This document shows, piece after piece, positions 1-64,000 of a DNA stretch of 64,000 bases. This DNA is from Clostridiales bacterium (lineage in GTDB: Bacteria; Bacillota; Clostridia; Christensenellales; UBA1242): assembly GCA_015055515.1 (NCBI GenBank), contig SVIC01000001.1:20114-84113 (forward strand). The letters run 5' to 3'. How positions within the stretch are numbered: position 1 is the first letter of the stretch; each line of letters begins with the position of its first letter. The position numbers were made by a program, and so were the translations under genes. The notes beneath the pieces are model-generated. The model did not search any database, was not told the origin of the DNA, and was given only the letters and a program-made list of their open reading frames with translations.

Positions 1-2114
1 AGCACTTGGTAGTGATTGTAACTGACAGCAAGCCATATATAGAGAAGTTTGCTAACAGGGTGATAGTGATAGAAGATGGTAAGATTGTATCTGACACCAG
101 TGCGGGCAAGGCTAATGAACTGAAAGACACCAAGCAAGAACTGATGGACAAGTCGATCTTAGTTAAAAAGCACCGATTTGATACCAGTTCTATGTGGGTT
201 GTGTTCAAGCAGATATTCAGTAAGAATGTAAAGAAAGTAATATCGATGATGCTTGTTAGTATGGCATTAGTGATTGCTTTTGCTATATGTGCTAGTCTAT
301 GTGTATTCGATACTTATGACAGTATTGCAAGGGCGTCAAAGGCACACGATGAGGCATATATACAGTTCTACAAAGAGAAAAATGGTGCTGTACAAGAATT
401 GAATTATGATAACACCACAGGTATAGAGTCTATAATAGCTACGCTACAAAAAGAAAATTTGTCATATTTCTGTGCTAAGCATGATGTGAATTGGGAGACA
501 AATATCAATGGTGGATATGTTGTGCCAGCAATTGTTACAAATAGCCAGCTATTAGGTGTGGGCGATGTTAATAAGTTCGGTCAAGAAATAGTATCGGGTA
601 AATATACTGGCAGTGCAGCAATAGCCAATGATGAAGAGGCTGGTACTAATATAGTAATATCTGACTATATGGCAGAGGTAATAATTCGTGATGGATTAAA
701 AGGTGGATTTGCTCCTGGTCAAAATGTAGAAGGCGGACTTAGGAACATTGCATTATATGATGAATTGACTAATGAGGCTAATTATATTGATGTTAATTTC
801 CGAATGAATGATCTATATTATGCGATAGTGGGTATATACAAGACCGATTTCGATAAGTATGTAGATAAGGATCTTGTGCCTTATGCGGAAACAAAAGACA
901 TATTTGAATACAATCTAGCAAATGTGTATAATGTAGTGCATGTAAATACAAATTTCTATACAATCAACTCAAGGCGTGCTACTAGTATTACAATGCCTGC
1001 TAAGAATATTGGAGTATATTCATTGGTAAAAGATGAATATAATAACCCTATATATTCCAGTATTTACACCGAGGGTGAGGTGCAAATAGTGAATGGTGCT
1101 AGTTCGTATGCAGGTGAGCTGATTGCTGGGACCGATTTAAGCATTATTAATGAGACTAGCAGAAATATATATGTAAGTGCCGATATATTTTATCAGATAT
1201 GTGTTAGGGCGGGAGCTACAACTACTATGTCTGATATAATCGCTAATTACAAGTCTTATAAGAGTATAATCGCTAATACCTTATTCTATGATATCGAGAT
1301 AGAGGGTGTTACTCAGAAATGCAACATTGCAGGGGTAATTCCTAATGCAGAATTGTCCAAGACAATAATTGTGAGTGGCAAAGACGTTACATCGGAGAAT
1401 ATGGGTGTTAGGTCTAAGTTCGAATATCTATTCATAGATAATAACATAACTACCAATGCAGTAATGATGCCAGCGGGAGTATTTAATGCAGGCGAGATAG
1501 AGAGTACAATAGACAAGATGGCTAGTCTAGGATTTAACGTATCCACACTGGCTAGTGATTCTATAAGGGATTTTGGCTCTACAATGAGCAATTTGCAAAT
1601 TCTTCTTATTGCTATAGCAGTGGCAATAGTAGCGGTTATTATATTAAATATTGTTGTTTCTACTAAGAAGATAGTAAGTAATAATAACAAGGTAATTGGA
1701 ATACTGCGTAGTCTAGGTTGTACTAAGGTAAATGTGAACTTTATATTCTCTACATTTATTATATTGGGAATACTTGCTAGTATATTATTTGCGACATTAT
1801 TCTCGTGGTTAATTACATTGATCATCAATGCTGTTATGGCGGGATCTTATGGATACGTATTGAGTGTCTTTACAATTAACTATCTGATACTAGGAATATT
1901 CGCACTATTGTTATTACTAAGTATAGTATTCATAGTGCCTAGTATGTGCGAAAAATACAATTCACTATCTCCATCAAATGTGTTGGCAATAGTAGATAAG
2001 AAAGCATTAAGAAAAGAAGCAGTAGCAGATGATGGCAAGGTGAGCGAAGCAAAATTGGAAGACAAAGAAAAAGTAAAAAAAGAGAAAATAAAAAAGAATA
2101 AAGATAAAGAATAA
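1..2114 (+). CDS. ABC transporter, fused ATPase / FtsX(MacB)-type permease; 5' end outside window
   Basis: The frame is open from the window edge (track ORF 6..2114). The first residues, VVIVTDSKPYIEKFANRVIVIEDGKIVSD, look like the C-terminal end of an ABC ATPase domain. They are followed by a TM helix, a roughly 450-aa extracytoplasmic region and a C-terminal 3-TM FtsX-like block with IGILRSLGCTK. The tail is Lys/Glu-rich. Confidence 0.8.
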   Translation, partial: HLVVIVTDSKPYIEKFANRVIVIEDGKIVSDTSAGKANELKDTKQELMDKSILVKKHRFDTSSMWVVFKQIFSKNVKKVISMMLVSMALVIAFAICASLCVFDTYDSIARASKAHDEAYIQFYKEKNGAVQELNYDNTTGIESIIATLQKENLSYFCAKHDVNWETNINGGYVVPAIVTNSQLLGVGDVNKFGQEIVSGKYTGSAAIANDEEAGTNIVISDYMAEVIIRDGLKGGFAPGQNVEGGLRNIALYDELTNEANYIDVNFRMNDLYYAIVGIYKTDFDKYVDKDLVPYAETKDIFEYNLANVYNVVHVNTNFYTINSRRATSITMPAKNIGVYSLVKDEYNNPIYSSIYTEGEVQIVNGASSYAGELIAGTDLSIINETSRNIYVSADIFYQICVRAGATTTMSDIIANYKSYKSIIANTLFYDIEIEGVTQKCNIAGVIPNAELSKTIIVSGKDVTSENMGVRSKFEYLFIDNNITTNAVMMPAGVFNAGEIESTIDKMASLGFNVSTLASDSIRDFGSTMSNLQILLIAIAVAIVAVIILNIVVSTKKIVSNNNKVIGILRSLGCTKVNVNFIFSTFIILGILASILFATLFSWLITLIINAVMAGSYGYVLSVFTINYLILGIFALLLLLSIVFIVPSMCEKYNSLSPSNVLAIVDKKALRKEAVADDGKVSEAKLEDKEKVKKEKIKKNKDKE

Positions 2115-2190
2115 TAAATTATGTTCGGTCAATTTGTGTTGCCGAACATATTTTTGACTATGAAATGTGCAAAAATGTAACAAAAAACCC

Positions 2191-2219
2191 TTGACAGCGG
2201 GCAGTATCTCTGATATAAT
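2191..2219 (+). promoter_or_regulatory. sigma-70 type promoter of rplJL (TTGACA-17 nt-TGaTATAAT)
   Basis: TTGACA lies at 2191-2196 and TATAAT at 2214-2219, with an exact 17-nt spacer. TG at 2211-2212 gives an extended -10. Confidence 0.65.
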
Positions 2220-2224
2220 CATGC

Positions 2225-2395
2225 ACGTAAAATATATGTTGAAGTCTTTGCCAAAGACAGCAAGTGAAGCATTCTTCGTAAATCTTGCCGAGGGAAAGTG
2301 TTAGATAGTGATATGAGTTCTCTTATGTCCTCTAATGCTTGTTGGCATTGGGGGACATTTTATTTTGCAATAGGGTGTAAAAATAAAATTAAGGA
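2225..2395 (+). promoter_or_regulatory. Ribosomal protein L10 (rplJ) leader with terminator-like attenuator hairpin
   Basis: A roughly 180-nt untranslated leader separates the promoter from the rplJ RBS. A hairpin atgtcctctaatgc/gcattgggggacat (2325-2358, with G-U pairs) is followed by tttatttt (to about 2366). Firmicute L10 leaders are known to work by transcription attenuation. Confidence 0.55.
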
Positions 2396-2401
2396 GAGAC
2401 T

Positions 2402-2890
2402 ATGAGCGCAAATATTGAAGCAAAAAAGAAACTTGTTGCCGATATACAAGAGCAATTGAAGAATGCTAAGAGCATGGTATTCGTAGATTATCGTGGCATC
2501 ACAGTTACTGAGGACACAGAGCTTCGTAGAGCATTTAGAGAGGCTGGCGTTACTTACAAAGTATTTAAGAACAGACTTCTTATCAAGGCTCTAGACAATA
2601 TCGGTGTTACAGGCTATGATCCAAAGATGTTCGAAGGCACTACTGCTGTAGCTTTCTCAGAGGATGAAGTAGCTCCAGCAAGAATCTTCTGTGAGACTGC
2701 TGAGAAGCTAAAGAAGATGGACGTTAAGTTCGCTATTGTTAACGGCGAGATTATGGACAAAGCAAATGTTGAGGCTTTGGCGAAGATACCTTCCAAGCCA
2801 GTACTTATATCTATGCTTATGTCTGTGCTACAAGGACCTATGTCTGCTGTAGCTAGAGCATTGAATGAGATTGCTAAGAAGCAAGCTTAA
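2402..2890 (+). CDS. rplJ: 50S ribosomal protein L10
   Basis: 162 aa with an AAGGAG RBS at 2391-2396. The sequence is typical of L10 (KSMVFVDYRGITV, VFKNRL) and the gene sits immediately upstream of rplL. Confidence 0.97.
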   Translation: MSANIEAKKKLVADIQEQLKNAKSMVFVDYRGITVTEDTELRRAFREAGVTYKVFKNRLLIKALDNIGVTGYDPKMFEGTTAVAFSEDEVAPARIFCETAEKLKKMDVKFAIVNGEIMDKANVEALAKIPSKPVLISMLMSVLQGPMSAVARALNEIAKKQA

Positions 2891-2950
2891 TTAAGATGCA
2901 GAATACAAAATTATAAAAAAATTAATTAAAAAAATTTAAGGAGAATTAAA

Positions 2951-3322
2951 ATGGCTGATTTGAATAAAATTGTTGAACAAATCGAGAGTCTAACTGTATT
3001 AGAGGTTAGCGAATTAGTAAAAATGTTAGAAGAGAAATTTGGTGTTAGTGCTGCTGCTCAAGTAGCTGTTGCTGGTCCAGCTGCTGCTGGCGCTGCTGCT
3101 GCAGAAGAGAAGAGCGAATTCACAGTAGTATTGAAGGAAGCTGGTGCTAACAAAATTGCTGTAATCAAGATCGTTAAGGAGATCACTGGTCTAGGTCTAG
3201 GTGAGGCTAAGGCATTAGTTGATGGTGCTCCTGCAACTATTAAGGAGAATGTTCCTGCAGAGCAAGCTAAAGAGATGGAAGCTAAGTTGAAAGAAGCTGG
3301 CGCTACTGTTGAGCTTAAGTAA
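2951..3322 (+). CDS. rplL: 50S ribosomal protein L7/L12
   Basis: 123 aa with an Ala-rich hinge ([21 protein letters not shown]) and the C-terminal [23 protein letters not shown]...[10 protein letters not shown] motif. An AAGGAG RBS precedes it. Confidence 0.98.
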
Positions 3323-3343
3323 TTATAATTTATTTTTACAAAC

Positions 3344-3385
3344 CAAAAAAAATACTGACAAAAACATTTGCCAGTATTTTTTTTC
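3344..3385 (+). terminator. Rho-independent terminator after rplL
   Basis: An aatactg...cagtatt stem is flanked by an A-run and a T8-run. Confidence 0.7.
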
Positions 3386-3413
3386 TATGAATACAGTTAA
3401 GATTTAATAAAGA

Positions 3414-3444
3414 TAAAAAAATCCCCACATATAGCATGGGGATA
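3414..3444 (-). terminator. Rho-independent terminator after rplI
   Basis: On the minus strand, hairpin atcccca-N9-tggggat (3421-3443) is followed by a T-run (the complement of A 3415-3421). Confidence 0.7.
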
Positions 3445-3452
3445 TATTTATA

Positions 3453-3893
3453 TTATTGAGGGATGACCTCTACATTAAGTTTTATTACGACAGTAGGATG
3501 CAATCGTACTGTTGCTGTATACAATCCTATTTGCTTTATTGTAGATATCTCTATCTTCTTCTTGTCTACATTGTATCCGGCATTGGATAATTCTTCTGCA
3601 ATTTCTTTGTTGGTTACAGATCCGAATGTCTTACCATTTTCTCCACACTTGATCTTGCATACAACCTTAATATCTTTTAATCTTTCTCCCAATGCTACCG
3701 CAGACAATCTCTCTTGCTCTGCCTTATATGCGTTGCTAGCTTGGGCTTGTTTTGCCTCGTTAAGATTGGTATTGGTGCCAGCCAGTGCATATCCGTTAGG
3801 AATTAGAAAGTTATTGGCATATCCATTATTAACCTCTATAATATCGCCTTTTTTGCCTTTGCCTTTTAAGTCTTTTAACAATACTATCTTCAT
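3453..3893 (-). CDS. rplI: 50S ribosomal protein L9
   Basis: MKIVLLKDLKGKGKKGDIIEVNNGYANNFLIPNGYA is the canonical L9 N-terminus. I chose the ATG at 3893 because AGGAGG lies 7 nt upstream; the track start at 3911 would place that RBS inside the ORF. Confidence 0.95.
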   Translation of the reverse strand: MKIVLLKDLKGKGKKGDIIEVNNGYANNFLIPNGYALAGTNTNLNEAKQAQASNAYKAEQERLSAVALGERLKDIKVVCKIKCGENGKTFGSVTNKEIAEELSNAGYNVDKKKIEISTIKQIGLYTATVRLHPTVVIKLNVEVIPQ

Positions 3894-4015
3894 AATATTC
3901 CTCCTAAGCATATATTCCTAGTATGATTGTAATGCAAAATGGTATATTAAGTCAAACATTTTCTTGGAATAAAAGACAGATCCTATGGACAACATAATAT
4001 TGTAGGAGGGGGAGT

Positions 4016-4336
4016 ATGGATCTGAAATGTAAGAAATTGGATTGTGAACACAATGATAAATATAGTTGTATGAAGGATACTATACAAGTGACTGGTAGTG
4101 CGGAGTGCGATAGTTATGTCAAAGATGGCAAAGTGCGTGAGGGACAGACCCAGAACGCCAGTCGTGATATGTTCGAGGTTGCACCCGATTATCATCCATA
4201 TAGGCACAAGAGACAAGTGGATATAGAATGTGGTGCAGAGTGTTTATTCAATATTAATAATCATTGCCGTGCTAACGGCATAAGTGTATGCAATTGCAAA
4301 GATATTGCGCTATGCACAACTTTTATAAAAAAATAG
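4016..4336 (+). CDS. Small Cys-rich protein with two DUF1540-like repeats
   Basis: 106 aa with a GGAGGGGGAG RBS. Two C-x2-3-C...N...C blocks (KCKKLDCEHNDKYSCMKDTIQV and IECGAECLFNINNHCRANGISV) resemble the four-Cys DUF1540 pattern, recalled from memory. Confidence 0.6.
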   Translation: MDLKCKKLDCEHNDKYSCMKDTIQVTGSAECDSYVKDGKVREGQTQNASRDMFEVAPDYHPYRHKRQVDIECGAECLFNINNHCRANGISVCNCKDIALCTTFIKK

Positions 4337-4360
4337 CCTTCTTAAATCAAGAAGGCTATT
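4332..4360. terminator. Bidirectional terminator hairpin between convergent genes
   Basis: A perfect 12-bp stem aatagccttctt / aagaaggctatt has an A-run on the left, which reads as a T-run for the minus-strand gene. Confidence 0.6.
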
Positions 4361-4361
4361 T

Positions 4362-4568
4362 CTAATCATCTTCTAATCCAGCAAGATAATCAAGTGTTAC
4401 ACCAAAGTATTTGGCTACAGCAGCTGCATAATAAAGGGTTGGGACTTTCTTATCTTGTTCCCACCATGATATAGCAATCCTAGACACTCCTACATATTCT
4501 GCAAGTGTTGCTTGGCTTATATTGTTATCTATTCTTAACTGTTTTAATCTCTGACCGAATGTTCCCAT
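4362..4568 (-). CDS. XRE-family helix-turn-helix transcriptional regulator
   Basis: 68 aa. FGQRLKQLRIDNNISQATLAEYVGVSRIAISWWEQDKKVPTL is a classic HTH_3 (Cro/C1) domain. Confidence 0.88.
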   Translation of the reverse strand: MGTFGQRLKQLRIDNNISQATLAEYVGVSRIAISWWEQDKKVPTLYYAAAVAKYFGVTLDYLAGLEDD

Positions 4569-4611
4569 AATATACCTTTATTGTATAATACAATAAATTA
4601 TACAAAAAGAC

Positions 4612-4655
4612 TTGACATGTAACTATGGTTACATATATACTAACTATAGTTACAT
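4612..4655 (+). promoter_or_regulatory. Promoter overlapped by two palindromic operator-like sites (consensus TAACTATRGTTAC)
   Basis: TTGACA lies at 4612-4617 and TATATA at 4634-4639. Inverted repeat atgtaac-tatg-gttacat spans 4617-4634, and a perfect 12-bp palindrome taactatagtta spans 4641-4652. All sit between the divergent HTH genes. Confidence 0.5.
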
Positions 4656-4673
4656 CAAGGTAGGAGGAGGATT

Positions 4674-4886
4674 ATGGATACAGACAAAATATTCAATACA
4701 GATCAGTTAATTTTTTACAAATGGAGAAACAGAACTACATATACAAAAATGGCAAAAGAGTTTGGAGTAAGTTATACTGCAATTAGAAAGTTATTCAATC
4801 AAGATACTAGTATTGGACTGAAGGCAGTATACAAAATAGCAAGAGGATTAAATGTTGAACTGTGTGAAATGTTTATAAAAAAATAG
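4674..4886 (+). CDS. Small Cro-like HTH protein
   Basis: 70 aa with a GGAGGAGG RBS. TYTKMAKEFGVSYTAIRKLFN is HTH-like. The gene is divergent from the XRE gene. Confidence 0.6.
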   Translation: MDTDKIFNTDQLIFYKWRNRTTYTKMAKEFGVSYTAIRKLFNQDTSIGLKAVYKIARGLNVELCEMFIKK

Positions 4887-4905
4887 CCTAAATTGGCTAT
4901 TTTTT
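4881..4905. terminator. Bidirectional terminator hairpin
   Basis: An aaatagcc / ggctattt stem is flanked by an A-run and a T-run. It serves the 4674 gene and the convergent 4904 gene. Confidence 0.6.
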
Positions 4906-6094
4906 ATATCTCCATATTTTCTACTATGTCTAATACTTCCTTAATCTTCAATGCTGCTTCATCCATTTGCTCACGAGTGTGAGTAGCGGTGTAGCTAGTT
5001 CTGATTAAGCTCATTCCTTCTGGTGTAGATGGTGGAACTGCAGGATTAGTATACACGCCACGCTCTGCCAACATCTTGCAAGCAATGAATGTCTTCTTAG
5101 CATCATATGTATATATTGGAATAATTGGAGTGTTGTCTATCTCTACAATCTTTACACCCAATGACTTCAACTTCTCTCTCATATAATTGGATATATCTAG
5201 TAGTGCATCTTTTCTCTCAGGGTGCTCTCTTAATATCTTAAGTGCTGCTCTTGCGCACGCTACACTTGCTGGTGTAATTGATGCAGAGAATATGAATGGA
5301 CGAGAAGTGTGCTTAACATAATCTACGACTTCTTTCTTTCCTGCCATATAGCCACCAAGGGAAGCAAGTGACTTGGAGAAAGTGCCCATGTATATATCTA
5401 CATCATCCTCTAAATCGAAATATTCAGCAGTGCCTCTACCGTGCTTACCAAGTACGCCTAGTGCATGGGCGTCATCTACCATTATTCTAGCATTATATTT
5501 CTTAGCCAATGCTACTATTTCTGGCAATTTGCAGATATCGCCACTCATACTAAATACGCCATCTGTTACAATTAATTTGCCCTTGTCATCGCCAACCGAT
5601 TGCAATTGTCTCTCTAGGTCCTCCATATCGCTATGGTTATAACGAAGAAGCTTAGCATAACTTAGTCTGCAAGCATCGTATATACTAGCGTGATTTTCCT
5701 TATCGCCAATGATAACGTCGTTACGACCGCAAATAGCAGATATAATACCCAGGTTAGATTGAAATCCTGTACTGAATGTCATAACTGCTTCTTTGTTAAG
5801 GAACTCAGCCAATTCTTCTTCAAGCATTACGTGTTGATCTAGAGTACCATTAAGGAATCTAGAACCAGAACAACCAGAACCATATTTTTGCAGTGCTTCT
5901 ACTCCTGCCTTGATTACATCCGGGTGAGATGTAAGTCCTAGATAGTTATTAGATCCTATCATGATAGTCCTCTGGCCATTCATCATAACCTCGGTATCTT
6001 GACCACTAGTTAGCATTTGGAAATATGGGTATATTCCTTCCTTTCTAATCTCATTTAGTAGTGTAAAACTACCACATTTATCAAACAAATCCAT
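4904..6094 (-). CDS. PLP-dependent alpha-oxoamine synthase, serine palmitoyltransferase/KBL-like
   Basis: Motifs seen: GIYPYF, GSNNYLGL, GSGCSGSRFLNGT, DGVFSM.GD and the PLP-lysine motif GTFSKSLASLGGY. As I recall, the overall pattern is closer to bacterial SPT than to E. coli Kbl or BioF. The start is uncertain: I used the ATG at 6094 (MDLFDKC), while the track ORF extends to 6163. Neither start has a good RBS. Confidence 0.85.
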   Translation of the reverse strand: MDLFDKCGSFTLLNEIRKEGIYPYFQMLTSGQDTEVMMNGQRTIMIGSNNYLGLTSHPDVIKAGVEALQKYGSGCSGSRFLNGTLDQHVMLEEELAEFLNKEAVMTFSTGFQSNLGIISAICGRNDVIIGDKENHASIYDACRLSYAKLLRYNHSDMEDLERQLQSVGDDKGKLIVTDGVFSMSGDICKLPEIVALAKKYNARIMVDDAHALGVLGKHGRGTAEYFDLEDDVDIYMGTFSKSLASLGGYMAGKKEVVDYVKHTSRPFIFSASITPASVACARAALKILREHPERKDALLDISNYMREKLKSLGVKIVEIDNTPIIPIYTYDAKKTFIACKMLAERGVYTNPAVPPSTPEGMSLIRTSYTATHTREQMDEAALKIKEVLDIVENMEI

Positions 6095-6393
6095 TGTAAG
6101 TCTATAATTCTCAAAGATATATATTATCTTTTGAGAAATCCTCCCTTTTTTATTTATATACATTAGTTATTTTAACACAAAAATGCTCATCTGTGAAATA
6201 AATGGTATAAAAAAATACATATTGCTTAAAAATTTTTTTCAGATAACAAGAAAACAAGTCTTACTAAATTGTTACTAATGCTTGAATATGCAAAATTATT
6301 TTCATATAGAAAATATTAGTAAAAAGTATTTTAATGTGGTATACTAAACTAGAATTATTAGGCGTGTAAAATTATATATAGGAGAAATGGAAA

Positions 6394-8316
6394 ATGCTAC
6401 ATTTGTTATTAGAAAACAGTGCTTTTTATGATGACACCACATTATATGGTAAATTAATATCATTATTGCGTGATCTAGCAGGCAATTTGTCTGAGTCTAC
6501 AATGATTTGGATTGCGGTGGGGATATTGGCATTAGTTACTGTTGCAATAATGCTTGCAAAGCACAAGACTTATGAGAAGAAGTTGATGAAAAGTGTGAAG
6601 GGGTTAAATAAATATCTTCATACCAATCCTTATGTCAATGATGAGAACTTGGTAAGTCTGAATGCGAAGTTCAAGCAATCACCTAAGGCGTTAAGACATG
6701 GCTGGCAAGAATATGTGTTAAATCGTGATAAGTCTCCTAGTGAATATATGTCCACAGAGAGTGTTATAGATCATCCTAACAAGGCTAGTGGTTATAAGAC
6801 TGCTATTAGGATTGCGAAATGTCTATATATTATATCTGCAATAGTTATATCACTGCTAATGTTCCTGCGTTCAATTGGTATTGATCAATCTGAGATAAAT
6901 GAAAAAATATTCACAGTTAGAACTATATTCGATATTGTGTTCTTGCCAGGATTATTATTGCTATTAGGGTACTTAATAATAGTAATATTTGAATCAACAT
7001 ATTCATCATTTATTAATGATTTGTATTATGAGTACAGAGAGTTCCAAGGTTATATCAACAAGGCATGTACAACTATGCCTCCATATATTGATTATGAGAT
7101 ACTATTCACTCCAAAAGAGATCAAGGATGGTATATCTGTACTACAAGAATACTTAGACAAGAAAGCAATTATGGACCAGAAAGAAAAAGAAGAAGAGGCG
7201 TTAAATAAGCAGAATTACGAGAAATTCGACTTCGATGAACTGGGTGTAGAGGGCTCAATATTATTAGAGCGTGCTATGACCGAGAGTGAGAAATACTTCA
7301 ATATAAAGCGTAATCTGGTAGAACGTAGAACATCAAAAGAGCAAGAAATTGCTAATTATTCTAAGAATTTCGATGATGTAACAAAAGATTTCGAGAGAAA
7401 GGCTCAGACCATAAGAGAGAGTATGAACCAGATAACAGAGCAGTTAAACAACACATCTGTTAAGATTGAGGCGAACTACTTGAAAAAGCGTTATGATGAA
7501 GAGCAACAGAAGTTGCAACAGTTGGAAAAGGATCACCAGTTATCTGAGGCAAGATTCAAAAAACAACAGGCAGAGTTGCAAGAAGAACTAGATGCTATAG
7601 ATGAAGAAGTAGAGTCTAGAAGAAAGAAGTTAGAGACTATCATGACCGCAGAGGGTAAGACATATTCTAACAAGATTTATGGTATAATCAATGACATTGT
7701 CAATAAGCAAAACGAACCTCATATGAAGGAAATGGAAGAGCAAAAAGTGGCAATGGAAGAAGAAATTGAGAACATGAAGTCTAAGATTAATTCTTGTGAA
7801 TTGGAGTTAAATACTAAGTCTGAGAAAATAAACGAATTAGAAAGAGAATTGGGCCAAAAACTAGCTGAGATAGAGACTATAGATAGTATTAAAGAATATT
7901 TTACATCTCCAGAATTTAGACAAAGGGTACAAGCTTCTAGCATGTCTCCTGAAGAATACAGAGAGATGGTATCTGCGCAAGAATTGCAGACAAAGCTAGC
8001 ACGTGCAGAAGAAGAATTGGCACAAGAGAAGGCTAAGAATAGCAAGCTAGAAGCAAGGGCAAAAATGCCAGAGAATGTTACTGTTGCAAAACCTGTTACC
8101 GCTACTAAGCCAGTTGTAAAAGAAGTGCAGAAGAAAGAAACTCAGAAGGTAAATAATCTAGATTTCGATAAAGAATCTAAGAAGATGATAAATGAGGCTA
8201 ATGCAGAAGCAAAGGCTCAATCTAGCACTAAATCAAAGACTGTTAGTTCTCTGAATTCTAAGAAGAATAGTCTAATGAACTCTATTCAAAAGTTAAATAG
8301 TATAAAGAAAAAATAA
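6394..8316 (+). CDS. Membrane protein with 3 N-terminal TM helices and a long cytoplasmic coiled coil; function unknown
   Basis: 640 aa with an AGGAGA RBS. Hydrophobic segments: IWIAVGILALVTVAIML, LYIISAIVISLLMFL, VFLPGLLLLLGYLIIVIF. These are followed by about 400 aa of E/K/Q-rich heptad-like sequence and a K/S-rich tail. Confidence 0.7.
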   Translation: MLHLLLENSAFYDDTTLYGKLISLLRDLAGNLSESTMIWIAVGILALVTVAIMLAKHKTYEKKLMKSVKGLNKYLHTNPYVNDENLVSLNAKFKQSPKALRHGWQEYVLNRDKSPSEYMSTESVIDHPNKASGYKTAIRIAKCLYIISAIVISLLMFLRSIGIDQSEINEKIFTVRTIFDIVFLPGLLLLLGYLIIVIFESTYSSFINDLYYEYREFQGYINKACTTMPPYIDYEILFTPKEIKDGISVLQEYLDKKAIMDQKEKEEEALNKQNYEKFDFDELGVEGSILLERAMTESEKYFNIKRNLVERRTSKEQEIANYSKNFDDVTKDFERKAQTIRESMNQITEQLNNTSVKIEANYLKKRYDEEQQKLQQLEKDHQLSEARFKKQQAELQEELDAIDEEVESRRKKLETIMTAEGKTYSNKIYGIINDIVNKQNEPHMKEMEEQKVAMEEEIENMKSKINSCELELNTKSEKINELERELGQKLAEIETIDSIKEYFTSPEFRQRVQASSMSPEEYREMVSAQELQTKLARAEEELAQEKAKNSKLEARAKMPENVTVAKPVTATKPVVKEVQKKETQKVNNLDFDKESKKMINEANAEAKAQSSTKSKTVSSLNSKKNSLMNSIQKLNSIKKK

Positions 8317-8328
8317 TAATTGAAATAT

Positions 8329-8360
8329 AAAGCAACGATGAGAATGTCGTTGCTTTTTTT
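8329..8360 (+). terminator. Rho-independent terminator
   Basis: Stem aaagcaacga / tcgttgcttt followed by T7. Confidence 0.75.
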
Positions 8361-8402
8361 CATATTCTATTTATGAAATAATGGCTATGTTTCTCAAATA
8401 AT

Positions 8403-8431
8403 TTGACATTGACATAATATATATGTATACT
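8403..8431 (+). promoter_or_regulatory. Promoter of lgt (TTGACA-17 nt-TATACT; TG dinucleotide directly abuts the -10)
   Basis: TTGACA lies at 8403-8408 (with a tandem second copy at 8409-8414) and TATACT at 8426-8431. TG at 8424-8425 directly abuts the -10, so this is not a canonical TGn extended -10. Confidence 0.5.
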
Positions 8432-8462
8432 CGTAAAAGAATATTTGTCAAAGGGGAAAAAG

Positions 8463-9308
8463 ATGAAATTCTCAAAAGATACTTTTAGGATCGCAGGAGC
8501 AGAATTCAAGACAAGAAATGTATTAATATCTCTTGCAGTCGCGTTTGGTTGCATGGCACTAGTTATAATCTTAGAAATGATTGGTGTGTTAACTAATTTG
8601 TATGGTGTTCTAATAGGTGTGGCGTTTGTTCTGGCATTGGTTTTTGCTAGAAAATATTGCGCGTATAGAGATCTAAATGATGAGTTACCTTATGATCTTA
8701 TACTTTGGATTTTTCCGCTTAGTATTATAGGTGCTAGGCTGTATTATTGCATATTTGAGGGCAGTTTTGATATGTTCTTTGATATTGCTAAGGGTGGCCT
8801 TGCTATATATGGTGGAATAATAGGCGGAGCCATAGGGTTGGTGCTTTGTTGTATTATTAAGAAGATTAATCCTATAAAGGCGATGGATGTAGTGGCGCCT
8901 GTATTAATACTTGGTCAGGCAATAGGTAGAATTGGTTGTTATTCTGCAGGTTGTTGCTATGGTGCTGATGTAATAAATAAGGGCATGCAGTGGTTCCCTA
9001 TAGCGTATCATGTGCACGGTGGTTGGCACTATGCTACATTCTTCTGGGAGTTCACTCTATGTGTTATAGGCTTCTTTGTCTTGGCATGGATATTGCGTAG
9101 GTTCAAAAACACAGGTCTTGTAACATTCTCTTATCTATTCTATTATGGTGTCGTGAGGTACTTTACCGAGAGTTTTAGAGATCAGAGTGCACAATTATTC
9201 ATTGGTGATCAGCCTGTAAGTCTATGGCTTAGTTTAATTTTGGTTGTTTTGGGCACAATAGGTATATTAACTATTGTTATAAAGGAAAGAATAAAAGACA
9301 AGAATTGA
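8463..9308 (+). CDS. lgt: Prolipoprotein diacylglyceryl transferase
   Basis: Multi-TM protein with Lgt-type motifs: GARLYY, GGLAIYGGIIGG and LGQAIGRIGCYSAGCCYG. I preferred the ATG at 8463, preceded by AGGGGA, over the TTG at 8445. Confidence 0.9.
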   Translation: MKFSKDTFRIAGAEFKTRNVLISLAVAFGCMALVIILEMIGVLTNLYGVLIGVAFVLALVFARKYCAYRDLNDELPYDLILWIFPLSIIGARLYYCIFEGSFDMFFDIAKGGLAIYGGIIGGAIGLVLCCIIKKINPIKAMDVVAPVLILGQAIGRIGCYSAGCCYGADVINKGMQWFPIAYHVHGGWHYATFFWEFTLCVIGFFVLAWILRRFKNTGLVTFSYLFYYGVVRYFTESFRDQSAQLFIGDQPVSLWLSLILVVLGTIGILTIVIKERIKDKN

Positions 9309-9703
9309 AAAAGACATTTTGGCAAGGAATAATCAATGTTCTAGCACTTTGTGTGTATTTGCTGTTTGTATTATTATATAGTGTATTAAGCGAGGGTGTA
9401 TATTTTAGACCAGTGGCGGTGATAGCATTCCTTGTTATGATAAGTATTATATTGTACAGCAAATATATTCTATATCACAGGCAGAATATGTTATATTTTC
9501 TATATCTATTCTTAAGTTATGCCTTGCTGGTATGTATCTATATCAATAATTTTGAAATTCTACTAATGAGAGATTTGGGATTGTTATTAATAATTCCTGC
9601 AGCGTTAGCCCTTGTATACTATCTTGTGTACCAAGAAATGTATCAGTTGTATTTCGGGATGACGACACTTATTGTGGGCGGATTGTTATTAATAATATTC
9701 TAG
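9305..9703 (+). CDS. Small polytopic membrane protein, unknown function
   Basis: 132 aa with 4-5 hydrophobic helices. The TTG start overlaps the lgt stop by 4 nt, suggesting coupling. No motif recognised. Confidence 0.55.
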   Translation: MKKTFWQGIINVLALCVYLLFVLLYSVLSEGVYFRPVAVIAFLVMISIILYSKYILYHRQNMLYFLYLFLSYALLVCIYINNFEILLMRDLGLLLIIPAALALVYYLVYQEMYQLYFGMTTLIVGGLLLIIF

Positions 9704-9712
9704 GGGGTAATA

Positions 9713-10528
9713 ATGGCAAAATTCAATATTGCAGGTAATGGCTATAATATATCCGAAGTGGATGAATATATAGACTCGCTTACGGTCAAATATGAGACAA
9801 AACTGGCTGAACAAAGGGACAAACTGCTGGCATTGAAGAATGAAAACGCAATGCTAGAGTCTACTCTTTCTGACCATAAAATAAGGGAAGAGGAGATGTC
9901 AAAGGCACTGGTATTTGCTGTGGAGAAATCTGAGCAAATAGAGAATGGGTCTAAGAAGGTATATGATCTGGAAGTAAGGCGTATGAGGCTAGTATATGCC
10001 AAGTGGAGAGACCTATTGGATATGCTGGGTGTTGATGAGGCTAGAGATAGTAAGATGGCATATTTCATACAAGAATTTAATGAAGATATAGATAAGATAT
10101 TGAAGCAAACTCAAGAATTTGAAAGTAGACATGTGGAAGATGAGACAGTACGGGATAACTTAAAAGAAAATAGCAGTAATTATATCAAGAATTTGCTAAA
10201 TAGAATGGATTATATTGTAGAAAGTGCTAATACCGAGAAGACAAAACAAAGAAACAAGAAAAATACTGAAGCGGAAGAAAAAAATATTGAAGATAATACC
10301 GCAAAAGAGAATGCAAGGTTATTGAATATCAATAGAAGATTTAACAATATTTATAGCAGGCTAGGAGTTGCCACGGCTAGTGAGATACTAGATGGCAATA
10401 TATCCGATGACAATGCTTATTATAGGAATATAACAGGGGCTAGTGAGGAAGACAAATTTGATCTAGATGCTATTCTTACACCAAAGGAAGATTTGGCAGA
10501 GATAATGAAGGCGTTCGATGATCTATAA
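9713..10528 (+). CDS. DivIVA-domain protein
   Basis: N-terminal FNIAGNGYNISEVDEYIDSL matches the DivIVA/GpsB signature (F....GY...EVD.F.). It is followed by a coiled coil. A GGGGG RBS precedes the gene. Confidence 0.8.
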   Translation: MAKFNIAGNGYNISEVDEYIDSLTVKYETKLAEQRDKLLALKNENAMLESTLSDHKIREEEMSKALVFAVEKSEQIENGSKKVYDLEVRRMRLVYAKWRDLLDMLGVDEARDSKMAYFIQEFNEDIDKILKQTQEFESRHVEDETVRDNLKENSSNYIKNLLNRMDYIVESANTEKTKQRNKKNTEAEEKNIEDNTAKENARLLNINRRFNNIYSRLGVATASEILDGNISDDNAYYRNITGASEEDKFDLDAILTPKEDLAEIMKAFDDL

Positions 10529-10671
10529 AAGGTGTAATAAGACACAAATATATTATATTTGTAGGTATAATTTCGTAAAAACACTTTACAAAAGTAAAAC
10601 ACTATGATATTATATAGTTACTATTGAGATTGAAGAAAGGTCGAAAGCCTTTTTTTTGTTGCAGAATTGTA

Positions 10672-10701
10672 TTGACAACTATGCATGTAATATGGTAAAA
10701 T
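10672..10701 (+). promoter_or_regulatory. Candidate promoter for rpmG-secE-nusG (TTGACA-18 nt-TGgTAAAAT)
   Basis: TTGACA lies at 10672-10677 and an extended -10 TGgTAAAAT at 10693-10701. A weak hairpin with a T8-run at 10636-10657 upstream may terminate the divIVA-domain gene. Confidence 0.45.
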
Positions 10702-10741
10702 TTCAATCGGTAAAATTTGTAATCTTTAAGGAGAAAAAGGC

Positions 10742-10891
10742 ATGAGAGAAAATATTACATTAGAGTGTACAGAGTGCAAAAGAAGAAATTACTCTTCTCA
10801 GAAGAACAAGAAGAACGATCCAGAGAGATTGACTGTTAACAAGTATTGCAGTTTCTGTAAGAAACATACTGCTCACAAAGAGACTAAGTAA
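10742..10891 (+). CDS. rpmG: 50S ribosomal protein L33 (not in the ORF track; 49 aa)
   Basis: My own translation gives [49 protein letters not shown]. It has the CxxC...CxxC zinc ribbon, a GGAGAAAAAGG RBS, and the canonical position upstream of secE-nusG. Confidence 0.93.
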
Positions 10892-10910
10892 TTGTATAAG
10901 GGAGTCTATA

Positions 10911-11210
10911 ATGGCAAAAAAAGTGGAAAATGATGTTGTAATCGAGAATAACGATAAGAACACTAAATCAAGCAAGAACAAGGATGTAAAGGCACAGAAG
11001 AAGGCAAAGAAGGATAAGAAAGAGAAGAAAAGCGTAACTAAGAAGTCTAAAGAGATGCTTAGTGAGTTAAAGAAAGTATCTTGGCCATCTTTTGGCAAAG
11101 TAGTAAAGACTACTGGTGTAGTACTACTTGTAGTCACTATTTGCACACTTATTCTATTTGGAGCAGACAGATTGTTTTCTTGGTTAATATTTGATTTGTT
11201 ACTAGGCTAA
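10911..11210 (+). CDS. secE: Preprotein translocase subunit SecE with Lys-rich N-terminal extension
   Basis: The C-terminal ELKKVSWPSFGKVVKTTGVVLLVVTICTLILFGADRLFSW is the SecE TM motif. It sits in the conserved rpmG-secE-nusG context. Confidence 0.9.
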   Translation: MAKKVENDVVIENNDKNTKSSKNKDVKAQKKAKKDKKEKKSVTKKSKEMLSELKKVSWPSFGKVVKTTGVVLLVVTICTLILFGADRLFSWLIFDLLLG

Positions 11211-11242
11211 GAATAGAAGTAAATCTAAAATGAGGAGTCGTA

Positions 11243-11908
11243 ATGGAAGAGAAGAATATTGACACAGAGGTTAAGGTAGATTCATTAGAAGCATCTGATG
11301 TGACTGAAGTCAAGGAAGTGGCAGAAGAAGTTAAGCCCGTATTGACACCAGAACAAGAAGAGATGGCTAGGAAGATAGAAGAAGCCAAGAAGGATGCGAA
11401 ATGGTATGCTCTACATACATTCTCTGGCTATGAGAATGTAGCGAAAGAGAACTTGGAGATAGTAATAGATAAGTACGATTTACAACTAAGAATATTCGAC
11501 ATTGTAATCCCTATGGAAGATGTTGTAGAGGAGAAGAATGGCAAGAGAAAAGTTGTAACTAGGAAGTTAATGCCAGGATATATCTTTGTCAAGATTAATT
11601 ATGGTGATGATATATGGCACGCTATTACTCGTACAAGAGGTATAACAGGCTTCGTAGGACCTAAGGGTAGACCTTTGCATTTGGATGATGAAGAGATTAG
11701 AAAGATGCATTTAGAGAAGGTTGTAGTAGTGAATACTAACCTAGTTGTAGGTAGCAAGGTAGAGATACTTGAGGGTGCATTGAGTGGATTTGTAGGTACT
11801 GTAACTGCTATTGATGAGAGCAATAACAAGTGCCGTGTAGTCGTAGAGATGTTCGGTAGAGAGACACCAGTAGATGTATCTTTGGATCAAGTAAAAGAGC
11901 TTAATTAA
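11243..11908 (+). CDS. nusG: Transcription termination/antitermination factor NusG with acidic N-terminal extension
   Basis: The NGN domain starts at WYALHTFSGYENVAKENLE. The KOW motif is VGSKVEILEGALSGFVGTVTAID...VVVEMFGRETPV. Confidence 0.95.
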   Translation: MEEKNIDTEVKVDSLEASDVTEVKEVAEEVKPVLTPEQEEMARKIEEAKKDAKWYALHTFSGYENVAKENLEIVIDKYDLQLRIFDIVIPMEDVVEEKNGKRKVVTRKLMPGYIFVKINYGDDIWHAITRTRGITGFVGPKGRPLHLDDEEIRKMHLEKVVVVNTNLVVGSKVEILEGALSGFVGTVTAIDESNNKCRVVVEMFGRETPVDVSLDQVKELN

Positions 11909-12027
11909 TTATTTTATCCCAATATATCTATAGATTTCTGATATTGGGTGACAGAAAGAAATCTAACAATATGATTGTTCTCGATCTAATTGGGTCGTGT
12001 GCAATATAATTTGCTAACAAAGCAAAT

Positions 12028-12074
12028 AAGTGGGAGAAATGTAAATCTATATAATGCATTTTGTTTATACCACA
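12028..12074 (+). promoter_or_regulatory. L1-binding-type mRNA leader element, copy 1 (upstream of rplK)
   Basis: Sequence aagtGGGAGaa...ataCCACa. GUGG and CCAC can close a helix around a GGGAG-containing loop, as in the known L1 autoregulatory mimic of the 23S L1 stalk. A near-copy lies upstream of rplA. Confidence 0.45.
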
Positions 12075-12104
12075 TATGCCAATATAATGGCAGGAGGAAA
12101 AGCT

Positions 12105-12533
12105 ATGGCAGAGAAGAAAGTTAATGCAGTAGTAAAATTACAATTACCAGCAGGTAAGGCAACAGCAGGTCCACCAGTAGGTTCATCACTAGGTCCTCAC
12201 GGAATTAACATTCCAGCATTCACTAAGGATTTCAATGAGAGAACTGCAGGACAAGAAGGATTAATTATTCCAGTTGTTATTACTATCTATGCTGATAGAA
12301 GCTTCGACTTCGTTCTTAAGACTCCACCTGTGGCTGTTCTAGTAAAGAAGGCACTAGGTATAGAGAGTGGTTCTGCTAACCCAAGAAAGAACAAAGTAGC
12401 AACTATCACTAAGGCACAAGTAATGGAAATTGCTAAGACAAAGATGCCAGACCTAAATGCTAGCTCTATTGAGAGTGCAATGAGCATGGTAGAAGGTACT
12501 TGCAAGAGCATGGGCATAACTGTAACAGAATAA
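12105..12533 (+). CDS. rplK: 50S ribosomal protein L11
   Basis: Motifs: [27 protein letters not shown] and [13 protein letters not shown] used the ATG at 12105, preceded by GGAGGA; the track ORF starts earlier at 12054. Confidence 0.97.
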
Positions 12534-12546
12534 GATTACAAAAATG

Positions 12547-12595
12547 AAGTGGGAGAATAAAAAATCTATATTACAATTTTATTCGATATACCACA
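12547..12595 (+). promoter_or_regulatory. L1-binding-type mRNA leader element, copy 2 (between rplK and rplA)
   Basis: Sequence aagtgggagaataaaaaatctatattacaattttattcgatataccaca. It aligns along its length with 12028-12074, sharing aagtgggagaa, aaatctatat and ataccaca. Confidence 0.45.
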
Positions 12596-12611
12596 AAAGG
12601 AACAAAGAATT

Positions 12612-13292
12612 ATGAAAAGAGGTAAGAAATATTTAGAAAGTGCTAATCTAGTAGACAAGACTGCTACATATGATGTAGACACTGCTCTAGATCTAGTAGA
12701 GAAGACTGCTAAGGCAAAGTTTGATGAAACTGTAGAATTGCACATCAAGTTGGGCGTAGATGGTAGAAATGCTGACCAACAAGTTAGAGGCGTAGTTGTG
12801 CTACCTAATGGTACTGGTAAGACTATTAGAGTTCTTGCTATTGCTAAGGGCGATAATGCTGATATCGCAGCTAAGGCTGGTGCTGACTATGTAGGTGCAG
12901 ATGATATGGTTGCTAAGATTCAAGGTGGTTGGGTTGATTTTGACGCTTGCGTTACAACTCCAGACATGATGCCAGCTCTAGGTAGAGTGGCTAAGATATT
13001 AGGACCAAAGGGCTTGATGCCTAATCCTAAGAGTGGTACTGTTACTACTGATATTAAGAAGGCTATTGATGATATCAAGGCTGGTAAGGTAGAATACAGA
13101 CTAGACAAGAACAACATTGTTCACGTAAGAATTGGTAAGGTTTCTTTTGGTAAAGAGAAATTAAGAGAGAACTTCGGTACTCTTATGGATGCAATTGTTA
13201 AGGCAAAGCCAGCAGCTGCTAAGGGTACTTATATTAAGAGCGTAGTTGCTTCTAGCACAATGGGTCCTGGAATCAGAGTAGATTACAAATAA
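12612..13292 (+). CDS. rplA: 50S ribosomal protein L1
   Basis: 226 aa with typical L1 motifs: [31 protein letters not shown]. Confidence 0.97.
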
Positions 13293-13300
13293 GGATAATA

Positions 13301-13337
13301 AATAACTGACTATATTGTATAGTCAGTTATTTTTTTT
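13301..13337 (+). terminator. Rho-independent terminator after rplA
   Basis: Stem aataactgacta / tagtcagttatt followed by T8. Confidence 0.8.
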
Positions 13338-13442
13338 GTATACTTATAAAAGATTGCAATTTTTCAAATACTATAAATGTAGTATGAAATATTCGATGTT
13401 TCTGATAAAATGTAAGTAATAATATATTATTTGGTGAGAAGT

Positions 13443-15869
13443 ATGAGAAGTAGAAGATTTGTGGTAGCAGGGATAATAGCAGTAGTGCTACTAATAATGT
13501 GTAGTATGGTTTTTTCACACACTATAGTTTGGGCAGAAGATGAGCCTATTGAGACTGTTGATCTTAATATCATTTGGCAAACTAATGGCCAAGAATTGAC
13601 CGATAATGGCAATGGAATATATACATACACTACAACTTATTCGGGAGATGATATAGCGGATAAGTTTGTTGCATATTATTATACTGATGATATTAATAAT
13701 AAGACTGAGATTGGGGCAGAGCATTATCTTATACAATCGAATTCTACTAATGTAGATGAGATTAAGAATGTGGGCGAATATGATATCAGCGTAACAAATG
13801 ATTATCTGACACAACTTAATTCAGCTGGTCAATATAATATTATGGCTACAAAGGTGAATGTGACTATAACTGTACAAGGATATAATGTAGAATGGAATAT
13901 AGATCCAAGGTTAAATGAGATCTCAAGTAATAACTATACAATAGAGTATACAACAGAGGATTTCATTCAATTAATTACAGCACATAATAGTGATATGATA
14001 GATGTTGTTATAACAAAAGATGGCTCTACTGTTAATCAAATAGTGGACTGCGGTACATACGTATTTACAGCATCTACTGATGATACTAATTATACATTAT
14101 TAAATAACCAAGTAACATTGGTTGTGACGAATGCTGTTAAGTCAATAGTATGGGAAGTAGATGGTGTGGTATGCAGTGAGAGTGTTATAGATATAGAATA
14201 CAAACCATCATTAAGGAATGGCTTTGTTGGAGCATATTATGTGATTAATGGTACAAGAGTAGACTTAGAACTTATTGTATCTAAGAATACGCAGGACACC
14301 GCATTTGTAGGAGAATATATAGCTCAAATAAAGACAGATAATATTGATCCAAATGTATCTATTGATGCAACAGAGACAAAAACAATCAATATTTTGCCAA
14401 AAAATATATATGTAGTGTCAAGAAATTATCAAATTGATTATAATGCCAAGTTGCCAACTTTGGCTTGTGATATATATACAAGTTATGATATAGGCAATAA
14501 ATCTGGAAATATTCTTGATAATTGGGACGAGGTTCTATATTTCGATATGGCCTACGAACTAGGCAAGACTGAGATAGAAGAGCAAAGAAGAAATTGGGTA
14601 TATGATGGAGCAAATATATCCAAGACTTATAACATTATTGTAAGAGATAAGGCGGGTCAAGATTACTCGAATTATAATATTACTTATGTAGGCGGGGTCT
14701 TAGATATAGTACTGGAAGAAATTGAGGTAATTTTTAGATTAGATAATAAGACTACTGGACAAGTGACAAAGACATATATTCAGACTCAGAAAATAGATAT
14801 GGCTGATATAGACATTGCAACAACTGCAATAAACGCACTTGCCACAAGAGAGATAAGTGCTGATTGGTATAACGGAGATAGTGTGGCTGATTTCGATAAA
14901 AGACTGACCACAGATACGATCTTTAGCAAATACACGATATATTATATTTATTATCTTAATGTAGAGAATAAGCCTAGTAGTATTACTAATGAGTATGTGA
15001 TGGCAAAGGTTGCTTACCATGCAAAGAATTCTAAGATATTTCCATTAGAAAGTCATTATGCAATGGAGAATGATGCGCATAAGGATGTGTTACATAGATT
15101 CGATCATGTTCATGATGGTTGGACATATAATAATCCTAATATAGTGATTGGTCAAAAGAGTACAAGTGCGTACAATGATGATATAGTGCTGTGTCCACAT
15201 TTCTCGCCTATAAAGCATAAGATAAAGTTTGTAAGATATACAATATATGCTGATGCTAATATGGATCCTCAGGAAGTGGAAACCTCTGCTGTGACTTTTA
15301 CAATTACAGAGTATGATAATAATATCAAATACACATTGCCATCCAACGAGATTGAGGGATTGACCTTCTTAGGATTCTATTATGTTACATATGTCAAAGA
15401 TGAAGATGGCAATATTATATCAGAGAGGCATAATGCGCTAGAGCAAGAGACTTTTGCTCTAAGAGATCTGTTTGTTAGGTCTGCGATAGATGATATCAAA
15501 ATACTTGCTAAGTATGAAGAATACAAGTGCAACGTAACATTGGTTGTTGGCGACAAGACTGTTACATCAGTGTCCCAAGATATAGGATCTAATATAGATA
15601 AGGATTATTATTATAATCTAATCGATAAGAAATTTGGATATATCTATATAATGAGCGATGTGCCTGATACTGCGTATGGTACAGTACTAGTTATACGTGT
15701 GACAGAGTTGCCATTGTTATGGATTGTGCTAGGAGCAGGCGCAGTAATAAGTGTGGCAATATGGTTAATATCCTCCGCTATTAGAAAAAGAAAATCTGAT
15801 ATTGATAAGTACAAGCTAGATGTAATCTTGCATAATATGGTAGATAATAATGATGTAGATGAGAGCTAG
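13443..15869 (+). CDS. Secreted, C-terminally membrane-anchored surface protein with MBG-like repeats
   Basis: N-terminal signal-like MRSRRFVVAGIIAVVLLIMCSMVF. Several segments end in the MBG-type pattern (G.Y......NY.I.Y.GG.L.I), e.g. SNYNITYVGGVLDIV. A C-terminal TM helix LLWIVLGAGAVISVAIWLISSAI is followed by RKRK. The start is either ATG 13443 or TTG 13431. Confidence 0.72.
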   Translation: MRSRRFVVAGIIAVVLLIMCSMVFSHTIVWAEDEPIETVDLNIIWQTNGQELTDNGNGIYTYTTTYSGDDIADKFVAYYYTDDINNKTEIGAEHYLIQSNSTNVDEIKNVGEYDISVTNDYLTQLNSAGQYNIMATKVNVTITVQGYNVEWNIDPRLNEISSNNYTIEYTTEDFIQLITAHNSDMIDVVITKDGSTVNQIVDCGTYVFTASTDDTNYTLLNNQVTLVVTNAVKSIVWEVDGVVCSESVIDIEYKPSLRNGFVGAYYVINGTRVDLELIVSKNTQDTAFVGEYIAQIKTDNIDPNVSIDATETKTINILPKNIYVVSRNYQIDYNAKLPTLACDIYTSYDIGNKSGNILDNWDEVLYFDMAYELGKTEIEEQRRNWVYDGANISKTYNIIVRDKAGQDYSNYNITYVGGVLDIVLEEIEVIFRLDNKTTGQVTKTYIQTQKIDMADIDIATTAINALATREISADWYNGDSVADFDKRLTTDTIFSKYTIYYIYYLNVENKPSSITNEYVMAKVAYHAKNSKIFPLESHYAMENDAHKDVLHRFDHVHDGWTYNNPNIVIGQKSTSAYNDDIVLCPHFSPIKHKIKFVRYTIYADANMDPQEVETSAVTFTITEYDNNIKYTLPSNEIEGLTFLGFYYVTYVKDEDGNIISERHNALEQETFALRDLFVRSAIDDIKILAKYEEYKCNVTLVVGDKTVTSVSQDIGSNIDKDYYYNLIDKKFGYIYIMSDVPDTAYGTVLVIRVTELPLLWIVLGAGAVISVAIWLISSAIRKRKSDIDKYKLDVILHNMVDNNDVDES

Positions 15870-15896
15870 AGATAGTAACAAATATTAATGCATTAG

Positions 15897-15938
15897 AAAA
15901 AATAACCTATTAGAATGTTATCTAATAGGTTATTTTTG
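15897..15938. terminator. Bidirectional terminator between convergent surface-protein genes
   Basis: Stem aataacctattaga / tctaataggttatt, with an A-run to the left and a T-run to the right. Confidence 0.72.
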
Positions 15939-15954
15939 TATTTCTATATAAAAG

Positions 15955-17010
15955 TTACGCTGGGGTTATTGTGATTAATATTTTGGTGTTTTCTTCCCAT
16001 AGATCTCTATCAAAGTAATTTGCGACTAAACCGAAATCGATATATAGTTCATTGAAGCCATCATCTAGAATTATTATAGTTGCATAGTCTCCTGTATATA
16101 TTTCGGTTTCAAAATTTGTACCATTAAAGTAAGCACTATTTGATAATTTTGTTCCGCTAGGCATTTCAACTTCTATGGTATAAATTGCAGGGGATCCTGA
16201 TACAAAAAATTCTAATCCCAATTTGTTATCATCTGTACTGTAATAATTAGATGTGAAACCTTTTACAAAAAACTTACTTGCATTTGTAGATGATGAGTAT
16301 GATGTGTCATCTGGTAAATCAATTGTGCTATCTATGTTAGATTCGTTTATTATTCCTATAATCGATTCGCCTGTGGCGTCTCCCCAAGAAAATACATTAG
16401 GATCGGGGATATCATAGCCTATTTCTAATTGAATATTTAACGATAAAGAATCTATGCTAGTAGTGGAGTCTGTAACATTTATTACAGTATATATTGTAGT
16501 ATTGTTTCCGCCTATGCCGATGTTCTCATAATGTATATTTGTCTCTACTGCGGAATCAATATCGTTTCCCATATTCACAGTAATGTTATCTGTAGCAGAT
16601 AATCCTGTTATAGTGTTCTTTACTTTTAATTCTCTAGGATTGTTGGAATCTGCTGTATTGGATATATTAAATGAATATATTGCCTTGCTGGTAGATGTTA
16701 ATTCTACGTGATTGAATGTTATTGTACCAGTAATTGTATTTTGCTTAGGGGTGATGTTGTATATTAATTCAGTTGCATCGGTGTTATTTTCATCGCTAAG
16801 ATATATTGTCTCAGAATTATCATCGGATAACTGGTGAGAGCCTGAGGCTGTAATAACGCAACTTACATTTTCTGCGACATAGCCCACTGTGACCTGGCTC
16901 TTGGCGGTAGTAGATGTTGCAACCAATACCAAACCAACTGCTAGTCCCGACATGACTAGACAGAGGCAAACAACTATTGATATTAGAAGTACTTTGCTTT
17001 TAGTGCTCAT
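15955..17010 (-). CDS. N-terminally anchored extracytoplasmic protein, unknown function
   Basis: 351 aa with an AAGGAG RBS. Signal/anchor sequence KVLLISIVVCLCLVMSGLAVGLVLVA. The remainder is N/T/S/D/I-rich and looks beta-rich. Confidence 0.7.
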   Translation of the reverse strand: MSTKSKVLLISIVVCLCLVMSGLAVGLVLVATSTTAKSQVTVGYVAENVSCVITASGSHQLSDDNSETIYLSDENNTDATELIYNITPKQNTITGTITFNHVELTSTSKAIYSFNISNTADSNNPRELKVKNTITGLSATDNITVNMGNDIDSAVETNIHYENIGIGGNNTTIYTVINVTDSTTSIDSLSLNIQLEIGYDIPDPNVFSWGDATGESIIGIINESNIDSTIDLPDDTSYSSSTNASKFFVKGFTSNYYSTDDNKLGLEFFVSGSPAIYTIEVEMPSGTKLSNSAYFNGTNFETEIYTGDYATIIILDDGFNELYIDFGLVANYFDRDLWEENTKILITITPA

Positions 17011-17398
17011 ATATCTCCTTACTTTAATTATATTATCGGAAGTTGGAGGAAAGCAGGCGTTAGCCTATTTTCATACAACTGATGTTTATTCAATCTATGT
17101 GTGTACTGTTGTAAAACAGTACGAGAATACGATAGTATTCATTGTTCGAAAGAACAATAACACATATATTATAACCAGATTGTACAAGTATTATTGATAT
17201 CAAATTTGCTATGTATACAATTGTATTTATTTCAATACAGCATGGATATATTTTCAAAAATTTGTATAATACTTTCTATTGTGCACAATGTGGTCAATAT
17301 ACACACCATAATTATATATTTGTAATAATATAAAGTCAAATAAATAGAGTTTAATAAGTATTTTTATTAAATTTAGAGGACAGCCTAAAATCTGAAAT

Positions 17399-17431
17399 AA
17401 AAAGCGAGCAAAAAATAAATTTTGCTCGCTT
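17399..17431 (-). terminator. Rho-independent terminator of the 20849-17437 operon
   Basis: On the minus strand, stem agcgagcaaaa / ttttgctcgct is followed by TTTTT. Confidence 0.65.
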
Positions 17432-17436
17432 AAATA

Positions 17437-17676
17437 TTAATCCATTTTGATTAGTTTTTTGATTTCTTTTAAGTTCTCTAATGTAAAATCATCGGAATTA
17501 AGTTCGTTGTATGCATCGACAAAAGCCTTTTTTACATTGTCAGAATAATCTTTCTTAGATGCGACATCTTTCATAATTTCGGATAATCTTAATACTTCTT
17601 CCTTAGTTGTAAAATCAAGTTCTGCAATAGTTCTCTCAATGATGTCGAACTTAAATACGTTAGTGTTTTTTGCCAT
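17437..17676 (-). CDS. Hypothetical small acidic protein (79 aa)
   Basis: The ATG at 17676 is preceded by GGAGGA; the track start at 17691 would include that RBS. It overlaps the upstream gene by 17 nt. No motif recognised. Confidence 0.55.
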   Translation of the reverse strand: MAKNTNVFKFDIIERTIAELDFTTKEEVLRLSEIMKDVASKKDYSDNVKKAFVDAYNELNSDDFTLENLKEIKKLIKMD

Positions 17677-18229
17677 AGTTGCGTCCTCCATAGACTAAAT
17701 TAATAGTTTTTGCCAAATATTCTTGACAGTTATCTATATATTCTGCAAAACTTCCGAATTTTTTACTTAAATGCTTAGAGTAGTATAGATCTATTAGTTG
17801 ATAACCATCGTTATTGGCTCTTTTTAGGATACCTTCTTTTATTTCCTGGCAAATATTAAAAACCAGTTGCAATATGTTCTTATTGCATTTATCTAGTATG
17901 TCCAAGGCGGTAGATAATTGGTTTCTGTCTTTTGGGGATGAAAAACCATCTTTTAAGTTAGATCTTTTCGATGTTATATAATCTTGCAGATTGGCTATCT
18001 TCTTGTCTTTTAGGGGTGTTTTTACTCGCCTTATGACCTGTGATTCGTTCTCAAAATAATTTAGTTCAGCCATGCTACTAGCAAGGGCGTATGCATCTAG
18101 AGATTCTTCGTACAAGTCATCGAAATAATAACCTAGTTCTAGCTTGATTATTTGATACAGATCTTCTTGAAGATTACCGCTAGGTTGGTAGTCTTTTTTT
18201 GATAAATAAGTATATCCTATATTGTCCAT
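17660..18229 (-). CDS. Hypothetical protein (189 aa)
   Basis: AGAGGGA RBS. Predicted soluble, with no recognisable motif. Confidence 0.6.
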   Translation of the reverse strand: MDNIGYTYLSKKDYQPSGNLQEDLYQIIKLELGYYFDDLYEESLDAYALASSMAELNYFENESQVIRRVKTPLKDKKIANLQDYITSKRSNLKDGFSSPKDRNQLSTALDILDKCNKNILQLVFNICQEIKEGILKRANNDGYQLIDLYYSKHLSKKFGSFAEYIDNCQEYLAKTINLVYGGRNYGKKH

Positions 18230-18356
18230 GTATTGTCCCTCTTTTTTTATTAGACAATACTAAGAATTTGCACATATTGCATATTCTAACTATATTATAC
18301 AGCATTGTCTTATTTTTTTCAATACCTTGCCACAAAAATTTATGCATAAAATGATA

Positions 18357-20849
18357 TTAGGTATTAAGTATACGATATAATTTCATGTCTAATGAAACAA
18401 GTTTATTACTCTTTTTCTTCAGAGTATTCCTTACTAGAGCATCGCTATGTTCTAGTTTTTCTTTAGTATTATCCGATTTTTCTCCAGTTAATTTGTATAT
18501 TTGTAGCAGTCTTGATTTCTGCTTCTTTATTCTAGGCTGGATGCGTTGATTAAGATTCATATTATGATCGTTATTAATATTATCTATTTCTTCATCGCTT
18601 AGTATTAAGTTGCCCATACGAATACGTAGTTTTAATCCTACTTGCAGTGAATTAAGATCCCTTTTGTCTGCAGTATATTTTTCGATAAGGTGGATAACAT
18701 AATCGTACGGGGTACGAAGAGCCAAGCCATATTCGTTTAGTAGTTCGTTTAGGTTGTCTATTTGTACGCTTTGAAGTCTTAATGAGCCGGAATTAATTCT
18801 CTTCTGAATGGCTAGAATTTTTTTAGAATTTTGTCCTTTGTCTTCATCTTTTGACATACTAGATATATATTTTCTTATTTTGTTATAATCTACAACTTCA
18901 TCTATTGGATCTGTAGTGTCTTCTATTTGATTTGTAAGCTTGTTATTAATTTCTGGCTCAACTGGAGTCTCTTCTGTATCTTCTACCTCTTCGGTATCTA
19001 CACGCTCATGATAGACTGTCTTGTTAGGTTGGATAGTTGATATAGCAGAGTTTTCCAAATCTTCTCTTACACCTGCAATAATATATCCTGCCAAGTTTCT
19101 TTCGTTTCTCATAGATTTATTGCCATCTAATATGTATCTATAATCTTCTAGTTTATTCATAACCATTAGCATAGATAGTCTAGCGATAGAAGAGGATGAA
19201 TTGTATCCAAATGACACAATTTTATCTCCCAACTTTAGTTCGCCTAGTGGAGTGACCGTGAATTCATCCAGGGTATTAAGTATAGTAGAGTTGTTATAAT
19301 TTCTGGCCAAATTTACTTGAGCGTTGTACGGCAATTTAATTATTCTAGACTGAACTTGAATTGGTAGGATTGGTTGCAAAGATTTGCTAACAAGTACGCC
19401 GTGGAATAATTTACTATTTTCTAGTTTTTCTTCAAATTCAACATTGTTCGATGCTTTTAGATATTCGAATTGTGTCATTAGTTTTGCGTACAAGTCCAGT
19501 GTTTGCTTTGCTTGAATACTCTCAGGGTGTTCATATATGCCTAGAGCGATATTATTAAGTACCTTGCTCTTATCTACATCATCTGTTATCTCATATGTCA
19601 TGATGCAATTAATCAGATCTCGTACAAGATATTGCTCGGTTTGCAATACTTCTTCCATATACGTGTTAAGTGTAGATTTTACTTTGTTATACATGTATAT
19701 AAAACTAGATGACTTTATTTCTGGAAATTCTTTTTCTATTCTTTCAACGAAAATACGCTCGTTGGATATAATATAATTTTTAATTCTATCTTTTGCCTCT
19801 ATTATTTTGAAATAGTTGTTTATTTCTGGCATGTCTAGACAGTATTTTAACTCACTACATATTTCCAATTTTGTGAAATTAGTTTTTGCTTTTAATAATA
19901 TATCGTTGACAGATAATGCTCTATCCATTGCACCGAAGATGTCACTATTTTTGAAGTCTTTGTAAGAGAAAGATGTAAATAGTTCGTTCTGTATATTATT
20001 AAGCTCTTCGTTTGTTGTGCCTGGGTGTTTACTGCTATATAGGCTTAAATAATCTTTTACTATTGTGTTGATTTTTGAATTAGTATGATTGGCCTTAAAT
20101 GCAACAAAGTCTTTGCTAAGCGAGCCTGGATTGCGATGCAAATAATGGTTAGTAAATGTAGTGATGTTGTGCAAACTATGTCTATATTCAGGATTGTGTT
20201 TTAACAGTGATTGTAGCGTGGATATAGATACATTATCCTTGAATACACCATCAATACTTTGTCTTTTAGCAATGATAGAGAATATGAAGTCTTTCTGCAT
20301 AGCTTGCAATACTGCTGCAGAATCGTGCTTTGCAATAATTCTATCTTTTATAGCATTTGCATTGTTCTTATATGCTTTTATTTTGTCTTCTAGTATGCAT
20401 TTGTTATAGATTATGCCTAAGCTTAGGTTCTGATATGTATCATATTTTCTTAGTTTTGCGTACTTGTATCTAATTCTTTTTTGCAAAATTATATTTTTGT
20501 CTTTTGCATTATAACTTAGCATTAGGGCGGTACGATAGGCATTAACATCCCGCTCTAATATCATTATTTTAAGTCGGATATAATTTAATTTTTCAAATGC
20601 TTTGACTAAGTCATCTTTTTCACTAATCTTGAAGTTAAGGAAGTTCTTAATTCTCAATAGTTTATCTCGGTGCTTAGTAAGTAGGTATTTGTTATAATGA
20701 GAAATGATATGAGGGGATATTATTGGCAGGCTATTAATAGTATTTTGTGCAAAAAAATCCATGCTCTGTTGTGCATATTTTTTATTTTTCTTAAGATGTA
20801 GATTGCTCTTTCTAACAATCTTTCGATTGTTTTTCAAAACCACCTTCAT
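18357..20849 (-). CDS. Hypothetical large cytoplasmic protein (830 aa), N/K-rich
   Basis: A long clean ORF with no signal peptide or TM helix. By eye I found no Walker A, HExxH, nuclease or kinase motif. An acidic linker is present (DTEEVEDTEETPVEPE). Confidence 0.7.
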   Translation of the reverse strand: MKVVLKNNRKIVRKSNLHLKKNKKYAQQSMDFFAQNTINSLPIISPHIISHYNKYLLTKHRDKLLRIKNFLNFKISEKDDLVKAFEKLNYIRLKIMILERDVNAYRTALMLSYNAKDKNIILQKRIRYKYAKLRKYDTYQNLSLGIIYNKCILEDKIKAYKNNANAIKDRIIAKHDSAAVLQAMQKDFIFSIIAKRQSIDGVFKDNVSISTLQSLLKHNPEYRHSLHNITTFTNHYLHRNPGSLSKDFVAFKANHTNSKINTIVKDYLSLYSSKHPGTTNEELNNIQNELFTSFSYKDFKNSDIFGAMDRALSVNDILLKAKTNFTKLEICSELKYCLDMPEINNYFKIIEAKDRIKNYIISNERIFVERIEKEFPEIKSSSFIYMYNKVKSTLNTYMEEVLQTEQYLVRDLINCIMTYEITDDVDKSKVLNNIALGIYEHPESIQAKQTLDLYAKLMTQFEYLKASNNVEFEEKLENSKLFHGVLVSKSLQPILPIQVQSRIIKLPYNAQVNLARNYNNSTILNTLDEFTVTPLGELKLGDKIVSFGYNSSSSIARLSMLMVMNKLEDYRYILDGNKSMRNERNLAGYIIAGVREDLENSAISTIQPNKTVYHERVDTEEVEDTEETPVEPEINNKLTNQIEDTTDPIDEVVDYNKIRKYISSMSKDEDKGQNSKKILAIQKRINSGSLRLQSVQIDNLNELLNEYGLALRTPYDYVIHLIEKYTADKRDLNSLQVGLKLRIRMGNLILSDEEIDNINNDHNMNLNQRIQPRIKKQKSRLLQIYKLTGEKSDNTKEKLEHSDALVRNTLKKKSNKLVSLDMKLYRILNT

Positions 20850-20974
20850 ACGCCTATCTATATCCCTTTTTCATTGTGTGTCAAGTATATTATATACTTG
20901 GATAGTATTCTTTAATCTAATTCTAGCAAAATAAATAAAAAAAAACAAACATATATCATATGTCGTAAAATTTC

Positions 20975-21005
20975 AAAAATAAAGAAGCAGTATTGTACCG
21001 CTTCT
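20975..21005 (-). terminator. Terminator after the 21007-21591 gene
   Basis: On the minus strand, stem agaagcgg / ctgcttct (one mismatch) is followed by TTTATTTTT. Confidence 0.5.
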
Positions 21006-21006
21006 C

Positions 21007-21591
21007 TTATTCTTTGTCTTCTAAAATATTGTTAAGATGGAACATGAATTCTTCTTCGCTTATTTTTCCTTCCGATTTCAATATTCTAAGTTGGCCAATC
21101 TTAAGGCTCATTTCTTGCATTGTAGGATCAAAAAGTGTATCGTTGGTATTTAATGTTTGCTGAATATAATTCTTTCTATTATTCTTCTGCAATATCATAA
21201 GTAATATTCCAGCAAGTGCGTTTGCAACAAATGGTATAAGAGCGAATATGCCTAGCAAGAATGAATTGATGATTAATTGGAAACTGGCGAATATAGGAAT
21301 AACAAATAGTCCTGAAATCTCTCTGAATTTATCAAAGTTATATAGTGTTATGGATACTTTGTGAAAATATTGGTTAATAAAGAAGGCAAATAGGCTAGCA
21401 CCAGAGACATAGATAGGGTGGGTGATCCATTCAGCCATTCCAAATGTTGCAAAATCTTGTATTAAATTAATATAATGCATAACAAAATCAAGCCCTACAG
21501 CAGATGCAATGAAAGCAAGTGCTGCATATATAATTAACACAAGGTTTAGAAAAATATTGAATTTGAAGTAAATTTTTAGGAATTTACGCAT
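21007..21591 (-). CDS. Membrane protein with C-terminal SHOCT-like motif
   Basis: Four to five TM helices. The C-terminal LRILKSEGKISEEEFMFHLNNIL resembles the SHOCT short C-terminal domain. Confidence 0.6.
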   Translation of the reverse strand: MRKFLKIYFKFNIFLNLVLIIYAALAFIASAVGLDFVMHYINLIQDFATFGMAEWITHPIYVSGASLFAFFINQYFHKVSITLYNFDKFREISGLFVIPIFASFQLIINSFLLGIFALIPFVANALAGILLMILQKNNRKNYIQQTLNTNDTLFDPTMQEMSLKIGQLRILKSEGKISEEEFMFHLNNILEDKE

Positions 21592-21701
21592 GATACTCCC
21601 TTTTTCTCATCTTATATAAAATTAATTGAATGTTTTCGTATATATTGTGCATAAATATTATCATTAAATGCAGTATTTGTCAAGGTTTTAGTGTCGAAGT
21701 G

Positions 21702-22751
21702 TTATATAGATACGCCGTTTGCAGTCATAAATATTAAGAAAGCTATATACATAGCGTATATGGTAAGTAGGGTAATGCCTTGCCATCTATATGTTCGTTG
21801 TTTTAATGTCATTGGTATAATAAAGATGGCGTTAACAATTAATGTGACTGGGATACTGACAACCAATGTCCAGAAGTTGATTGGTAGTCCGTTTACACCT
21901 GATATGCAAGCCGATGTGCCTATTATAAGAGTAATATTAAGTATGTTTGCACCAATTACGTTGCCGTAGCCTAGAGAGCTGCTCTTTTTTCTTAGTGCAG
22001 TTATGGTGGTTACCAATTCTGGTAGACTTGTACCAATTGCGACAATGGTAAGGCCTATTACTGCTTCGCTAATATGCATTGATTTGGCTATTGCGGTAGC
22101 ACTTTCTACTAATCCGAATGCACCGGCTGCTACCATGCCTGCTCCAAGGATGAATAGTAGTATTAATTTGCCCATTTTATCTTTTGGCATTTTTTCTCTA
22201 TCAACATCTTCGCCATTTGCAGGATATTCTTCAAGCATTTGGTTTTTCATTCGCAATTCTTTTAGTTCTTTTAACTCGTTTTTTGCATCGTTAATATTTA
22301 TTGCCATAAATACAACAAAAAGTATTATAAGCAGTGCACCCTCGAATAAATTAACGCTACCTGCTATCTGTCCATTCTCTATTCCAATGCAGAACACTGC
22401 TATTAGAATTATTCCAAAGAGTAATAAATAATTCTTTATAGATGATGTCTTATTGTTAATTATAACCGGTGCAAATGCTAATGAGATGCCGCAGATAAGT
22501 GCTGTATTACATATTGTGCTACCTATTGCGTTGCCAATAGCCAGATCGAATGATCCTTGAGCGCTGGCAAGTGTACTAACAATTAGTTCTGGTAATGTTG
22601 TTGCAATAGATACTATTGTTGCACCGATTATGATATTTGGTATCTTGGTCTTTGTGGCAATCTTAATGGATGAATCAACGAATATGTCGCCACCTTTGAT
22701 TACCAATATTAATGATACAATGAATAGTGGTATAGATATATATAATTCCAT
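21702..22751 (-). CDS. Ca2+/Na+ antiporter, CaCA (YrbG-like) family
   Basis: Two alpha-repeats are present: GATIVSIATTLPELIVS...GNAIGSTICNTALICG and GLTIVAIGTSLPELVTT...GNVIGANILNITLIIG. Confidence 0.9.
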   Translation of the reverse strand: MELYISIPLFIVSLILVIKGGDIFVDSSIKIATKTKIPNIIIGATIVSIATTLPELIVSTLASAQGSFDLAIGNAIGSTICNTALICGISLAFAPVIINNKTSSIKNYLLLFGIILIAVFCIGIENGQIAGSVNLFEGALLIILFVVFMAININDAKNELKELKELRMKNQMLEEYPANGEDVDREKMPKDKMGKLILLFILGAGMVAAGAFGLVESATAIAKSMHISEAVIGLTIVAIGTSLPELVTTITALRKKSSSLGYGNVIGANILNITLIIGTSACISGVNGLPINFWTLVVSIPVTLIVNAIFIIPMTLKQRTYRWQGITLLTIYAMYIAFLIFMTANGVSI

Positions 22752-22766
22752 GGGTACCTCTCTGTA

Positions 22767-23351
22767 TTAATTTTCGCAAGTCTCATCTAAATATGTTGCT
22801 TGCATGTCTGATATGTGGAATATGAAACTAGTTGGGAATGAGTAGAATGCAGGACTAAGTGAGTAACTGCCACCTTTGATACGATTGTCCATTGCGCCCA
22901 TGTGCCAATTAATTGCCATTGCTTCTTCTCTAGTTAATTTCATAAATCCGCTAATTATGTACACCGATTTCTCTCCGTGTCCATAAGGAAGATTGTCTTC
23001 TACGGAGTAGTATGGCTTCTGTATCCAATTGCCATCTACTTTCACATTCCTATAATCGATCTTGTAGAAATCAATCTTGCACACATCGTGTAGTAGGCTA
23101 ATGATTGTGGCACTTTCTTTGCTTATTTTCTCTGTCCACTTGTCGCCATATTCCAACTCTAGATTTCTAACAAATCTCTTATATGTCTTAATGCTGTGTT
23201 CGCATAGACCTCCCTCATAATTGGAATGGAATTTGCTACTGGCAGGGGCTGTGAAGAAATCTGATGATTCTAGATATTTTAATAACTGATCGCTACCTGA
23301 TCTTGTAATATTGTCTTTGTATAATTTGATAAATTCTTCTTTTGCTGTCAT
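22767..23351 (-). CDS. HD-domain phosphohydrolase
   Basis: FHSNYEGGLCEHS ... LLHDVCK gives the H...HD metal-binding pattern. Confidence 0.78.
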   Translation of the reverse strand: MTAKEEFIKLYKDNITRSGSDQLLKYLESSDFFTAPASSKFHSNYEGGLCEHSIKTYKRFVRNLELEYGDKWTEKISKESATIISLLHDVCKIDFYKIDYRNVKVDGNWIQKPYYSVEDNLPYGHGEKSVYIISGFMKLTREEAMAINWHMGAMDNRIKGGSYSLSPAFYSFPTSFIFHISDMQATYLDETCEN

Positions 23352-23477
23352 GTTGCACCTTTTATACTTATATACTAGAGATATTGTAACATATTATAAA
23401 ATTATATTAAAATGAATTGAGGTTGTTTTAAGTAATTGTGAGGTAATAAAATGAATATTCAGTGAGTAAAATACTGT

Positions 23478-24245
23478 ATGGAAAAGATTATGTTAATAAC
23501 CATGCTGGCTGGTGTTGTAGGCACGGGTATTGGTGGAATAATTGGTGTATGCTTAGGGTCTAGTAATAGGCGTTGGATAGGTGTAATGTTGTCGCTTGCT
23601 AGTGGCGTAATGCTTGCCGTTGTGTTTTTTGATTTGTTACCAGAAGCAATGAGTATGGCGGGTGATAATGTAATAGTGTTGCTGGGTGTGATATGGGGAG
23701 TATTGATACTGGTAATTGCAAATAAATGTGTAGATGCGAGGCTGTGCAAAATTGAGACTGCGTCAATATTAAGCAGTAAAAATATTCGAGAAGAAGAAAA
23801 GAGGAAGTTACATAGTGCAGGTTTGTTTCTAGTACTGGCAATAGCACTTCATAATATTCCAGAAGGTATAGCAATAGGTGCTACGGAATTTGTTGTAGAT
23901 GGCGCTGGGGTTGCTTTGGCAATAATTATTATGATACATAATATTCCAGAAGGGATATCCATTGCTATGCCACTGGTTGCGAGTGGTATGAAGAAAGTGT
24001 ATGCAATAATCTTAAGTGTTATTGCAGGTGCAATGACAATAGTTGGTGGAGCTATTGGTGCAATGTTGGGTGGCTTTGGATGTACAATTACTGCATTTAT
24101 GTTAGCATTTGCTGGTGGTGCGATGTTGCAGGTAACTCTATGTGATATGATACCCAATTCTACAGATTTAATAAGATCTAATTCTAGTGGTTTGTATGTC
24201 TTATTTGGTTTAATTATTGGTTTTGTTGTAAACACTTTGCTATAA
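23478..24245 (+). CDS. ZIP-family divalent metal (zinc) transporter, ZupT-like
   Basis: Duplicated HNIPEG motifs (LHNIPEGIAIGA and IHNIPEGISIAMP) in a polytopic membrane protein. Confidence 0.9.
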   Translation: MEKIMLITMLAGVVGTGIGGIIGVCLGSSNRRWIGVMLSLASGVMLAVVFFDLLPEAMSMAGDNVIVLLGVIWGVLILVIANKCVDARLCKIETASILSSKNIREEEKRKLHSAGLFLVLAIALHNIPEGIAIGATEFVVDGAGVALAIIIMIHNIPEGISIAMPLVASGMKKVYAIILSVIAGAMTIVGGAIGAMLGGFGCTITAFMLAFAGGAMLQVTLCDMIPNSTDLIRSNSSGLYVLFGLIIGFVVNTLL

Positions 24246-24294
24246 AATGACAAAAACACCATAGTATATGACAATAACTATGGTGTTTGGTTTG

Positions 24295-25734
24295 TTATAA
24301 TGATTCAAAATATCTGACAAGTTTTCTTTGTGCGCTTTCTGTTTTTGCATACATTATCCATCGGATTTGTGATATATTTTTGCAGTGTCCATCTTTATCT
24401 TTTTCTAATATTAGGTTTATTTTATCGCCGTTTGCAAGTCGTGTGTAAATAGGACATTTTGTTGGGCTGTCGTTAATAAAAGCATGCTTAACACTGAAGC
24501 CAAAATCTTTATGTATCTTGAATGCAAAATCAAGAACTGTTGAGCCTTCAGGCATTATTATATTTTCATCAGATCTTGTTTTTACAGTGATGTAGTTGGT
24601 AGAAATATTTTCCGAATTCTCATCTATGAAATTAAGGTCAATGCCTTCTACAGTTCCGTTTCTGTATCGCAAATAATCTTTTAAGTTGAATACAAATAAT
24701 TGATATTTGTTACGATATGCATCGGTGATGATTATATAATTCTTATTAGTAAATGGTTCTATGTCATATCCTGTAATAGTTACGCCCAGATCATTTTTTT
24801 CTGCTGTGAGGAATTTGAAAATAAAATCATTTAATTCTTTTTGAGAAATATTGCTATTGATGGTTATGTATAGTTTTGTAATTGCAAATTTGTTAAGATA
24901 GCTTTGTTTTACTTCGCCTAAAGATTTTGTATGCATTGTCTGAGATATTATGTTGTATGTCTCTAGTTCTGTACATGGCTTAATAGATATCTTGTGAAGG
25001 TCGTTGGATTGTTTAGTCTTTTTAAGATATCTTGTAAGTGAGTTTGTAAAATTGGATTGCAATTCTTCAAAGTTTTTTGTGTTGTATAAGAAGAATTTAT
25101 TATATATCTTATTGAAGTTATCTAGTTCTGGTTTGTTTCTAGTGAGGAAACATTGATTTGATATTTGTCTTTCGAACCACCATGATTTTAGAATGTGGAT
25201 CATTGGCAAAATCCATTTTTCAGTCTCTGTAATTTTCTCTAACTGCTTGTATCTAGGAAATGAATCTAGTGTTCTAAGGTTGTTTAATCTATCTGCGAAT
25301 TTGATATAGAATGCATATAAGTTTTCTTTGCCAATGCTTATTAATTTATGATAGGTCTGTGATTCGGCAAGGTATTTAGGAAAATCATCTTCGCTGTATT
25401 TGTCCAAATCTAATTCAATTGCTGTAACTGCATCTACAATCTTAGCGATGGTTGGGTTGAAATCTTCTTGCATTTGTTGTATTGAATAGTTGCAGTCTTC
25501 TGCTGTGTCATGAAGCAGTGCTGCACAAAGCACATTAATGTCGAAATCAAGTTTGTTCAGTATTTCAGTTACTTGAATGGGGTGTATTATATATGGTTCT
25601 CCGCTTTTTCTAAATTGATTTTGGTGCAGATTCTTTGCAGTCTTGTATGCCTTAATGAATAGGCCGATGTCTACAACTTGCTTTCTTTTTAGGTCGGACA
25701 AGATATTTTCATATATTACTTCGTATTTTTCCAT
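24295..25734 (-). CDS. RelA/SpoT homologue: HD hydrolase domain + degenerate synthetase-like region + TGS, C-terminally truncated
   Basis: HD domain: GEPYIIHPIQVTEIL...LCAALLHDTAEDC. TGS-like domain: ITVKTRSDENIIMPEGSTVLDFAFKIH...CPIYTRLANGDKINLI. The 200 aa between them lack the GR.K..YS, Y.SLHT and E.QIRT synthetase motifs. The protein ends about 40 aa after the TGS domain. Confidence 0.82.
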   Translation of the reverse strand: MEKYEVIYENILSDLKRKQVVDIGLFIKAYKTAKNLHQNQFRKSGEPYIIHPIQVTEILNKLDFDINVLCAALLHDTAEDCNYSIQQMQEDFNPTIAKIVDAVTAIELDLDKYSEDDFPKYLAESQTYHKLISIGKENLYAFYIKFADRLNNLRTLDSFPRYKQLEKITETEKWILPMIHILKSWWFERQISNQCFLTRNKPELDNFNKIYNKFFLYNTKNFEELQSNFTNSLTRYLKKTKQSNDLHKISIKPCTELETYNIISQTMHTKSLGEVKQSYLNKFAITKLYITINSNISQKELNDFIFKFLTAEKNDLGVTITGYDIEPFTNKNYIIITDAYRNKYQLFVFNLKDYLRYRNGTVEGIDLNFIDENSENISTNYITVKTRSDENIIMPEGSTVLDFAFKIHKDFGFSVKHAFINDSPTKCPIYTRLANGDKINLILEKDKDGHCKNISQIRWIMYAKTESAQRKLVRYFESL

Positions 25735-25739
25735 AATCT

Positions 25740-26729
25740 TTACTCATCTTTTAATATTCTATAATAGTCATCATCTTCCATGTTGGATACTTTGGCAAAT
25801 CTGAACATATTTGCATCTATAAGGTCGGAAAGAATTGAGTTAAGGCTATTCTCTACAATCTTTTTCTTTTGTATAGATGTAAGGTCATCTTTTAGTGTTT
25901 CGTTATTGATATATAAATTTTTGAATAAATTGATTAATTGCTCGGCCTCTGTTTCTACATTTACATCGCTTACTCCTAATGAAAGCAGGTTATATATTTC
26001 TCCATCAGATACCTTTAATATCTTCTTCGATAATAGTGCGAATTGTATGCATGGCATATGTTCTCTTCCTCTGCTGACAGAGTTTGCTGTACCTAATCCG
26101 CCCAAGTATTCTTTGTTGCTAGGTGGGTTGTTGAGTATGATTAGGCTTTGGTCGTTAAGAGATTCGCTTTTTAGATATATAAATATCTGCTTATCGCTTA
26201 CATCAATAGTGCCTTTGTATGCACCTTCTATTTCATTATGTATAGAACGTTTTTGTTTTGTGTTGGTTGCGTTATCTAGTCGTGTTTTGATCTCTTCAGC
26301 ATCATCTCTATTTTTGATAAAACTAGCAAGGGTTGATATGCTACCATTATCTTCTTGGACTACTGAAATAACGGCGTATTTTAGCGTGTTTTTTGAGAAG
26401 TTGCTTACTTTGCCTTTGTATTCTCCAGAGTTGTAGAAATACATAAGGTAGCTACCTATAAATCTGGTTAAGTTTGTTTCTTTTTTTGGTTTTTCTTGGG
26501 TCTTTTTTGATAAATCTATCTCAAGTAGATCATCTACCGATACTCCAAAAATGTCTTTTAATTTCAATGCAAATGATAGACTTGGTTCGGCGTTTTTGTT
26601 GATGTAGTTATTGATGCTTGCACAACTTGTATTGGTTAGAGTACTTAGTTGCTTTTGAGTATAGCCATGAGTGGATAGTAAGTGTCTTAGGTTATTGTGA
26701 AATATGTCTAAGTTGTTGAATTCTGCCAT
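25740..26729 (-). CDS. XRE-family HTH protein with about 250-aa C-terminal domain of unknown function
   Basis: N-terminal LRHLLSTHGYTQKQLSTLTNTSCASINNYINKNAEPSLSFALKLKDIFGVSVDDLL. Its stop lies 5 nt upstream of the RSH gene start, suggesting an operon. Confidence 0.8.
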   Translation of the reverse strand: MAEFNNLDIFHNNLRHLLSTHGYTQKQLSTLTNTSCASINNYINKNAEPSLSFALKLKDIFGVSVDDLLEIDLSKKTQEKPKKETNLTRFIGSYLMYFYNSGEYKGKVSNFSKNTLKYAVISVVQEDNGSISTLASFIKNRDDAEEIKTRLDNATNTKQKRSIHNEIEGAYKGTIDVSDKQIFIYLKSESLNDQSLIILNNPPSNKEYLGGLGTANSVSRGREHMPCIQFALLSKKILKVSDGEIYNLLSLGVSDVNVETEAEQLINLFKNLYINNETLKDDLTSIQKKKIVENSLNSILSDLIDANMFRFAKVSNMEDDDYYRILKDE

Positions 26730-26921
26730 AATTTTCTCCTATGTGTATATATTAGATGCCTATATTCTATCATATGACAACTGTGATAGCAACTAATTAT
26801 TAAATATTGTTCAATAAAATGAATTTATTTTCAGAAAAGTAAAATTCAATATTTAATTTCAACTATATATTGCTTTTGGATAGTGGTTGTAATGTGTTAC
26901 AATATAGAAGAGGTTATAGGG

Positions 26922-27731
26922 ATGAAAGATTTGAGAAAAATAGCAATAGTATATGATTTTGATAGTACTCTAATTAGTGGAAATATGCAGAATGCGGATT
27001 TAATTCCGTATTTTGGTATATCAAGTAGTGAGTTTTGGGAAGGCTCTAATAAGTTAATGAAAGAAAAGGATATGGATGAAGTCCTTGCATATATGTATTA
27101 TTTCTTAGATATTGCGAAATTGAAAAAGAAGAAAATGACTAAGGCATTGCTGGAGGAATGTGGAAAGAAGATAGTCTCATTCTATCCGGGAGTAGTTGAT
27201 TGGTTTGCTAGGATAAATGAATACGGCAAGGCTATTGGTGTGGAGATAGAGCATTATGTAATAAGTTGTGGATATCAAGAGATGGTAGAGGCTTCGTGTA
27301 TTGCAAAATATATCAAGAAGGTCTTTGCTAGTAGATATATGTATAATGACAAAGGGGAGGCTGTGTGGCCTGCATATGTGGTCAATTATACACAGAAAAT
27401 GCAGTACTTGGCACGTATAGAGAAAAATTTAACAGACAAACTATATGAAAGTGGTCCTATAAATACGCTAATAAAGAAGTCCGAAAAATATATTCCGTAT
27501 AGTAGGATGATATACATTGGTGATGGCTGTACCGATGTGCCGTCAATGAAGATGGTTAGGTCTCAGGGTGGATATGGAATATGTGTGTATGATAAATCTT
27601 CTAAGCATGGGTTGGTTATGGCTGATCAATTAACTAAAGAAAAAAGAGTGGATGTGACTGTAGAGGCAGATTATTCGGAAGGGAGCGAATTGGATGTTGC
27701 TATTAAGAAAATGTTGAAGAAGATGAGATGA
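26922..27731 (+). CDS. HAD-superfamily hydrolase (phosphoserine-phosphatase-like subfamily IB)
   Basis: Motif I is VYDFDSTL (DxDxT) and motif IV is IGDGCTDVPSM (GDGxxD). I preferred the ATG at 26922 to the track start at 26883. Confidence 0.7.
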   Translation: MKDLRKIAIVYDFDSTLISGNMQNADLIPYFGISSSEFWEGSNKLMKEKDMDEVLAYMYYFLDIAKLKKKKMTKALLEECGKKIVSFYPGVVDWFARINEYGKAIGVEIEHYVISCGYQEMVEASCIAKYIKKVFASRYMYNDKGEAVWPAYVVNYTQKMQYLARIEKNLTDKLYESGPINTLIKKSEKYIPYSRMIYIGDGCTDVPSMKMVRSQGGYGICVYDKSSKHGLVMADQLTKEKRVDVTVEADYSEGSELDVAIKKMLKKMR

Positions 27732-27732
27732 T

Positions 27733-27765
27733 GAGGGTTTTGTGAAAAAACAAAACCCTTTTTTG
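27733..27765 (+). terminator. Rho-independent terminator
   Basis: Stem agggttttg / caaaaccct followed by T6. Confidence 0.7.
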
Positions 27766-27856
27766 TCGAATTTTGTACTGACAGAAAGTATTGTTTGTGG
27801 ATAGGGGGTATAAGTAGGCAATATGCGGTCAACTACTCTTAAAAAAGGAGAGGGTT

Positions 27857-28363
27857 ATGAGAAATATAGTTGTTGGCGTGTTGTTGATACTGGTGTCTAT
27901 AGGACTAGTCGGGTGTTTTGGGATGAAAGATAATGAGGATATATTGAGAATACATATTAGAGCGAATTCCAATGAGGTGCAAGATCAAGATGTGAAATAC
28001 AAGGTGAAGGAAAGTGTTGTGAATTATCTAACGCCAAAGGTTGCTGGTTGTGAAAGTGTAGAGATGGTGATAGATGTATTAAATACTGATAAGTGTAATA
28101 TAGTTAAAGTTGTTAACAATGTCTTAATAGAGAATGGTTTTGATTATGGTTGTACGGTGGATATAAGAGAAGAGTATTTTCCAACCAGAGTCTATGAAGA
28201 GTGTACATTGGATGCTGATTTCTATGATGCCCTTATAATATCTCTTGGTAGTGGAGAAGGTGATAACTGGTGGTGTGTAGTGTATCCACCGTTGTGTTTT
28301 AAGGATACGAGAAATGTGGTATACAAATCAAAATTAATGGAGATAATTGGAAAATATTTTTAG
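27857..28363 (+). CDS. spoIIR: Stage II sporulation protein R
   Basis: After a signal peptide, the sequence contains LRIHIRANSNEVQDQDVKYKVKESV and GEGDNWWCVVYPPLCF. From memory these match B. subtilis SpoIIR (RLRILANSDSDQDQ... and GANWWCVLFPPLCF). Confidence 0.9.
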   Translation: MRNIVVGVLLILVSIGLVGCFGMKDNEDILRIHIRANSNEVQDQDVKYKVKESVVNYLTPKVAGCESVEMVIDVLNTDKCNIVKVVNNVLIENGFDYGCTVDIREEYFPTRVYEECTLDADFYDALIISLGSGEGDNWWCVVYPPLCFKDTRNVVYKSKLMEIIGKYF

Positions 28364-28383
28364 TGGATGTGGAGGCTTAAAAG

Positions 28384-29061
28384 ATGTTAAAAAATATATG
28401 TAGGCTAGATAATATTTTTGTTGCAATTGCATTAATTCTTATTACATTATTTTTGGTTGTAATGTCTAGTACCTTTGTTAAAGATGTTAGGTCGCTTTCA
28501 AAAGTGTTTGCATACACGGAATCGGAGACAATACAGATACAACAGAGCTTAAAAGAGTTGGGTTATTTTGATGAAGAGGTGACAGGGTATTATGGAAATA
28601 TAACTAGGCAGGCAGTGAAAGACTTCCAATACGATTATGGATTAAGTGTTACTGGAGAAGTAGATGGTGCTACTGCTTCGGCACTTGGTATACATCTGGG
28701 TAGTCAGCAAAGTAATGACTTATATATACTAGCAAAATGTATATATGCAGAGGCTAGAGGAGAAGTATATGAGGGTCAGGTTGCGGTAGGAGCAGTGGTA
28801 TTAAATAGGGTAGCAAGTCCTGATTTTCCTAATACAATATATGGTGTTGTATATCAACCATGGGCGTTCACATCAGTTAGTGATGGTCAGATGAATTTGG
28901 AGCCTAACGGTAGTGCGTATCAGGCTGCACAAGATGCGATAAATGGTTGGGATCCGACATATGGATGTCTGTATTATTATAATCCAGCAGTGGCTACTAG
29001 TAGTTGGATTTTTGATAGGACAACTGTGGTAACAATTGGTAATCATGTTTTTGCGATTTAG
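28384..29061 (+). CDS. sleB: Spore cortex-lytic enzyme SleB-like (PG_binding_1 + cell-wall hydrolase domain)
   Basis: PG-binding repeat: IQQSLKELGYFDEEVTGYYGNITRQAVKDFQYDYGLSVTGEVD. Hydrolase_2 motifs: YAEARGE..EGQVAVGAVVLNRV and QPWAFT. It is followed by ypeB. Confidence 0.9.
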   Translation: MLKNICRLDNIFVAIALILITLFLVVMSSTFVKDVRSLSKVFAYTESETIQIQQSLKELGYFDEEVTGYYGNITRQAVKDFQYDYGLSVTGEVDGATASALGIHLGSQQSNDLYILAKCIYAEARGEVYEGQVAVGAVVLNRVASPDFPNTIYGVVYQPWAFTSVSDGQMNLEPNGSAYQAAQDAINGWDPTYGCLYYYNPAVATSSWIFDRTTVVTIGNHVFAI

Positions 29062-29121
29062 TCTAATAATATTATAGTTTTGGCATTAAATAATTAGTTT
29101 ATGACAATAAATAGGTGGTGT

Positions 29122-30441
29122 ATGGAAAAAACATCGAAAAATAAATATATAATATCATTGGTAATATCTGCAATAATTGCGGTGGTGTCGCTAGTTATGC
29201 TGGGCGTTGTGTGGCAAGATAAAACGGTGTATAGAAATGCGTTAGAGAATAGATATCAGCATAGTTATATGAGCCTGATTGACAATGTGGATGATATAGA
29301 GGTTGGGCTTAGTAAATTGGTTGCTACTACCACTTATGAGTCGCAAAAAAACATAATGCAAACTGTATACACTAGTTGCGTTCTTGCTAGTGAAAATATT
29401 TCAAACATTCCAGTGAATTCTGATTCTCTAAGTAATGTAAATAAGTTGGTTAATAAAGTGGCTGGATATATTTATTCTCTAATTCAGAATGAGACAGTGG
29501 TGCAAGGTGAGGTATTAACCTCTATTGAGAATTTGCATAAAAGTGTGGCAGTTATAAAGTATGACATTAACAAAGGTTATGAAGACAATATTGCTCAATC
29601 CACAATTCTGTCAGATGTGACTAATACTGAAGATGGCTCTAGTTTTACGGCGGGTTTTGTGACTGGATCGGATTCTTATTCGGATGTGCCAACTTTGATA
29701 TATGATGGTCCTTTCTCAGAGAGTGTGATGAATAAGGAGCCAAAGTCGTTGCAAGAAAAAATATCACAAAATGAAGCATATGAAAAAGTGTCGCAATTGT
29801 CTCAAAATTGGTCTGGTTATGATGTAGAATATTTGGGCGAGACAAATGGAAAATTAGATACTTACAACTACCAGCTTGCTGGCGATAGAAGTATGTATGT
29901 ACAAGTGTTACAAAATGGTGGATTGCTATTATCTGTTACATCATATGGAAATTATGAAGGAGAGGCTTCAACAATAGAAGATGCGATAACTAAAGCTAAG
30001 GAGATTGCTTATAATTTTGGTTTCGATGGTATGATAGAAGTGTGGCATCAAGTTGTGGGGTCTATTGCGTATATCAATCTGGCATATGCGGAAGATGGAG
30101 TGGTGTATTACAGTGATTTGATTAAGGTAAAAATTGATCTGCGTGGTGGTGAATTAGTTGGCTGGGAAGCGACTAATTATATTTACAGTCATTATGATCG
30201 TGATGAGTATGTGGGTGTGATATCTATTCTGGATGCAGAAGATTTGCTTAGTGATAGTCTGGAGGTTGTTGAGAGAAGTTATTGTGTAGTGCCGAATGAA
30301 TATGTGGGAGAGAGTTGTGCGTACGAGTATGTGTGTACATGGTCAGGATATACCTATTATGTTTATCTTGATTCGACCATAGGTAAAGAACTGAATATTA
30401 TGAGGGTTATAGAGACTGATAACGGGGATCTCTTGGAATAA
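29122..30441 (+). CDS. ypeB: Germination protein YpeB-like
   Basis: N-terminal TM helix, a conserved position directly after sleB, and PepSY-like C-terminal repeats. The ATG at 29122 is preceded by AGGTGG. Confidence 0.78.
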   Translation: MEKTSKNKYIISLVISAIIAVVSLVMLGVVWQDKTVYRNALENRYQHSYMSLIDNVDDIEVGLSKLVATTTYESQKNIMQTVYTSCVLASENISNIPVNSDSLSNVNKLVNKVAGYIYSLIQNETVVQGEVLTSIENLHKSVAVIKYDINKGYEDNIAQSTILSDVTNTEDGSSFTAGFVTGSDSYSDVPTLIYDGPFSESVMNKEPKSLQEKISQNEAYEKVSQLSQNWSGYDVEYLGETNGKLDTYNYQLAGDRSMYVQVLQNGGLLLSVTSYGNYEGEASTIEDAITKAKEIAYNFGFDGMIEVWHQVVGSIAYINLAYAEDGVVYYSDLIKVKIDLRGGELVGWEATNYIYSHYDRDEYVGVISILDAEDLLSDSLEVVERSYCVVPNEYVGESCAYEYVCTWSGYTYYVYLDSTIGKELNIMRVIETDNGDLLE

Positions 30442-30464
30442 AATTTTTTATATTTTTTTAGATT

Positions 30465-30508
30465 TTCAATTATGCTAGAAAAAAATTTCTAGCATAATTG
30501 AATTTTTT
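30465..30508 (+). terminator. Rho-independent terminator after ypeB
   Basis: Perfect 17-bp stem ttcaattatgctagaaa / tttctagcataattgaa followed by T6. Confidence 0.85.
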
Positions 30509-30534
30509 ATTTTTTACAACATATGTGTAATAAT

Positions 30535-30564
30535 TTGACCTACATAGGATTCATTTTATATAAT
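30535..30564 (+). promoter_or_regulatory. Candidate promoter of the giant gene (TTGACC-18 nt-TATAAT)
   Basis: TTGACC lies at 30535-30540 and TATAAT at 30559-30564, about 65 nt upstream of the ATG. The RBS AAGGAAG lies at 30613-30619. Confidence 0.45.
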
Positions 30565-30628
30565 AGATTATACAATAATAATATTTTTTTTAATTTGTGA
30601 AAAAATACAACTAAGGAAGCGAATAAAA

Positions 30629-30706
30629 ATGGGAAAATTTTTCAGAATTGTAAGAAGATTAATATGTGCAGTGATGGTGGCTTTTGCTTGTACGCTTAGT
30701 GCTTGC
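30629..30706 (+). other. Lipoprotein signal peptide with lipobox L-S-A-C (Cys26)
   Basis: In MGKFFRIVRRLICAVMVAFACTLSAC|SCGG, a basic n-region and a hydrophobic core precede LSAC. The Cys26 codon is at 30704-30706. lgt is encoded in the same window. Confidence 0.75.
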
Positions 30707-33700
30707 TCCTGTGGTGGAGGGCCGTATGATAATCTGAAGATTACGGATGTGAGGTTGGTTCAATACACGTCTGGGCACAACAATATAGATGGTAGCGGGG
30801 ATAAGCCTAAGGTTATCATGAATAATGATGCCAATGCTGGTGTATCTGCCAATTATTTCTATATCGAGGTGGTAATAGATGGTTATAACGGATCGGAAGA
30901 GGCGTTGGCTACTATAGCCACATCTGCTGGATATGATGGATATGTTAAGTTCCATTCTTACGAGTATAGTACCAGTGGGTCAAGTAGGGTAGTTAGGGGT
31001 GTATTCGAGGCCATATATGGCGTAGAGAATTTAAGCTTCGATATTCTTACGGTAGAGGGTATGGTTAGCAAAGTATTCAATATTGAGATAATAAAACCAT
31101 TGGATGATTTTGATTTCGTTCAATCAGTTGTACCTGTTATAAAGGGTGAGGCCAATACGATATATGAGAAGTATAAATCCTCTAAATATATTGATTTTAT
31201 ACCTGCGGATAGTACTCAAAGAGAAGTAGAGTTATATCTAGATGAGGCCGATTATTTGCAAGGTGTAGAATTGGGTGGTCTTAACAAGGATAATTTTGTT
31301 ATATCTAGTGGTAATGGACTGATAAAACTTGATTATAAGATGGGCGAAGTGGTACATAATGTTTTATCGATAAATGGCGGATTGCTTGAGGTGTATAACA
31401 ATGATTATGTACCAAATGGTTTTACTTTATCGGCTAGGGCAAGATTGTTAAATGGTAGCGAGGTTGTAGAAAAATGTAGTGTTGTGGTATTAGATCCTAT
31501 AATGCCAGAGGATATACTGGTTGCCAATAAGTTCACAAATGATAGTAATCAGGATGTGAGAAGGTTATTAGATAGTCTTGGTGTTATTGATGGCGTACCT
31601 ACATTTAGATTGTTGCTTGCAAATAATGCGTTTAGTGTTCCTGAGTATGTGAAGCATAAGAGTGCAAATATCCAATTCGGCATGTTGGTTGATCAGACAA
31701 GTAATGGATATCAGACTGACGAAGGAAAGAATATGGCTCTCATTATGAATAGTGGAAACTTAGATGTAGAGGCGGAAAATCTAACAGAGTCTGCAATTAG
31801 ATGTATAAGGGTAGATGATAATGTTGGTGATAATAGTTGTTATAAAATATCTCATACGGTAGCTATTAGTAACAGTTATAATCTTGATTTTAGAGTGTAT
31901 TATAGTAAGTATTCGAAGTTCTTCGATGGCGTTACTGTTAGAGTTGTGTTAGAGGTGTGTGAGTATCCTGATGATATAAAGTTATATGAGAAGAATTCTG
32001 CTGGTGTAAGAGCGGTTGATGAGGTTAATGTGTATTCATCTTATGCCGATTATATTAGTGGAACTCAAGTTATAGCAAATGTTGTATCGAATGAGTTTGA
32101 TGGAGAATTATTATCAAATACATACACTGTAAAAGCAGTAAAGAAGACTGGTGAAAATAGTTATGAAGATGTGAATAGCGGAATTGAATTCAAGCATATG
32201 GCATCAATATTAGTGCCTGGTGTAACTAAGGTTAATTCGGGAGAAGTTGTAACGATATCTGTTAAAGATAAGACATTGGATTTCGATGATCTATATCTAT
32301 GCTACGAAGCAGAAGTTGGTAGTGGTGGATATGTGGTTGCTAAATACATAAAACTAAATTATATTGCTCAAGAGTTGAAATGGAATGATTCTGTATCTAA
32401 TACTATATATGTGCCATTTACTAGTGAAAATATATACAATTCGGATAATGCAAAACAGAAATATTTGAGTATACCTATATCAAATATGGCTAGTTGGGCT
32501 GGTAGTGCAACAAATTTATATAAAAACTTTGTGGCAGATATCAATGATACAGATAGAGTTGTAGAAGGTGTAGATGGAAATTTATATAAGTTAAATATAT
32601 ATACTAGTGTTACAAATCTAAATAATAGGAATGTTATAAAATTAAACGATAACAATCATCCTAATAATATATTTGTATCAGACAATGTATTAAGTGCAGA
32701 AAATATTTGCGAGCCAAAATTGAATATATTATTCGATGCGGGTGAAAACTTGGGTGAATGTCAAGTTGAATTGATGTTGCCGAATGGAAGAAAAACAACA
32801 TTTAAGTTGGTTGTATATTATGAATTACCAGGTGATACATGGTTGACAATGGGTGTTGATCAGGCGGATGATGAAGTAGTAATAAAGAAAGATGAAGAGG
32901 GAGTTGCATCAGTGCAGTTGGATGCATTGGTGGGAGACAAGCAAACATTCGATGTTAATTTCAATCTGCCTAGTGGTAATAAGAAATATTCGCTGATAGA
33001 ATTGCCAACTGATATGAATGCTACATTTGAGACATCGAATAGTAAGGCAGGTAAGTTTGATGATAATGGCATATTGACAATTCTTGGGGTGTATGATTTC
33101 GAAGTAACTATCACTCTAAACGGTTTCTCTGCAAAAAGAGAAGGTGGAGTGATAACTGGAAAAATAACCGATTGGAATGATGTAGAGAAAAATAAAATGA
33201 CATTTACTATAAAAGTAAATGTTGAGTCGCCTGTACGTGAAATTGGGTTATCAAATTCTAAAAGTTCTATATTTACAAAAGATACGTTAAATAACTATTC
33301 GAATACTGGAAGTACTGAGTTTGAGGATAAGGGTGTTAGTATATACTCATTAACTGATTTGACAAATGGTGAGGATATAAATGGTGCATTTGTAAAGTGG
33401 ACATTTGATGTAATAAGCAGTAGTGTGGGTAATGATAATGGCTACAGTGCCAGCTGGTCATTATCAATGAAGAAGGATAATAATGGCAACGATGTCTATG
33501 AGTTCGTTGGTGAAAGTAGCGAATACAAAGGCAATATAAATGCTAAGATACTTAATGGCTATGCTACTAGATATATTCTAAATTATGATATTGATAATGA
33601 TCAAAATGTAGATTTTAAGATATATGTATGTATAAAAGATATCCAGAATATAGCAATATTTGTGGAATACTCTGCCAGTGTATCAGGCATAGATAATACT

Positions 33701-36700
33701 AATGCGGAAATCAATATCGAAGTAGGTGCTATAGTTACTCCTACGTACAAACATTTGGATAATAGTAAATACACTGCTGTATTGTCAAAGGGTGTGATAC
33801 TTAGTGCTCAGAGGAATATGAGAATAAGTAGCATTACTCCAGTATTGGAAAATTCTACAGTTGTATTTGATCTAAGAAATCTGCAGAATGGTGTAGATTA
33901 TGATATTGTCGATAATATAAGATATGTGATGCGTGATACCGCAAATACTAAGAAGACATTCTTATACAAACTAGGATTGCCTCAGCATTATCTTGCGGAT
34001 AGTATCAATAGATCGATAGTAATAACGAAGGATGTTAGCAATTATTCGGTAGTGGTAGATGAAGTTAATCAAGTAGTAACCGTTCAATTGTTAAGTATGC
34101 CAATCCCGGGAACTAGTGGATATGTTAGTCCTAATTATATGACTAGATTGAGTGCAAAGGGTAGTCAGATTAATGAGGGGTCGTATAGTGTAAGTACAAC
34201 TTTTAGAGTTGTGGTAGAGGATGGTATAGCTAATCCTTATAGTATAAGAAATCAGGCGGATTTGCAGAAGATAGCCAATAGTCCAACCTCCAATTATGTA
34301 TTGGCATCAAACATATATCTAGATAGTTCTTATGAACCAGTGGGAACTAAGGGTGTGCCATTCTCTGGAACAATTAGTGGTGCGAAAATATTGGCTGATG
34401 GTACAAAGATAATATATAGTATCAATAACTTTACATACAGAAAGACAAAATCTCTGACAACAGCCAGTGGTGATGACAATGTATACGTTGGTATCTTTGG
34501 TTACGCAATGGGTGCGAAATTCACTGATATAAAGATATATAATGCGAATATTGACATAGATGTCTCTGGTGGTGCAAGTGATGATAATGTGTATGTTGGT
34601 GCCCTAGTTGGATATGCAGACAAGTGTATAATACAAAACATAGCAGTAGATGATGGAAATGATATTGCAAGTATTGATGGATCGGCATTGCAGAAGTTGT
34701 CTGGAAGGTACAAAGAAACTGTAATTAAGGGCAATACTAATGGTATAAAAGTAGACAGTGCAGAAGGTCAGAATACTGATGTGAATGCATATGTAGGTCA
34801 CATTGCAGGAAAATATTATATGACTAGTGATATGCAATCAACTGATGTAAAAGCGTATGGTGTGCTTAGTAGTGATATATTGAATGCAAGAGTAGGAGGA
34901 CTGTATGGTGCTGTTGGGACAGATAGTGGCGTAAAAGCATCTATTACATATAGCAGTGGCAATGACAGCATAGTAACTAAGTATGCCAATGCAGATGTAA
35001 TAGTAGTTATTAATCCAGCATCCTATAATAATATACTGGTAGGCTCATGCATAGGTGGTGCTGTTGGTGAATTAGGCGCTGGTATAACAGTGTCGAATGT
35101 TACTATTAGACCAATAATATTCGGTAAGAGTAATATTGGTGGTGTTGTTGGACAGAACTATGGTGAAGTAAAAGATTGTAAAATATTGCCAATGCTAATG
35201 GGAATAAATAGTATCGGTGGTGTTGCTGGTCAGAATAATGGAACGCTACAATATAACAAAGTGCAATTCATAGACCAAGACGATGAATTGTCGTTCATGA
35301 ACAGTGGATTAATCGGTCAACATGATATGGGCTCGATTGTGGGTGCCAATAATGGTACAGTGTCTTATAACTCTGCATATTCATACATCTCAGATAATAT
35401 CAGTGGGTATGATGGTGTGTCGTTATTAATTAATACAGCGGGCGCATACTATGGCGATATACTGTATTATAAGAGCGATAATAATTATACAGGCAATGCA
35501 AATATTGGTGTATTGATAGGCTCAAGTGTTTCTGGTGCAACGGAAAAATACAACTTTGCCAAATTTAATTATAGAAGCGGTGCAGAAGTTATAGCGATAG
35601 GCAATGTGGATAGTGGTTCTACATCGGTTATATATGTAAATGGTAATGGCTCTGATATAACAAACGTGCCAACTAGTGGTATATATTCTGTTGAAAGCAT
35701 GAATGACAAAGGATACGGCTCTACAGCATATGCTAATGAGAAATACTACAAGTACAAGAAAAATGATGGAAATGATAGTGATATCTATGTTATAAGAGAG
35801 GCAGATGTAAATGGTGTAAATCCTATAGAACTTACTATAGATGTGCCTCCTACAGACATAGAATTAGAAAAACCAAATATTAGTGGGGATATATATGATG
35901 TAGAGTCTAGTGACTACTATATAGCTATTTCTATGTACGAGTTGTTGAAAGATGACCTAGATGGTGTATCGGGCAAGACCGATATAGAACAGGTATTCAT
36001 AGACTATATCAAAGAAGTATTTAAGTCTGAGAATAGATATTCATTGCAAGATCTTGTTAAGATAAATAATTTACCATCTTTTGTAACCGACTCTAGTATG
36101 GTATATACTCTAGCAAAAGGTAGTGAGGCAATTATATCTGTGGTGCAAGGTGAGAGTGGCTTAGAGATAGAAGCGATAGGTGATGGACTAGCACAAATCA
36201 TATTGACTAACATATATAACAAGGAATTAGTCGCTAATATCTACATTCAAGTAAATAGAAAAGTCTCGGATTTCGATATTAGTTCGCTTGCAGAGGGTGC
36301 TAATGAGGATATAACTATTGTAAAAGGTGCTAGTACGAAGTTGTCTTACAACCTACTGTCTCAGTATTATTATGCTAATGAACTAGTATGTCAGTTATAT
36401 AATGCTATTGATATGATGGGTAATATATCTGCTAGAGTGGGTATGAGATTGTTCATGCTAGATGGTAGCAATATATATCATACAACAGATGATATTAACT
36501 CTTATATTAATGATAATTATACCGAATATTTCAGTATTAATGACCTTGACTTCAAGTATATGCAGAATGTGGATGGCTCTAATCAATATTTAATATATGT
36601 AGATATTGATAGTGCGGATGCGTGCTACATCTATGGAATGGAAGAGGTGAGTGGTATTGGAATATACGCTATACCTTACATATATACCTCTACTGGCAAG

Positions 36701-39700
36701 GATAAGGCTGTCTTGCAATATTTCTATAAATGGAATGCAGATGGTACATATAACATAATAGAGAATGCAAGCTATGAAGATGGTCTAGGTGACAAAATAA
36801 CGTTAAATGTTGTAAAGGGTACAACAGGATTATCTTCGCTAGATATATCTAATGTAGGTACTCCAAAGGAAGCTACAAAATTCAGTGTGACAATGACTAC
36901 TGATAATAGCGACAATAGCAAGTTATATTTCTACATATCTGATAACAAGAATGAATACAACATTGCCGGAAGAGATAGAATAACTTCTATTCCAAGTCAG
37001 ATAGGTGGGGCGGATTTCTATTCTTATGTGCGTGATGGCAAAACAATATATTTCAATGATATCTATCTATATGAAGTGGGTATAGACCTTAATGAGTCTA
37101 TAGCAATATTTGATAAATATCAGATAAAACTATTAGCTCGTAAAGTAGAAGAAAATAAAGTTACATATAACTTCCAGATAGAAGTATTAGACCAGTTCAA
37201 ATACGATTGTAAATCATCGGAACAATATGTAATTACATTCTTGACTAACTACATTATAGAAGAAGAATCTGCTGTGGAGAAGATTGGCTCGCTAAGACTA
37301 GGCTATACACTAATGCCACAAGAGTTAGAGTCTAGTGATATAAATCACTTCAATGATGTAGAGTTAAAGACCTATAATGTAGAAGAAGGTGTGCCAACTG
37401 ATGGTTATGATGTTAATCTAGACTTGGCTAGCAATACTATTGTTATTGGTTATAATGGACTATTGCAGATAGATATATATCCAGGGTATGCTAATGTAGA
37501 CAAGGTAGAGATAACAAGTACATCTATTGGTGGCGTATATGTAGATTTCGAGCAACTAGTAGAAGAGACAACTATTAATATTGCCAATGATACATCTGAT
37601 AAATATGTATCTAGAATGTTCTATACTACATACTCTAAGGCAGAAAAAGAACGTGGCAAAATCACATTAGAGAATATAACCAATGTGTATGAGGTTAATG
37701 GTGAGAGGAGATACGGATTCGATGGTACTTATTATGTGAAAACATATATAGGCAACATTGTGGATGAGAGTTCGAACTTTGTTCTTACAATCAAGTATTA
37801 TAGTGATGGTAATGTTATAGAAGAGAAGACAAAATCTTTTGTACTATATCCAGTTATACCTCCTACAATTAGTGCAACCATTAATCAGTCTAAGAATGCT
37901 CCTATAGCAATAGGTACAGATGCGGTTATTGATATCAAGACTGAGAATATGTGGGAAGAATTCAAGGTTGAGCTTAGTGGTACAAATGGTAGCACTGTTG
38001 CATCATTGAATAACGCTCTTGATACACAGAACAATCACTTCAATGCGAATGAAGATGTTATAAAGCAAATGACCGATAAGGGTTGGCTGATAAGTGTAAA
38101 TGGTGGATATCAATTAACTTTGCCAGTTAAGTATGATGAGAGCCTAATAGGTAAAGAATTGACTATTACTATGACAGTGAAGAAGCTGATTAATAACAAA
38201 GTATATTTTGCTAAAACGAATATAAGAATACAATTAGCTCTATTTGTAGTAAATAGTATGCAAGTAGATGGCGTAGAGAATGGCAAATTTACAGGAATAT
38301 TCAATCAAGCATATGAGTTGCGTGTAAATGTAAATGCTACTTATAGCAAGGACCAAGATGAGAACAAGACTAATTATATCAAGTCTCAGATTAAGTTATT
38401 AGAGTCTCGTATAACATCTAATGGATTGGATGATGTGGGCGAGAACGACATTAGAGCTACGAAGACTTGGTTTGCCCAAGAGAACAATGGTCAGTATACG
38501 AATTTAAGTATATTCAAGCCTCGTTATGGATATGTGGTAGAGAATTCATATTATAACATCTCGTACATGAGTAATAGTGGAGTGTATGAGAATAGGAATT
38601 TCTCTACATTGAAGTTCAGAAATAACATACTTAATACTAATGACACAATAATGGCTCAGACACTTATCATGTACTCTCCAAGAGATGTATATAATGATGG
38701 TGCTTCGTTTAGTGGAGTATACGTATATTCTGCTAGTGACAAGGGTGATATGGGTGCCAATGGAACTTATATACCAGATGAGAGTGACTACAAATATTCA
38801 TTTAGTGTAGAATTCACATTCAACATGCAGAGACTATCCAACGAAGAGAATCCAACACCTGTATATACCGAAGAGGATTTATTAGAGATGGTGGAGGGGC
38901 TACCATATATCCTTATGGAAGATATAGAGGTAGAAGATTGGAAGCCATTAAATACTGCTATTTCTAGCCTAGATGGTAATGGTCATGTAATCAGAATAAA
39001 TAGTTTTGCTAATTTAGAGGCTGGTAGTACAACCGCTGGATTATTTGGTACAATTAGTAGTGATACAATTATTAAGAACTTGATAATAGAATTACCACCA
39101 AATCCATTGCAAATGTATCAGACATTAGATCCTAGTGCTTCTGATATATTAATAGACATTGGCACAACCACACAATTTAATTTCGGTGTTGTGGCGGGTG
39201 TTAACAATGGTGTAATTACTAATACTATAGTCATTAATAATGCAGATAATTACAGATTAGAAAGAGATCAATTATTGCTAAAAGAGAATAAACTAAGTGA
39301 TGCAGAGTTCAATGAAAGATTGACTAAGTATTACTATGCAAGAGTACAAGAATTGATATCTGAATATAGTTATTATGGTGCTAGATCGCTAACACAAGTG
39401 AGAGTAAAATCAACATTAGAGGAGACTAGTTCTACTAGCATTAAGATAGGCGGATTCGTAGGTGTTAATAACGGATTTATCACTAATAGTGCGGTAGAGG
39501 GTGTAAGTATTAGCGGACCATTCTATGTAGGTGGCTTTGCTAGTGATAATACATCTAAGATATCTTCATCCTATTATAAGAATGGTAATGTCATTAATAA
39601 CCGTGGTAATGCAATTCAATATAGCGGTACTGCAGGCTTTGTAGTAAATAATAGCGGTGATATTGCATACTCATATGTAGAAGGTATTAATACTCAGGCT

Positions 39701-42700
39701 AATATCAATGTGATATCGGGAGTGGTATTGAATGGTGAAGATGTACTAGTAGAATACAACACTCTGACAGAGCAAAAGAATGGCTTAGGGAATGAGTCTT
39801 TACGAGAATATATTGGTTATGAATATGGATACGTAGATGAATTGTTTGATATACGTCATTTCGGCAATGCAGTATATTCTACTAAGGATTCTGCAGGATT
39901 TGTGTATAACAACACTGGTGATGTAAATAACAGCTATTCTAATATAGTAGTTGCAGGTAACTCTACTGCAGGATTTGTGTACTATAACAAAGACAAGGCT
40001 ACTATTGATTCTGCTTATTCGCTATCTTCTATTATTAGAGATAACATTAAGTATTCACCATTCGGTGCTAGAGATTCTGTTACTGGTGCGACTTTGAACA
40101 AAGGTTCCATTACTAACGCATTCTTCCTAAAAGTATCTATAGAGGATTACATTACATTGCAAGAGCAAGATCCTAGTGCTAATGTTGGTGATATTATTGT
40201 AGATAAGTCTGCTTATGATGATATTAAAACAGATGATGAAAAAGCACAATATACAGAATATATTATAAGTAAAGATAGTGAAGGAAATGATGTAAAGCAG
40301 TATGTAAAGACAGTATATGAAGATAGGTACAAATCTACTGTAGTAGATGGATTATCTAAGGGCATATATGATTTCAGTGATTATGAGACATTTAATACAT
40401 TTACATTCAATGAAGATAAGTCAAATAATGGTGACAGTGTAGCAAAATCGGTATGGTACATTCCTACCGAGAGTATGTATGATGAGGGAAATACTTTTGA
40501 TAAATATTTCAAGAAGTCTACATACAACATTAACATACCGCAATTAGTATCGGCTAACCTTAGGACTACTAGCATTAAGTATGGTAACTTCATAGATCCA
40601 TTAGCAAAGAATGCTAGCATAGAGGATATAGAGAACACATTGGTAGATGATATGGCTATATCTATGGTTGGTAACATCATATCTTATGCTAATGATTACT
40701 ACAACAATAAGGTAAAAGGCGTTAATAACGATATCTCTCTAACGAATACAAAGACAATATATCTATACGCATATCTTACTAACGCATATGATAACTTTGC
40801 TAAGAACAATAATTGGGCTCAAGATTATCAGAGGGTGTTCTACGATGAGTTAAGAGATCTAAGAGATGCCAATGCGGACTTTGGTTATGAGATAGATCTT
40901 AATATATCGGAGGGTGATATTAATAATGTCACTCATGACTATGATGGAATATTTACATTCTTAAAAGGAAAAGTAGAGGCAAAGTTAGATGCTGATTTAA
41001 GTAACCTAAACAAAGATGTAGAGAAAATGCGCGAGATATTGATCGCTCAGATCAATACAGTTAATCAGGTGGATGAAGGGGCCGAGTCTGCATATAGTTA
41101 TTCTAACATTCTTAAGAATGCTTATGATGTAGAATTAGTATATGGCGATAGCGTGCTTAATCCATACTTAATAGATAGTGCAGATGATTTCAATATATAT
41201 GGATTGCAGATTAACGAAGAGGGGGTTATTACAACTAACCAGTTAGATAAGTCCATGAGGCTTGTGAAAGACATTGCCTTCGGTGAGTTGAATAAATCTG
41301 CTCAGACATATGATGTAGACTTCTATGGTGATTTAGAGGGTAACAATATGTCTATGTCTAATATTAAATTATCTGCTCCTACAGAGTCTGATAATAGCAA
41401 TGTTAGAAAAGATTTCGGATTATTTAGATCATTAGGAAAACTGGATGCAGATGATGACACCAAGTACTATGCTACTATTAGGAATATGACCTTAAATGTA
41501 GAGTATATCAATGCTAATGCTATTGAGAAAGTGGGAGCATTGGCTGGTAGTATTAACTATGGTAGAATATATAATGTAACAATTAATGGAGCGAGTGATA
41601 ATTCTACTATATCAGGCGCTAATGTAGTAGGTGGATTAGCAGGATTTATTGGTGGAGATACAATCATATCTAATATTATTAGTAATATAGATGTGACTGC
41701 TAAATATCTTCATTCTGTCAGTGGTATCGGTGTCAATCTATTTGATGCTACTAATGAGAATATTGCTAGAAGGAATACTACAATTGGTACAGAAGTGTAT
41801 CAGGTAGTAGGTGGTAAGTTGCAACTGGTAACTAAGGCAAATATTGATTCCGACTCTGGCTTAGAGCCATCTACCGCACATCAATTCAATATATACATTC
41901 CGTTCTCTACTAAATTTAGTCAGATTGCTTATGCAGGCGGTATCGCAGGTATAATAGATGTAAAAGATATTGAGACTGGTGTCGATGATCTAGAGGATAC
42001 AGTATATGCTGTGACAGGATCAAAACTAACGGGTAAATCTGTTATAACAGGTGAGGTTGTCGGTGGATTATTTGGATTTGCTGGATATCAAGTAAATATA
42101 ATTGGTAGTGAGGTCGATGTAGAGACTGGCATGCAATTGGATTCGGCAGGAATTGCTGGTGGAATGGTGGGTCATATGCTAGGAAGCCTTGACAAATCAT
42201 TTGTTGTTAACACCACGCAATCTACTATGGATGCCACATTGTATAAGAATGTTAATAGTGCTAGTACAACCACGCATAACTATTATAATTATTACGGAAA
42301 TAACAGTGGTGAAGTGACCAATTTCTATGGTGGCAATGCTCACTATATAGGTGGATTGATAGGTATGGCACATGGAGCAGTTATTACCCACTCATACAAT
42401 AGAGTAGATGTAACTAATATTAACTCGAAGTATGCTGGTGGAATTATCGGTATGGCTATTGGCTCGTACATGGATGATGTATATACTACTGCTAGTGTGT
42501 ATAGTTATAGAGCGTATGGTGGAACGATAGGTATTCAGACTAAGGTCGCTACAATCACTGCGCCAGGTGCTGATGCTACATATATGTTAGAGAATGCTTA
42601 TAATACTAATGGCAACAACTCTAATCAGGTATACCATATATACAATCAGATTACATATCTAGACACATTCTATGACAAGAAAGATCCAAACGATCCGGCA

Positions 42701-45700
42701 GTAATTATTGCCAAAGCGGAAAACAAGGTTGCAAGCGAATTAAAAGATGTGTTAGAGATAGATAGTCTGAACTCAATAAACTTGTGGAAGAGAGATCACA
42801 AGAATATAGATAGGGCACAATACGGCGGAGCTGTTGCTCCTAGAGCGTATATAGGCTCATTCGTTGGATTCGTGGTAAGTGAATCTGGCTGGATAACATA
42901 TCCTGAGATAAGTGAGCGTGTAATAAAAGAAAATGCTTATTTCATGCAGGCGTTCAAGTATAATGGCACACAAGATAGTGAGTATGAATTGCTGGCAGAG
43001 GTGGGCAATGCGAAGAACAACTATTTGTCTGCAATGAAAGATGATAAATATATTGCACAAGGTCAATATTTTGTAATGACTATGACCGAGAGTAATAGGT
43101 CGATATTGGGTCAAAATATCTATACTATAACAACGCCTGATGGCAAAAAAGTACTAGAAGATGGCGGAATATATTCTGTAAGTAAGATTGTTCATGAGTT
43201 GGAATTGTTATATGGAGTAGATAAGGTAAAGAATGCTGGCACAAATCCAACTGAAGTTAATGTCATACATTATGATGTGACTAACAATGCACTAATACTA
43301 AGAACTAGCAATCAAGTATATACTATAGCAACATTCTCACATTCTATAAGCAATACTGTGAACTACAAATACAATGATGTATATCAAGGATACTCTGGCG
43401 ATATCATTATAAGTCCTACCGATCAGAGAAGTTACAGATTCAGCCGTGTACAGCAATATGGTAGTCTAAGAACTCTAAAAGAATTTGTTACTGGTACATA
43501 TCTACATAGTGAGACTTCTAATATGAAGTACGCATATGTAGTTGGATCTAATGTGGCTCAGGGTGGCGACATGGCAGTACCTACATTGAATCCTGTAGTG
43601 CCTAGTGTATATACTACATGGCGTAAGGATGTATGGAATGGTGTAGAGGTGGTAAATGGCGTGCGTGTGGATGCAAGCAAATATGTGTTCCCTAGCCGTA
43701 GATACCTAACATATAAGAATGTAATATATGTATACGAATTCCAAGACTTGCTAGATAATACCGAGCAATATCCAGATGCAACGTATATATTGATGAATAA
43801 TATAGATATGTCTGACTATAATGGCAATATTCCATTGAATAGAAATGTTCCATTCTCTGGTGTATTGAAGAGTAATAAATTAGGTGGACAGTATCAGAAT
43901 TATGTAATATACGGAATGAGAGTAGAAGGCAGTGCAAATGATACATTTGGATTATTTGCAACAGTCAAAGGTGCTACTTTCATAGGATTTAAGATTGCTG
44001 TAGACTATGTAAATATTGCATTAACTGACAGCAATGGCGATGATATCACTACAGCAGGTATACTATTTGGTAATCAGGATACTGATAAGAGAATAAGAAT
44101 ACAAGATGTAGAGATTTTGGGCGAATACAATAGCAATCATAGAGGCATATTCCAAGTATCAGGTGCTAACTATGTAGGTGGATTATTTGGTAAGGCGAAT
44201 AATGTGAGCCTGATATACACAGGAAATGCCAATGGCGGATTGGATTATGCTGTAAATAGATTATCAATAAATGTTGCCTCAGTGTCTACCGATGATATTA
44301 ATATTGGTGGTATCAGTGGTTATATTAATAATAGATATGATGGTCTATTAATTAATAGTGTCAAGACACTTGATACAGAGATAAATGTATCGTTGGTGTT
44401 AGAGGGTCGTATCAAGAAGGTAAATGTAGGTGGCATATTTGGTCATGCTATAGCAAAAGATAACATAACAATGTCTGGCTGTGGTGTAGATGTAGATGCT
44501 AATGTACAAAACAATACTATTAAGCAGACTGTAAAAGTAGATAATGAAGATTATACGGTAGTGAAGAATCCAGGCATCAATATGTATCTGGCGGGTAGAG
44601 AAGGTTATCAGCCAGAAGGTAATCACAAGGTATTGGTTGGTGGCCTTGTTGGTAAGTCCGAGATAATAATGGACAATGAGAATAATGCAGATGCGTTAGT
44701 TACAACCAATATCAATGTGAATAATGGTACATATAGATTTAAGGTGTTTAATAATAGCGAGTATAATTGGAACTCACCAGATAACTCATATGTTTCATCT
44801 AAGAGCGACATTGCTGTAGGTGGAGTTGTAGGTAGTGTAGATTACTTCGGTGATGACGTTGTTATCATCAATGGTGTCAAGGCTCATGCTAATATTAAGT
44901 TCAGCCAAGTCGGTGATGCAATAGAAGGCACTAAGACATATGTAGGTGGTGCTGTAGGAGCGATAGGCGCAGGATTCTTTGGTAACGAAGTTGGTGTGAA
45001 GAATATTAATGCAATAGGTGTAGAGGGTAATATTGATGTCTCTGTTAGTGGAGTGTCTAAGAACATCTATACTGGTGGTATATTCGGATACTTAACCAAT
45101 GCTGGTAATGTGACTGAATCTAAATCTAATGTTAATATATCTACAAAATTGAATAATGGTAGCGAAGGCGTATTCTTAGGTGGATTCGTAGGTCATATGG
45201 AAGACAAGGTAGAAGATAATTTGTCGGATACTACTATCGGTGGAGCGAATGATATTAATGCTACTATCAATGTGGATGTGGCAGAAAATGCTACTACAAG
45301 AGAAATCTATGTCGGAAACTTTGCTGGTAAAGTAAATGGTATGGATAGCGAGAGATTGCAGATATCAAATCTTGTTGCAGGCGGTACAGTCAACTTAACT
45401 GGTGGAACAGATAGCACCCTAGAGAATAGTTATATCTCTGGATTCGCTGGACACGCTACTAATGTGAACTTAAGTCAAATTGCGACAACAGGCAAGATAT
45501 TGGCGGAAGATAATACACTAAATATCACAAAATCATATCTTGCTGGAATAGTGGGCTATGGAGAGGACTTTAGTCTAGATCAGTCATTCAGCAATATGAC
45601 TATTGCTATATATACAAGGTCAGACGATGCAACTACAATTGATATAGATGAGAGTAAATTAAATACAGTGGGCAACCACGTAGGAGGATTAGTAGGATAC

Positions 45701-48700
45701 ATCAAGTTAGAGGGAACTGGCGCAACTCCTGAGACTGTTATCACAGACTCATACAGTGCTGTATTCATTGACTATGACTTGGCTAATAATAATCCTACTA
45801 ATGCGAGCACAATAACAAGTGAAGATGAAACGAATAATGATGCATCATTTATCGGTGGTATTATCGGACAATTGGATAATTACGCAAATAATTTAATACT
45901 ATTTGATATAGATAGAGTGTATAGCATTAGCAATATTCCAGCAATCACTAATTATGATTACATCAAGATATATGATGAGTATAATACTATTGGTGGAATA
46001 TTAGGACAGAGCACTGCTGGTAAATATACAGATGCTTCTGGTACAGAAAATGATTGTCCTGCTTATATAACCAGTGCATTTGGATCTACTTATTACAATG
46101 CAGAACTAATCCCATACAGCAACTATTATGGTATGGCTATGGGTAGTGATGAGATGTTATTTGGTAACTTTGCTGATACATATCTGAGTATCGGTGATGG
46201 TGCAGGTAAGTGGAAACAAGAAATAAATAATTCTTATCCATTATTAAACTGGGACAACCCTGTACAAGTAGATGGTAGTAGGCAAAATCCTATTAAGACA
46301 ACCGCTACTACAGTACTAGAGGAGGAAATGTCGTATATTATAGATAATGAGGGTATATTATCTGCTTCCACTAATACTGCTAGTAACATATTCTATTTCA
46401 ATGGTCATAGTATTAGTGCTACTCAATTATTTGGTACAATTGATAGTAAGTCTATTATTGTTGGCGTAAAGTCTAATTCTAATGGAATAACTATTGCAAA
46501 TGAGAATAACGGTATAATAGTATCTACTTATGATAACAATAATAAAATCAAGGTAGCAAATACTAATAATGGTGTAATTCATGCATACATTGCTAGTGAG
46601 AGTGGTGCGAACAGTGCATATGTAGTAGGTGAAAATAATGGCTTGATTTCTAGCAGTATTGTTAGCACAAGTGTACTGCCAAGTTCTATATCTAATGTAT
46701 CATTGTCTAAGATTGTATATACATCTGCATCTGGTACACTAAGTTTTAGTGGTGTATACGATACATACATTAGACAGAAAGGTATGGAAAAGGTAACTTA
46801 TATTGATAGCAATGGTACACCAAAACAATTTGAAAAAATTGCTTATGATCCAAATAAAATATACGCTACAGATATATCCAACTTTATTATCAGTAAAAAT
46901 AATGATTTCACATTAGACTTTGACAATGTATGGACAATGTTTGTTGTGGATGGGTTAAGTCCTGCTGATAGTAACTTGCGTAACAATGGCGCACCTATGC
47001 TAAGGCTAGAGGTCAAGGTAAGGTCTGGCACTGGCAAGTGGTACTATAGAGATATTGATCTATATGACTACAAATATAATTATAGCGATATAGACAGAAA
47101 TGCAGATAATGTCATTGACGATAACGACTATGTAGATACATCTAAGTTGTATAACAGAGATATTCCATATGTATCTACTGCTGTATATGAGCAGAATAAG
47201 ACTATGTATGGCAACTATGTATGGGCGTATAGTATGGGTACCATTAGTGGCTACGAGTACTACAAGGTAATTAATGGTAATACTGGAGAAGAGGAGATAC
47301 ATGGGTTAAAGAGTATCAATAATAATATTATACCAGGATCTCAGATAACAATAGATGGTGATAAGATAATAACTATTACTATTAAGAAGCCTAGTGAACT
47401 AGCATGGATAGCATATATGGTGAATACTGGCCAATTCGATTTCGAGGGTGTGACTATTATAGTTGGTGCTAATATTGACCTATCGGGCAAAATGTGGACA
47501 CCAATAGGAACAAAAGTACATCCATTCAAGGGCTCATTCAATGGTGGTGGTTATAACCAAGAAAGTGGTAGTATGAAGATAATACATACTATATCTAACC
47601 TTAATATAATTAACGCTGATGTGGCGGGATTGTTCGGTTATGTTGCGCCAGTTGAAAATCCTGCAGAGATCAATATGTTCAACATATCGGTTAACAAAGG
47701 ATTGGTTATTGCGACTGATACTATAACTACTGGTAATCAAGTAGGTGGATCGGCAGGATCATTGATTGGTGCAGTGGTAAAAGGTGATGCTAACGATCTG
47801 AAATATAGTGTCGACTTTGTAGTAACAAGAACTAATGACTATGAGATGGTACTAGGATATAATACCGATGTGTCTATTAGAGAGACTATTAATAACAACT
47901 TAGCCAAATATGTAATATCTGACTCTGATGGTGTAATATTCAATATGGCGAATATTAATGATTTATCCGATAATAAGGCATATTTTGTTAATGATGGTGG
48001 TAATCCTGTTGTGACCAAATATTCTACAACTACTAATTATGTAGCGATTAAGGATGATGGTGGCAGAACAATAAAACTTAATGGTACTGAGACGACAGAT
48101 AAATATCGAATAGAGCAGATTGGTGTAGAATGTGACATCATGAAGGTATGTGACCCTGTCGATAGCAAGGAGCATACATTACAAGTAGTCGGTGCAAATG
48201 CTGGTGGTATGGTGGGCTATGTATCTAGTGGTGCCGATGTGGATATCATAAGGGCAGAAAACAACACATATGTATATAGTTATACTGGTGTAAAGAATAC
48301 TGGTGCTATGAACTACGCTGGCGGTATTGTAGGTAGAGCAGAAGGAAAGTTAGTTAATATGTCTACCATTGCTAACCAAGGTGATGTGTACGGACTATAT
48401 GCTGGAGGATTGATTGGTTATGCTAAAGAGGCAGTGCTGATAGAGAATGCATATAACTCTAATGGCGATGTGTCTGATGCAACTGCTATTAAAGATATTA
48501 ACATAACAACATATGATGCAATTAATGGAGGTGTAGGTGCATTCGTAGGATATATGAACTACAATGTATCCGCAGGAGCACTAATTGCAAATAGCAGAGA
48601 TGCAATTATAGAAGAGAGTTATTCCTCTACTGGTAATACAAATCTAGTAGGTGAGTATGTTGTTGATAGTACTCTTGGCTTTGATACTAATAACGATGGC

Positions 48701-51700
48701 GTAATAGATGATAAAGATGTCATGTATGATAAAAACGCTGATGGCACTATAGACATTGCCGATATAGATTACTCTAAGGTATTCAAGTATGTATATGTGC
48801 ATAGTGATAATATAGAAAATGATAACGATCCTAATACAATAGATTTGAACGCTAATGAGAAATCTGTATTTGGTAAGATTGAGATTACAGGAGATGAGAC
48901 ATCGGGATATACTGCAACTTATCCAGAAGATGATCCTGATACAACAGATGTCAATGAGGCAAAATACAACTATCTAGCAAATGATACATTCTTTACTATC
49001 AAAGATTTCAAGAACTTTGCTTGGGGTAGTATCTGGCACAGAGATGGTAGTAATACGAAGTATCCAGTGCTGATGTTTGCTGCAGGATACTGGATAGACT
49101 TTGCTACATTGCCATCTACAGATAATGCAACTGCGAATATTTCTACTCAGATATTCGATGGTACAATTACTCAGACTGAGAAAAATTGGTATAATAGTAA
49201 TAATAATACTACATTCTATATTGATAGAACATCACAACTAGCATGGATTGCTAGAATGACTAATGCGGGCTTTGACTTTAGTGGCAAGACGATTGTGATA
49301 AGGAGCAATTTAAGTTTTGCAGGAAAGATATGGGTAGCAATAGGTCATGCAGACTTCGATGTGATGAGCGGTGGTAAGCACAATAGTAGTCTAACTACAA
49401 CAGACTATGATACTGGTATGGTTAAGGGCAGTACATATAGACCATTCAAGGGTAGTGTCGTTACTGCTACAAATCCGCAAACAAATATACCATATATAAT
49501 GAATATGACATCTATTCGTACAGTATCATTTATGTCATACTATCTGTCAGTTAATGCAGAGAGAGAAGACTTTGTATACAAGAATGAAGTAAACAGAAAG
49601 AATGAGTTAAATAAATACTCGGGACTATTTGGATTGACAGACAATGCTAATATATCTAACATTAGTGTTGGAGAAGGAACTGTCATGGATACGGTAGATG
49701 GTAGTCAGTATGTCGCAGGTGTGGTAGGCTATGCATACAATACTGCACTTACTAATATATCTAGTAGCACTAATATTAGTTATCCAGTAGTATCTGCTGA
49801 TGAAAACAAATATGTATTAGGCGGATATATAGGCCAGATTGCAGGTTATGCAGAGTATAGTGGAGTGGATCTGACTAGTATAGATCCTGGAACAAATAAT
49901 CCAACTGCAAATAACCTATATAATCTATCTGCATATGGCTCAATAGATGCTGATGCTGGATCAAACATTGGTGGTGTCTTTGGCAGATTATATGTTAGTA
50001 GCACTAACAAGCCAATTATACAAAAGATGTCTAGCATGGTTAAGATAGACTATGGTTATACTCTAACAGATATTAATATTAATTATTCGGCTAGTGATAT
50101 GGGTGGTCTTATTGGAAGTGTTGGATCTACCTCCGATCTATTACTATATGATATGACAGTAGGAGTGGTGGATACACAACCAACCAATTCAAAGGTGGTA
50201 TCATTATCTATTAATTCAACAAAAGATATATCTAATATAGGTGGATTAGTAGGTAGTGCTGTCGCAACAACAAATAGTAATATATATCTAGCAAAAGTAT
50301 CAGAGAATACTACTATCAGCAGTACATCTAATAATGTGTCTAACGTAGCAGGACTGGTTGGTAATGCAAATAATGTCATTATTACATCACAGTATGACAA
50401 AGTATTGGCTGCAATATTCTTAACAGGCAAGACTGCTGATATTATTCATATGGTTAATGTTATCGATGGCATACAGCCAGCAACTACTGAATATGTACTT
50501 GCAAGATATAATGACAATGCAAGTGTGCGTGTATATGATTATATAATTACGCTTACAAATGGATCTATTGAGTTATCTAATGGAACTAATGTAGGTGGTA
50601 TGGTAGGTAACGCTAACAATGTAAGGGTATATGGTCTAGTAGATGCTACTATAGAGGCTAATGCAAACAATGGCAATAAGGATTATTATACTACATACAA
50701 TATCTGGTTGCAGAGTGATAAATCTGTGTCGGTAACTACTTCGGGTGGTAATGTAGGTGGTATAGTTGGTAATTATACCGATGGTGATGATAGCACTGGT
50801 AGTAGTGACTATTACACTACTAATTATGTCAAACTAATAAGGAATATTTCTGCAATTAGTGGTACGTCTGGAATGTATGTAGGTGGCATTGTTGGTAATG
50901 CTAGCGACATAATATTAATCCAAGGTGTAATAAATACTGGTACCATAACTAATGGCAACGGTATCGCAGGAAATATTGCAGATGGTAGCTATATCCTAGA
51001 GGCAGAGAGTAGTAATGGCAATGCAGTATATCCTGCCACATCCGATGTTATTGCAAGAAATACAAAACTTAACACAACATGTGTAGGCAATGTATCTGAC
51101 TCATCAGTATGGGATGGAGATAACATAATCTTGTATGCTATCCCAGAGGATAAGTTAGGGTATACAGAGTTAAATGGTGTTAAATATTACACTATAAATA
51201 ATGAACTGGATTATCTAACTGCACAGAAACTTCATAGCATGAGAGTGGGTGGATTGTCATTTACTTACTTAGATGCTGATGACAATCCAATAACCGAAAG
51301 TGGATATCAGTTGGTAAGAGGTGTATCTGGTAACTATATTAACTCTGACAAATTCAATTTGTATTTCGCAGAGGATTTTAAATTGACAGTTCCTAGTCTA
51401 AATCCAATGGGATCAGAGAACTTTGAGTATGTAGGTAAAGTGAACGGTAATGGTAAAACAATTACTATATCTAGTGATACGAAATTAACATCAATTGATG
51501 GTGCAAATACTGGTATATTTGGTGTGCTTGGAGAAAATGCAAATTTGCATAACTTTATAATTAAATATACAGAAGATTTGTCTGATACTACTAGTAGTAT
51601 AGAGAAAGCAAATGTATCTTCGTTGGTTGCAAAGGTATCTTCGAATACAAATGTTGTAACTATAACAGATATTAAGGTGATTAGTGAAAAAATTGACAAC

Positions 51701-54700
51701 GCTGGAAATGTTGTGCCTGTGACTCTTGTGGCTACATCGTCCAACTTAGGCGGAATAGTAGCAAAGGCAGATGGAGATGTAACAATCACTAATTGTAATG
51801 TATCTAATATTACATTCATTAATAAAAATGCTGGAACTAATGGCGGAATAATTGGTGCAGATGGCGGAGTATTGACAATATCTGGTGGTACATTGAAGAA
51901 TGTCACATTAGATGGTGGTCAATATGTAGGTAGTGTCATTGGTAATATGACAAATCATAATTCTTCTGCCGATGGTACAATACTTGATAATGTGACTGTG
52001 TCTTGTGATAACAATAATACAGATTCTCTATCTGCTAGTGCTAATTATGGATTATTAGCGGGATATGTAGCAGGTAGTATAAGTAATATAAAGACACAAC
52101 AAAATACAACATCTAATCTTATTGTTACAGGGGCAAGTAGTACTACACTAAGCGTAGGTGGTATTGCTGGTGTTGTGGCTAGTTCTGCAAATGTTAAGGA
52201 CAATGTGGTGTCATTAACAACTGGCAATGCTGGTGGCACATCCAATGGTTATGCCATAACTGGTACTGCTAATGTAAATGCTGGAGGATTATTCGGCGTA
52301 GTAACAATGGGTAGTAATACAGTATCTGGCAACAAAATCTCTGTAGACAAGATAGAGGTTGAAGGTAATGAGGTGTATTTAGGTGGTGTCGTTAGTGTAA
52401 TAGATAGTGGAAATGAGGAATTGCTTGGTGTAACAAATACTATTAATAAATTATCTGCAACACAACTTAGTCTAAATGTAGGTGCTAATACATCATATGT
52501 AGGCGGTATTGCTGGATCATTGCAACCAAAAGGTAGTGACAATCCTTCAGTATCTCAATTGAGTAGCGTTGTAGGATCGGCTACTGGAGTAAACGATATA
52601 TCAATAGATGTGAAAAGTGATAGTGCATATATAGGTGGGTTATTTGGAGAAATGAACAACGCTACTTATGGTGCGGGTGTAAAAATTGATAATGTATCAA
52701 TAAATAATATCGATGGTGCAAATTTTGCCAAAACGGCATATATCGGCGGTGTTGCTGGTAATATCGTTGGAGATTCTACCATTAGCGGTGTTGTTAATAT
52801 AGGTGGAAATAAGTTAAATATTACTGGTGGAATGTCATCTGGTGGATTATTTGGTAATGTAGCGGGTACATTGAATATAACAAATGCTCCTACGCTAGGA
52901 ACAATAACAATATCTAATGCTGATAATGCAGGTGGATTATTCGGTAATGTGTCTGGTACGGTGAGTGCTAGTGCAATTAGTACAATTGCTAACACTATGA
53001 CCATATCTGGTGCAAACGCTGGTGCTATTGCTGGTAGTGTAAGTGGTAATGGAAATATAACATTTGCAAGCAATCAAGTAGACATAATTGATAATACAGA
53101 TAATACTATAACAATCACTGGTAGCACCAATGCAGGTATGGCATTTGGTGTGATAGAATATACTGCTAGTATCAATGGTCAATCTAATGGTATAGCAAAT
53201 ATTGCTATATCTGGTGGCTCTGTAATAGGTAATAGCAATGTCGGTGGTGTTGTTGGTAGAATATCCGGTACAACCGCTGTAACATTTAGCAATGTATCTG
53301 CTAATAGTACAGGTATAACAGCAAGTGGTATAACAACTAACGCTGGTGGTATCATTGGTGCTATAAATAATGGTCAGACATTGACTATCAATACTATGGG
53401 CGTATCGACTACTATCACTGGTGGAGGCAACGCTGGTGGTATAGTTGGTAATGTAGCGGGAATGCTAACTATATCTAGTGATCCAACATTAAATGCAATA
53501 AAAATATCTAATGCTGATAATGCAGGTGGATTATTTGGTAATGTGTCTGGTACGGTGAGTGCTAGTGAAATTAGTACAATTGCTAACACTATGACAATAT
53601 CTGGTGCAAACGCTGGTGCTATTGCTGGTAGTGTAAGTGGTAGTATATCATTTAATGCTACTGCAACTAATCCATTAAAAATATCTGCTGATGATATGGA
53701 AATTACAGGTAGTGCTAATGCAAGTATGGCATTTGGTGTGATATCGGATACTGCAAAAGTTAATTCTAATACTGATAGAACGGTTGAAAATATTAGCATA
53801 ACTAATGGTGCTGTTATAAGTAGTAGTACAGCCAATGCAGGTGGACTATGTGGAAGTGTTGAAGGTACAAATACTATACAATTAACTAATATAAGTGTAA
53901 ATAGCACCAAGTTATATAACAAAGATGGCGGAGGCAATATTGCCACTAGTGGAAATATTGGTGGTGTGATAGGAATAGTTGGATCTGATCAGACTGTAAA
54001 TATCTCCGATATTGCTATTAACACAACTATCACTGGTGGAAGTAATGCTGGTGGTATAGTTGGTAATGCAACGGAAGGATCAACAATCGCTATGTCAAGT
54101 GGTACAATATCGGATACGATAAATATCACCGGTGCAAATACTGCTGGTGGTGTCGCTGGTAGTGTAAGTGGTAAGATGACATTTGGATCTACCGATATTC
54201 AGATCACTGCTACAAATATTGCAATTACAAGTACAAGTAATGCAGGTATTGCATTTGGTGTGATAACAGATACTGCTATGGTTAATTCTAATACTGCTGG
54301 AACTATACAGAATGTCACTATAACTGGTGGTACTGTTACAAGTAGCAATGCAGGTGGTGTAGTAGGTAGTATTACAGGTGACAATGCTGTAACATTTAGT
54401 AATGTGATGGTAGGTGGTACGACTATTATTGCAAATGCTAGCAGTGCTAGTATTGGTGGTATGATAGGTAGTGCTGTCAATATTATAATTATTAATGATA
54501 CTAATAATACTAATAAATTTACATCTACTACAACAATAAAAGTAAATGATAAAGATGGTAGCAACGCAAATATCCAGAGTGTAAACCTAGGTGGATTTGT
54601 AGGTAAAGCAAATTGTGCGACTATAACGAATGTTACAAATAGCAATATTGCTACAAGTATTCCAGAAATTGCTAACATAGTAGCTAACTTAGGTGGTATT

Positions 54701-57700
54701 GTAGGATATATTGATACATCAGATGATGTTACTATTAAGATTACAAATGCAACTAACAATATTGCATTAGGTCACGCTACTAGCGTAGCGAATGCTGGTG
54801 GTATAGTTGGTGGCATGACAATGAATAATGGTGCTACTGCAGAATTTGTAGGCAATGTCAACAATGGTGATATCACAGCAAAAGAAAATGCTGGTGGTAT
54901 ACTAGGTAATGGAATAATTGCAGATAAGTATGAGAATAATTCCATTAAAGGAAACTCTATTGATAACAAGAATGGTATTATTAAGATTAAAGGAACTACT
55001 ACTGCTGATAAGCAGGTCATTGGTAATGGATTGACTATCAAGGCGGATAACGCTGGTGGTGTCGTTGGTAAAGTAGACTTGAAGACACCAGAAAGTTCAG
55101 ACAATGCTGATGTAAAACAATATTATGTGCTGGCATATATTACTAACTTCGATAACTATTATAAGGTAGGGTTCGTAAATATAACACAAGATGACCCAGA
55201 TACAGAAGACAAAAATGAATATAAGGTAGAGGGTACAACCACTGCTGGAGGTATTGCAGGACTATTAAGAGTATCTTATGTAGAGAATTGTGATAATCAT
55301 GGTAGTAGTATTACAGGTACATCTAGTATAGGTGGTATCGTTGGTCAAATGAATGGTAGACTTGTTACAAACTGTACTAATTATAGTGATATCAAGAATA
55401 GCACAAATGTGAATAATGTAGGTGGTATTGTTGGTGCAAACTCCATAGGCGGAATATCTGATTGTACTAACAAAGGAAAGATTGAGTCCAGTGCTAGTGC
55501 AGTAGGTGGAATAGCAGGTGGTGCAAACTCCAATCAGTCTAGATTAAAGGCAAATTCGACAGAATATGAGCTGATTTACGCATGGGATAATGTTGGTATA
55601 ATTAATTGTAAGAACTATGCAAATGTAATCAATACGAAGACATATGGAAATTCTGCAGGTGGTATTGTGGGATCTTCTAATGGTGGAATATTCAATAATT
55701 GCATAGTTGGTGATGAGTCTTCTGCTACTACCACAATAACCATATCTGCGTATAGTTATGCAGGCGGTATTGTAGGTGATATTGCAATGAATGGTTGGGT
55801 TGTAATAGGCGGAGTACAATTAAAAAATAATAAATTGTATGACAATATAACTATTGATTCTAAGAACTATGCTGGTGCTTCTGGTGGTATTGTTGGAACA
55901 ATATTAGTAGGAGCAGATATAAAGTTCAGTGGAGAGTCTTCTTATGAATCTGGTACAGATGAAATTGGAGGACTAAATGGAACTCTTTCTCATATTACTA
56001 ATGATACAACTTATACTATACCTAGTACTGTAAAGGTAATAGGTAGGGCAATAGGTGGTGTTGTAGGTATGGTAGATGTGGGTTCTAGAAAGGCCAATGA
56101 TAGTACATATAGTAATATCAAAGAAAACGCTATATTTGCACATATTAGCAAGTTTGTTAATGAAGCAACAATAGTTGGTAGAGTGGGACCATTTGAATTT
56201 GGAACAACTAGTTACAACAATGTTAAATCATTAGGAAAGGCATCATCTGGTGGTATTGCAGGATCATTAAGATGTAGTGTGGTAGAGAATTGTAGCAACA
56301 ATTCTAGTAATATTACGGCAGGAGATTATAAAATCAAAGAATCCGGTAGTACTGCTTATACCGATGTGTTCGGTGCAATTGGTGGAATAGTAGGCGAAAT
56401 GAATGGTAGATATATTGATGATTGTACGAATACTGGAGAGTTGAAAGGCTCGGGAAGCTGTATTTATGACAAAAATGATGATGGTACGGATAAGGAACAT
56501 CCTTATTCTGCATTGTCTGTAGGTGGTATAACTGGTAGAATAACCGTTGGATATATTACAGATTGTACTAACTTGGCTAGTATTACAGGACCAAACGATG
56601 TCGGTGGAATAGCAGGTGGTGCTATTCAACCAGTAGGTGATGGTACCTTGAGTGCCCCAGTAACGTATTCTTGGGCTAAAGTTAACGGGAATGGAGCAAT
56701 CATTCCATTCTCTGGTAATACAAATGGAAGAAGCGGTAGTGTTAATGGTATAACTATTACATCCACAGCTGGTAACGTTGGTGGTATATTCGGATCTGCT
56801 TCTACTGTTATAATATCTGCTACAACTATTAATTATGCAAAGATTGTAGGCGGTAATAATGCTGGTGGTATAATAGGTCTGGTTAGTGCAACATCGGATA
56901 TCACTGCCAACAACTCTGGTGCAGTATCTTCTACTAGTGGTTATGCCGCAGGAATTGTAGGATATATTTCTAGCGGTGCTTTGGCAGGAACAACTATTAA
57001 TGGTACTAATAGTGGAACAATAAATGGCAAGACTGAGGCTAATGTGACAGGCGATAAAGAAGACTGGATCTACAATCCTAGAATAAGGGTAACATTTGTT
57101 GTTGAGAACAATACAGATACATCTGGTGCGACAAGTGCATTTAAGATTACATTTAGCAATGTGAATGATATGTCTACGACAGGAAGTAATGTAACATTAA
57201 GCAATAATGGTACTACAAAACTCAGAGCAAATGGTACAATTACATTCACTATATCCAATTCTAATTCTTCAACTTATTCTAACAAAGTAAGGGTGAAAGG
57301 GCATTACGGGACGGCTAGTGCTATAGATGCTATAGCTGGAACAAGTGAAATAAGCTTGAAACTAGATGGGAATTCACATAATTATACAATCACATTGTTG
57401 GCTTCTTATTACTATTATGAGAGAACTAGAGATGGCGATAGTGGTGCTACAAAACACTCAACAAATTTGGTCTGTGGCACGACTCAGCATAGTCATGGAA
57501 CAAATTGTTATAAATATGTGTTGGATTGTAGTAATACAGAAGAAGGGCATGAGCATGGCGAAAGTTGTAATAAACGTGTATTAAATTGTACTAGTGCGCA
57601 TCATTCAAGCAGTTGCTATTGTAGTTATTTTGACTATACAACCACTGGAGAAAATAAATCTTCAGGGCATTATTCTAGCATGCCTAGTTACTCAATTAGA

Positions 57701-57766
57701 TGTGAATGTGGATCTTGGTCTAATTCCTCTACATATCAAAGTAAAGATCCATATTTTAGATGGTAG
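30629..57766 (+). CDS. Giant (9,045 aa) surface lipoprotein: Ig-like regions plus at least 7 GLUG-motif beta-helix-type modules and a C-terminal Cys/His-rich module
   Basis: Single uninterrupted 27,138-nt ORF with an RBS, promoter and terminator. It has a lipoprotein signal peptide. I counted roughly a hundred copies by eye of x-[VI]-G-G-[ILVF]-x-G-x-N-x-G-x-[IV]-x-[ND]. Module heads of the type I.t.eeL..i.....Y.L..DIDL....W.PIG...PF.G.F.GNG..I lie near 34235, 38860, 41160, 43735, 47390, 49230 and 51200. Confidence 0.9.
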   Translation: MGKFFRIVRRLICAVMVAFACTLSACSCGGGPYDNLKITDVRLVQYTSGHNNIDGSGDKPKVIMNNDANAGVSANYFYIEVVIDGYNGSEEALATIATSAGYDGYVKFHSYEYSTSGSSRVVRGVFEAIYGVENLSFDILTVEGMVSKVFNIEIIKPLDDFDFVQSVVPVIKGEANTIYEKYKSSKYIDFIPADSTQREVELYLDEADYLQGVELGGLNKDNFVISSGNGLIKLDYKMGEVVHNVLSINGGLLEVYNNDYVPNGFTLSARARLLNGSEVVEKCSVVVLDPIMPEDILVANKFTNDSNQDVRRLLDSLGVIDGVPTFRLLLANNAFSVPEYVKHKSANIQFGMLVDQTSNGYQTDEGKNMALIMNSGNLDVEAENLTESAIRCIRVDDNVGDNSCYKISHTVAISNSYNLDFRVYYSKYSKFFDGVTVRVVLEVCEYPDDIKLYEKNSAGVRAVDEVNVYSSYADYISGTQVIANVVSNEFDGELLSNTYTVKAVKKTGENSYEDVNSGIEFKHMASILVPGVTKVNSGEVVTISVKDKTLDFDDLYLCYEAEVGSGGYVVAKYIKLNYIAQELKWNDSVSNTIYVPFTSENIYNSDNAKQKYLSIPISNMASWAGSATNLYKNFVADINDTDRVVEGVDGNLYKLNIYTSVTNLNNRNVIKLNDNNHPNNIFVSDNVLSAENICEPKLNILFDAGENLGECQVELMLPNGRKTTFKLVVYYELPGDTWLTMGVDQADDEVVIKKDEEGVASVQLDALVGDKQTFDVNFNLPSGNKKYSLIELPTDMNATFETSNSKAGKFDDNGILTILGVYDFEVTITLNGFSAKREGGVITGKITDWNDVEKNKMTFTIKVNVESPVREIGLSNSKSSIFTKDTLNNYSNTGSTEFEDKGVSIYSLTDLTNGEDINGAFVKWTFDVISSSVGNDNGYSASWSLSMKKDNNGNDVYEFVGESSEYKGNINAKILNGYATRYILNYDIDNDQNVDFKIYVCIKDIQNIAIFVEYSASVSGIDNTNAEINIEVGAIVTPTYKHLDNSKYTAVLSKGVILSAQRNMRISSITPVLENSTVVFDLRNLQNGVDYDIVDNIRYVMRDTANTKKTFLYKLGLPQHYLADSINRSIVITKDVSNYSVVVDEVNQVVTVQLLSMPIPGTSGYVSPNYMTRLSAKGSQINEGSYSVSTTFRVVVEDGIANPYSIRNQADLQKIANSPTSNYVLASNIYLDSSYEPVGTKGVPFSGTISGAKILADGTKIIYSINNFTYRKTKSLTTASGDDNVYVGIFGYAMGAKFTDIKIYNANIDIDVSGGASDDNVYVGALVGYADKCIIQNIAVDDGNDIASIDGSALQKLSGRYKETVIKGNTNGIKVDSAEGQNTDVNAYVGHIAGKYYMTSDMQSTDVKAYGVLSSDILNARVGGLYGAVGTDSGVKASITYSSGNDSIVTKYANADVIVVINPASYNNILVGSCIGGAVGELGAGITVSNVTIRPIIFGKSNIGGVVGQNYGEVKDCKILPMLMGINSIGGVAGQNNGTLQYNKVQFIDQDDELSFMNSGLIGQHDMGSIVGANNGTVSYNSAYSYISDNISGYDGVSLLINTAGAYYGDILYYKSDNNYTGNANIGVLIGSSVSGATEKYNFAKFNYRSGAEVIAIGNVDSGSTSVIYVNGNGSDITNVPTSGIYSVESMNDKGYGSTAYANEKYYKYKKNDGNDSDIYVIREADVNGVNPIELTIDVPPTDIELEKPNISGDIYDVESSDYYIAISMYELLKDDLDGVSGKTDIEQVFIDYIKEVFKSENRYSLQDLVKINNLPSFVTDSSMVYTLAKGSEAIISVVQGESGLEIEAIGDGLAQIILTNIYNKELVANIYIQVNRKVSDFDISSLAEGANEDITIVKGASTKLSYNLLSQYYYANELVCQLYNAIDMMGNISARVGMRLFMLDGSNIYHTTDDINSYINDNYTEYFSINDLDFKYMQNVDGSNQYLIYVDIDSADACYIYGMEEVSGIGIYAIPYIYTSTGKDKAVLQYFYKWNADGTYNIIENASYEDGLGDKITLNVVKGTTGLSSLDISNVGTPKEATKFSVTMTTDNSDNSKLYFYISDNKNEYNIAGRDRITSIPSQIGGADFYSYVRDGKTIYFNDIYLYEVGIDLNESIAIFDKYQIKLLARKVEENKVTYNFQIEVLDQFKYDCKSSEQYVITFLTNYIIEEESAVEKIGSLRLGYTLMPQELESSDINHFNDVELKTYNVEEGVPTDGYDVNLDLASNTIVIGYNGLLQIDIYPGYANVDKVEITSTSIGGVYVDFEQLVEETTINIANDTSDKYVSRMFYTTYSKAEKERGKITLENITNVYEVNGERRYGFDGTYYVKTYIGNIVDESSNFVLTIKYYSDGNVIEEKTKSFVLYPVIPPTISATINQSKNAPIAIGTDAVIDIKTENMWEEFKVELSGTNGSTVASLNNALDTQNNHFNANEDVIKQMTDKGWLISVNGGYQLTLPVKYDESLIGKELTITMTVKKLINNKVYFAKTNIRIQLALFVVNSMQVDGVENGKFTGIFNQAYELRVNVNATYSKDQDENKTNYIKSQIKLLESRITSNGLDDVGENDIRATKTWFAQENNGQYTNLSIFKPRYGYVVENSYYNISYMSNSGVYENRNFSTLKFRNNILNTNDTIMAQTLIMYSPRDVYNDGASFSGVYVYSASDKGDMGANGTYIPDESDYKYSFSVEFTFNMQRLSNEENPTPVYTEEDLLEMVEGLPYILMEDIEVEDWKPLNTAISSLDGNGHVIRINSFANLEAGSTTAGLFGTISSDTIIKNLIIELPPNPLQMYQTLDPSASDILIDIGTTTQFNFGVVAGVNNGVITNTIVINNADNYRLERDQLLLKENKLSDAEFNERLTKYYYARVQELISEYSYYGARSLTQVRVKSTLEETSSTSIKIGGFVGVNNGFITNSAVEGVSISGPFYVGGFASDNTSKISSSYYKNGNVINNRGNAIQYSGTAGFVVNNSGDIAYSYVEGINTQANINVISGVVLNGEDVLVEYNTLTEQKNGLGNESLREYIGYEYGYVDELFDIRHFGNAVYSTKDSAGFVYNNTGDVNNSYSNIVVAGNSTAGFVYYNKDKATIDSAYSLSSIIRDNIKYSPFGARDSVTGATLNKGSITNAFFLKVSIEDYITLQEQDPSANVGDIIVDKSAYDDIKTDDEKAQYTEYIISKDSEGNDVKQYVKTVYEDRYKSTVVDGLSKGIYDFSDYETFNTFTFNEDKSNNGDSVAKSVWYIPTESMYDEGNTFDKYFKKSTYNINIPQLVSANLRTTSIKYGNFIDPLAKNASIEDIENTLVDDMAISMVGNIISYANDYYNNKVKGVNNDISLTNTKTIYLYAYLTNAYDNFAKNNNWAQDYQRVFYDELRDLRDANADFGYEIDLNISEGDINNVTHDYDGIFTFLKGKVEAKLDADLSNLNKDVEKMREILIAQINTVNQVDEGAESAYSYSNILKNAYDVELVYGDSVLNPYLIDSADDFNIYGLQINEEGVITTNQLDKSMRLVKDIAFGELNKSAQTYDVDFYGDLEGNNMSMSNIKLSAPTESDNSNVRKDFGLFRSLGKLDADDDTKYYATIRNMTLNVEYINANAIEKVGALAGSINYGRIYNVTINGASDNSTISGANVVGGLAGFIGGDTIISNIISNIDVTAKYLHSVSGIGVNLFDATNENIARRNTTIGTEVYQVVGGKLQLVTKANIDSDSGLEPSTAHQFNIYIPFSTKFSQIAYAGGIAGIIDVKDIETGVDDLEDTVYAVTGSKLTGKSVITGEVVGGLFGFAGYQVNIIGSEVDVETGMQLDSAGIAGGMVGHMLGSLDKSFVVNTTQSTMDATLYKNVNSASTTTHNYYNYYGNNSGEVTNFYGGNAHYIGGLIGMAHGAVITHSYNRVDVTNINSKYAGGIIGMAIGSYMDDVYTTASVYSYRAYGGTIGIQTKVATITAPGADATYMLENAYNTNGNNSNQVYHIYNQITYLDTFYDKKDPNDPAVIIAKAENKVASELKDVLEIDSLNSINLWKRDHKNIDRAQYGGAVAPRAYIGSFVGFVVSESGWITYPEISERVIKENAYFMQAFKYNGTQDSEYELLAEVGNAKNNYLSAMKDDKYIAQGQYFVMTMTESNRSILGQNIYTITTPDGKKVLEDGGIYSVSKIVHELELLYGVDKVKNAGTNPTEVNVIHYDVTNNALILRTSNQVYTIATFSHSISNTVNYKYNDVYQGYSGDIIISPTDQRSYRFSRVQQYGSLRTLKEFVTGTYLHSETSNMKYAYVVGSNVAQGGDMAVPTLNPVVPSVYTTWRKDVWNGVEVVNGVRVDASKYVFPSRRYLTYKNVIYVYEFQDLLDNTEQYPDATYILMNNIDMSDYNGNIPLNRNVPFSGVLKSNKLGGQYQNYVIYGMRVEGSANDTFGLFATVKGATFIGFKIAVDYVNIALTDSNGDDITTAGILFGNQDTDKRIRIQDVEILGEYNSNHRGIFQVSGANYVGGLFGKANNVSLIYTGNANGGLDYAVNRLSINVASVSTDDINIGGISGYINNRYDGLLINSVKTLDTEINVSLVLEGRIKKVNVGGIFGHAIAKDNITMSGCGVDVDANVQNNTIKQTVKVDNEDYTVVKNPGINMYLAGREGYQPEGNHKVLVGGLVGKSEIIMDNENNADALVTTNINVNNGTYRFKVFNNSEYNWNSPDNSYVSSKSDIAVGGVVGSVDYFGDDVVIINGVKAHANIKFSQVGDAIEGTKTYVGGAVGAIGAGFFGNEVGVKNINAIGVEGNIDVSVSGVSKNIYTGGIFGYLTNAGNVTESKSNVNISTKLNNGSEGVFLGGFVGHMEDKVEDNLSDTTIGGANDINATINVDVAENATTREIYVGNFAGKVNGMDSERLQISNLVAGGTVNLTGGTDSTLENSYISGFAGHATNVNLSQIATTGKILAEDNTLNITKSYLAGIVGYGEDFSLDQSFSNMTIAIYTRSDDATTIDIDESKLNTVGNHVGGLVGYIKLEGTGATPETVITDSYSAVFIDYDLANNNPTNASTITSEDETNNDASFIGGIIGQLDNYANNLILFDIDRVYSISNIPAITNYDYIKIYDEYNTIGGILGQSTAGKYTDASGTENDCPAYITSAFGSTYYNAELIPYSNYYGMAMGSDEMLFGNFADTYLSIGDGAGKWKQEINNSYPLLNWDNPVQVDGSRQNPIKTTATTVLEEEMSYIIDNEGILSASTNTASNIFYFNGHSISATQLFGTIDSKSIIVGVKSNSNGITIANENNGIIVSTYDNNNKIKVANTNNGVIHAYIASESGANSAYVVGENNGLISSSIVSTSVLPSSISNVSLSKIVYTSASGTLSFSGVYDTYIRQKGMEKVTYIDSNGTPKQFEKIAYDPNKIYATDISNFIISKNNDFTLDFDNVWTMFVVDGLSPADSNLRNNGAPMLRLEVKVRSGTGKWYYRDIDLYDYKYNYSDIDRNADNVIDDNDYVDTSKLYNRDIPYVSTAVYEQNKTMYGNYVWAYSMGTISGYEYYKVINGNTGEEEIHGLKSINNNIIPGSQITIDGDKIITITIKKPSELAWIAYMVNTGQFDFEGVTIIVGANIDLSGKMWTPIGTKVHPFKGSFNGGGYNQESGSMKIIHTISNLNIINADVAGLFGYVAPVENPAEINMFNISVNKGLVIATDTITTGNQVGGSAGSLIGAVVKGDANDLKYSVDFVVTRTNDYEMVLGYNTDVSIRETINNNLAKYVISDSDGVIFNMANINDLSDNKAYFVNDGGNPVVTKYSTTTNYVAIKDDGGRTIKLNGTETTDKYRIEQIGVECDIMKVCDPVDSKEHTLQVVGANAGGMVGYVSSGADVDIIRAENNTYVYSYTGVKNTGAMNYAGGIVGRAEGKLVNMSTIANQGDVYGLYAGGLIGYAKEAVLIENAYNSNGDVSDATAIKDINITTYDAINGGVGAFVGYMNYNVSAGALIANSRDAIIEESYSSTGNTNLVGEYVVDSTLGFDTNNDGVIDDKDVMYDKNADGTIDIADIDYSKVFKYVYVHSDNIENDNDPNTIDLNANEKSVFGKIEITGDETSGYTATYPEDDPDTTDVNEAKYNYLANDTFFTIKDFKNFAWGSIWHRDGSNTKYPVLMFAAGYWIDFATLPSTDNATANISTQIFDGTITQTEKNWYNSNNNTTFYIDRTSQLAWIARMTNAGFDFSGKTIVIRSNLSFAGKIWVAIGHADFDVMSGGKHNSSLTTTDYDTGMVKGSTYRPFKGSVVTATNPQTNIPYIMNMTSIRTVSFMSYYLSVNAEREDFVYKNEVNRKNELNKYSGLFGLTDNANISNISVGEGTVMDTVDGSQYVAGVVGYAYNTALTNISSSTNISYPVVSADENKYVLGGYIGQIAGYAEYSGVDLTSIDPGTNNPTANNLYNLSAYGSIDADAGSNIGGVFGRLYVSSTNKPIIQKMSSMVKIDYGYTLTDININYSASDMGGLIGSVGSTSDLLLYDMTVGVVDTQPTNSKVVSLSINSTKDISNIGGLVGSAVATTNSNIYLAKVSENTTISSTSNNVSNVAGLVGNANNVIITSQYDKVLAAIFLTGKTADIIHMVNVIDGIQPATTEYVLARYNDNASVRVYDYIITLTNGSIELSNGTNVGGMVGNANNVRVYGLVDATIEANANNGNKDYYTTYNIWLQSDKSVSVTTSGGNVGGIVGNYTDGDDSTGSSDYYTTNYVKLIRNISAISGTSGMYVGGIVGNASDIILIQGVINTGTITNGNGIAGNIADGSYILEAESSNGNAVYPATSDVIARNTKLNTTCVGNVSDSSVWDGDNIILYAIPEDKLGYTELNGVKYYTINNELDYLTAQKLHSMRVGGLSFTYLDADDNPITESGYQLVRGVSGNYINSDKFNLYFAEDFKLTVPSLNPMGSENFEYVGKVNGNGKTITISSDTKLTSIDGANTGIFGVLGENANLHNFIIKYTEDLSDTTSSIEKANVSSLVAKVSSNTNVVTITDIKVISEKIDNAGNVVPVTLVATSSNLGGIVAKADGDVTITNCNVSNITFINKNAGTNGGIIGADGGVLTISGGTLKNVTLDGGQYVGSVIGNMTNHNSSADGTILDNVTVSCDNNNTDSLSASANYGLLAGYVAGSISNIKTQQNTTSNLIVTGASSTTLSVGGIAGVVASSANVKDNVVSLTTGNAGGTSNGYAITGTANVNAGGLFGVVTMGSNTVSGNKISVDKIEVEGNEVYLGGVVSVIDSGNEELLGVTNTINKLSATQLSLNVGANTSYVGGIAGSLQPKGSDNPSVSQLSSVVGSATGVNDISIDVKSDSAYIGGLFGEMNNATYGAGVKIDNVSINNIDGANFAKTAYIGGVAGNIVGDSTISGVVNIGGNKLNITGGMSSGGLFGNVAGTLNITNAPTLGTITISNADNAGGLFGNVSGTVSASAISTIANTMTISGANAGAIAGSVSGNGNITFASNQVDIIDNTDNTITITGSTNAGMAFGVIEYTASINGQSNGIANIAISGGSVIGNSNVGGVVGRISGTTAVTFSNVSANSTGITASGITTNAGGIIGAINNGQTLTINTMGVSTTITGGGNAGGIVGNVAGMLTISSDPTLNAIKISNADNAGGLFGNVSGTVSASEISTIANTMTISGANAGAIAGSVSGSISFNATATNPLKISADDMEITGSANASMAFGVISDTAKVNSNTDRTVENISITNGAVISSSTANAGGLCGSVEGTNTIQLTNISVNSTKLYNKDGGGNIATSGNIGGVIGIVGSDQTVNISDIAINTTITGGSNAGGIVGNATEGSTIAMSSGTISDTINITGANTAGGVAGSVSGKMTFGSTDIQITATNIAITSTSNAGIAFGVITDTAMVNSNTAGTIQNVTITGGTVTSSNAGGVVGSITGDNAVTFSNVMVGGTTIIANASSASIGGMIGSAVNIIIINDTNNTNKFTSTTTIKVNDKDGSNANIQSVNLGGFVGKANCATITNVTNSNIATSIPEIANIVANLGGIVGYIDTSDDVTIKITNATNNIALGHATSVANAGGIVGGMTMNNGATAEFVGNVNNGDITAKENAGGILGNGIIADKYENNSIKGNSIDNKNGIIKIKGTTTADKQVIGNGLTIKADNAGGVVGKVDLKTPESSDNADVKQYYVLAYITNFDNYYKVGFVNITQDDPDTEDKNEYKVEGTTTAGGIAGLLRVSYVENCDNHGSSITGTSSIGGIVGQMNGRLVTNCTNYSDIKNSTNVNNVGGIVGANSIGGISDCTNKGKIESSASAVGGIAGGANSNQSRLKANSTEYELIYAWDNVGIINCKNYANVINTKTYGNSAGGIVGSSNGGIFNNCIVGDESSATTTITISAYSYAGGIVGDIAMNGWVVIGGVQLKNNKLYDNITIDSKNYAGASGGIVGTILVGADIKFSGESSYESGTDEIGGLNGTLSHITNDTTYTIPSTVKVIGRAIGGVVGMVDVGSRKANDSTYSNIKENAIFAHISKFVNEATIVGRVGPFEFGTTSYNNVKSLGKASSGGIAGSLRCSVVENCSNNSSNITAGDYKIKESGSTAYTDVFGAIGGIVGEMNGRYIDDCTNTGELKGSGSCIYDKNDDGTDKEHPYSALSVGGITGRITVGYITDCTNLASITGPNDVGGIAGGAIQPVGDGTLSAPVTYSWAKVNGNGAIIPFSGNTNGRSGSVNGITITSTAGNVGGIFGSASTVIISATTINYAKIVGGNNAGGIIGLVSATSDITANNSGAVSSTSGYAAGIVGYISSGALAGTTINGTNSGTINGKTEANVTGDKEDWIYNPRIRVTFVVENNTDTSGATSAFKITFSNVNDMSTTGSNVTLSNNGTTKLRANGTITFTISNSNSSTYSNKVRVKGHYGTASAIDAIAGTSEISLKLDGNSHNYTITLLASYYYYERTRDGDSGATKHSTNLVCGTTQHSHGTNCYKYVLDCSNTEEGHEHGESCNKRVLNCTSAHHSSSCYCSYFDYTTTGENKSSGHYSSMPSYSIRCECGSWSNSSTYQSKDPYFRW
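52790..54480 (+). repeat. Three tandem intragenic repeat units (period 594 nt = 198 aa) inside the giant gene
   Basis: The core 52909-53048 and the core 53503-53642 are 140 nt long and differ at only 3 positions. The offset is exactly 594 nt, so it is in frame. A third, more diverged unit lies around 54100-54300 (gcatttggtgtgata recurs at about 53141, 53727 and 54245). Confidence 0.85.
57470..57763 (+). other. C-terminal Cys/His-rich module of the giant protein
   Basis: The sequence VCGTTQHSHGTNCY-KYVLDCSNTEEGHEHGESCN-KRVLNCTSAHHSSSCYC...IRCECGSW carries three C-x(4-7)-H-x-H-x(3-4)-C-like units plus extra Cys residues. The protein ends in ...DPYFRW. Confidence 0.6.
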
Positions 57767-57804
57767 TATTGAAGTTGTTTTAATTTTAATATTTACTAAA
57801 AAAT

Positions 57805-57839
57805 AAAGGTATTTTGCAATTTTGCAAAGTACCTTTTTT
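57805..57839 (+). terminator. Rho-independent terminator of the giant gene
   Basis: Stem aaggtattttgcaa / ttgcaaagtacctt (one G-U pair) followed by T6. Confidence 0.78.
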
Positions 57840-57877
57840 AATACAATAATAAGTGTAATTGCACTTATTATTGTATT
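57840..57877. repeat. Perfect 16-bp inverted repeat (aatacaataataagtg-N6-cacttattattgtatt)
   Basis: Read directly from the sequence. It abuts the terminator and is not followed by a T-run. Confidence 0.8.
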
Positions 57878-57976
57878 AAATGTTGCTGTATATGAAATAG
57901 ATGAGTATATGTAAGTTAAAAAAATTGAGAAAAAGAGGATATATGAATGGTGTGTTATCGTGATTACATTTGCCTA

Positions 57977-58005
57977 TTGAAATACATAAGTGTATATGAT
58001 ATAAT
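57977..58005 (+). promoter_or_regulatory. Strong promoter of the three-paralogue cassette (TTGAAA-17 nt-TGaTATAAT)
   Basis: TTGAAA lies at 57977-57982. A 17-nt spacer ending in TG at 57997-57998 precedes TATAAT at 58000-58005. The AGGAG RBS is at 58024-58028. Confidence 0.62.
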
Positions 58006-58037
58006 ATACTAAGGATAATGTGTAGGAGAATCTATAA

Positions 58038-59114
58038 ATGGAAAATAATATAAATAGATTAACAGCAAATGAATATGTGTTAATAGAGGACATCTTAAGA
58101 TACAGATGCCCGGAGAATGTTGTGCCATTACAAGAAATGCAAGTAGCAAAAGTGATTGCTCTAGCAGAGTATTATTTAGGCAAAAATGATATGAATAATA
58201 ATATTGACAAGTCGGAAAAAGATCATTTCTACTATGATACATTAAGGGATACAATATATGTAAGAGATGGGATATTCGCGGACGAAAAACGTTATGCAGC
58301 AGATATGATTTCTCTGGCACATGAGGTGTGTCATAGTGCCGATCTTAAAACGGTGAAAGACTGGAAATATATTGTAGAGGGTGCTATGTTCAATGCAAAT
58401 AACCAAAAGAAAATGGTTAATCTAGTGGGCAGAGTATTGAGAAAAAAAGGAATATATAAAGATATAGATACTAAAAAAGCAAGATTTCATGAAAACAAAG
58501 TGAAAGATTATTTTTTAACAAAATATTGGGATACTAATCAAGAACGTACGGCAAGGACTTTTGCGATGGATTTTGTAGGCAAAATTGTAGATTATTGGGA
58601 TAGTGAATGCACAAGTATTCCAGAGGACAGCATAGAATACAAGGTAATGAGCAGAAATGCAGAGGCTATGCGAAGAGAATTATACATATCGAAACTGGAA
58701 GAAAGAAGAAAAGATATTGAGATAGAGCGTTTTGCAGAATCTGATAATACATATATGAAATATGCTAAGGCGATACAAGACTACTATACGACATCTAAGA
58801 ATGGCGAGCCATCATTATTAAATAAAATATGTCAGATGAATGAAGATGGATTTCTTGAATTGGTAAAGACAGATTGTAATCCATTAGATGATATATTTTC
58901 TACAATTAAATTCTTACCTAGAAAAGAAATTGCATATACAGTGGCAATGGAAATATCTCAAGCAAAAACGGTGCAAAGAGAAGAACATTTAATTATGTTA
59001 AGAGATGTAATGTGTTGTGTTGGATTAGACAAGGATGATGATCTAATTAATCTTGTTTCAGACAATATTGATCGTAGTAGGGATCGTGATGGGGTGACGA
59101 TAGATGAGGGATAA
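58038..59114 (+). CDS. Putative zincin-like (HExxHxxD) cytoplasmic protein, paralogue 1 of 3
   Basis: 358 aa. Motifs LAHEVCHSAD and, downstream, NQERTARTFAMDF. No signal peptide. Its stop overlaps the next start by 11 nt. Confidence 0.7.
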   Translation: MENNINRLTANEYVLIEDILRYRCPENVVPLQEMQVAKVIALAEYYLGKNDMNNNIDKSEKDHFYYDTLRDTIYVRDGIFADEKRYAADMISLAHEVCHSADLKTVKDWKYIVEGAMFNANNQKKMVNLVGRVLRKKGIYKDIDTKKARFHENKVKDYFLTKYWDTNQERTARTFAMDFVGKIVDYWDSECTSIPEDSIEYKVMSRNAEAMRRELYISKLEERRKDIEIERFAESDNTYMKYAKAIQDYYTTSKNGEPSLLNKICQMNEDGFLELVKTDCNPLDDIFSTIKFLPRKEIAYTVAMEISQAKTVQREEHLIMLRDVMCCVGLDKDDDLINLVSDNIDRSRDRDGVTIDEG

Positions 59115-60147
59115 AATACTAGATGCAATAATTAGTTATAAACCAACTAGAAATGAGAGGAAGAATGAAGCGCATAGAAAAATGGTGTTGTCTATGGTGT
59201 TCAATGACTTGCAATACTCTGATGCTAGTAAGGTACTAATATGTGAACACGAAATAGATGGCGGAGATGAGGCATGCGCGTATCCAGAAACGAATAGAAT
59301 AGCAATCAAGGATACGTTGTTCACCCCAGATGCCAATTATGCTATTAACCTAATGACACTATGGCACGAAGGGTATCATATAGTGGACTGCAATAGTCAT
59401 AATATAGGAGATAATTATGGTATTGAGAATGGAAAATATTCTAGGCTTTGCGGGTCTACATTCGATGATTTTATTAGTAGAGTTGTCTGTGGAAAGGGAT
59501 TGTATAAAGGTGTAGTAAGTGTAGGCGAGTATGATGATGTGGAAGATGTAAAGTCAAAGGCTGGAGCATATGCTTATAGCAAATATTACTTAGTGCCAGC
59601 AGAGAAAAAGGCAAGATCGTACGCTATGCAAACAATGCAAAAAGTTCTTGATTACGCCGATAGTAAGAAATGGCATAATAAGCAAGCAAAGTCAAATATA
59701 GATGCGATGAGAAAATGCCTTGCTAAAGAAAGGGATGTTGATAAAAGGCGAGAAGAGGCAACAGAGAAGATTAACTATATATACGATAGTGCAATAAAAG
59801 ATATTATGACTAGGGCGACACATTTCTTGACATCTAATGATCCAGATGGCAAGTGCATACTAGATAAGGTATCACAAATGGATGAGGCGGAGTATGTAGT
59901 ATTTGCTAACGAGAATGGCAATGTGTATGAGGATGTGGCATCCACGCTTATATTAGACAATAGTGAAAAAGTGGCAAATAGGCTAGTCTTGGCAGTAGAA
60001 GATTCTAAGCATAAGCAGTGGAAAGATGCCGACTATGCATTAAAGTTAACAAATTATATAATGGGTTGGACGCCTAGCGAGAAGCAATTCATTAGATCTA
60101 TGGAAGAGTGGAAAAGAGAGATAATGGAGCAAGAGATTGGATGCTAA
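59104..60147 (+). CDS. Putative zincin-like (HExxHxxD) cytoplasmic protein, paralogue 2 of 3
   Basis: 347 aa. Motifs LWHEGYHIVD and AEKKARSYAMQT. It aligns with paralogues 1 and 3 along its whole length (YKPTRNE / YKPCRRG; ILDKVSQMDEAEYV / IMDKVSTMEIEDYV). Confidence 0.7.
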   Translation: MRDKILDAIISYKPTRNERKNEAHRKMVLSMVFNDLQYSDASKVLICEHEIDGGDEACAYPETNRIAIKDTLFTPDANYAINLMTLWHEGYHIVDCNSHNIGDNYGIENGKYSRLCGSTFDDFISRVVCGKGLYKGVVSVGEYDDVEDVKSKAGAYAYSKYYLVPAEKKARSYAMQTMQKVLDYADSKKWHNKQAKSNIDAMRKCLAKERDVDKRREEATEKINYIYDSAIKDIMTRATHFLTSNDPDGKCILDKVSQMDEAEYVVFANENGNVYEDVASTLILDNSEKVANRLVLAVEDSKHKQWKDADYALKLTNYIMGWTPSEKQFIRSMEEWKREIMEQEIGC

Positions 60148-60161
60148 AATAAGGAGGATAT

Positions 60162-61208
60162 ATGACAACAGAGCAAGAAGCGATGATGATATCATTGTTA
60201 AAATACAAGCCATGTAGGCGTGGTGATGAGAGCAAGTACGCTACAGCCATGGCTATGTCTTTGGCATTTGATTTGTTAGGATATGCACATACATCCGAAC
60301 TTAATATAGCCTATATTCCTGAAAGCGCGCCAGAAGAGGCAAATGCAAGACCGCACAAGAATGAGCTATGTATAAAGCAATCTATGTTAACTAATAAGAA
60401 GAAATATGCGATCAATATTGAGACTATAATGCACGAGTGCTATCATATATATGATATGTATGACGATATTGCAAATGTAAGGAACGGTGCAAGGTGTTCT
60501 AGGTTGGTATTAAGTGATTTTCATAAATTTTTTGCAAAAGTTATCACTGGTGAGGGGATATATAACGGGCTAATTGTAGGTGGTGAGGCTGAGTGTGTAG
60601 CAGATATACAAGATATCATACAAGGATATACATCCAGTGAATATGTGATGTGTAAGCAAGAAGTAGATGCAAGAGAGTTCTCTAATAGTGTACTTAATCA
60701 AATGGTGGAATGTGCTAAGAATGCAAAATCTCTAAATAGAAGGGCTAGGAAGAATGCGAAACAGATAGAGGAGTTTATCAAAAATAATCCATATAATAAT
60801 CCAAAATTAAAAGACAATGCAAATGGTATAATGTATGAATATGGCGGTATGATAGAAGATATAGTAGATAGGGTTGTTCAATTCATGACAGCAGAGGATG
60901 AGATGGGTGACAATATTATGGACAAAGTATCTACGATGGAAATAGAAGATTATGTAGAGTTCAAAAAAAATAATGGAAATATATTCGGTGACATGTTGAC
61001 TTGCTTGTATTTGCAAGACAACAAAGATCTAGCAGACAAGATGAGGGGTGCAATAGTAAAGTCTAATAAGGTGCAAATGTTTGATAATGCTAAGTACCTA
61101 GAAGATGTATCATTCATGTATGAAGAAATGACAAGTGAAGAGAAAAATATGATACAGGAAGTACAAAAGAGTTGGGATATGCTAACTAGTAGCGGATTGG
61201 AACATTAA
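60162..61208 (+). CDS. Putative zincin-like (HExxHxxD) cytoplasmic protein, paralogue 3 of 3
   Basis: 348 aa with an AAGGAGG RBS. Motifs IMHECYHIYD and EVDAREFSN. Confidence 0.7.
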   Translation: MTTEQEAMMISLLKYKPCRRGDESKYATAMAMSLAFDLLGYAHTSELNIAYIPESAPEEANARPHKNELCIKQSMLTNKKKYAINIETIMHECYHIYDMYDDIANVRNGARCSRLVLSDFHKFFAKVITGEGIYNGLIVGGEAECVADIQDIIQGYTSSEYVMCKQEVDAREFSNSVLNQMVECAKNAKSLNRRARKNAKQIEEFIKNNPYNNPKLKDNANGIMYEYGGMIEDIVDRVVQFMTAEDEMGDNIMDKVSTMEIEDYVEFKKNNGNIFGDMLTCLYLQDNKDLADKMRGAIVKSNKVQMFDNAKYLEDVSFMYEEMTSEEKNMIQEVQKSWDMLTSSGLEH

Positions 61209-61224
61209 TAGACTTAATAAGTAA

Positions 61225-61250
61225 AAAAGTGCGAAATTTCGCACTTTTTT
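61225..61250. terminator. Bidirectional terminator (paralogue cassette / cwlD)
   Basis: Palindromic stem aaaagtgcgaaatttcgcactttt flanked by A-runs and T-runs. Confidence 0.75.
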
Positions 61251-61268
61251 GTATGTTTGCAATATACT

Positions 61269-61979
61269 CTAATTATTAGAGATGTGGTCCCTCATATCAA
61301 AATATTTTAGTATTCCACAAGTGATGGCATAGGCAAGTTTGTTCTGATAACCTTCCGATGTAAGTAGTTGTTCTTCCTCTGGATTAGTGAGGTATCCGCA
61401 CTCAATAAGCACTGCGTGGGTTTTGGATTCTTTTAGGATATAATAGTCGCCATAATTGGCCTCAGATCTGGCGTTAGGAATCTGTGATACTAGCATAGAT
61501 TGTATGGATTTGGCTAGGTTTTCGCTATTAATATCTCCTTCTTGCCAGAATGCTTGGGCTCCGATAGCGTGGCTATTTGGATAAGAATTTTGATGAATGC
61601 TGACCACAAAATCGGCATTTGCACTATCTATTATCTCTATACGCTTCTCCATGTCGCTAACCTTGTAATTATCTGCATTGTCTTCGTACAAGCCATTAGC
61701 ATCGCTTCTAGTGAGCACGACCTTGAAGCCAAAATCTTCTAGAAGATCTTGCAATAGTAGTACTATACTTAGGTTAATCTCTGCTTCGGTTATATTAGTA
61801 TTTACTCCACTACAACCATTGTCTCTACCGCCATGTCCAGCATCAAGTACTATTGTGTATGGTAGATAGGGCGACTGTCCTATTTCACTGACAGCGACTA
61901 TACCTAGGCTAAGAATTAGGCTGATTACAATAATACAAAATATGGTTATAATAGTTTTTGCTTTTATTACTTTTATCAT
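61269..61979 (-). CDS. cwlD: N-acetylmuramoyl-L-alanine amidase (Amidase_3), CwlD-like germination-specific amidase
   Basis: N-terminal TM helix, then IVLDAGHGGRDNGCSG, VSIHQNS and HAVLIECGYLTNPEEE. The ATG at 61979 is preceded by GGAGAG; the track ORF extends to 62132. About 236 aa, typical of CwlD. Confidence 0.8.
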   Translation of the reverse strand: MIKVIKAKTIITIFCIIVISLILSLGIVAVSEIGQSPYLPYTIVLDAGHGGRDNGCSGVNTNITEAEINLSIVLLLQDLLEDFGFKVVLTRSDANGLYEDNADNYKVSDMEKRIEIIDSANADFVVSIHQNSYPNSHAIGAQAFWQEGDINSENLAKSIQSMLVSQIPNARSEANYGDYYILKESKTHAVLIECGYLTNPEEEQLLTSEGYQNKLAYAITCGILKYFDMRDHISNN

Positions 61980-62134
61980 ATACTCTCCATAAAAATATAA
62001 TATAGTATATTGTTTAGGGTAAGACAATAATACTTTTTCAAAAAAATATTTGGGATATGACAAGTGTATAATTAATTGGAATACTTGCATGACTTTCTTA
62101 AATGGTATATAATAAATGTATAAGGAGAGCATAT

Positions 62135-62704
62135 ATGGGAAGAGAAGATGTTACAAAAATTGCTAATGAATTGGTAAAGACAAGAGAACAATACAATATT
62201 GCTAGCGAGGCAGAACAACAATCTTTGTTGACTAAGGGAGAAGAACTAGATAATCAGTTAGGTGAAAATTTGTCCAAGTTGTCAATTGCTGATCAATTTG
62301 AATTGATGCATGATCTGTATGATCCAACCAATGTGCATATGAGTAAGCCTGCGGTGGAATATGCACCAGTTATGAAAAAGGTTATAGAGAATATATCAAC
62401 TAATTTCTTAGATAACCCAAGAAATCTTAATTTCTTAGATCCTTGTTTTTTAACAACAGAGGTGGTTGAGCAAATGTCAATGGATCAATTAATATTATTA
62501 GAGAATTATATTTCTAACGGAAAAGTGGCGCATGTTGGTAGTAGAGGTGCTATCTTAGCGTCGCAAGAAAAGCAAAAAGAAATGCTAGGGGTTATAGGTA
62601 AAGAAATTCAAAGTTTGCAAAAAGATGTAATGGATAGCGGTGTATTGGGGGATAGAACAAAACTAAGCCCAGAAATATTAAATGAGAATTCAAGAGAGAT
62701 ATAA
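62135..62704 (+). CDS. Hypothetical cytoplasmic protein (189 aa)
   Basis: The ATG at 62135 is preceded by AAGGAG at 62122-62127. No motif recognised. Confidence 0.6.
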   Translation: MGREDVTKIANELVKTREQYNIASEAEQQSLLTKGEELDNQLGENLSKLSIADQFELMHDLYDPTNVHMSKPAVEYAPVMKKVIENISTNFLDNPRNLNFLDPCFLTTEVVEQMSMDQLILLENYISNGKVAHVGSRGAILASQEKQKEMLGVIGKEIQSLQKDVMDSGVLGDRTKLSPEILNENSREI

Positions 62705-62705
62705 A

Positions 62706-62733
62706 AAATAAGCATTTGATATGCTTATTTTTT
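62706..62733 (+). terminator. Rho-independent terminator
   Basis: Stem aaataagcat / atgcttattt followed by a T-run. Confidence 0.75.
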
Positions 62734-62910
62734 AGTTTTTTGATTGTATCTATATAGGTTGGAATTATTTCATAGACAGAGATTATATCTAGACAAATGG
62801 TATAACTAATGACTGTATTACCTAGTGTCGTAAGATGGGTTTTAACATAAATGTTTTGATCATGGCTACTCCTAATAAAATAAAAATGCTAGGAATATCA
62901 CTAATTAATC

Positions 62911-62939
62911 TTGAATTGGAGGTTTTGTTATGATACAAT
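62911..62939 (+). promoter_or_regulatory. Promoter (TTGAAT-17 nt-TACAAT)
   Basis: TTGAAT lies at 62911-62916 and TACAAT at 62934-62939, upstream of the 62968 gene, whose RBS is AAGGAG. Confidence 0.5.
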
Positions 62940-62967
62940 ATAAGTGTAATGAATTAAGGAGTGGGGT

Positions 62968-63585
62968 ATGTCGGATATTGCAAAAAATTTAGAATTAATA
63001 GAGTTTGATGACTATGCGAGAAGGGAGATGACTAGACTATCTAGGATGGGTACGCACGAGTCTCTATATATTACTCCAAGTGGTAAATTAATAGATTGTA
63101 GATTTCCAGAATACCTTGGTCATGCCAAGGTTGGTGCTATGATATATGATAATATATGGAAGTTGAATGAAAGGGAGTCTGATAGTAGAGCATTCAAGTC
63201 TTGTATTATAGAATATATGGATAAGGATCAAAAGGTAGACGTAGAGGATGTAAAGGCAATATTACTAGAGAATGCGGGAATACCTAATGAGGTGGATCAA
63301 TTCAGCATTGATATGAAGAGAAAGGACTTAAATATAGAAGATTTGCCGGTGCATGATCTAGGATTCGTAAAAATGGTAATTAACTCTGATGGCGATGTGA
63401 GTCTAGCGATTCCTAATAATATGTATAATTATAGGAATGTAAAAGCAGCCCAAGAAGAGACTATAGAGAACTTGCTAGAATTCCATAAGGTAAAGAATTT
63501 CTATCTTCCTACACATCTACAAATGGCAAAAATGATGCAATCCAGAGAAAGAAACAATGTAAGAGATCTATATCATTCTATGTAA
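62968..63585 (+). CDS. Hypothetical cytoplasmic protein (205 aa)
   Basis: Clean ORF with its own RBS, promoter and terminator. No motif recognised. Confidence 0.6.
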   Translation: MSDIAKNLELIEFDDYARREMTRLSRMGTHESLYITPSGKLIDCRFPEYLGHAKVGAMIYDNIWKLNERESDSRAFKSCIIEYMDKDQKVDVEDVKAILLENAGIPNEVDQFSIDMKRKDLNIEDLPVHDLGFVKMVINSDGDVSLAIPNNMYNYRNVKAAQEETIENLLEFHKVKNFYLPTHLQMAKMMQSRERNNVRDLYHSM

Positions 63586-63611
63586 TTGTATTAACTAAAG
63601 TGGACAACAAA

Positions 63612-63639
63612 AAAATGCTGATTATTCAGCATTTTTTTT
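63612..63639. terminator. Bidirectional terminator
   Basis: Stem aaaatgctga / tcagcatttt flanked by A-runs and T-runs. Confidence 0.72.
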
Positions 63640-64000
63640 ATTGTTCGTTCTTGTGTTTTGTAATGCGTCGCTTCTTTACTATATGTATAGTAATAAGTAT
63701 TGCGATAAGAAGTATTATACAGCATCCTATTAGGATTAGGGCAATTAACTGAGATTGTGACATTGAATCACTATCTACAAGGTTATTTGCAATATATCCT
63801 TCCACCAATTTCTGATCGTTGTCATAATATCTTACAAGAGAGAACTCATCTGCAGAGTTATATTCTGCAATATATATTCTAGTTCCAACGGGTGGGGTTG
63901 CAATGATATCGCTATCAAAAGAAGGAGCACTATAAATATTGACTGTCTTAGTGTCATCAAATGCACGAATACTAGCATTTGGATGTATTATCTCATAATT
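63638..64000 (-). CDS. 3' end of a gene running off the window: SH3b-like segment plus C-terminal TM anchor (not in ORF track)
   Basis: My own translation of the minus strand is open from 64000 to the stop at 63638-63640. It reads ...PPVGTRIYIAEYNSADEFSLVRYYDNDQKLVEGYIANNLVDSDSMSQSQLIALILIGCCIILLIAILITIHIVKKRRITKHKNEQ*. Confidence 0.6.
   Translation of the reverse strand, partial: NYEIIHPNASIRAFDDTKTVNIYSAPSFDSDIIATPPVGTRIYIAEYNSADEFSLVRYYDNDQKLVEGYIANNLVDSDSMSQSQLIALILIGCCIILLIAILITIHIVKKRRITKHKNEQ

Follow-up and report, generated by a model that had tools for sequence, protein, structure and literature searches.

The window, by which we mean the whole 64,000-nt stretch of DNA that was analysed, carries on its forward strand an open reading frame (ORF) of 9,045 amino acids (aa) whose sole stop codon lies at the 3′ end, according both to the ORF list and to our own translation (Table 1). 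A first-pass annotation of this DNA had called a single uninterrupted ORF here, and the translation, which is free of internal stops, bears that out. GC content (0.33-0.37) and GC skew inside this giant gene are like those of its flanks. Its neighbours are chromosomal housekeeping and sporulation genes, among them nusG, the genes for ribosomal proteins L11, L1 and L10, lgt and a DivIVA gene, with spoIIR-sleB-ypeB directly upstream. We considered the possibility that the gene is the cargo of a mobile element and rejected it on the grounds of uniform composition, conserved synteny and the nearby nusG and ribosomal-protein genes.

Table 1. Features of the giant gene and of its product, with positions in the window; amino acid numbers refer to the giant protein.
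Feature	Window position	Strand	Description
Intrinsic terminator of upstream ypeB gene	30465..30502	+	17-bp stem, then T-run
Sigma-70-type promoter of giant gene	30535..30564	+	TTGACC-18-TATAAT, 11/12 matches
RBS of giant gene	30613..30619	+	AAGGAAG, 9 nt 5′ of ATG; Shine-Dalgarno kept in 5-species alignment
Whole giant ORF	30629..57766	+	9,045 codons + stop
Predicted lipoprotein signal peptide	30629..30706	+	MGKFFRIVRR, hydrophobic core, LSAC with Cys26; PROSITE-type rule and conservation
N-terminal orphan region, aa 27-1194	30707..34210	+	No Pfam or PDB match
GLUG module 1, aa 1195-1732	34211..35824	+	Head and external module profile; Pfam GLUG 23.9 bits at aa 1470-1560
Orphan inter-module region I1, aa 1733-2735	35825..38833	+	Best conserved among orthologues, 40-53% identity
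GLUG module 2, aa 2736-3277	38834..40459	+	Weakest: i-E 0.0074 with giant-free module profile, 1.8e-8 with head profile
GLUG module 3, aa 3503-4126	41135..43006	+	Head and module profiles, Pfam GLUG segment scan
GLUG module 4, aa 4368-5261	43730..46411	+	Head and module profiles
GLUG module 5, aa 5573-6162	47345..49114	+	Best-conserved head; head and module profiles
GLUG module 6, aa 6184-6894	49178..51310	+	Head and module profiles
GLUG module 7, aa 6899-~8800	51323..57028	+	~1,900-aa array, rungs about 28-35 aa
C-terminal orphan region, aa 8801-9045	57029..57763	+	Cys/His-rich end, two HxHx3Cx6C units (nt 57488-57589)
Giant-gene terminator	57805..57842	+	14-bp stem (hairpin 57805-57836), then U-run

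Signals for transcription and translation bracket the ORF. In an alignment of the ypeB/giant intergenic region from five species (window 30442-30628 and loci L008, L009, L010 and L012), the −35 element TTGAC and the −10 element TATATAAT are invariant, and the hairpin of the ypeB terminator is kept through compensatory stem changes (GCTAG/CTAGC, GGTAG/CTACC, GGTGA/TCACC). The terminator of the giant gene itself was overlooked by a simple terminator scan and detected by folding, which gave its hairpin a dG of −17 kcal/mol and a z of −5.3, with none of 200 shuffles equally stable. Scanning and folding together recovered the upstream terminator, the promoter with its RBS and the gene's own terminator, all of which the first-pass annotation had proposed, and its coordinates for the ORF and these signals were correct throughout.

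Repetition at the DNA level is minimal within the giant gene, which contains no tandem arrays and whose longest direct repeat measures 210 nt at 89% identity; this makes an assembly chimera unlikely. The repeat is part of a super-repeat of about 522-594 nt at window 52839-54353, the copies of which (about 175-198 aa, or 6-7 rungs) are 76-89% identical in DNA. The super-repeat is the only recent internal duplication; it suggests growth of the last module by tandem duplication. Three antisense ORFs of 186-190 aa lie within this repeat region (51334-51906, 53374-53946 and 54199-54759, all on the reverse strand); we rejected them as genes, since they most likely arise from the codon pattern that the repeats share. 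In seven contigs of other JGI metagenome samples, window 56807-61120 recurs at 100% identity, including the last 960 nt of the ORF. Among the genomes and metagenomes that we reached, no independent assembly of the ORF interior was found: no metagenome contig contained a 39-mer drawn from the interior stretch most prone to repeats, a scan of genomes and metagenomes with the N-terminus gave no match, its candidate list apparently having been filled by chance 8-mer matches, and neighbouring proteins, looked up by exact match, led only to short contigs of the same strain that end at or before the giant gene.

A survey of related genomes, as suggested in the first-pass annotation, uncovered colinear orthologues after sleB-ypeB in five gut metagenome-assembled genomes (MAGs). 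In these species-level MAGs (L008, L009, L010, L012 and L018) a huge lipobox-bearing ORF of at least 2,765 aa lies right after ypeB; the lengths are lower bounds, the loci having been viewed with 10-kb flanks. The four closest orthologues align colinearly along about 2,700 aa, with identities of 48, 38, 36 and 34%, and that of L018 aligns more weakly, at about 26%. Among 61 related loci that extend 3 kb or more past ypeB, the giant gene occurs in these five alone and is therefore restricted to a clade. By a genome scan with SleB, the organism falls among gut Clostridia that are uncultured and carry the labels Christensenella, Clostridia, Coproplasma or Borkfalkiaceae. The giant gene diverges faster than most neighbouring genes: in L008, regions of the giant protein are 44-53% identical, compared with 53-86% for eight neighbouring proteins, while in more distant species the giant-region identities overlap those of the least conserved neighbours. 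Near sleB-ypeB in a more distant relative (locus L045, 15612-19463, reverse strand) we also found a different GLUG-module protein, of 1,284 aa (E 8.4e-41 with a module profile).

Just downstream of the giant gene, at window 58038-61208 on the forward strand, are three tandem paralogous ORFs of 358, 347 and 348 aa, each with an HExxH motif (HEVCH, HEGYH and HECYH). They are cytoplasmic by prediction and have a promoter of their own (TTGAAA-17-TATAAT at 57977-58005); no signal peptide, Pfam match or PDB match was found for them. It is curious that HExxH paralogues should adjoin a GLUG protein with no protease domain of its own.

The N-terminus of the giant protein, MGKFFRIVRR-LICAVMVAFACT-LSAC26-SCGG, satisfies a PROSITE-type lipoprotein rule, which calls for a positive n-region, a hydrophobic core and a lipobox of the form [LVI][ASTVI][GAS]C with the Cys at position 15-35. 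The same lipobox pattern is matched in all five orthologues, and the aligned Cys is kept in every one of them (ISAC, LVAC, LASC, LVSC and FVSC). Motif scans of the whole protein found neither an LPXTG-like motif nor HExxH, and outside the signal peptide there is no hydrophobic window, the C-terminus included, that could form a second transmembrane (TM) helix. The lipobox at Cys26 and the absence of LPXTG, a C-terminal TM helix and HExxH had all been read from the sequence in the first-pass annotation, and the rule, the orthologues and the scans uphold each of these readings. An lgt gene at window 8445-9308 (forward strand; PF01790, E 8.6e-49) is consistent with lipoprotein processing in the host organism; no lspA was found within the window. 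Judged by its N-terminus, the giant protein is probably lipid-anchored at the surface. We rejected its identity as an M26 IgA1 metalloprotease, as it has no HExxH, no Peptidase_M26 match in Pfam, no LPXTG and no G5 match.

About 6,000 aa of the protein fall into seven GLUG modules. A head profile built mostly from the heads of external GLUG proteins places module heads at about aa 1201, 2755, 3512, 4378, 5580, 6191 and 6907 (i-E 1e-37 to 3e-7) and a partial eighth head at aa 8680. The giant-free module profile, made only of 45 modules from external GLUG proteins, matches the protein with E 1.9e-125 and high compositional bias, its 30 envelopes resolving into seven modules; it scored the modules more weakly than the head profile scored the heads. 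These profiles agree with the seven modules with conserved heads described in the first-pass annotation.

The same annotation had equated the repeated motif with Pfam GLUG (PF07581), an assignment that holds on short segments and among relatives of the modules. When the giant protein was scanned in pieces of 1,000-2,000 aa, nothing in Pfam or NCBIfam exceeded its cut-off, and the sole GLUG match reached 16.2 bits. With segments of about 100 aa, PF07581 (gathering cut-off 20.5 bits) passed in module 1 (Table 1) and at aa 8195-8320, where three stretches together gave 30.4 bits; four further short segments gave 14.9-18.3 bits, under the cut-off. As the giant protein illustrates, the GLUG motif can go undetected when Pfam is run on very long pieces, and automatic annotation of such giants may miss it likewise. 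A search with module 5 found 30 weak relatives (E 3e-9 to 6e-4), matched mainly in the head. PF07581 is present in 18 of them, and one bears the name "GLUG motif-containing protein". Their lengths range over 467-1,074 aa, with one to three modules each, often about 380 aa apart. A tblastn search with module 5 returned two weak, head-only plasmid matches and no match in phages.

The strict motif GG[ILVF]xG occurs 63 times in the protein, 37 of them in the last module, whereas shuffles lead one to expect about 2.5 occurrences; a variant allowing M raises the count to 67 and looser patterns to about 81. The earlier estimate of about 48 out of roughly 100 motifs in the last module was therefore too high. 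A rung HMM identified 48 significant units, spaced mostly 28-35 aa apart.

PDB sequence searches with single modules and with module 7 gave no match. A mixed profile of giant modules and GLUG relatives, dominated by the external sequences, matched the structure 3n6z with E 1.8e-30 and the Streptococcus pneumoniae IgA1 protease 6xja, at chain residues 117-396, with E 4e-12; by mapping chain residues to protein residues, this stretch is the NTD2 beta-helix. Structure prediction and Foldseek searches by module, which had also been suggested beforehand, put the beta-helices of IgA1 proteases and 3n6z on top with weak E-values. The two AlphaFold models, made from shallow and messy alignments, have mean pLDDT values of 49.8 and 51.5; confidence is high only for the head (pLDDT 75-96) and for aa 8203-8393 (pLDDT 80-93), the latter modelled as three short strands per rung of about 30 aa. 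For these two models the top Foldseek matches were the IgA1 proteases 6xja and 7uvl (probability 0.99-1.0, E 1e-2) and 3n6z (probability 1.0, E 3.7e-4); pectate lyases, pectin methylesterases and tailspikes came next, at probabilities of at most 0.23. The profile searches show that the modules are homologous to GLUG modules, and the top Foldseek matches make the right-handed parallel beta-helix of IgA1 proteases their probable fold.

The remaining third of the protein, about 3,000 aa, is made up of orphan regions, which in addition to those in Table 1 comprise aa 3278-3502, 4127-4367 and 5262-5572. No Pfam or PDB match was found for the orphan regions, orthologue profiles of the N-terminal region and I1 included, nor any similarity between them. 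In a HMMER search of 1.84 billion representative proteins the N-terminal region has only three relatives, all of them fragments on short contigs, and a word-indexed homologue search with the N-terminal 1,200 aa gave no match. The first-pass annotation had described the first 1,200 aa or so as Ig-like in appearance; neither Pfam nor the PDB lends this support, aa 27-1200 having no Pfam match even at E ≤ 10 and no PDB match with an orthologue profile. For the C-terminal 246 aa, neither the word-indexed homologue search nor a PDB sequence search produced a match. No ligand-binding domain was identified in the giant protein.

The very end of the protein (window 57434-57763, aa 8936-9045) is rich in Cys and His and contains two equally spaced HxHx3Cx6C units, HSHGTNCYKYVLDC and HEHGESCNKRVLNC, along with further CxC pairs; no homologues of this tail were found. 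From this pattern of residues it looks like a small metal-binding tip. Elsewhere, in module 5, two adjacent DxNxDGxID motifs (DTNNDGVID and DKNADGTID; window 48683-48754, aa 6019-6042) resemble the calcium loops of EF-hands and dockerins, with Pfam EF-hand E-values of 2.7-6.6. At those E-values, and with no dockerin match in Pfam, we rejected a dockerin or cellulosome protein.

The function of GLUG is still described as unknown, and an adhesin or surface role has been proposed for the GLUG proteins of gut methanogens (PMC9723798). The sole structurally described role that we found in the literature for a GLUG-type beta-helix is that of a protease gating domain, namely the beta-helix NTD2 of IgA1 protease (PMC9637739). 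The GLUG protein BACOVA_03286 of B. ovatus (3n6z, a "putative IgA1 protease") and M26 NTD2 (6xja, 7uvk) are built from the same module type as the giant protein, with a helix and the cap or head 'DIDLsg..WtPIG...PFkGtFDGnGhtI' followed by GGxxG rungs. Whereas GLUG relatives have 467-1,074 aa and one to three modules, the giant protein has seven, the last of about 1,900 aa; it further differs from M26 and GLUG proteins in its roughly 3,000 aa of orphan sequence, in having a lipobox in place of LPXTG, and in lacking an M26 domain, HExxH and G5. Rather than accompanying a protease, the GLUG beta-helix is here a building block used over and over.

Giant surface and adhesion proteins are a recognised class (PMC11573180; PMC12863079; bioRxiv 10.1101/2023.11.21.568195). 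Repeat-rich surface proteins of 10,000-30,000 aa have already been described from gut Clostridia in that preprint, so that size alone is not novel. The first-pass annotation had called the architecture uncharacterised and bacterial genes above 20 kb rare; the former is fair for the family of the giant protein, and the argument from rarity is weakened by these Clostridia giants. Like the giants of that preprint and of PMC11573180, the present protein is very large, repeat-rich, extracellular, from the gut and presumed to be adhesive. The Clostridia giants use RCC1, Listeria-Bacteroides repeats, YG repeats, dockerins or LRRs, and the portion of the preprint available (bioRxiv 10.1101/2023.11.21.568195) reports neither a GLUG beta-helix array nor lipoprotein anchoring.

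Other giants offer partial parallels. Giant1-5 and the serine-rich repeat proteins (SRRPs) of Apilactobacillus kunkeei are also extracellular Firmicutes proteins, of 3,000-8,000 aa, with a beta-solenoid, fast evolution and a putative role as adhesins (PMC12863079). In the A. kunkeei giants, just one beta-solenoid, N-terminal and of SRRP type, precedes alpha-helical rods, and the C-terminal domain is SH3b-like (PMC12863079), in contrast to the many GLUG-type solenoids and N-terminal lipid anchor predicted here. Halomucin of Haloquadratum walsbyi, at 9,159 aa, is of nearly equal size, has a Sec signal and is extracellular (PMC4378361), a likeness by description; it is archaeal, loosely attached or secreted, and has C-type lectin domains, with no lipobox reported in the available part of that source. 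The Gram-negative adhesins FHA/TpsA and the autotransporters Ag43 and UpaB likewise use a long right-handed beta-helix as an extended adhesive rod, and Ag43 and UpaB are among the weak Foldseek matches (probability ≤0.01), a generic likeness of fold; the giant protein has neither the two-partner-secretion domain nor the autotransporter barrel of these adhesins. What is new in the giant protein is its multi-module GLUG layout, its lipoprotein anchor, its large orphan fraction and its Cys/His tail.

Taking these observations as a whole, we regard the giant gene as real, chromosomal and transcribed on its own, in a gut bacterium of the uncultured, Christensenellales-like Clostridia. We consider it somewhat probable that its product is a giant cell-surface lipoprotein, best read as a fibre or adhesin that is tethered by lipid, evolves fast and strings beta-helices together like beads. 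The pre-protein would be exported via Sec, after which Lgt would modify Cys26 with a diacylglyceryl group and signal peptidase II would remove the signal peptide. Its N-terminus would then sit in the outer leaflet of the membrane, with the remainder projecting outward as beads on a string: a lineage-specific stalk of about 1,170 aa, seven capped right-handed beta-helix rods of the GLUG/IgA1-protease-NTD2 type with orphan regions between them, the last rod being about 1,900 aa long, and a Cys/His-rich distal tip. If a rung takes about 30 aa and rises about 0.48 nm, the roughly 6,000 aa of beta-helix would span on the order of 100 nm; both the rise and end-to-end stacking of the rods are assumptions that were not computed. 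Such a fibre would most likely act as an adhesin or surface shield, binding host, dietary or partner-cell surfaces, and the fast evolution of the giant protein would be as with other exposed proteins. This role agrees with proposals made for the GLUG proteins of gut methanogens (PMC9723798) and for giant surface proteins of bacteria at large (PMC11573180; PMC12863079; bioRxiv 10.1101/2023.11.21.568195). The analyses above establish the ORF, its expression signals, the conserved lipobox, the GLUG homology with its module layout, the synteny and a divergence faster than that of most neighbouring genes; lipidation, the extended geometry and the adhesive role we infer.

Four other explanations rank below the fibre or adhesin, given the points for and against each. 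The protein could be a shed matrix or coat protein like halomucin, released by cleavage or held by weak attachment to form a loose protective or aggregating layer. Halomucin combines a similar size with a Sec signal and a loose association with the cell (PMC4378361), the annotation of another Haloquadratum labels a halomucin-homologous region as a GLUG-motif CDS (PMC4330952), and the giant proteins of A. kunkeei also occur in cell-free supernatant (PMC12863079). Strict conservation of the lipobox Cys in five of five orthologues nevertheless argues for a lipid anchor, and no Ser/Thr/Pro-rich, mucin-like stretch is prominent in the composition, so that we regard a shed coat as unlikely. Pectate lyases, phage tailspike depolymerases and the accessory domains of IgA1 proteases are the model for a beta-helix enzyme or enzyme scaffold, whose modules or orphan regions would act on glycans or proteins by cleaving or modifying them. 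In Foldseek the IgA1 proteases are followed by pectate lyases, pectin methylesterases and tailspikes, the roughly 3,000 unannotated aa could conceal catalytic domains, and I1 is the best-conserved part of the protein; yet Pfam, NCBIfam and the PDB revealed no catalytic family, HExxH is absent and the Foldseek probabilities of the enzymes do not exceed 0.23, which leaves an enzyme distinctly unlikely.

It is more improbable still that the protein is a polymorphic toxin or contact-dependent effector of the WapA/CdiA kind, in which the filament would present the variable Cys/His tail and the genes downstream would be protective. The orphan C-terminal 245 aa, with two units resembling metal sites, and the three tandem paralogous cytoplasmic ORFs directly downstream would suit such a system, but no known toxin or pre-toxin domain was found, aa 8801-9045 match no family or PDB entry, and the downstream ORFs, at about 350 aa, with HExxH, behind the terminator of the giant gene and under their own promoter, are atypical for immunity genes. 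We give very little credence, finally, to an assembly chimera or decaying pseudogene that merely resembles one gene. The metagenomic origin of the window, the breaks of same-strain short-read assemblies around the giant gene and the failure to find an independent contig over its interior all speak for such an artefact. Against it stand 9,045 stop-free codons in DNA of 35% GC, a longest internal repeat of only 210 nt at 89% identity and the absence of tandem arrays, the colinearity of the first ~2,700 aa with orthologues from independent MAGs, the seven other assemblies identical over the last 960 nt and flank, and the conserved expression signals.

A bolder extension of the fibre or adhesin reading is conceivable, if doubtful: the giant protein would be the first of a class of multi-rod beta-helix fibres that are lipid-anchored and peculiar to its lineage, and its orphan stalk, I1 and HxHx3Cx6C tip would be new folds in which the protein's actual activity resides. 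A metal-dependent tip might in that case bind or attack partner cells, so that gut Christensenellales-like bacteria would aggregate with other microbes or with host mucus.

The giant protein may bear on the ways in which Christensenellales-type Clostridia, which are widespread in the gut but poorly cultured, attach to hosts, food particles or partner microbes. A 27-kb gene is a large investment for a bacterium whose genome is presumably small, and the fact that several species keep it at the same locus argues for an important function at the surface. The window also holds other sizeable ORFs to which no Pfam family could be assigned, at 13431-15869 and 6394-8316 on the forward strand and at 15955-17010 and 18357-20849 on the reverse strand; among their products are an 812-aa protein bearing hydrophobic segments at both termini, a signal-anchored protein of 351 aa and a Lys/Asn-rich protein of 830 aa.

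Follow-up and report, generated by a model that had tools for sequence, protein, structure and literature searches.

A rare family of probable gluzincin-like proteins encoded next to a giant lipoprotein gene in a Clostridiales bacterium

The 64,000-nucleotide stretch of DNA analysed here (the window), which belongs to contig SVIC01000001.1 of a Clostridiales bacterium, contains a gene for a protein of about 9,000 residues that is directly followed by three genes sharing an HExxH motif. To our knowledge, the making, control and export of bacterial proteins of this size are poorly understood. The locus raises the question of whether the three neighbouring genes encode metalloenzymes and whether their products are connected with the giant protein.

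Three tandem paralogues follow the giant gene

The giant gene (30629-57766, forward strand) is an open reading frame for a protein of 9045 aa with a lipoprotein-type N-terminal signal and a Cys/His-rich C-terminal tip. No Pfam domain was called in the 7,200 aa of the protein that were scanned, and the label GLUG, attached to it in an initial annotation made from the letters of the DNA, was not reproduced. The three downstream open reading frames lie on the same strand and encode paralogue A (58038-59114, 358 aa), paralogue B (59104-60147, 347 aa) and paralogue C (60162-61208, 348 aa; B type). The last 11 nt of A (59104-59114) are shared with the start of B, and a putative ribosome-binding site, taggaga, is located upstream of A. 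Pairwise BLASTP comparisons gave matches over almost the full length of the proteins, with 23% identity between A and B (E 5e-16), 28% between B and C (E 5e-47) and 18% between A and C (E 3e-5). The three proteins are genuine paralogues of one another, and the initial annotation was correct in describing three consecutive full-length copies, the first two of which overlap.

The HExxHxxD motif and the downstream ExxARx[FY] block that had been reported for all three proteins were located on the forward strand as HEVCHSAD in A (residues 95-102, nt 58320-58343), HEGYHIVD in B (residues 88-95, nt 59365-59388) and HECYHIYD in C (residues 91-98, nt 60432-60455), followed by ERTARTF (nt 58542-58562), EKKARSY (nt 59602-59622) and EVDAREF (nt 60660-60680), respectively. 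The spacing from the second His to the block amounts to 70-75 residues in A, B and C, and the block columns align. A hydrophobic stretch was found in none of the three (the maximal 19-residue Kyte-Doolittle mean stays below 1.0), nor was a transmembrane segment or signal peptide, as had been noted before. Judged by these sequence features, A, B and C would be cytoplasmic.

The triplet is predicted to form its own operon

A sigma-70-type promoter was predicted for the three-gene operon at 57977-58005 (forward strand). It consists of TTGAAA and TATAAT separated by 17 nt, with an extended -10 TG, and matches the consensus at 11 of 12 positions in addition to the TG, which makes it the top-scoring site in the region 57600-61400. 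The predicted terminator of the operon (61222-61251) is a hairpin flanked by an A-run and a U-run. This hairpin (at about 61222-61250) reaches -15.1 kcal/mol with a z-score of -6.1, and none of 200 shuffled sequences was as stable. It probably also terminates the convergent cwlD-like gene. One strong promoter and one terminator common to the triplet, as originally proposed, are thus supported by both predictions.

A separate terminator, again a hairpin with a U-run, was predicted on the forward strand behind the giant gene (57805-57842; -17 kcal/mol, z -5.1). As the giant gene appears to end in a hairpin and U-run of its own, the triplet is considered a separate transcription unit. A strong vegetative-type promoter of their own would drive transcription of A, B and C, and A and B may be translationally coupled; the counterparts of these two genes in a related lineage (L001) overlap by 32 nt.

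A rare family with an invariant downstream glutamate

Among 1.84 billion representatives, a profile search retrieved only 35 relatives of the paralogues. Word-indexed homologue searches returned only two to three proteins, a scan of GTDB genomes detected only the already known contig of L001, and a scan of JGI metagenomes for the family found nothing. Scans of A, B, C and their relatives with Pfam, NCBIfam, PHROG and PADLOC gave no meaningful match, with Pfam cut-offs of E<=1 for the three paralogues and E<=0.01 for all 33 members of the family-wide alignment. No description of the family or the locus was found in the literature.

In this 33-sequence alignment, whose residue numbers refer to paralogue B, E89 and E167 are invariant, and 90% or more of the sequences keep H88, H92, Y161, A170 and F173. 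The best-conserved residues of the relatives are the His-Glu-His of the motif, which is present as HExxH in 31 of the 33 members, and the downstream Glu. The latter, E167, is part of a block that reads ExxA[RN]xF across the family. Conservation does not extend to the Asp of HExxHxxD, which is mostly replaced by Gln outside the giant-linked clades. Gluzincin peptidases (clan MA(E)) are classically recognised by an invariant Glu that serves as third ligand within an ExxAxxF helix. At the sequence level, no link to a known peptidase family was detected, and profile searches against PDB sequences returned no zincin.

Because synonymous sites are saturated between paralogues of 18-28% amino acid identity, dN/dS was determined by comparison with a strain in L003 that is 93% identical. 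The values of 0.155 for A, 0.236 for B and 0.178 for C show that all three genes are under purifying selection. The L001 orthologues of A (A1/P0003) and B (P0002) are 35% and 45% identical to the window proteins, while C is without counterpart in L001 and groups with B and B1 in a neighbour-joining tree. A and B would be old, non-redundant paralogues that were both kept in the related genome, and they may have separate sites of action or form a hetero-complex.

Fold prediction points to a gluzincin-like domain

AlphaFold2 modelled full-length B with a pLDDT of 81. As generic helical proteins (14-3-3, TPR) crowded the match list of this model, the N-terminal 192 aa were modelled and searched alone (pLDDT 89, pTM 0.83). 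In the N-domain model, strands 45-48, 57-60 and 65-68 precede a helix (79-98) that carries HExxH, and a second helix (165-187) starts around E167 and the conserved block. A location of HExxH inside an alpha-helix, as predicted here for B, is expected for a zincin. The ten best PDB fold matches of the B N-domain were all minigluzincins, namely selecase (4qhf/4qhi), projannalysin (4jix) and proabylysin (4jiu), with probabilities of 0.84-1.0, TM-scores of about 0.5 over the target and E values of 0.05-0.4. Lower PDB matches included an aspzincin, the N-domain of lethal factor (LF), PprI/IrrE, SPRTN, BlaR1, ACE, LTA4H and VgrG2b, and IrrE-like, SprT-like and M48 proteins were matched in BFVD. Zincins dominate both match lists with probabilities up to 1.0, best E values of 0.05 (PDB) and 0.011 (BFVD) and TM-scores over the query of 0.3-0.5, though neither database gave a match at E<1e-3 for this model.

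The model partly supports a zincin-like fold of the N-domain in which HExxH and the downstream Glu follow the logic of gluzincins. B would consist of an N-terminal catalytic domain of about 190 aa and an all-helical C-terminal domain of about 160 aa. The order within the catalytic domain would be two helices, a three-stranded sheet, the HExxH helix, a helical insert of about 70 residues and a glutamate helix. HExxH could provide two zinc ligands and the general base, and the invariant Glu that opens the ExxARxF helix the third ligand, while the C-terminal domain probably serves substrate selection or assembly. On this model, A, B and C are predicted to bind zinc and to possess peptidase activity, most likely as endopeptidases. 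Their architecture is unusual in that a long helical insert separates HExxH from the putative Glu ligand and a helical C-terminal domain is added.

Three known groups come close to this plan. Minigluzincins are soluble minimal models of M48/M56 catalytic domains. As the closest fold matches of the N-domain, they share with the equally soluble paralogues the succession of sheet, HExxH helix and Glu helix that is predicted for B. However, they are single domains of about 100-110 aa, whereas A, B and C have two domains, an extra insert of 70-75 residues between HExxH and Glu and the extra C-domain, and the empty profile searches against PDB sequences revealed no sequence similarity. Membership was rejected on the grounds of size, domain number and sequence, and only the core fold is similar.

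ATLF/LF (PF07737, MEROPS M34) combines an HExxHxxD-type motif with a downstream ExxAxxF-type Glu helix, and the initial annotation had pointed to this type when noting a gluzincin resemblance. The general resemblance was partly borne out by the conserved HExxH and Glu and by the topology of the model, but membership in ATLF/LF was not: none of the 33 members matched PF07737, and LF chains occur in the fold match lists at probabilities of just 0.06-0.13. In addition, the Asp after HExxH is variable in the present family, which has neither a secretion signal nor a toxin context. ImmA/IrrE (PprI) proteins of family M78 are cytoplasmic zincins of the HExxH...ExxA[NR]xF type, as is predicted for the paralogues, and the BFVD matches to IrrE-N-like phage proteins reach a probability of 1.0 (E 0.03). 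The paralogues differ by a much longer distance from HExxH to Glu and by another C-terminal domain. This membership was also rejected, given that PF06114 gave no match, no HTH gene adjoins the cassette in the window and the fold likeness is weak (PprI 8sln, probability 0.14 in the PDB list).

The HExxH domain could instead belong to a metal-dependent enzyme, comparable to the HExxH oxygenase ChlB, that post-translationally modifies the giant's Cys/His-rich tip prior to export. Such a role would suit enzymes that look cytoplasmic and a tip that is conserved alongside the family, and the ChlB domain (8s5f) is among the fold matches. Its probability of 0.12-0.20 falls far below the values obtained for the minigluzincin peptidases, the invariant Glu of the ExxAxxF type is a peptidase signature and no motif for binding a co-substrate was identified, which makes a modifying enzyme very unlikely. 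Viewed together, the alignment and the model indicate that A, B and C probably represent a new family of soluble gluzincin-like metalloenzymes. With about 35 clusters in the representatives searched and no model in Pfam, NCBIfam, PHROGs or PADLOC, this gluzincin-type family is very rare.

Family members adjoin giant genes at two chromosomal sites

The arrangement of a giant gene followed by A, B and C in the window region (contig L015) recurs in three further lineages. A homologous giant gene is followed by two family copies in L001, by three in L012, where the giant is 28-33% identical to that of the window, and by one in L019, where the identity is 30% over 1534 aa. With spoVT-like, murJ, hup, dus, pgk and tpi genes as its neighbours, the L019 pair occupies a chromosomal site different from that in the window, L001 and L012. 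Family members are thus encoded directly 3' of a tip-bearing giant in four lineages and at two sites, and the association with the giant that was suspected initially is confirmed at the level of gene order. Linkage does not extend to the whole family, since three distant members lack a giant upstream: P0035 in L005, which follows pepF/pyrG and adjoins an XRE-type HTH gene, a member in L006, which follows secA and is duplicated in tandem, and a member in L017.

These observations bear on the possibility that the same soluble gluzincin-like enzymes have no functional tie to the giant and are an independently expanding protease family, whose position is inherited synteny within one order. The separate promoter of the cassette and the terminator of the giant gene fit this explanation, as do the three members without a giant, the housekeeping contexts of pepF/pyrG and secA and the duplication in L006. 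It does not readily account for adjacency at a second, unrelated chromosomal site, or for its persistence while both partners diverged to 20-30% identity. Moreover, divergence of the paralogues roughly keeps pace with that of the giant: between the window and L001 they are 35-45% identical and the giant 43.5%, compared with 81% for the neighbouring amidase. An unconnected protease family is considered somewhat unlikely; without a connection to the giant, the paralogues would still extend, in a modest way, the list of uncharacterised zincins.

An origin of the cassette from the adjacent prophage-like element was weighed as well, with the paralogues as ImmA/IrrE-type anti-repressors or phage accessory proteases. 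Genes for a sigma factor that weakly matches the RinA family and for an SH3 protein, together with terL and a portal gene, are found about 5-8 kb downstream in the contigs of the window, L001 and L012, and both the phage IrrE-like and SprT-like proteins in BFVD and the HTH gene beside P0035 would be in line with such an origin. No family member was detected in scans of 50,697 phage genomes (INPHARED) or of IMG/VR, PHROGs gave no significant match for A, B and C, and viral contigs with 55-83% identical terL carry neither a family member nor a giant. The pair in L019 is without nearby phage genes and the window has no repressor gene beside the cassette. The flanking 'amidase' best matches CwlD; this cwlD-like gene lies downstream of the cassette, and the chromosomal sporulation genes sleB-ypeB and spoIIR lie upstream. 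Judging by this gene content, the window is part of a spore-former chromosome and not of a phage, and a prophage origin is highly improbable.

The tip of the giant is a conserved module

The last 250 aa of the giant, termed the tip, form one homologous module in the four giant-linked lineages, and between the window and L001 the tip is 64% identical compared with 29-44% for the body of the giant. Searches for the tip in JGI metagenomes and IMG/VR found nothing. A single bacterial order may include all four lineages, and the adjacency seen in them could partly be inherited synteny.

The initial annotation had likened the locus to polymorphic-toxin loci, in which the paralogues would form an immunity array against a toxic tip. 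In favour of this comparison, the paralogues are encoded directly 3' of the giant, look cytoplasmic, evolve fast relative to their neighbours and occur as diverged tandem arrays, which according to the neighbour-joining tree arose independently in several lineages. A tip that is conserved in four lineages is nevertheless not a swapped polymorphic domain, and a metal-binding or catalytic motif would not be expected as the top-conserved element of a pure binding protein. The proteins are also large for immunity proteins (about 350 aa), their genes form a separate transcription unit, family members exist without a giant and neither PADLOC nor Pfam returned an immunity match. The comparison with polymorphic toxins was therefore abandoned, an immunity function being very improbable.

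Possible action on the giant protein

From the adjacency to giants with the same tip in four lineages and at two sites, we infer that the gluzincin-like paralogues act on or with the giant. Conserved adjacency of this kind is suggestive of joint action by the two partners but no proof of it, and the family is probably coupled functionally to the giant lipoprotein, which is stated with moderate confidence. The more specific reading of A, B and C as soluble cytoplasmic gluzincin-type metalloenzymes that act on or with the giant is tentatively preferred and given a probability of roughly 45%. Their action could precede or accompany export and might consist in processing of the precursor, in quality control or in turnover. 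An enzyme family that remains beside giant genes despite rearrangement and divergence down to 20-30% identity offers a concrete, testable handle on the making, control and export of such proteins in Christensenella-like gut bacteria.

A narrower proposal is that the paralogues are cytoplasmic maturation enzymes for lipoprotein adhesins of about 9,000 residues in spore-forming gut Clostridia, with different copies cutting or modifying the conserved Cys/His-rich tip or other precursor sites before export. In this form the proposal is speculative and rather unlikely; if true, it would describe a previously unknown maturation system for giant adhesins with a new zincin family at its core. The concept of a dedicated protease whose gene lies close to that of a giant surface adhesin is known from LapG, a periplasmic cysteine protease of Gram-negative bacteria that acts on the giant adhesin LapA. 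LapG is unrelated to A, B and C in fold, compartment and regulation, and processing of the giant is in the present case a proposal alone. A point against the link is that the giant, with its lipoprotein signal, is an exported protein and the paralogues look cytoplasmic, so that any direct action on it would have to take place before export.

Three tandem paralogues in a separate operon

The giant gene (30629-57766), which encodes a predicted lipoprotein of 9045 aa with a lipoprotein-type signal at its start (…LSAC, by eye), is followed on the plus strand by the 358-aa gene A (58038-59114), the 347-aa gene B (59104-60147) and the 348-aa gene C (60162-61208). Pairwise BLASTP detected full-length homology between A and B (5e-16, 23% identity), B and C (5e-47, 28%) and A and C (3e-5, 18%). 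The sequences HEVCHSAD (A), HEGYHIVD (B) and HECYHIYD (C) share one alignment column block, and ERTARTF, EKKARSY and EVDAREF share a second one located 70-75 residues past the second His. A promoter with an extended -10 TG (TTGAAA-17-TATAAT, 57977-58005) matched 11 of 12 positions and was the top site of the region, and a terminator hairpin (61222-61250; -15.1 kcal/mol, z -6.1) closes the cassette. As the giant gene has its own terminator hairpin with a U-run (57805-57842; -17 kcal/mol, z -5.1), the triplet represents a separate operon. Hydrophobic segments are absent from A, B and C (19-residue hydropathy mean, maximum below 1.0). The initial annotation had described full-length paralogues with an 11-nt overlap of the first pair, one strong promoter and terminator, shared HExxHxxD and ExxARx[FY] motifs and no transmembrane helix, and all of these features were verified. 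A search with the family HMM revealed no additional copy within the window. Between the terminator of the giant and the promoter of the cassette, there is a further, perfect 17-bp hairpin that lacks a U-run (57840-57877; -18.9 kcal/mol, z -7.2).

The same three genes are present in a second strain with 93% nucleotide identity (L003). Comparison of both strains yielded dN/dS values of 0.155 (A), 0.236 (B) and 0.178 (C; Nei-Gojobori), which indicates that each copy is under purifying selection and that all three are live genes. The public gene call of the B ortholog in L003 (1105-2148; P0001, 317 aa) begins 30 codons inside the 347-aa ORF. This annotation is probably too short, as the ORF is intact in L003 and its N-terminus is conserved throughout the family.

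A family with gluzincin-like features

The family has no match among the models of Pfam, NCBIfam, PHROG and PADLOC. Word-indexed searches of 5.8 billion proteins identified only 2-3 relatives, and a profile search across the complete set of 1.84 billion cluster representatives yielded 35 proteins (E<=1e-3), almost all of them 350-390 aa in length. In an alignment of 33 sequences (B numbering), E89 and E167 are invariant and H88, H92, Y161, A170, F173 and A291 are kept in at least 90%. Selection therefore acts to keep two motifs, H-E-x-x-H and, farther downstream, E-x-x-A-x-x-F, which together form the classical gluzincin signature (clan MA(E)). The final Asp of the HExxHxxD pattern is confined to giant-linked clades; in others, its place is mostly taken by Gln. 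In two distant members, P0021 and P0036, a zinc-binding His is lost (HExxH is replaced by KEIRM and YEIKH) and the downstream Glu is kept; they may be pseudo-enzymes.

The AF2 model of full-length B (pLDDT 81, pTM 0.74) has mixed alpha/beta structure in its N-terminal domain and only helices in its C-terminal half, one of them 50 residues long, and a PDB search with it returned mostly generic helical proteins and only faint zincin matches. The N-terminal 192 residues modelled alone with 31 sequences (pLDDT 89, pTM 0.83) are predicted to fold into two helices, strands 45-48, 57-60 and 65-68, a helix (79-98) that bears HExxH, three inserted helices and a helix (165-187) that begins at E167. The initial annotation had suggested a Foldseek comparison, and the top ten PDB matches of this domain were all minigluzincins (selecase, projannalysin, proabylysin; probability 0.84-1.0, E 0.05-0.4, TM about 0.5 over the target), followed by aspzincin, the lethal factor N-domain, PprI/IrrE, SPRTN, the ChlB HExxH domain, BlaR1, ACE, LTA4H and VgrG2b. 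Matches in BFVD were IrrE-like, SprT-like and M48 phage proteins (best E 0.011). No fold match reached E<1e-3 in either database, and profile searches against PDB sequences were empty. The consistency of both match lists supports a predicted zincin fold for the N-terminal domain.

The preferred reading (probability about 0.75) takes A, B and C as soluble, gluzincin-like metalloenzymes of a new family, most likely with peptidase activity. The kind of enzyme is known as such, and the new family within it is marked by an unusual insert and an additional C-terminal domain. The motif resemblance to ATLF-type gluzincins proposed initially reflects shared gluzincin logic; membership in ATLF failed a profile test and is not supported.

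A rough NJ tree has the topology (A,A1),((B,B1),C), where A1 and B1 are the counterparts in locus L001. The three copies of L012 cluster with one another, as do the two of L006, so tandem expansion occurred repeatedly.

Association with giant genes

On the window's own contig (L015, JGI), the giant and A-B-C are flanked by a cwlD-like gene (-), 189-aa and 205-aa ORFs, an 801-aa NHL/SH3 gene (-), a sigma factor, an SH3 gene (-) and terL. The layout is the same in L001, with two paralogues of the A and B types, and in L012/L013, with three (P0016, P0013, P0014). Identity between the window and L001 is 81% for the amidase, 43.5% for the giant, 35% for A and 45% for B. L012 and L001 share 77% (terL), 75% (portal), about 28% (giant) and 20-28% (paralogues), and divergence is much greater in the genes between terL/portal and the giant than in these two phage genes. 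L019 occupies a different chromosomal site with spoVT-like, murJ-like, hup, dus, pgk and tpi genes and no phage genes. Its giant, visible for at least 1792 aa and 30% identical to that of the window over 1534 aa, is followed by a 152-aa ORF and a single member, P0012; the pair adjoins the spoVT-like gene and the murJ-type flippase gene. The 152-aa ORF (5340-5798) overlaps the giant's end by 41 nt, has no Pfam match and is not a family member by HMM.

The initial annotation had asked whether homologs systematically accompany giants. The pairing was found in four lineages, but P0035 (L005) follows pepF/pyrG and P0007 with a second tandem copy (L006) follows secA, both without an upstream giant, and P0020 (L017) has no giant within 10 kb upstream. 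The GLUG label given to the giant was not reproduced, as PF07581 was not called and Pfam had no match in the 7,200 aa scanned.

The layout had also been likened to polymorphic-toxin loci, in which the paralogues would be immunity proteins for the giant's tip. This reading is disfavoured. At its C-terminus, the giant carries a Cys/His-rich module of ~250 aa that ends in FRW and is homologous in all four lineages (64% identity between window and L001, 27-32% in other comparisons), hence conserved rather than polymorphic. Furthermore, conservation among the paralogues is centred on a catalytic motif, a promoter of its own precedes the cassette and some family members occur without giants.

The association of the family with giant surface-protein genes is conserved but unexplained. 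Given the gluzincin-like identity, the chances that the family and the giant lipoprotein are functionally linked are about even; a link is favoured by a neighbourhood kept at two sites and down to 20-30% identity, and by paralogues that evolve at a rate similar to that of the giant. The paralogues might then act in precursor processing, quality control or turnover of the giant before export.

Chromosomal setting

The giant is immediately preceded by SpoIIR, SleB and YpeB genes, and rplJ/rplL, nusG, rplK/rplA, lgt and a RelA-like gene are among those farther upstream. The 'amidase' convergent to the cassette best matches CwlD (TIGR02883) at 181.7 bits, under the curated cut-off of 221.6, and the nearest genome in which the locus occurs bears the label of an uncultured Christensenella sp. 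MAG. Together, these features place the window on the chromosome of a spore-forming Clostridia-type bacterium. Giant and cassette lie between spoIIR-sleB-ypeB (27857-30441) and the cwlD-like amidase (61269-61979, minus strand), as if inserted among spore-cortex and germination genes.

A phage module was considered for the cassette and rejected, as neither the family nor the tip was found in the phage genomes or viral contigs searched. The terL gene encodes a real terminase with IMG/VR relatives at 55-83% identity (some at 78-83%), and the viral contigs with related terL contained neither family nor giant. A prophage-like block probably begins downstream of the cassette, near the SH3 genes and the gene of the sigma factor, which weakly matches the RinA family. 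On L015 (10671-16332), the block with the 801-aa NHL/SH3 protein, sigma factor, SH3 protein and terL starts ~5 kb beyond the 3' end of the window.

Two ORFs of unknown function, at 62102-62704 (200 aa) and 62968-63585 (205 aa), have no Pfam, PHROG or NCBIfam match. The latter is kept in L001 at 55% identity; the former is not conserved there and overlaps the amidase ORF in its long 5' extension; the true start of the amidase is probably near 61979. The upstream part of the window also contains three large ORFs of unknown function: 13431-15869 (812 aa) and 15955-17010 (351 aa), both with a hydrophobic N-terminal stretch by eye, and the Lys/Asn-rich 18357-20849 (830 aa).
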